Source: an uncultured virus (IMG/VR IMGVR_UViG_3300030098_005893) (Duplodnaviria > Heunggongvirae > Uroviricota > Caudoviricetes). Taken from it: DNA of 20,000 nucleotides. Below the pieces are notes generated by a model. It was not told the origin of the DNA, ran no database searches, and saw only the letters and a list, made by a program, of their open reading frames with translations. Shown one piece after another: positions 1 to 20,000 of the stretch. Both the position numbers and the translations under genes were made by a program. The stretch is from the IMG/VR virus record IMGVR_UViG_3300030098_005893, positions 44,944 to 64,943 of that record; one strand, 5' to 3'. Position 1 is the first letter of the stretch. Every line of letters starts with the position of its first letter.

Positions 1-1122
1 CCGGAACTCGGGGAAAGCCCGGGGCACGAAAAGGTAAACGCTGAAGACGACAACAAGAAAATAGACACGGGGCTAGAGGGAGAGCCAGTTGTCGAAATTG
101 CCGAGGTTTACATTCATTTTGACGCAGATGAAGACGGAGTTCAGGAGGACATCGTCATTATGCTGGATAAGAAAAATCGCAGGCCATTGTTCTATGACTA
201 TGTTGCAAACAGGACCCCTGATGGGCGTAGGCCATTTAATGTCACCCGGGTAAACCGAGTAGAGGGCCGCTGGCACGGGATCGGCACCATGGAGGTGTTC
301 CAGCCATTGCAGGAAGTAGTGGATCTACTGGTCAACAGATGGAACCACTCCCAATCCCGCTCCGGAAATGTAATCTTCTGGAACCCTGAGCTTACTTTAG
401 AGGGAGAAGAAAACCCTCATTTAGAACTTAACGGGGGTAGGACATACACCCCCAAAGGAAACATCGACCCGGAGACTATCCTCAAAGTCATTCCGCTGTA
501 TGACGTTAAGGGCCGGGAAATCTACAAAGAGATCGAGTTCTTCATGCAGGTTGCAATTAACATGAGCGGAGTGTCTCATGTAAATGATGCCGCCATGCTT
601 GGAATGGACACAGCCAAGCTAGCCACCGGGGTCAAGAACATCGAGAGATCCGGGCAGGAAATGTTCTCGATATACCTAAGTCAGTTGCAAGACGGATTAG
701 AGGACCTGCTCAAGCAGTTCTGCGTATACACCCTAGCTTACCTAGATGTGCGAGAGGCGTTTTTGTATACAGAGGACGAGGCCGCCCAAATGTTGCAATT
801 TGGGCCCGAAAACGTCGATAAGCAGCTAGATATGGATGTTCGCCTAGAGATGACGAGATACAAGAATGAGCAGGAACTTGTTCAGGCGCAACAGGCTAGC
901 GCCAAGGTTATCGAGTTTTATTCCCTTCCCCCAGAATTACAGGTTCGCACTTCCCAGCTTTACAGGCAGATGCTAAAGGCAATGCAGGTTTCTCATGTGG
1001 ACGAGATTATCCAGCCCGGCTTTCAGATTCCCCCACAAGGCACTCCCTCCGGGGGGAGCGGGAATCCTCAGGCCATAAACACGCAGGATAACATGCCCGG
1101 ACAGCAGCCGCCTGTAGTATGA
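1..1122 (+). CDS. Portal protein, P22/podovirus-like, 5'-truncated
   Basis: Frame 1 is open from base 1, upstream of the listed ATG at 160. It contains EVYIHFDADEDGVQE, RPF...WHGIG and a TATG-like motif (AKLATGV), ends in a Q/P-rich tail, and lies upstream of scaffold and capsid genes. Confidence 0.8.
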   Translation, partial: PELGESPGHEKVNAEDDNKKIDTGLEGEPVVEIAEVYIHFDADEDGVQEDIVIMLDKKNRRPLFYDYVANRTPDGRRPFNVTRVNRVEGRWHGIGTMEVFQPLQEVVDLLVNRWNHSQSRSGNVIFWNPELTLEGEENPHLELNGGRTYTPKGNIDPETILKVIPLYDVKGREIYKEIEFFMQVAINMSGVSHVNDAAMLGMDTAKLATGVKNIERSGQEMFSIYLSQLQDGLEDLLKQFCVYTLAYLDVREAFLYTEDEAAQMLQFGPENVDKQLDMDVRLEMTRYKNEQELVQAQQASAKVIEFYSLPPELQVRTSQLYRQMLKAMQVSHVDEIIQPGFQIPPQGTPSGGSGNPQAINTQDNMPGQQPPVV

Positions 1123-1406
1123 GCATTGACAAGGAAAAGCAAGAGTATGACCGGGCCCAGAAGGTGGGCGAAAGAGTCGAGAGAATGTGCAGGGAAGAGG
1201 GGTGGAGTGACCACTTTATCCCTATGATCCAGAAAAGGAGGGATGAGGCGCAGTCTATCGTAAACGACCCAGACAGTGATCAGCTAACCACCCAGCTAAA
1301 CAGAGGGGTCATAAAGGTCTGCGACGAGGTCTTGGGATACAGGGAATACAGCGAGGCCCGAGCCGGGAAGATTATGAGGTCCGCTGTTGCCGCCAAGATG
1401 CGCTAG
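1119..1406 (+). CDS. Small helical protein following the portal (hypothetical)
   Basis: 95 aa with an ATGA overlap with the portal stop. A small ORF in this position is common in podovirus head modules. Confidence 0.7.
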   Translation: MSIDKEKQEYDRAQKVGERVERMCREEGWSDHFIPMIQKRRDEAQSIVNDPDSDQLTTQLNRGVIKVCDEVLGYREYSEARAGKIMRSAVAAKMR

Positions 1407-2398
1407 TCAAAAGCGGTTTCAGTGGACAGGGCAACGGCCCCAATTCCTGACTCTACCGCGTAGTCCCTGAACCTTTGTCTGGGGGAACACCGGAAACGCA
1501 CATTGGTGATCCGGAAATCTCCGAGAGATGGATAATCCCACAAAAAGGCTTGGCCAAGACTCAAGGCGTCAGACCCGGTGGCCTCCCAGCTCCCGCTGCC
1601 CATCTTGGTGTATTCATCTGCGCCCTCCACTCTAAACTCTACATCCCAATGGACCTCCATCATTGGGCTAAACACGCTAGGCCATGGAAGATTTACCCTG
1701 TAAACAAATGGCAATGGGTCCCTGTAGCCCTTTTGAATAGTGTAATCCCCTACATATGTGGTCCCACCATGGGAGCCGTTCACGTTGACGTTTGCAATTT
1801 GCAAAAACTGGGTGTCAGATACAGACGCAACATATGTTGTGGTGCTGCCGATTGAGTCAAAGGTGGTTTGACTGTGGTTTTCAGTTGCAGGCGTCCCCGA
1901 TGAGTAGGTGAGGAGCCCGGTCCCATTGGAGGAATATCCTTCTTCCATGTCCTGAACCGCGCCTACCACGCCCCAAGTTCCAGACCTTGCCCCATTGGTC
2001 TCCGATCCAGAGCTAACTTTGATGGCCTCAGGGTAGGTGGGGTTGTCCAATGTGCCCAAAGTCCTCATCGCGTCCGGACTAAAGATGTATTGATCATAAT
2101 CAATCACATCTGTCTTGGTGTGGACAGAGGCCGCCCCCCCAGAGGGAGTCGTAGTAACGGTCCCATTATGATGGACTGGGTTTACATAAGTCAGCCAAAG
2201 CATACGAAACCCGCTCGGGGGCATGGCGTTGACTATCGAGGGGTCAAACCCCGCCGGGCTGGCCTGAAAGCCAAGATACAGGCCATTGGTCTGCTCTATG
2301 TGAAATTCCGGAGCAGGGCACTCTAACTCCGCACAGCACACGCATTGCTGGTCTGGGAACTTCTCAGTGCTTGCTCTCCCGTATACTTCGTAAGACAT
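1403..2398 (-). CDS. Hypothetical protein with N-terminal Cys cluster (CVCCAELECP) and S/T/G-rich beta-type body
   Basis: 331-aa ORF coupled to the upstream minus-strand ORF by a TGATG overlap at 2398. It fills the gap between plus-strand genes exactly. Confidence 0.7.
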   Translation of the reverse strand: MSYEVYGRASTEKFPDQQCVCCAELECPAPEFHIEQTNGLYLGFQASPAGFDPSIVNAMPPSGFRMLWLTYVNPVHHNGTVTTTPSGGAASVHTKTDVIDYDQYIFSPDAMRTLGTLDNPTYPEAIKVSSGSETNGARSGTWGVVGAVQDMEEGYSSNGTGLLTYSSGTPATENHSQTTFDSIGSTTTYVASVSDTQFLQIANVNVNGSHGGTTYVGDYTIQKGYRDPLPFVYRVNLPWPSVFSPMMEVHWDVEFRVEGADEYTKMGSGSWEATGSDALSLGQAFLWDYPSLGDFRITNVRFRCSPRQRFRDYAVESGIGAVALSTETAFD

Positions 2399-3099
2399 CA
2401 GGACCTAAAGTAATGTGCCGTGGCTCTATATGCGTCCAGAAGGCATATCTGGAAGGTGACCGCCCCGCACCCCTCGGTGTTCCAAACCAAATCCCCGTTG
2501 ATGCTCTCAGACCAGCTACCCAAGGGGGCGTATATGAACCCTGTAGGCTGGGAGGCGGATAACTCGCTATCTACAGGAGTTGATGGCCCGTTTTCCAGAA
2601 TTGGGGGCCCTGTGGCGCTCCATCTTCCAGTGAGATATGTCGTATCTCCAGAGGAATCGGTCTCCATGGTTATTTCCAGCTTCACATAAAGGCTGCTGGT
2701 GTGGGGGTCAAAGGTGGTGCTTTCTCCCCCTATTGTTGTGTGAGCCGTAACAAAATCGCTATCTACATAGTTTACCGTTCCCTGTTGCAAATATCTCTTA
2801 TCGGAATCTGACGGGTCGGTGAGCAATGTCCCCAAGGAGCATGTCGTTGAAACTTCCTGTTTCCCTGTTCTCCTGACCAAGCAAACCCTCTTAAACCCAT
2901 TAGCATCAACGAGTTCCACCTCTTCAAACATTGCTAGATACATCAAAAGAGACCTCAACTTATCTATTCCTTCATTGGTGGTGTTGGCGTTTTGGGCAAA
3001 TCGCTCTCCAATATCCAGCTCGTCAGCCTCCATTCCCGGGGGTGGAGGGAACAGCTTGGGGAAGGTGAAATCAGATGACGGGATTACTGGTGTAGACAC
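2398..3099 (-). CDS. Hypothetical protein, possibly virion-associated
   Basis: 233-aa ORF with a GTG start, divergent from the scaffold gene across a short AT-rich spacer. Confidence 0.7.
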   Translation of the reverse strand: MSTPVIPSSDFTFPKLFPPPPGMEADELDIGERFAQNANTTNEGIDKLRSLLMYLAMFEEVELVDANGFKRVCLVRRTGKQEVSTTCSLGTLLTDPSDSDKRYLQQGTVNYVDSDFVTAHTTIGGESTTFDPHTSSLYVKLEITMETDSSGDTTYLTGRWSATGPPILENGPSTPVDSELSASQPTGFIYAPLGSWSESINGDLVWNTEGCGAVTFQICLLDAYRATAHYFRS

Positions 3100-3152
3100 A
3101 ATTGCAATTTAATTCTTGCAAAGGATCAAATAAAGCCCAAAATCCCGGGATA
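3100..3152. promoter_or_regulatory. Divergent promoter region; plus-strand TTGCAA-N16-CAAAAT
   Basis: TTGCAA at 3116-3121, CAAAAT at 3138-3143 and ATG at 3153. The palindrome AATTGCAATT (3100-3109) abuts the minus-strand GTG start. Confidence 0.5.
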
Positions 3153-4442
3153 ATGAGTGAGGCAGACGCCCATTCGGGACAAAATACAGCAGTTGAGGAG
3201 GCAGACGCCCCAGACACTGAAAGCATCCAAGAAGATACACCCGAGGTCGGAAATAACGATCTGGGGGGTTCGGGCGAGGTGGATGGACAGCAGGAAGCTG
3301 CTGAACAAGCCACGCCGTCTATGGCAGACAGGATATCTGAAGCTGGGGACATAGCTGAATACGAGGCTTTAATGTCTGAGATTGAGCAAAACCCCAACCT
3401 CTTGCAAGAACTTGACCCAAATGAAGAGAGTTCTGAAGAAACGGCTACGAATGAGGAGGAGGCGCAGGCCCCTCCGGAGGGAGAGCCAGAGCAACGAGAA
3501 GAGCAACCCGTTGAGCAAGAGCAAGTTGCAGAGCAAAGTCAGCCAGACGAAGCCGGAGACGTAGTAGATGAGGGGGACAAAATCCCCCAATTCCGATTGC
3601 GTCCAACAGAGCAAGTGGATGCTGAGGCATTGCGAATAATGAAGGCCGCAGACGCCGCTGATGCACCTATAAACCTTGAACAGGCGCTTAGTATTGCAAA
3701 ACAGCGGTTAGGTATTGAAGAGAGACCGACAGCCAAAATTGAGCCAGTTGAAAACGACACTCAATACTCCGAAGAGGAGGAGGCAGAGGAGGAAGACCCG
3801 ATATCTGATGTAACGTATGCTGAGGCCAAACAGGAACTAAAGGACCTTCGCAAAAAGCATAGCCAAGCACTCCGTGACGGCGACCTTGACGAGGCCGCAG
3901 ACGTAATGGATCAGCTTGGTGAAACTGAAGAGCTTGTTGAATTGTTGTCTGTTCGTGAAGAACAAGAAGCGACAGCGGCAGTAAACGAGCATGATCATGC
4001 TTTTGATTCCTCAGTTGCAAAAGCAAACGAGCTTTACCCGGATTTCGGGAATGAAGGCTCAGACTTTTACGCTAGAGCAGCAGAGATCGACGCGGCCCTG
4101 CGGGATACTGAAGACAATCGCTACTTCGATGCTAATAAACCGCTTCTGATTGCCCAAATGGTAGCAAAGGAGCTGAATATAGCTCCAAACACGGGAGGGC
4201 CAGCCAAGGAGGCCCCCCAGCAGAAGCAAAAAGCTGCGCCTCAGCAACAGTCACCCTCTTCGCCCCAGCCCCCAAGGACCGAAAAGCCCGGCCAACTACC
4301 CGCAGCCAGTGGAGCTTCACGCACTGCTGGCGTCCAAACCGGACAAGCGGCTACACTTGCTGATCAAGTGGCGAATATATCCAACCCTGATGACTTTGAC
4401 GAATTAGCCGAACAAGTCTTCCGGTCTGGCATTGCTGATTGA
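3153..4442 (+). CDS. Capsid scaffolding protein (acidic, helical)
   Basis: Very E/D/Q-rich and low complexity, with a P/Q linker and a short C-terminal helix, directly upstream of the capsid gene. ATG 3153 is preferred to the TTG at 3102. Confidence 0.7.
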   Translation: MSEADAHSGQNTAVEEADAPDTESIQEDTPEVGNNDLGGSGEVDGQQEAAEQATPSMADRISEAGDIAEYEALMSEIEQNPNLLQELDPNEESSEETATNEEEAQAPPEGEPEQREEQPVEQEQVAEQSQPDEAGDVVDEGDKIPQFRLRPTEQVDAEALRIMKAADAADAPINLEQALSIAKQRLGIEERPTAKIEPVENDTQYSEEEEAEEEDPISDVTYAEAKQELKDLRKKHSQALRDGDLDEAADVMDQLGETEELVELLSVREEQEATAAVNEHDHAFDSSVAKANELYPDFGNEGSDFYARAAEIDAALRDTEDNRYFDANKPLLIAQMVAKELNIAPNTGGPAKEAPQQKQKAAPQQQSPSSPQPPRTEKPGQLPAASGASRTAGVQTGQAATLADQVANISNPDDFDELAEQVFRSGIAD

Positions 4443-4497
4443 TTGGTTGTGTTTGTCGCGGGTCCGAAAACCGCAATTCAATTAACCACCAAGAATC

Positions 4498-6027
4498 ATG
4501 GCATTCCATACTTCCAATGTTACTGGTCAGGGAATCGGCAACGCCCTTTCCGCTGACCCCGCAAACGCATTTGGTAACGCTGGGGCAGTCCGCGAACTTT
4601 GGCGCAAAGGAGTTGAGGTCTATGAACAGACCGCAGACTTCTTTGCTCCTTTCGAGGGCGGCAACGACAGCATTATCCAAACCGTTACCGACACGACCAA
4701 AGGTCGCGGTCAGAAAATTACGTTCACCACCATGGCTGGTCTCTACAATGAGCCCAAGCACGGAGACGAGCTTTTTGATGACGGTGATGCTTTCGAGTCG
4801 ATCAAGATCAATTCCGCAACCCTGTCCGTGGACTTCATGCGCCACGGCGTTCGTTATACCGAACGAGCTGAAGAGTTCATGGGAATGCGCGGCGAAATCG
4901 CCGTAGGCATCCCCCGCGAGCTTGGCAAGTGGATGGGCCGCAACAAGAGTGAGAAGCTGTTTATGAGCTTCTTGCACCACGGCGCAGGCGCAAACCAAAT
5001 TATTGCAAACAGCAAGGCCAGCGCGGACGATCTGTTTACTGCTGACACCCTTGATTGGGACGGCATCGTCTCCGCTCAGACGCAGCTCTCCCGCCTTGGC
5101 GGAAGCCCTGCTAAATTGGGCCGGGATCAGAACGGTAACGCCATTCATCGCTACTGCTCCGTTGCAACCACTGACGCTCTGTTCTCTCTTGAGCAGGACG
5201 CTGATTACAAGGATGCACACGAAGAGGGTGGGCCAAACGCCTACTCCAACCAGTTGTTTACGGGTGGCTACTCCGATGTCCGGGGTAATATCATCAAGAA
5301 ATACAATCCCATCGACCATGACGGATACGGTGCGATTGCTTCTCCGCTGAACCCCAAGGCAGAGCTTGGATGCTCGACCGTCGATGGGTTTACCAACAAC
5401 ACCACCACTGGTGTTGCGGCAACCAAAATCGCTGGCGGCGGATCTGCAACTGCTGGGGCTCTTACGGCTCCCGCTTACTTCAAATACTTCCCGCTCTACG
5501 CGTTCAAGTTCCTTGCAACGGACACCCTGTCTCTTGCGGCCAGCTTGTATGGAAGTGGGTCGTTCTATGTAGCGGTTGTAAACCACCCCAATGCGGCCAC
5601 AGACCCGAACAAGATTGGCTTCTACTCAGTTAACGCCAATGACGGGAACCTGTTGACCGTGAACGACAAGCATGAGTCGGGAGACGCCAACAACGCCTTT
5701 GGCTCCTTTCCCGCTTTCGACAGCGATATCCACACCAACACCCACGATGCTGGAACAGCCAGCATCTACCTTGTGAACCAGCACGGTGTGCCTTACGGCC
5801 ACACTCTGTTCATGGGTAAGCAGGCTGCTCGTCGCGCATACGGCAAGTATCGCAACCAGCGTTCCGAAGACTCCCATGAGGGCGGCTTCGTGAAGGACAT
5901 CTTCGTGACCTCTGTCTTCGGGCAGGAGCCAGTGCAGGATGCTGCTGGGCGCAGGCCGGGATACCTTATCCTGACACACGCACTGCAATACGCTGGAGTT
6001 CCGTTCCCGACAGTCACCACTGCTTAA
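4498..6027 (+). CDS. Major capsid protein, N4-gp56/DUF4043-like
   Basis: 509 aa. The N-terminal pattern LW...FF...IQTVTDTTKGRGQKITF...GDE matches this family. It has C-ending codon bias, follows the scaffold and is followed by a terminator. Confidence 0.8.
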   Translation: MAFHTSNVTGQGIGNALSADPANAFGNAGAVRELWRKGVEVYEQTADFFAPFEGGNDSIIQTVTDTTKGRGQKITFTTMAGLYNEPKHGDELFDDGDAFESIKINSATLSVDFMRHGVRYTERAEEFMGMRGEIAVGIPRELGKWMGRNKSEKLFMSFLHHGAGANQIIANSKASADDLFTADTLDWDGIVSAQTQLSRLGGSPAKLGRDQNGNAIHRYCSVATTDALFSLEQDADYKDAHEEGGPNAYSNQLFTGGYSDVRGNIIKKYNPIDHDGYGAIASPLNPKAELGCSTVDGFTNNTTTGVAATKIAGGGSATAGALTAPAYFKYFPLYAFKFLATDTLSLAASLYGSGSFYVAVVNHPNAATDPNKIGFYSVNANDGNLLTVNDKHESGDANNAFGSFPAFDSDIHTNTHDAGTASIYLVNQHGVPYGHTLFMGKQAARRAYGKYRNQRSEDSHEGGFVKDIFVTSVFGQEPVQDAAGRRPGYLILTHALQYAGVPFPTVTTA

Positions 6028-6068
6028 TTCCTGAGAAATCAGGGATTTGGGATCAAGAACCCAATTAT

Positions 6069-6109
6069 GGGGGCCCTGAGTTGCAATTCTTGCAACCGGG
6101 GCCCCTTTT
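6069..6109 (+). terminator. Intrinsic terminator after the capsid gene
   Basis: GGGGCCC-TGA-GTTGCAA-TTC-TTGCAAC-CG-GGGCCCC stem-loop followed by TTTT. Confidence 0.7.
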
Positions 6110-6117
6110 GCTATACT
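6090..6117 (+). promoter_or_regulatory. Sigma70-like promoter TTGCAA-N16-TATACT with extended -10 TG; probably leaderless
   Basis: -35 at 6090-6095, TGc-TATACT ending at 6117, and ATG at 6124 exactly at the expected transcription start distance. Confidence 0.65.
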
Positions 6118-6123
6118 TTGAGT

Positions 6124-6450
6124 ATGCCTATTTTAGCAGTATTGCAGTATCCTGATCGCGGAACGTATGCCCCGGCAAAATACGGAACTCGGCATGGGGA
6201 CTTTTTGAGGTCCAAGGTGCCGGGAATGGAGGAGGAAATCTGGGTCCTTGGTGGGCGCACATATGACCTTTCTAAAGCTAAAGACAGGGAAGAGTTCAAT
6301 GCAGACTGCGCCACTCTTATCCCCTTTTGCCACGGAAGAAAAATGAGAGTGGTTCCGGTTATTTTGAATCCTGTGGCTGCTAAAAAGACAGCCAAGAAAA
6401 AGGCGGCTAAAGAGCTGCCAGAAAAACTTTTGCCACCCTCCGGAGGGTAG
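6124..6450 (+). CDS. Hypothetical protein with Lys/Ala-rich basic C-terminal tail
   Basis: The likely start is ATG 6124 (MPILAV...), since the listed 6067 start runs through the terminator. The tail reads AAKKTAKKKAAK. Confidence 0.65.
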   Translation: MPILAVLQYPDRGTYAPAKYGTRHGDFLRSKVPGMEEEIWVLGGRTYDLSKAKDREEFNADCATLIPFCHGRKMRVVPVILNPVAAKKTAKKKAAKELPEKLLPPSGG

Positions 6451-6456
6451 TAAGCC

Positions 6457-7221
6457 ATGACTCTTAAAGAGCTTAGAGACAACGTGTTGCGGGTCCTCTG
6501 GATGGAGGGAGCTGGGACGATTCCTGACTATATTTACGAGGATGCCACCACGGCCATCAATTCTGCGTTGCAACTCATGCACCAGAGCCCTCTGGACTAT
6601 TTCCGCAAAGAGGAGGGGACGCTATACTATTCTGCGGGAACATCATCGGCAAACCTCAACACTCTGTATGGAGCAAACGAGCTTATTGGGCCCGTTTGGA
6701 TCGAGGCAGAGAACAACAGAGAGCTTCATAGGATCACCGATGAGTCTGAGTTTAATCAATTCTTCCCAAGGTTTTATGGGAAAACTGAAGCTCAGGCCGT
6801 AGCTGACGGGGTTCCCGCTCCAAGTTACTACTTCGTCAAAACTCGCAGAGAAGCAGCCGAAGACTCTGGAAGGGACTCGTCTGGTGCGTATATCGAGATC
6901 AAGCCGACCCCAACAGCAGACGTAAGCATCAGTCTAATTTACGCCAGAAAGGCTGCCGTTTTTGAAACAAGCTACATCAAGGCTCTGTCAGGATCAGAGG
7001 TAACTCCCGTCCCGGCAGACGCGGTAGAGACAATCCTTCTGCCGCTTGCTAGAATGTATGCAATGAGGTCTCACTTTTTCTTTGAGAAAGACAAGATCCC
7101 CATGTTTGAGCAGGACTCAGCCAGAGCGATGCAATCGTTGCAAGTCTCTGACCCCGAAATGGGGACAAAGAGCCACATGGCTGAGCAGCTTAGGAAACAA
7201 TTTGCGTCTGAAGAAGAATGA
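6457..7221 (+). CDS. Head-tail adaptor/connector-like protein 1
   Basis: MTLKELRDNV...AINSAL N-terminal helices, a P-x-P beta turn (IKPTPT) and VPADAVETILLPLA; located after the capsid gene. Confidence 0.6.
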   Translation: MTLKELRDNVLRVLWMEGAGTIPDYIYEDATTAINSALQLMHQSPLDYFRKEEGTLYYSAGTSSANLNTLYGANELIGPVWIEAENNRELHRITDESEFNQFFPRFYGKTEAQAVADGVPAPSYYFVKTRREAAEDSGRDSSGAYIEIKPTPTADVSISLIYARKAAVFETSYIKALSGSEVTPVPADAVETILLPLARMYAMRSHFFFEKDKIPMFEQDSARAMQSLQVSDPEMGTKSHMAEQLRKQFASEEE

Positions 7222-8153
7222 CTGTTCAAGAATTAGCTCAAAGGCTTGCAAGATGGACAGCCAGTAAGACGCTCTCGCAAATGAGCGTTGAGGATCGTTT
7301 GATCCTGCTGGATTGTGTCAACTCCGCTGTTTTTAACTGGTTTATTACGGCCCCGGAAAACCTGAGGATGACCACGGTCTCGCACCTAATAAGGGCGAAG
7401 GAGACCATCAGCTTTACCGCCACCAACGGAGGAAACGACATGACTGGCGCTTCGTTGCAAGACTATCATCTAGGAGCGGCTTTGGAGATTGCAGGGGAGA
7501 AAAACATGAATGAAATCGTTTCGGTTTCTGGGACTCCTAAAATGCTTAACCAGTTTCGCGGATCAACTGGCTCCGTGTCCGCAAGTGTCCACTTTGACAC
7601 TATTATGCTCACGGATCACAGCGTCAACAGGCTGGTAAGCCATCCTAGAGTGCTTGATACGGGAGTTACCCTGTTCAGGGACGAAGACGGCCTTCGATTC
7701 GTTGGACCGGAGAGAAGGATGAGGGCGTTTTCCGGAATACTTGGGACCACAGCAGCCTCAAGTTCTGTGCAAACCTTTGGAGACCCCACAAGGTATGTTC
7801 TAGAAAACACCGGGGTATCCCAGAAAGACGAAGCCAGACTAATGGTTAGGCTCGACCCCATTCCGGACAAGGAGATGACTGTGGTGTTCGATGCCGTGCT
7901 GGACCCGCCTTCTCATGATTTGACAGATATGGACGGGAGTGTGGCCGTTGCCGTTCCGGATCAATATGTTTTGCCTCATGTTCTTCCGTTGGCGCTAAGC
8001 GACTTGGTTATGACCCCGATCTGGGAGGGGTCAAAAGAGGAGAGAGACGCCACCATCCAGAGGGGGATATCTGCTATTGCCGCAATAAATAGGGCAATGC
8101 AGCCCAACAGGGGATCTCCTTCCAATTATGTGAGAACCAGACCCGGATATTAA
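7218..8153 (+). CDS. Head-tail adaptor/connector-like protein 2 (paralogue)
   Basis: MTVQELAQRL...CVNSAV, LDPIPD and VPDQYVLPHVLPLA mirror the preceding gene; ATGA overlap. Confidence 0.55.
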   Translation: MTVQELAQRLARWTASKTLSQMSVEDRLILLDCVNSAVFNWFITAPENLRMTTVSHLIRAKETISFTATNGGNDMTGASLQDYHLGAALEIAGEKNMNEIVSVSGTPKMLNQFRGSTGSVSASVHFDTIMLTDHSVNRLVSHPRVLDTGVTLFRDEDGLRFVGPERRMRAFSGILGTTAASSSVQTFGDPTRYVLENTGVSQKDEARLMVRLDPIPDKEMTVVFDAVLDPPSHDLTDMDGSVAVAVPDQYVLPHVLPLALSDLVMTPIWEGSKEERDATIQRGISAIAAINRAMQPNRGSPSNYVRTRPGY

Positions 8154-8154
8154 A

Positions 8155-8571
8155 ATGATTGCAGACGCCACAAAGCTAAAGGCCGCAGTTAAACAGGCCC
8201 TACAGGAGATCAATGACGCATGTTACGAAATGCGCCAAGAGGGAGTTGTCGTCCTCATGCCGGAAGCTGTTGAATTTGAGGTGAACATGGTCATAGGGAC
8301 AGACATCAATGTTGTCACAAGGACCAATAACGAGAGCGAGAATAACGGAACAACTACTACAACTCGCACCTCTGGGGCTGCTGACCTTACCGCAGGCCCT
8401 CACGAACAGGAGGTATCCACCAAGACGAACGACAACAGGGAGACAAACAGGACATATACCACTCTCACTGAAACAACCAAAATCAAACACCCTACAGTTA
8501 CGACGACTGGAAGCGGTCAGGATACTGGGGACGAAACTGTAAATTACACCTACGGAGACGGGGACGCATAA
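8155..8571 (+). CDS. Thr-rich hypothetical protein
   Basis: 138 aa with tight spacing; an N-terminal helix and VEFEV strand, then a T-rich region. Confidence 0.65.
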   Translation: MIADATKLKAAVKQALQEINDACYEMRQEGVVVLMPEAVEFEVNMVIGTDINVVTRTNNESENNGTTTTTRTSGAADLTAGPHEQEVSTKTNDNRETNRTYTTLTETTKIKHPTVTTTGSGQDTGDETVNYTYGDGDA

Positions 8572-8574
8572 GCC

Positions 8575-8877
8575 ATGGCTAGTTCAGACAATATAATTAC
8601 AAGAGTAACCGATACTACGGCCACTAAAGGCCAAATATCGGCGCAGTCATATGACAGCCAAACAACAAGGACCGTAACCACTCCGACCCTTACAAAGGAG
8701 ACTACGACCCAGCTTGATGACACTGCCAATACAAGCGAAAGAAAAGTTGGCGATGTAACAGAAACGCGAACCTCGTCAGGAGTGGGGACTGTTACCACTA
8801 CAAACGAGGACAAGGGCGTGGTCTTGAGGTTTACCATCCCCATCCAACAGAGAAATCCAATTGTTAGATCGGAGTAA
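8575..8877 (+). CDS. Thr-rich hypothetical protein
   Basis: 100 aa, in frame with the previous ORF after TAA-GCC, ending in the hydrophobic strand VVLRFTIPIQ. Confidence 0.6.
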   Translation: MASSDNIITRVTDTTATKGQISAQSYDSQTTRTVTTPTLTKETTTQLDDTANTSERKVGDVTETRTSSGVGTVTTTNEDKGVVLRFTIPIQQRNPIVRSE

Positions 8878-8889
8878 TTGCAATACTAT
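8861..8889 (+). promoter_or_regulatory. Possible promoter TTGTTA-N17-TACTAT overlapping an ATTGCAAT palindrome
   Basis: Hexamers at 8861-8866 and 8884-8889 with TTGCAA at 8878-8883, upstream of the fibre genes. Confidence 0.35.
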
Positions 8890-8907
8890 TAGCCAACTTA
8901 CCAAGTT

Positions 8908-9162
8908 ATGCTTACAAGGTCAGGAAGAGAACTTTTAGCCTCCGGAAAGGGGGCCTCAGGAACAGAAGCCGCATGGACGCTTTCTGGTGACGGTTATGCT
9001 GCTGACGATCTTCATCCATGCACTCCATTTAACGGACTCTTAGGAGTCTCTACAGCGTGGAAAGAAGACGACTCCACTGGGGACCTCTCCCCTCTTGCCG
9101 CCCCCGCAAGCGACTCTCATTTTACAGTTTCTGGATCAGACCTAGTCACTAACGCAACATAG
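8908..9162 (+). CDS. Small hypothetical protein upstream of the tail fibre
   Basis: 84 aa, ending 2 nt before the fibre ATG. Confidence 0.55.
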   Translation: MLTRSGRELLASGKGASGTEAAWTLSGDGYAADDLHPCTPFNGLLGVSTAWKEDDSTGDLSPLAAPASDSHFTVSGSDLVTNAT

Positions 9163-9164
9163 AA

Positions 9165-11090
9165 ATGGCCACTCCAAACATAATCCCCAACGCCAACAAC
9201 GAAGGCAAATTAGGAAAATCTGGGACCCAGTGGTCCGAGGTTAGGGGGCAGACAATTTACCAAAACGGGAACCCAGTTGCAAATTTGGCGTCTCCCGAAT
9301 TTACCGGGGCCCCTAAGGCTCCCACGCCGGGAAGCTCTGACAACGACACACACATTGCAACTACGGCATGGGTGACGACTTTTCTTACCGGGATTTACAC
9401 AAAAATCCACGGCTCCCCTACTGCCGGGAACCTGTTTAAGTCTAAAGCTGGGGGGCTTATTGAGGATAGTGGTCACTCTACCGCAACCCTGCTCGATAGA
9501 GCTAACCACACAGGCGCTCAGGCCCAAAGCACTGTCACAGACCTTGTGAGTGATCTTGCAACGATAACCAGTAATGTTGCAACAAACACCTCTGCCATCT
9601 CAGGCAAGGCGGCCACTTCCCACACCCACACAAGTGCTGACATTACTGACGCAACAGATGCGGCTACAGTTAGCAAGGTTGTAAAACGAAGCGCAACAGG
9701 GGCCGCGTCATTCGCGTCTACCGGGACAAACAAAGCTGTTAGCGCGTCATCAACTGGAACCAATGGATACGGGGTATATGGGGCCTCCACAGGGAACACC
9801 AGCTATTCCGTTTTTGGATTTAACACAGGGACAGGAGGAACTGCTGGCCACTTCTCCAATGGTGCTTCCAGCGGAAAAGGGCTTATTGCCGATAACAACC
9901 AGACCTCAGCTATCATCCTTGAAGCAAGGCACTCAACCAACCCAATGTTTACCGTTCTCACCGGATCAAAGGTGAGACTGTATAACACTGCTTCATCATA
10001 TTATTCTGAGATCGACCACGGCACTTTAACGGCCAACAGAACGATAACGTGGCCGGATGCTACCGGGACAGTTACTCTTGGAGACGGAGGGGGGATCACT
10101 GACGCAGGGGCGTTCAGAACGGCTCTGGGGGTTGGCACAGGCGACTCTCCCTCGTTCACTAAGACCTCCGTAACCTCCTCCACTTCTGAAGGATACAACT
10201 TTAGCTCTGGAGCTAAAATTGCCCTAGAAAACGCCGCCAATACCAGCAAGTTTCAACTCCCTCACGGGGGAGGAAGCACAGAAAAGCTGGTGGACGGGGA
10301 CGGCAGAGGCATTACTGATGCTGCGGCATTCAGGACCGCAATTGGGTCTCCCAACATCGCCGGGGACACGTTTACAGGGACTGTCGTAATCGACCCCGCG
10401 AGTGGCTCCAACATGATTAGGATGGACGGGCCTTCTGGTGGATACGCCCTGCTTACTTTTGACTCATCCACCACTAGGAGCCTTGCGGTCCCAGATGCCA
10501 CCGGAAATCTAGCCGTATGCGCCAGCGGGGCAGGGGCAATTGTTGCATCAGATGTAACCGATTCCACCGCCACGGGAAGATCGCTGATGACCGCAGCAGA
10601 TGCGGCAGCAGGAAGGGCGGCTCTGAGCGCGTCAACCCAATCAGCAACCCTTGGATTTGGTGTAATCGCCGGAACAAGGAATAACACCAATGCGACCTCT
10701 GTATCTACAGGGTCTTTTGCAAAAATTCACCCGGGAACCTTTGCCGTAGTTAGTGGGGCCAACTTCAGCGTCCCATCCAGCTCGGAAGCCAAGGTTACTT
10801 ATGGCGGCTCTGTGACATCAAACTTTTTGGTCACAGCCGTTATGACCGTCAAGAGCGGGGCCTCTGGGACTGTGACTGTTTCTGCTCGGCTGGGCAAAAA
10901 CGATGCCACCATCTCCACTTCAGAGGTAAGCCAGACGTTTTTGAATAATACCCACGAAGACTCGATGACCGTGCAAAACGTGATGAGTCTCGCTAACACG
11001 AATACTGTGGAGGTCTGGATTGCTAACGAAACCGGCTCAGACAACCCCACTGTTACCGATATTTCGCTAACCCTGATCCCCATGGATTGA
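9165..11090 (+). CDS. Tail fibre protein with C-terminal C1q/TNF-like beta domain
   Basis: Contains fibre motifs LASPEFTGAPKAPT...THIATTAWV and SHTHTSADITD and is G/A/S/T-rich. The C-terminal ...VMSLANTNTVEVWIAN pattern resembles C1q/BclA-like heads. Confidence 0.8.
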   Translation: MATPNIIPNANNEGKLGKSGTQWSEVRGQTIYQNGNPVANLASPEFTGAPKAPTPGSSDNDTHIATTAWVTTFLTGIYTKIHGSPTAGNLFKSKAGGLIEDSGHSTATLLDRANHTGAQAQSTVTDLVSDLATITSNVATNTSAISGKAATSHTHTSADITDATDAATVSKVVKRSATGAASFASTGTNKAVSASSTGTNGYGVYGASTGNTSYSVFGFNTGTGGTAGHFSNGASSGKGLIADNNQTSAIILEARHSTNPMFTVLTGSKVRLYNTASSYYSEIDHGTLTANRTITWPDATGTVTLGDGGGITDAGAFRTALGVGTGDSPSFTKTSVTSSTSEGYNFSSGAKIALENAANTSKFQLPHGGGSTEKLVDGDGRGITDAAAFRTAIGSPNIAGDTFTGTVVIDPASGSNMIRMDGPSGGYALLTFDSSTTRSLAVPDATGNLAVCASGAGAIVASDVTDSTATGRSLMTAADAAAGRAALSASTQSATLGFGVIAGTRNNTNATSVSTGSFAKIHPGTFAVVSGANFSVPSSSEAKVTYGGSVTSNFLVTAVMTVKSGASGTVTVSARLGKNDATISTSEVSQTFLNNTHEDSMTVQNVMSLANTNTVEVWIANETGSDNPTVTDISLTLIPMD

Positions 11091-11110
11091 TCTCCCCCCG
11101 GAGGGAGGCT

Positions 11111-11817
11111 ATGAGAACCCCCAAAACAAACAGGTCCTGCGTGGCGCTTGCAATTATTGCAAGCTGCTTTGCGTTTGTGTCGTGTTCTCCCTCGGTCACA
11201 CAGGCACCGCCAGCCATAGCGGTTCCCAAATTATCTCCAAAGCCCAATATAGCCAATACGGAGGCGCAGGTCCGAAAGGTAGAGGCTAAAGTTGGAGAGG
11301 TGGAAGACGCGGTAAGGGATGTTGGGCACAAGCTCGACGCCGCCAAAGTGACCACAGAAGCCATAGAAAAGGCTGTTGAAGAGGCTTACGCAAACGGGCT
11401 AGAGGCGGGATCTGCTGCCGCTGACGAGCTTCGGGGCTTTGTGGTAGACCTTAGGGCAGAGTTAGACTCGTCTATTGCCGCTAGGGAGTCTGCCGTTGCA
11501 GCATTAAACGAGACCAAAGCGGCTCTAACCAAGGCAGAGCAAGCAAACCTCCAGTTGCGATCTGAGATAGAGGCTATGGCCGTCCAGAACAAAGGCTTAC
11601 TNNNNNNNNNNTCAAAATAGGGATTAAAATTGCTGCTGAAAGAGACGCGGCTCGGGAAAAGGTAGCAAAAGTGGAGTCCCAAAGAGATGAAGCCCTTAAA
11701 TATAAAAGGTTTGTGTGGATTGCGGTAGCCGTGGCGATGCTATATCTTGTCCTGAAAGTTGTTGTTGCAACTGGAACTTGGACACCGCAAGGACGAATTG
11801 CTAAAATACTTTTTTAA
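11111..11817 (+). CDS. Probable unimolecular spanin (lipoprotein signal + coiled coil + C-terminal TM), spanning an assembly gap
   Basis: GGAGG RBS before ATG 11111, lipobox FVS-C and a long coiled coil. After the N run another frame reads KIGIKIAAERDAAREKVAKVESQRDEALKYKRFVWIAVAVAMLYLVLKVVVATG...ILF to TAA 11815-11817. Confidence 0.6.
11602..11611. other. Assembly gap (10 N)
   Basis: Run of ten n; the true length is unknown. Confidence 0.99.
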
Positions 11818-11834
11818 CCAACCAACTGAATCCA

Positions 11835-12101
11835 ATGGAATATACCCAAAGTGCAAACGTAAAGGCCAAGTTCAAGGATAGCGGCATTGATGCCCTGCCC
11901 GTGGACATAAGCTCAACCGATCAGACTCTGTCGCAGGTCGCTAGAGCTTTGGTCATCGGGACTGCCGGGAACCTTAAAGTGACCACGTTGCAAGGCAACA
12001 CTGTGACGCTTGTAGGTGTCCCCGCTGGGGTCTTGCCTCTCTGTGTCACGAAAGTGTTCAGAACAGGAACGACCGCAGCCAACATTAGTGCAATTTTTTA
12101 G
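11835..12101 (+). CDS. Head spike base protein, RcGTA Rcc01079-like
   Basis: 88 aa. RALVIGTAGNLKV...GNTVTLVGVPAGVLPLCVTKVFRTGTTAANISAIF matches the family pattern RALYVG.GG.L.V...G..VTF..VPAG..LP..V.RV..TGTTA..I.AL. Confidence 0.75.
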   Translation: MEYTQSANVKAKFKDSGIDALPVDISSTDQTLSQVARALVIGTAGNLKVTTLQGNTVTLVGVPAGVLPLCVTKVFRTGTTAANISAIF

Positions 12102-12113
12102 ACCCAATAGGAA

Positions 12114-14153
12114 ATGAGAATATTCCCCAGACTGGGCGTCTCTGATGCTCGCAGCGCCTCAGACCCCTATTATTTTAGTAAGGGGTTACTTGTTTTAGAC
12201 GCCAATGAAGGTGTGCTAAAGACGGGCGGCTCTGCGGCGGGATATCTGGATACTGTGGCAGCGTGGCAGAATAAGGCGATTGGCCCGAAGAACTTCTTGT
12301 TCATGCCGGGAACGGTTTACTCTTATGCTTATGTTTCCCATAATAGCAATTTGAATGCGTTCGATGACTTTTGTTTTGAAGTAAATGATGTTCTTATGCC
12401 CGATTGGACCCCATCCAATCACACCCCTTTAATTTCCAAAACGTATCCATCGTATGGTTACGCATCATGGGAGTTCGGTGTAGATACAGATGGTAAGCTC
12501 AGAATTGATCTTTCTTTCGACGGGACCAATGTCACCACCTACAAATCAACCGTAGCCACAGGTGTTTCTGATGGAGGAACGTGTTCAGTTAGGGCGATAA
12601 GAAACAGCAGCACTATATCCTTTGAGATCGACACCGGGTCAGGGTTTGCTGCGCTAGGCACCACAGTGGCAGGGGTAAGCACGACACTCTATGACTCCGT
12701 ATATTCTAACCTAGAGATTGGCAATAAAGAAGGAGGCTCATACTCCTACCCTCTTAAAGGCCAAGTAGGCGGGGCCAAGGTCTACAACACAGCAACTCCA
12801 GATTCGTCTTCTCCCGTTTTCTCTGTTGATTTTTCTTTGGCTACTCGGACAGACAGATCCTTTGCCGTTACAACCGGGCAAACCATTTACTTGCAAGGCG
12901 ATGGTGTTGCTATACAGCAGGCTACTGCTTCTGATGCTGTCCAGACAACCTACTCCTATCGCGGTAAGTATCTAACCCCAAGTGCTAATAATTTGCCTGT
13001 GGGTCACTTTCCCGGCGTTGGCAGTAATTTCTACAGTGTCCCAGATGCCGCAAATCTGGATGGGTGGGGAGATTTTACGATAGAAGCAAAGGGAGTCACC
13101 CTCACAGATTGGACTCCTTCGTCTAATATGGGTCTTGTGTCGAAGTGGACTTCTTCTGGAGCCCAGAGGTCTTGGAGGTTTGACTTAAAGACTAATGGCA
13201 AACTCATTCTCTACCTCTCCTTTAATGGCTCCAGCAATACGGGTTATGAGTCCACATCTTCTACTGGTTTGTCGAACGATTCTACCGCAGACCTTATGGT
13301 AATGAGGAACGGAACTGATGTTAAGTTTTACGTTAATGGTGTGCAGTTAGGGACCGACAAAACCGCAGTCACAACTTCTGTTGCCTCGAAAAGCGCACCA
13401 GTTAGGCTGGGCATGGCCTACAATACTACAGGATCGCCGCTGACAGGCAAATACACTAGGGCTAGGGTGTGGAACTCTGCCGTTGCTAATCCCGCAAACC
13501 CAACAGAAAGCCCCATCTTAGACGTAAATTTTGAGGTGGATGCCACCCACGGAGATTCGTCTTTCACCGCGACTACAGGACAAACTGTTACCGTAAACAC
13601 TTCCGGGGATAACCCTTGTAGCGTCATAGGCTATCCTGTTATTCGTTTTGATGGCGTTGACAACTACTTGTCCGGGCATTTTATCCCTTCCCTAACTAAA
13701 GGAAGGCTGTTTGTGGTCGGCACCATTCTAGGAGGAGGAGGGGAATCCCATGCGAGAGTTTTTAATGTAACCAAGGATACTGACTCTGTTACTGCTAGCA
13801 CTACAGGTGCTGGGCTAATTATCAGGGAAGTAGCAACATCTGATTGGTGGTCATACCATAATGGTTCTGCTGCTGTTGAGCAGAGTGGCAAATACACGGG
13901 TCGAATTCTTGCACAGGTAGACTTCTCCGCTTCTTCCCAAAGCTCCAAAACTAATGACGCCAACCTTCAGACGGCCACAGCCGATTGGTCAGGATTGAAC
14001 TCAAATAAATACGCTATTGCAGGAGGCGCTGATAACGGAAACTGGAACTCGGCAATCGACGTAGAGTTCGTAGCCCTATACCCGGACAGCATGAGCGACT
14101 CAGAGGCCGCTTCAGTGGTGGCCATCTTAAACGAACGATTCAAAATATACTAA
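12114..14153 (+). CDS. LamG/concanavalin-A-like multi-domain fibre, probable head (vertex) fibre
   Basis: Two ~200-aa internal repeats (DWTPS...SK...SW.F....GKL...LSF.G...TTGQT), VKFYVNGVQLG and IRFDGVDNYL motifs; follows the spike base gene. Confidence 0.7.
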   Translation: MRIFPRLGVSDARSASDPYYFSKGLLVLDANEGVLKTGGSAAGYLDTVAAWQNKAIGPKNFLFMPGTVYSYAYVSHNSNLNAFDDFCFEVNDVLMPDWTPSNHTPLISKTYPSYGYASWEFGVDTDGKLRIDLSFDGTNVTTYKSTVATGVSDGGTCSVRAIRNSSTISFEIDTGSGFAALGTTVAGVSTTLYDSVYSNLEIGNKEGGSYSYPLKGQVGGAKVYNTATPDSSSPVFSVDFSLATRTDRSFAVTTGQTIYLQGDGVAIQQATASDAVQTTYSYRGKYLTPSANNLPVGHFPGVGSNFYSVPDAANLDGWGDFTIEAKGVTLTDWTPSSNMGLVSKWTSSGAQRSWRFDLKTNGKLILYLSFNGSSNTGYESTSSTGLSNDSTADLMVMRNGTDVKFYVNGVQLGTDKTAVTTSVASKSAPVRLGMAYNTTGSPLTGKYTRARVWNSAVANPANPTESPILDVNFEVDATHGDSSFTATTGQTVTVNTSGDNPCSVIGYPVIRFDGVDNYLSGHFIPSLTKGRLFVVGTILGGGGESHARVFNVTKDTDSVTASTTGAGLIIREVATSDWWSYHNGSAAVEQSGKYTGRILAQVDFSASSQSSKTNDANLQTATADWSGLNSNKYAIAGGADNGNWNSAIDVEFVALYPDSMSDSEAASVVAILNERFKIY

Positions 14154-14464
14154 TGACTTCCGAAGAAGCAGAACCAGAACTCACCCCCATCGAGCTGTCC
14201 AGAGTCTTGACAGGGCGCAGGTATTACTCTGTTCCTCGCGCAGACTATGACCAAGTTTCAGATGACCTGAACACGAAATATGGCTTGCCTGCGGACGAAG
14301 ATACCATTGCCCCAACTCTGCGAATGATTGCCGAGAAGTCCAACGCGACAGTCTCCGGGGACGAACTATCCTACTTGTTCTCTCTCAGCCAGCCCCACGA
14401 TATTTCTGACATTTCCAGCGTGACTGAACACACCAAGGAAGACTGGGAGGCTCTGGGGGCTTAA
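14153..14464 (+). CDS. Small acidic hypothetical protein, possible fibre partner or chaperone
   Basis: 103 aa with a TAATG overlap with the fibre stop. Confidence 0.6.
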   Translation: MTSEEAEPELTPIELSRVLTGRRYYSVPRADYDQVSDDLNTKYGLPADEDTIAPTLRMIAEKSNATVSGDELSYLFSLSQPHDISDISSVTEHTKEDWEALGA

Positions 14465-14481
14465 CCGATACATAAAGCTAT

Positions 14482-15498
14482 ATGAAAAAAAGCGACAATA
14501 GCATAAGGCGGGACATTGTTTTCGCTATTATTGGAATAGCCATTTTCTACGCCGTTCTGGGCGTTGCAAACTGGCTTGATGGGGCCTTTGGCCTTATCGA
14601 AGCGTTCACGTTCGTGGACATCGCGTCAACGGTAACGAAAACCCTCGTTGCCAGCGCATTAGCGTTTGCCCTGCTCAAGATTGGGTTTAGGCATACGCTT
14701 GGAAGAGACATAGGCAAAACCTTTGATGAGGGCTGGGATGAAACTCCGTCCCCAAATAAGGCAAGGCTTATTATTATCGCGGTGCTGGTGTTCTTCGCCA
14801 GCATTATGCTTTCCGGAGCCAGCGCCTCTCTTAGAGACCTCTCCGTGGAAAGAAGCGGTGTAATCCCCGGCCTCTCGCTGCCAGTCAGCGACGAGGCCCG
14901 GGACCTCATCGTTGGATACGAGGTGGGAGGGAAAATCTATTACCAGAAGTATCTCTCGGGGCCCACATGGCCCGGGGGCGCAAGCGGAGTGACCATAGGG
15001 TTTGGCTACGATCTAGGGTATAACAACGCAACCCAGATTCGCAAAGATTGGGGAGGTCTTCTTTCTTCGTCTGAGGTGAACGCGCTCATTAGCGTATCAG
15101 GAAGAAAGGGGGGTGCCGGGAAATACGCCCTAGCTTCAGTAAAGAACAGGGTGAGGGTTTCATGGGACGAGGCCCAAGAGGTGTTTGATGGCTCCACTTT
15201 GCCAAGGTTTGCAAAAACAACCCAAACGGCATTTGGGCTGTCTGAAGACAGGCTTCACCCGCACAGCAACGGAGCCCTTGTGTCGATTGTGTTCAACAGG
15301 GGCGCAAGCATGAAGGGCAGCAGAAGAAGGGAGATGGCAAACATCAGGGATCACATAGCGGCAGGTTACGCCGGAAGGGTCCCCCGGGAAATCAGGTCTA
15401 TGAAGAGGCTGTGGCAGGGACGAGGGCTGGATGGTCTTATTAAGAGAAGGGATGCAGAGGCTGGTCTTTTTGAAAGAGGTCTTAAAATGAGAAACTAA
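14482..15498 (+). CDS. Endolysin (T4-lysozyme/GH24/pesticin-like muramidase) with three N-terminal hydrophobic helices
   Basis: LIVGYE, WPGGASGVTIGFGYDLG, ALVSIVFNRG and GLIKRRDAEAGLF motifs. Residues ~12-115 contain three hydrophobic segments. Confidence 0.85.
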   Translation: MKKSDNSIRRDIVFAIIGIAIFYAVLGVANWLDGAFGLIEAFTFVDIASTVTKTLVASALAFALLKIGFRHTLGRDIGKTFDEGWDETPSPNKARLIIIAVLVFFASIMLSGASASLRDLSVERSGVIPGLSLPVSDEARDLIVGYEVGGKIYYQKYLSGPTWPGGASGVTIGFGYDLGYNNATQIRKDWGGLLSSSEVNALISVSGRKGGAGKYALASVKNRVRVSWDEAQEVFDGSTLPRFAKTTQTAFGLSEDRLHPHSNGALVSIVFNRGASMKGSRRREMANIRDHIAAGYAGRVPREIRSMKRLWQGRGLDGLIKRRDAEAGLFERGLKMRN

Positions 15499-15522
15499 AC
15501 CAAACCCCACAAACTCAAAGCA

Positions 15523-15966
15523 ATGGACAGCGATCTGAGAAAAAGAATAGAAAAGGCGGCACACAAGCACCCGACACTTACTAATGGCAAAATAGCCCAC
15601 AATTGCAATTGCAAGGTAGCCGATGTTGAGAAAGTAAGAACCGACCTTGGTCTTGAGGTGGTTCATTCTGGCCCAAGAGGGAAAAGGAAACCTGCCTCAA
15701 GGGGAAAGGGTCTTGATCAGTTTCGCGCCAAGCACGATGTGGATCTCATCATCAGGACCAAGGTGATGGAGTATCTATCTGAAGACCATGAGGAGTATTT
15801 TGATGACCATGACTTCCGAGAGATATGCGAGGTTCCTGTTACAGGCTGGAGAAGGCACTCCGACTCGCCAGACTTTGATGAATACAGGTTGAGGAAGGGA
15901 AGCCTTAATGTGTGGGGGCCTAAGCACATAATCCTGCAAATGAAAAAGATCCTCGGGATCATGTGA
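15523..15966 (+). CDS. Hypothetical protein with N-terminal helix-turn-helix-like motif
   Basis: HPTLTNGKIAHNCNCKVADVEKVR resembles the P..SN..IA......V..VR HTH pattern, followed by a basic linker. Confidence 0.6.
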   Translation: MDSDLRKRIEKAAHKHPTLTNGKIAHNCNCKVADVEKVRTDLGLEVVHSGPRGKRKPASRGKGLDQFRAKHDVDLIIRTKVMEYLSEDHEEYFDDHDFREICEVPVTGWRRHSDSPDFDEYRLRKGSLNVWGPKHIILQMKKILGIM

Positions 15967-16838
15967 AGATGCCTAGAAAAAAAGGAAAATCTATTGACGA
16001 GTTTGCCAAGGGTCACGCCAGCAAGATCCTGTCTCTTCGGGATCAGTTGGAGACGCTTGCAAATGAGCGAGCCCTGCAAAGGATCTCCCTTCCCAAAAAG
16101 GCCCCCGCGTTTAAGTTCGGGGTTTTGAGCTGCACCCACTTTGGGTCAATCTACGAGGAAGTTGCAATGACTCGGGCCATTTACGAGTGGTTTGAGCAGG
16201 AGGGTATTAAAACCGTCTACCATTGCGGGGACATGACCGAGGGCGTCCAGATGAGGAAAGGGCATGAGCATGAAGTCCATAAGCACGGGGCTGACGCCCA
16301 GATAGATTGGACGGTTGAGCATTACCCATACATCAAAGGGATTAAGACTCACTTGATCTCTGGAAACCATGACGAGGCCCACATGAAGAATGGCGGCACA
16401 GATGTCTGCGCGAGAATCGCGGAAAAGAGAGAGGACATCAATTATCTAGGGTCAGATGCGGCCCGGTGGGTTGTGGAGAGAAAGGGTGAAAAGGACATTA
16501 GGATAGACATGCTACACCCCGGAGGGGGGAGTAGCTACGCTCTAAGCTACAAGCCTCAAAAGATAATCGAGCAGATTGAGTCGGGCCAAAAGCCAGACAT
16601 CCTGCTTATCGGGCACTTCCACAAAGCGTTTACGTTGCCAGCCTATAGGGGCGTTGCTGCGGTGCTTGCTGGATGCACTCAGAGGCAGTCGCAATTTATG
16701 ATGCGAAATGGCTTAGCCGCACATACAGGGGCCCACATAATCGAGTGCAGGGCCTTTGAAGACCAAGTAATGTTCTCGTCTTGCTGGAGGGGATTCAAGC
16801 CCCCCAAGGCAGATATTCCCGTTATTAACGATGAATGA
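15963..16838 (+). CDS. Calcineurin-like metallophosphoesterase
   Basis: Motifs S(C)TH, GDMTEG, GNHD, HPGGG and GHFH in canonical order. The start is GTG 15963 or ATG 15969. Confidence 0.85.
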   Translation: MKMPRKKGKSIDEFAKGHASKILSLRDQLETLANERALQRISLPKKAPAFKFGVLSCTHFGSIYEEVAMTRAIYEWFEQEGIKTVYHCGDMTEGVQMRKGHEHEVHKHGADAQIDWTVEHYPYIKGIKTHLISGNHDEAHMKNGGTDVCARIAEKREDINYLGSDAARWVVERKGEKDIRIDMLHPGGGSSYALSYKPQKIIEQIESGQKPDILLIGHFHKAFTLPAYRGVAAVLAGCTQRQSQFMMRNGLAAHTGAHIIECRAFEDQVMFSSCWRGFKPPKADIPVINDE

Positions 16839-17494
16839 CCGCTGTGCATATAGACCTTTACACAACACTGACCGCTTTAGGGGCGGCAGCCTCCGCTGTG
16901 CTGGCGATTTGGTCGCTAACAACAAGGGGGAGGTCCGCGTGGAAAGAATGGTGGATAAGAAGAAGGCAGAGGAGGCAAATGCCGCAGTTGCTTCTGTCTA
17001 TAAAAGAAGAGCTTCAGAAAGTCGCGGATAGGCAGGAGTTTTTCACTGCTGAGCTGAAGACAAATGGAGGAACCTCGCTAAAAGATGAGGTAAGGCTGTT
17101 GGTTAGCGAGAGGCTGATGGAGTTGCAAGAGGCTCCATACCCGGCCTTTAGATGCACATCAAACGGGGAGGCTATCTTCGTCAACAGGGCCTATGAGACC
17201 TTGGTTGATGACGACGACTCCAAGTTGGTTGGGCTTGGCTGGCAGTCATTCATTTACGACAGCGAAGAAGGGGACACTTATTATCAAAGGTGGTTGCAAG
17301 TTGCGAAAACGGGCTCGCACTTTGCAGGAAACCTGAAATACAAAGATTCTCATGGAAATTACCGGGGAGAATGGTTTGTCCGCATTGTGCCCCTTGGCCC
17401 ATATAAAGCACACAATCAGATATGGGGAGGAAGAGTGTTTCCTGAGGACGAAGTAGCAGAAGAAATAGCAAAGGAATACGGATGGGCGAGATAG
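16835..17494 (+). CDS. Membrane protein with N-terminal TM helix, coiled coil and C-terminal PAS domain
   Basis: TM TLTALGAAASAVLAIWSL, an Arg-rich stop-transfer segment, and PAS signature PAFRCTSNGEAIFVNRAY...LVGLGWQSFI...YKDSHGNYRGEWFVRIVP. Confidence 0.75.
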   Translation: MTAVHIDLYTTLTALGAAASAVLAIWSLTTRGRSAWKEWWIRRRQRRQMPQLLLSIKEELQKVADRQEFFTAELKTNGGTSLKDEVRLLVSERLMELQEAPYPAFRCTSNGEAIFVNRAYETLVDDDDSKLVGLGWQSFIYDSEEGDTYYQRWLQVAKTGSHFAGNLKYKDSHGNYRGEWFVRIVPLGPYKAHNQIWGGRVFPEDEVAEEIAKEYGWAR

Positions 17495-19329
17495 AGGTGC
17501 AACTTACCGACGATCAGGCAGACGAGCTTCTTCGTGCTGCTTGCATGGAAAATGAAGACGCTTGGGTCGAGCAGTTTGGCAAGATCCTTAAAAAGGACGG
17601 GGCTGTAGAGACTCCCGTCCTTAACTATTTGCAAGAGCAGGTCTGTGACGCAATAAGATGGTGCAGAGAGAATGAATATCCATGTAGGATAATTATCCTC
17701 AAGCCACGCCAGAAAGGGTCCTCTACTGTTACCACGGCCTGTCTATACCACATGTTGCAGAGGAGGCAGTCCAACGGACTAATTATTGGCGGCGAATTTA
17801 GTCAAACGGATAACTTGTGGAAAATTACCAGAAGGTATTCGGATTACGACAAAATGAAGTGGCCCCACGAAAGACCAAGGATCACAAACGAAAGAGGGGC
17901 CTTTGGTAACGGCTCCATTCTTGAAAAGGAGACGGCGCAGGACTCAGAAGCCGGAAGATCAGGAACTTTTCACTTCGTCCTTGCAACGGAAATTGGACGC
18001 TGGAGAGACACCCCGGCCAGAAACTCCGCTGAAATCCTGACCGGGGTGATGGCCTGTGTTCCCGACCTTCCAGACACAGCGGTGGTTCTTGAATCAACCG
18101 CGCAAGGCCCGGCAGGGGTTTTCTATGACCGCTGGAATGACGCTGACGACTGGGAGCATGTCCAGACCCTTGCAAAAGGCGAGTGGAAAGGGCGGTGGAT
18201 AAGGATATTTGCTCCTTGGTATGCTTTCGAGGACGCCAAAGACAACCTTACTGCCGTAGAGGTTGAGGACCTCAGGCGATCTTTAACCCCCACGGAAAGG
18301 GAGCTTTTGGCGGATTACAAGTGCGTGGACAAATCGGGTAACGAACACACTATCACGATTAGCCATATTAGCTGGAGAAGAAAGATTCTGGAAAGCGAGT
18401 GCGATGGAGATGAGACCAAGTTCGACAGGGAGTTCCCCACCACCTCGCAACACGCCTTCAGAGCGTCTGCTAGGACGAGGTTCTCCCGTGATGGCCTCGA
18501 CTGGCAAAGGACCCATGCGACCGCTCAGAAGCCAATCTACGGCATTCCTGAGCTATCCGAGAGCGGCAAGCTGGTGAATTTCAGGCAATCTTCTTTGGAG
18601 GAGGCCATTGTCCATTGTTTTGAGAGGCCCCGAGAGGGATACTATTACCTAGTAAGCGCGGACTTGATGACCGGGCAGTCACAAGTTGGAGGCAAAGATC
18701 CCGATTGCCATTCGGTTTTGGTTTGGAGAAAAGGTTTTTTTGATCGTGATCGCGGGTGGATTCCGCCGTCTATGGTTGCAAGATTAAAGCCTGAGTGCAG
18801 GTGGGATATAGATGTTTTGGCAGAGTGGACATACAGGCTGGCCCACTGGTATGGGAAGTGCCTTCTAGTGTCTGAGATAAACTGCGACCGGGGGTTCGTG
18901 GAGCTTATCAGGGCCAAAGGAGACATCCCCATTTACCAAAGGGAGATATTTAACCATGTGAACCAAAAGAGGTCCAAGGCCTTTGGGTGGCACACCTCCA
19001 GTTCCACAAGATTGCAAATTGAGGAAACAATGGCCCGAAGCATCAGGGGATACGGGGAAGACGGAGGGGGTGTTCACCTCAACTGCTTACACCTCGTCTC
19101 AGAATGCGAGACGTTTTGTGTGAATGACAAGGGGAAGGCTGAGGCCTTGAGGGGGGCCCACGATGATGACGTAATGTCTGCGGGAATTGGGCTATGCGTT
19201 ATCGAACAGGCTACCAGATACAGAAACAGGTATGACGACATCCCCCTGCCGCGTGACCTGAAAAAAATAGAAAATAGGCGAAAAAGAGGCATTGCCACTG
19301 GACACCTTGGAAGAAGGGGATTCTACTGA
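17482..19329 (+). CDS. terL: Terminase large subunit
   Basis: Walker A IILKPRQKGSST, Walker B FVLATE, coupling motif ESTAQG, and nuclease acidic motifs SAD and HDDDVMS. Confidence 0.92.
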   Translation: MGEIEVQLTDDQADELLRAACMENEDAWVEQFGKILKKDGAVETPVLNYLQEQVCDAIRWCRENEYPCRIIILKPRQKGSSTVTTACLYHMLQRRQSNGLIIGGEFSQTDNLWKITRRYSDYDKMKWPHERPRITNERGAFGNGSILEKETAQDSEAGRSGTFHFVLATEIGRWRDTPARNSAEILTGVMACVPDLPDTAVVLESTAQGPAGVFYDRWNDADDWEHVQTLAKGEWKGRWIRIFAPWYAFEDAKDNLTAVEVEDLRRSLTPTERELLADYKCVDKSGNEHTITISHISWRRKILESECDGDETKFDREFPTTSQHAFRASARTRFSRDGLDWQRTHATAQKPIYGIPELSESGKLVNFRQSSLEEAIVHCFERPREGYYYLVSADLMTGQSQVGGKDPDCHSVLVWRKGFFDRDRGWIPPSMVARLKPECRWDIDVLAEWTYRLAHWYGKCLLVSEINCDRGFVELIRAKGDIPIYQREIFNHVNQKRSKAFGWHTSSSTRLQIEETMARSIRGYGEDGGGVHLNCLHLVSECETFCVNDKGKAEALRGAHDDDVMSAGIGLCVIEQATRYRNRYDDIPLPRDLKKIENRRKRGIATGHLGRRGFY

Positions 19330-19403
19330 ATACGTCGATTTGATCGACACACCTCAGAAACGTGTCGATATCTTCATAGGAAATCGACTTGCTGTCCACA
19401 GCC

Positions 19404-19437
19404 AGCCCCTCGGAGAGTTGCAACTCCGGGGGGTTTT
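19404..19437 (+). terminator. Intrinsic terminator after terL
   Basis: AGCCCCTCGGAG-AGTTGCAA-CTCCGGGGGGTT stem-loop followed by a T tract. Confidence 0.7.
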
Positions 19438-19445
19438 GCTATGAT
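19418..19445 (+). promoter_or_regulatory. Promoter TTGCAA-N16-TATGAT with extended -10 TG
   Basis: -35 at 19418-19423, TGc-TATGAT ending at 19445, GTG start at 19458. Confidence 0.65.
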
Positions 19446-19457
19446 TAGGAACGTGCC

Positions 19458-19778
19458 GTGAACATCCCCAAAGGAGTAACAATTGCAGGAGTTTTTGTGA
19501 AAATCATTAGGGAGGACCTTAGAGATGAGGACCACCACCCTAAGGGGTATTTTGGCTATTACTCCCATGAGCGCAGGGTCATAGCGATTGACAAGGGGCT
19601 AACCCCTGCTGCGGCCCGGGATACAATTCGGCACGAAATGATCCACGCCGCTTTGGCCATGTCTGGTCTGGATCATCTTGAGCATTTTGAGGAGGAGGCA
19701 GTCGTGCGGTGCATGGAGGAAATCTTCTTCCCGGCCTACGAAAGGTTTTTGCGGAACCTAAACAGGAAAAAGACTTGA
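19458..19778 (+). CDS. Small HExxH zinc-metallopeptidase-like protein
   Basis: GYFGYY...IAID...DTIRHEMIHA...EEEAVV pattern of minimal zincin (ImmA/IrrE-like) phage proteins. Confidence 0.7.
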   Translation: MNIPKGVTIAGVFVKIIREDLRDEDHHPKGYFGYYSHERRVIAIDKGLTPAAARDTIRHEMIHAALAMSGLDHLEHFEEEAVVRCMEEIFFPAYERFLRNLNRKKT

Positions 19779-19823
19779 TATTGCAGCTTGCAAAATAATT
19801 ACAGCGAAGCGCCTAATCGCTTC

Positions 19824-19851
19824 TTGCAAACTTGCAAGAAGTCCTCATAAT
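19824..19851 (+). promoter_or_regulatory. Promoter TTGCAA-N16-CATAAT within the inverted repeat CTTCTTGCAA-AC-TTGCAAGAAG
   Basis: -35 at 19824-19829, -10 at 19846-19851, ATG at 19861; perfect 10-bp inverted repeat at 19820-19841. Confidence 0.6.
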
Positions 19852-19860
19852 ACACAGGTT

Positions 19861-20000
19861 ATGCCAACGGTAGGAAAAAAGAAATTCCCTTACACTGAAG
19901 CAGGGAAGAAAGCAGCAGCAGCAGCCGCCGCCAGCGCAAATAAGGCGCGGAATATGGCTAAGGAGTGGGCTGAAGCGCCAATCGAGGGAGGCAACGACCA
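19861..20000 (+). CDS. Hypothetical protein, 3'-truncated (MPTVGKKKFPYTEAGKKAAAAAA...)
   Basis: ATG downstream of the predicted promoter; the frame is open to the window end. Confidence 0.6.
   Translation, partial: MPTVGKKKFPYTEAGKKAAAAAAASANKARNMAKEWAEAPIEGGND

Follow-up and report, generated by a model that had tools for sequence, protein, structure and literature searches.

The closest described counterpart of the element considered here is HIP1 (GCGATCGC), a palindrome of cyanobacteria that is hyper-abundant genome-wide, within genes and in all reading frames, with an excess that codon usage does not explain. Chi and DNA uptake sequences are short words of fixed sequence that selection keeps dense across the genome while individual sites turn over; they are asymmetric and orientation-biased, their readers are known, and known Chi words are G-rich. 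The stoperators of Cluster A mycobacteriophages are about 13 bp long and asymmetric, are oriented with transcription, occur in a few dozen copies and have a known repressor. HIP1 sites are conserved between related genomes above control palindromes (according to the accessible part of PMC5861425), and HIP1 is recognised by two methylases (accessible part of PMC13756078), while its function is still debated.

The window analysed here is a stretch of 20,000 nt from IMGVR_UViG_3300030098_005893, an uncultured ocean phage (Caudoviricetes) with a complete genome of 64.9 kb. In this phage, TTGCAA is a real HIP-like iterated palindrome, maintained by a selection-like force whose effect is seen at silent codon positions and, in part, in protein sequence. 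It shares with HIP1 the genome-wide hyper-abundance within genes in all frames, the excess beyond codon usage and conservation in the same kind of test, but it is a 6-bp word with AT-rich ends and no CpG, and it resides in a virus, whereas HIP1 resides in cells (the word 'phage' does not occur in the accessible parts of the two main HIP1 papers). Like Chi and DNA uptake sequences, it is a dense, genome-wide exact word with site turnover, but it is palindromic; like stoperators, it recurs across a phage genome within and between genes, but as a symmetric 6-bp word in 171 copies lacking a flanking consensus.

Abundance of TTGCAA and null expectations

A first-pass annotation had counted about 49 copies in the window; the number is exactly 49, and all the coordinates it gave were confirmed. 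The sites are as follows (Leu-Gln, TTG CAA; phase 1, xTT GCA Axx; phase 2, xxT TGC AAx; kept x/y, kept in x of y aligned relatives).

203..208, phase 1 (Val-Ala-Asn), portal ORF 1-1122 (+), kept 3/8
551..556, phase 1 (Val-Ala-Ile), ORF 1-1122 (+), kept 7/8
685..690, Leu-Gln, ORF 1-1122 (+), kept 6/7
793..798, Leu-Gln, ORF 1-1122 (+), kept 2/7
1792..1797, phase 1 (Ile-Ala-Asn), ORF 1403-2398 (-), paired with 1799, 7 bases apart, kept 3/3
1799..1804, Leu-Gln, ORF 1403-2398 (-), kept 2/3
2785..2790, Leu-Gln, ORF 2398-3099 (-), kept 3/3
3102..3107, at called TTG start of ORF 3102-4442 (+), true start may be downstream, kept 7/7
3116..3121, phase 2 (Ser-Cys-Lys), ORF 3102-4442 (+), kept 7/7
3402..3407, Leu-Gln, ORF 3102-4442 (+), kept 2/2
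3694..3699, phase 1 (Ile-Ala-Lys), ORF 3102-4442 (+), kept 4/4
4015..4020, phase 1 (Val-Ala-Lys), ORF 3102-4442 (+), kept 3/6
5003..5008, phase 1 (Ile-Ala-Asn), capsid ORF 4498-6027 (+), kept 2/10
5162..5167, phase 1 (Val-Ala-Thr), capsid ORF 4498-6027 (+), kept 9/11
5513..5518, phase 1 (Leu-Ala-Thr), capsid ORF 4498-6027 (+), kept 7/10
6081..6086, phase 2 (Ser-Cys-Asn), ORF 6067-6450 (+), paired with 6090, kept 3/3
6090..6095, phase 2 (Ser-Cys-Asn), ORF 6067-6450 (+), TANNNT 16-18 bases downstream (one of three such), kept 3/3
6568..6573, Leu-Gln, ORF 6457-7221 (+), kept 6/6
7138..7143, Leu-Gln, ORF 6457-7221 (+), kept 3/5
7246..7251, phase 1 (Leu-Ala-Arg), ORF 7218-8153 (+), kept 4/5
7455..7460, Leu-Gln, ORF 7218-8153 (+), kept 3/4
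8878..8883, intergenic, kept 2/3
9277..9282, phase 1 (Val-Ala-Asn), ORF 9165-11090 (+), kept 2/3
9355..9360, phase 1 (Ile-Ala-Thr), ORF 9165-11090 (+), kept 2/3
9556..9561, phase 1 (Leu-Ala-Thr), ORF 9165-11090 (+), kept 3/3
9577..9582, phase 1 (Val-Ala-Thr), ORF 9165-11090 (+), kept 3/3
10717..10722, phase 1 (Phe-Ala-Lys), ORF 9165-11090 (+), kept 2/3
11148..11153, phase 1 (Leu-Ala-Ile), ORF 11087-11620 (+), paired with 11157, kept 2/2
11157..11162, phase 1 (Ile-Ala-Ser), ORF 11087-11620 (+), kept 2/2
11765..11770, phase 1 (Val-Ala-Thr), small ORF 11671-11817 (+), kept 2/2
11988..11993, Leu-Gln, ORF 11835-12101 (+), kept 2/2
12891..12896, Leu-Gln, ORF 12114-14153 (+; Laminin_G_3 protein), 0 aligned relatives
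14564..14569, phase 1 (Val-Ala-Asn), lysozyme-domain ORF 14482-15498 (+), kept 2/2
15209..15214, phase 1 (Phe-Ala-Lys), lysozyme-domain ORF 14482-15498 (+), kept 2/2
15603..15608, phase 2 (Asn-Cys-Asn), ORF 15523-15966 (+), adjoins 15609 (TTGCAATTGCAA), kept 2/2
15609..15614, phase 2 (Asn-Cys-Lys), ORF 15523-15966 (+), kept 2/2
16057..16062, phase 1 (Leu-Ala-Asn), phosphoesterase ORF 15963-16838 (+), kept 2/2
16162..16167, phase 1 (Val-Ala-Met), phosphoesterase ORF 15963-16838 (+), kept 2/2
17123..17128, Leu-Gln, ORF 16835-17494 (+), kept 2/2
17294..17299, Leu-Gln, ORF 16835-17494 (+), 0 aligned relatives
17629..17634, Leu-Gln, ORF 17482-19329 (+)
17981..17986, phase 1 (Leu-Ala-Thr), ORF 17482-19329 (+)
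18170..18175, phase 1 (Leu-Ala-Lys), ORF 17482-19329 (+)
18776..18781, phase 1 (Val-Ala-Arg), ORF 17482-19329 (+)
19012..19017, Leu-Gln, ORF 17482-19329 (+)
19418..19423, intergenic, TATGAT 17 bases later (possible real promoter)
19788..19793, intergenic, 3' of ORF 19458-19778
19824..19829, intergenic, paired with 19832, 8 bases apart
19832..19837, intergenic

Base composition predicts 4.5 copies in the window, an enrichment of about 11-fold that agrees with the roughly 5 expected and 10-fold first estimated, and 200 dinucleotide-preserving shuffles gave a mean of 7.25 (sd 2.64, maximum 15), none of them reaching 49. The complete genome carries its 171 copies (about one per 380 bases) against 14.3 by composition, and TTGCAA is its commonest hexamer, the runner-up having 69 copies. 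Codon usage is not the source of this excess. Across 300 synonymous-codon shuffles, 36.7±5.3 in-gene copies were obtained for the genome (maximum 56) against 161 observed (z about 22, the top value among hexamers), and 11.3±2.6 (maximum 19) against 40 for the 23 genes wholly inside the window, giving ratios of 4.4 and 3.5, respectively. The Markov models proposed along with codon shuffling in the first-pass annotation gave a divided answer: observed/expected was 2.6-3.1 at 3rd order but only 1.2 at 4th order, which conditions on 5-mers (49 against 40.6 in the window, 171 against 144 in the genome). The 4th-order null is circular, because TTGCA and TGCAA lie mostly inside TTGCAA (171 of 232 and 171 of 221 genomic occurrences, 74-77%) and hence carry the signal themselves.

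Other short palindromes have been purged almost entirely from the same genome, in which 39 of the 64 hexamer palindromes have at most two copies and both GTAC (251 expected) and CCWGG (144 expected) are absent. This is an extreme case of the restriction-site avoidance seen in virulent phages (Rusinov et al. 2018, accessible part of PMC6286503), but TTGCAA goes the opposite way. Purging is not the source of its excess either, since synonymous shuffles in which no purged word was allowed to arise yielded only 33-44 copies in six runs, against the 161 observed.

Form and placement of the word

The unit is the exact hexamer. Among genomic NTGCAA words, T precedes 171 times and A, C and G only 17, 22 and 11 times; the positions flanking TTGCAA carry zero information and show no consensus; and, unlike the case of HIP1, the one-letter variants are not enriched, all nine classes lying at expectation (z from -1.6 to +1.1) and none being depleted. 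Deamination of m5C coupled with very-short-patch repair was considered as a drive and rejected: it predicts depletion of TTGTAA/TTACAA, and none was seen (20 observed against 22.4).

All codon phases are used, as had been claimed from the sites at 685 (TTG CAA, Leu-Gln), 551 (GTT GCA A, Val-Ala-Ile) and 15603 (AAT TGC AA, Asn-Cys-Asn); the window holds 24 sites in phase 1, 15 as TTG CAA, 5 in phase 2 and 5 between genes. Genome-wide, the word occupies 97 of 225 tripeptides of the form [FLIV]-Ala-[A-starting codon] (17.4 expected), 42 of 95 Leu-Gln dipeptides (8.6 expected) and 16 of 19 x-Cys-[Lys/Asn] contexts (4.3 expected). The Leu-Gln dipeptide is itself in excess, with 95 occurrences against 58.6 expected and 50 for the reverse Gln-Leu.

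Over bins of 0.5-4 kb the placement of the sites is compatible with chance (index of dispersion 0.69-0.99, within the random range), except for an excess of close pairs. No regular spacing was detected in the genome, a difference from HIP1 that is qualified by the fact that 65 kb is too short for a test of kilobase-scale periodicity. Pairs 6-14 bases apart numbered 16 against about 4 expected by our own Poisson estimate. Genes contain 159-161 of the 171 sites, and density is somewhat higher in non-coding (3.9/kb) than in coding DNA (2.6/kb).

Conservation and distribution among phages

Sites in relatives were conserved two to four times as often as phase-matched control hexamers, and turnover was also seen. 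A relative with 77% DNA identity kept 22 of 41 sites (10.7 expected from the controls), and relatives at about 71% identity kept 8 of 15 (2.1 expected) and 9 of 14 (2.0 expected). The enrichment is clade-wide: in related phages, where the first-pass annotation had proposed counting the word, it was shared by every relative with a capsid identity of at least 64%. At 45% capsid identity, in relative L021, the trait was absent (1 copy against 2.0 expected). In 80 viral contigs picked by an unrelated protein as an unbiased control, observed/expected was below 5-fold in 78 (median 1.0), and the two exceptions were clade members. The enrichment is thus rare outside the clade but not unique to it, TTGCAA also being the top enriched hexamer (64 against 22.4±3.7) in a protein-unrelated phage lineage (G316, L404 and L405).

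Candidate readers and alternative explanations

Something must read TTGCAA, because the excess is far beyond codon choice. Our preferred reading, put forward tentatively, is that selection maintains it throughout the genome as a recognition word, a phage counterpart of HIP1, with a methyltransferase-type enzyme as the likeliest candidate reader. The double-stranded word would be read by a dimeric protein of restriction-modification-type specificity, whose recognition of the exact 6-bp palindrome would be all-or-none, with one-letter variants not tolerated. The enzyme would probably be the host's, because the complete phage genome, in contrast to the two methylases of HIP1, encodes no recognisable one: its 60 proteins gave 0 Pfam/PHROG methyltransferase matches and contained no [DNS]PP[YFWH] or PCQ+ENV motif. 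By analogy with HIP1, a mark or bound protein at TTGCAA could aid phage recombination or repair, or flag 'own' DNA; were such a host methyltransferase to have a partner nuclease, the dense sites would be a liability for the phage.

Several observations count against this reading, namely the unenriched variants, the lack of regular spacing, the undepleted TTGTAA/TTACAA and the lack of a matching host among 712 sampled bacterial genomes. The highest bacterial density was about 1.8/kb (in small genomes; checked pieces 32-47% G+C) against 2.6/kb in the phage, and many of these genomes showed 2-4.4-fold TTGCAA over composition. The first-pass proposal of a HIP-like element, methylation mark or protein-binding site stands as regards HIP-like behaviour (an exact palindrome in all phases, above codon nulls and conserved), while neither the host enrichment nor the TGCA/TTGCAA methyltransferase that it envisaged, nor a binding protein, was found in the material searched.

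Somewhat less probable is a putative phage-encoded DNA-binding protein of unrecognised fold, with a possible role in coating, organising, packaging or shielding the genome, its sites co-evolving with it in the lineage. There is room for such a reader, since over half of the 60 phage proteins belong to no known family; the trait tracks phage phylogeny, as the contrast between close relatives and L021 indicates; individual sites are conserved; the excess of close pairs would fit cooperative binding; and TAGCTA in clade member G006 hints at drifting specificity. However, helix-turn-helix type binders do not usually demand a 6-bp site without a single tolerated variant, the same word tops the list in the protein-unrelated lineage, and the sole small protein common to both lineages, a mini HNH-like one, was unlinked to the trait in 78 of the 80 contigs encoding it.

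A Chi-like signal for a host nuclease-helicase or recombination machine, the high density of which would protect linear or concatemeric DNA or promote recombination-dependent replication, appears unlikely. The random genome-wide spread at about one site per 380 bases would suit a signal that has to be reached quickly wherever the DNA is entered, and neither a DNA polymerase nor a nuclease inhibitor was recognisable in the complete phage genome. According to the accessible part of a preprint, HIP1 also increases the efficiency of transformation, an effect that depends on homology and methylation. Against this, no sampled host genome has matching enrichment, and the spacing is no more even than chance. 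Moreover, a palindrome cannot carry direction, whereas Chi words are asymmetric.

Still more doubtful is a role as a transcription signal (-35-like, operator or stoperator) or in mRNA as UUGCAA. The -35 consensus is TTGACA, of which TTGCAA matches 4 of 6 letters; the higher non-coding density and a good -10 partner at two intergenic or gene-start sites agree with such a role, and every transcript would carry the word because it is palindromic. Nevertheless, nearly all sites lie in genes, TANNNT lies 16-18 bases from just 3 of the 98 oriented sites in the window (about chance), flanking consensus is absent, and gene starts show no clustering of TTGCAA beyond ORF-calling artefacts.

Finally, it is very improbable that the word has no reader and that its excess merely follows from composition, from codon or amino-acid usage, or from the loss of about 40 other palindromes. 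Although the codon null already lies 2.6 times above composition (36.7 against 14.3), the 4th-order ratio is low and many bacteria show a modest excess, this explanation is already contradicted by the free and purge-constrained codon shuffles, the conservation above control hexamers and the viral control, as well as opposed by the undepleted one-letter neighbours and the circularity of the 4th-order null.

A different palindrome was also encountered during this survey: TAGCTA is present in 30 copies in 50 kb of G006, which is a low-GC member of the clade, and another contig carries it at about 12-fold.

The phage genome

The window corresponds to bases 44,944-64,943 of a single virus record of 64,943 bases. 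Because about 98 of its first bases are repeated at its end and its completeness is rated 100%, the record represents the entire genome of a phage, assembled as a circle, with a length of approximately 64.8 kb and 52% G+C. Sixty genes were called in the whole genome (coverage 95%), and recognisable products include an SU10-type portal and adaptor, a capsid protein and a lysozyme-domain protein, together with a DnaB helicase, a Toprim primase, an SNF2 helicase and an AAA_5 ATPase with a VWA partner. The complete genome contains no tRNA genes, and no DNA polymerase, RNA polymerase, integrase or methyltransferase could be recognised among its 60 proteins. Three further features were recorded:

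Contig 26114-43816 (L003:615-18317), upstream of the window: a single open reading frame of 5,900 residues (27% of the genome), encoding a polyvalent protein with DUF7178, Kinase-PolyVal and ART-PolyVal domains (kinase and ADP-ribosyltransferase)
Contig 530-796 (L001:530-796): a very basic protein of 88 residues, which carries the HNH-like motif D-H...N...N-R and the conserved stretch PEQKKRRAxRN
Window 11602-11611 (contig 56545-56554): a run of 10 N within the open reading frame 11087-11620, which marks either a gap in the scaffold or sequence that was withheld

DNA of this phage is present in sequencing runs labelled marine or seawater metagenome from seven studies. Among 50,697 phage records, no match could be found for its DNA, its capsid protein or the untyped open reading frame 3102-4442, and the DnaB matches were all distant (<40% identity). 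No capsid relative was detected in 185,579 species genomes, and a search of a protein atlas gave an assignment no finer than 'viruses'.

Abundance and exact unit of TTGCAA

The first-pass annotation had counted about 49 copies of TTGCAA in the window by hand and proposed an approximately 10-fold excess, and both figures held. The window contains exactly 49 copies, compared with 7.25±2.64 (largest 15) in 200 dinucleotide shuffles, and the whole genome contains 171, where 14.3 are expected from composition. TTGCAA is by far the commonest hexamer of the genome, the runner-up having 69 copies. The sites are scattered genome-wide (6-21 per 5 kb), and the index of dispersion in bins of 0.5-4 kb (0.69-0.99) is that of a random arrangement; the published kilobase-periodicity test requires a longer genome than this one. 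Close pairs, 6-14 bases apart, number 16 against about 4 expected by a Poisson estimate. The great majority of sites (159/171) lie inside genes, where they occupy all codon phases as had been claimed: 97 as xTT GCA Axx, 46 as TTG CAA and 16 as xxT TGC AAx.

The enriched unit coincides exactly with the hexamer: no information is found in the eight positions flanking it on each side, and the genome contains 171 copies of NTGCAA with T at the first position, compared with 17 with A, 22 with C and 11 with G. All nine one-letter variant classes occur at expectation (z from -1.6 to +1.1); thus, the excess is not fed by any neighbouring word, and near-sites are not favoured.

Codon usage and restriction avoidance

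Shuffling of synonymous codons within each gene (300 times) over the whole contig, a null that the first-pass annotation had proposed, gave 36.7±5.3 copies (maximum 56) against 161 observed, and no other hexamer reaches the z of TTGCAA in this comparison (about 22). The opportunities for TTGCAA that the proteins permit are used in 97 of 225, 42 of 95 and 16 of 19 cases, where 17.4, 8.6 and 4.3 are expected. Alanine following xTT and preceding A is encoded by GCA 97 times and by the other three codons combined 25 times, and GCA is a minority alanine codon outside such contexts. The protein sequence is also bent, beyond silent positions: Leu-Gln dipeptides occur 95 times against 58.6 expected, and Gln-Leu 50 times.

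It had been suggested that the ratio of observed to expected copies would fall to about 1 after control for 4-mers, 5-mers and codons if the signal were compositional. The two nulls disagree in this respect. A 4th-order Markov model gives a ratio of 1.2, which speaks for an artefact of composition; however, this model absorbs the signal, because three quarters of all TTGCA/TGCAA 5-mers sit inside TTGCAA itself, and the excess over the codon shuffles stands. An artefact of this kind is therefore considered very improbable.

The genome is also an extreme avoider of restriction-type words. GTAC is absent where 251 copies are expected, CCWGG is absent against 144, and GWGCWC, as well as the asymmetric words CACGTC, GCCCGC, GAGCAC and GCACGC, do not occur. 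No more than two copies are present of 39 of the 64 hexamer palindromes, and CCSGG words are elevated, compensating for the purge. The abundance of TTGCAA is no side effect of this avoidance: synonymous shuffles barred from creating the purged words gave 33-44 copies in six runs, the same level as free shuffles run beside them (29-50). The excess arises from neither codon usage nor restriction-site avoidance. Some force thus keeps this exact 6-bp palindrome dense across the genome, prevailing over synonymous codon choice and, in part, over non-synonymous choice.

Conservation and turnover of sites

Twenty-two related contigs were found, several of which are near-duplicates of one another, so these relatives are not mutually independent. 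Aligned relatives keep TTGCAA sites more often than phase-matched control hexamers, from close to considerably diverged DNA.

Retention of TTGCAA sites in four aligned relatives of the phage
Relative; DNA identity; sites kept; expected from controls
L005; ~90%; 43/48; 32.4
L009; 77%; 22/41; 10.7
L014; ~71%; 8/15; 2.1
L015; ~71%; 9/14; 2.0

In a comparison of three genomes (this phage, L005 and L009 as outgroup), 20 sites were shared, and along the two tip branches 8 sites were apparently gained and 5 apparently lost, which indicates that the density of TTGCAA is held while individual sites turn over. The same force conserves the sites, and the trait is inherited through the phage clade.

Distribution among phages

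All relatives with a capsid identity of at least 64% carry TTGCAA at 4-13 times composition, lack CCWGG and almost lack GTAC. A distant relative (45% capsid identity, 8.1 kb) has one TTGCAA against 2.0 expected and a normal content of CCWGG. In a control set of 80 viral contigs, chosen by a small protein and not by their TTGCAA content, the median ratio of observed to expected copies was 1.0, and a ratio of at least 5 was reached in two contigs, both of them clade members. The cultured marine phages Syn5 (4 copies against 8.9) and HMO-2011 (14 against 15.1) show no enrichment either.

On the other hand, TTGCAA enrichment is not private to this clade. Pattern scans for TTGCAA-dense DNA gave samples of such sequences and no census. 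In a second phage lineage, the member G316 (29.6 kb), without tblastn-detectable similarity to our phage, contains 64 copies where synonymous shuffles give 22.4±3.7, and TTGCAA is the top hexamer there too; L405, a divergent relative of G316, has 19 against 2.3. The neighbours CTGCAA and TTGCAG are enriched in G316 as well, which makes the palindrome signal of that phage less strict. This lineage (G316, L404 and L405) has no CCWGG and a normal content of GTAC; its genes include RecT, together with a PD-(D/E)XK nuclease, and an adaptor of SU10 type. In addition, 13 copies each were found in two short contigs of less than 5 kb (L334 and L304).

Comparison with HIP1

Like HIP1, the highly iterated palindrome of cyanobacteria, TTGCAA is a hyper-abundant palindrome, many-fold over composition and at the top of its length class, and the likeness extends to independence from codon usage and to the conservation test (PMC5861425). 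TTGCAA differs from HIP1 in word length and composition and in sitting in a virus; moreover, the phage's own genome contains no cognate methyltransferase, and TTGCAA has no halo of variants, whereas the variants of HIP1 (HIP1*) are enriched or conserved. The HIP-like reading of the first-pass annotation is borne out for abundance, codon-null excess and conservation, and fails for a methyltransferase in the same genome and for enriched variants. Because it shares the former properties and departs in word, viral setting, methyltransferase and variants, TTGCAA is therefore described as behaving like a HIP and is not assigned to the HIP1 family itself. No account of genome-wide TTGCAA enrichment or of HIP-like words in phages was found in the literature searched, and the word 'phage' occurs 0 times in two HIP1 papers (PMC5861425 and PMC4390886).

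Candidate readers and hosts

The discrimination of the 6-bp palindrome is all-or-none, and such discrimination is a hallmark of restriction-modification-type proteins. For this reason, the reader of TTGCAA would be a methyltransferase-type protein, and it would be encoded by the host, since the phage has no methyltransferase: the search suggested by the first-pass annotation was negative in the phage genome, with no Pfam or PHROGs hit in the 60 proteins and no catalytic motif of the form [DNS]PP[YFWH] or PCQ-plus-ENV in any of them. A host-encoded reader of this type is tentatively favoured, at somewhat less than an even chance. Several observations count against it: near-sites are not enriched as they are in HIP1, the deamination product is not depleted, and no host was found.

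Ranked after the host methyltransferase, and rather doubtful, is a phage-encoded binder of unknown fold that reads TTGCAA. The 88-residue HNH-like protein is the only small protein common to both TTGCAA-rich lineages (phmmer E 1.4e-5); PF13392 was found in 4 of its 37 homologues, and relatives occur in at least 248 viral contigs. It was rejected as the reader, as 78 of the 80 contigs encoding the family are not enriched in TTGCAA.

A Chi-like signal of the host is unlikely. The first-pass annotation had pointed to candidate hosts as a place to look for the same enrichment. In a sampling of bacterial genomes, none of 712 genomes, a thin sample of 199,900, reaches the phage's density of 2.6 TTGCAA per kb. 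The maximum was about 1.8 per kb, in small genomes, among 301 genomes of the phylum reached via a Vampirovibrio locus, and about 1.5 per kb among 401 Alphaproteobacteria, a ceiling that holds without the two genomes flagged as unpublished (G359 and G559). Five whole genomes of Planctomycetota have 0.14-0.31 per kb. Pieces of the densest bacterial genomes reach 2.3-4.4 times composition for TTGCAA, which is about the generic excess in the phage codon null (36.7/14.3 = 2.6).

About half of the sampled Vampirovibrio phylum (G011 and similar genomes of about 1.7-2.3 Mb) has 1.0-1.8 TTGCAA per kb and a few hundred AACGTT, and the one locus fetched from the small genomes at the top of this phylum's range has 35% G+C. 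Among the genome-scan matches listed, arrays of (TTGCAAT)n of Planctomycetota dominate. At least 15 loci in several orders of this phylum carry (TTGCAAT)3-4 tandem heptads or their complement, often flanked by degenerate heptads (L149, L150, L155, L161, L163, L167, L168, L178, L189, L194, L200, L204, L216, L217 and L219), and these arrays may represent a repeat, or a binding array, typical of the phylum.

Several host leads were examined and dropped. A host shared with G316 is not indicated by the absence of CCWGG (3/9 TTGCAA-rich loci against 15/85 others, Fisher p 0.37) or by tetranucleotides, which do not discriminate G316 (rho 0.52) from Syn5 (rho 0.47); the Pearson version of this similarity is driven by the GTAC zero alone. 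HMO-2011 (L267), a cultured Puniceispirillum phage of SAR116, has no CCWGG (60 expected), no GATC-containing hexamers, no CGACGC and 29 CTGCAG against 9. Its purge overlaps in part that of our phage, as CCWGG, GAGCAC, GCACGC, GCCCGC, CCGTCG and AAGCTT are absent from both, but its TTGCAA and GTAC contents are normal, and no conclusion on the host was drawn. The alphaproteobacterium G696 is likewise depleted in GTAC, CACGTC and GAGCAC, but the tetranucleotide rho is 0.016. In G696, G698 and a few other Alphaproteobacteria, AACGTT is nearly missing (0-19 copies per genome of 1.4-2.6 Mb), and the pieces fetched show a 13-20-fold depletion of GTAC and an approximately 10-fold enrichment of GCGCGC.

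Transcription or RNA signals are quite improbable. A -10-like TANNNT lies at promoter distance, 16-18 bases downstream, at 3 of 98 oriented window sites, so that the bulk of the sites are not promoters with a sigma-70 type -35 element. An operator or stoperator role was not supported: there is no flanking conservation, the sites lie overwhelmingly in genes, and no repressor was identified.

Iterated palindromes as possible private words

A second iterated palindrome is present in another phage. In the viral contig L466 (1-6825), TAGCTA occurs 20 times against 1.7 in shuffles and is the top hexamer, and GTAC is absent; its detectable relatedness to our phage is limited to DnaB (34-37% identical) and the small HNH-like protein. 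In the low-GC clade member G006 (the contig behind L018), 30 TAGCTA were found in 50 kb beside TTGCAA, with 2 copies of a control word, and L013 has 13 hybrid words TAGCAA/TTGCTA in 5.4 kb. In G006 and L013, the favoured word may be drifting towards TWGCWA. TCGCGA in L484 is not significantly enriched (26 against 21.2).

TTGCAA and TAGCTA belong to the small group of hexamer palindromes that are not known to be cut by any restriction enzyme, and this could be the reason that only these two can build up 'safely'. One speculative reading is that each palindrome-purged marine phage keeps one 'private' iterated palindrome as the address word of an undescribed genome-wide sequence-reading system. 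Under such a reading, which we hold to be possible and not probable, the private word might be TTGCAA in this phage, TAGCTA in the contig behind L466 and both in G006, and the system could be self-marking, anti-defence or a genome-organising protein with shifting specificity.

If true, private words would constitute a type of genome-wide DNA signal that is new for phages, and would provide a tractable model for the HIP1 problem. The highly iterated palindromes of cyanobacteria have resisted explanation for three decades, and a 65-kb phage with 171 sites, relatives at graded divergence and a background nearly cleared of other palindromes offers a much smaller system for finding the reader and the purpose of such a word. 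The finding shows that, besides avoidance, positive selection in favour of a short palindrome can shape phage genomes, which bears on k-mer host prediction, on restriction-avoidance signatures and on the search for new DNA-reading defence and counter-defence systems.

One of the short TTGCAA-rich contigs shows an arrangement of its own:

L304:1-4599 (4.6-kb viral contig): five TTGCAA-N-TTGCAA pairs at a spacing of 700-1000 bases

These pairs look like one operator pair per gene.
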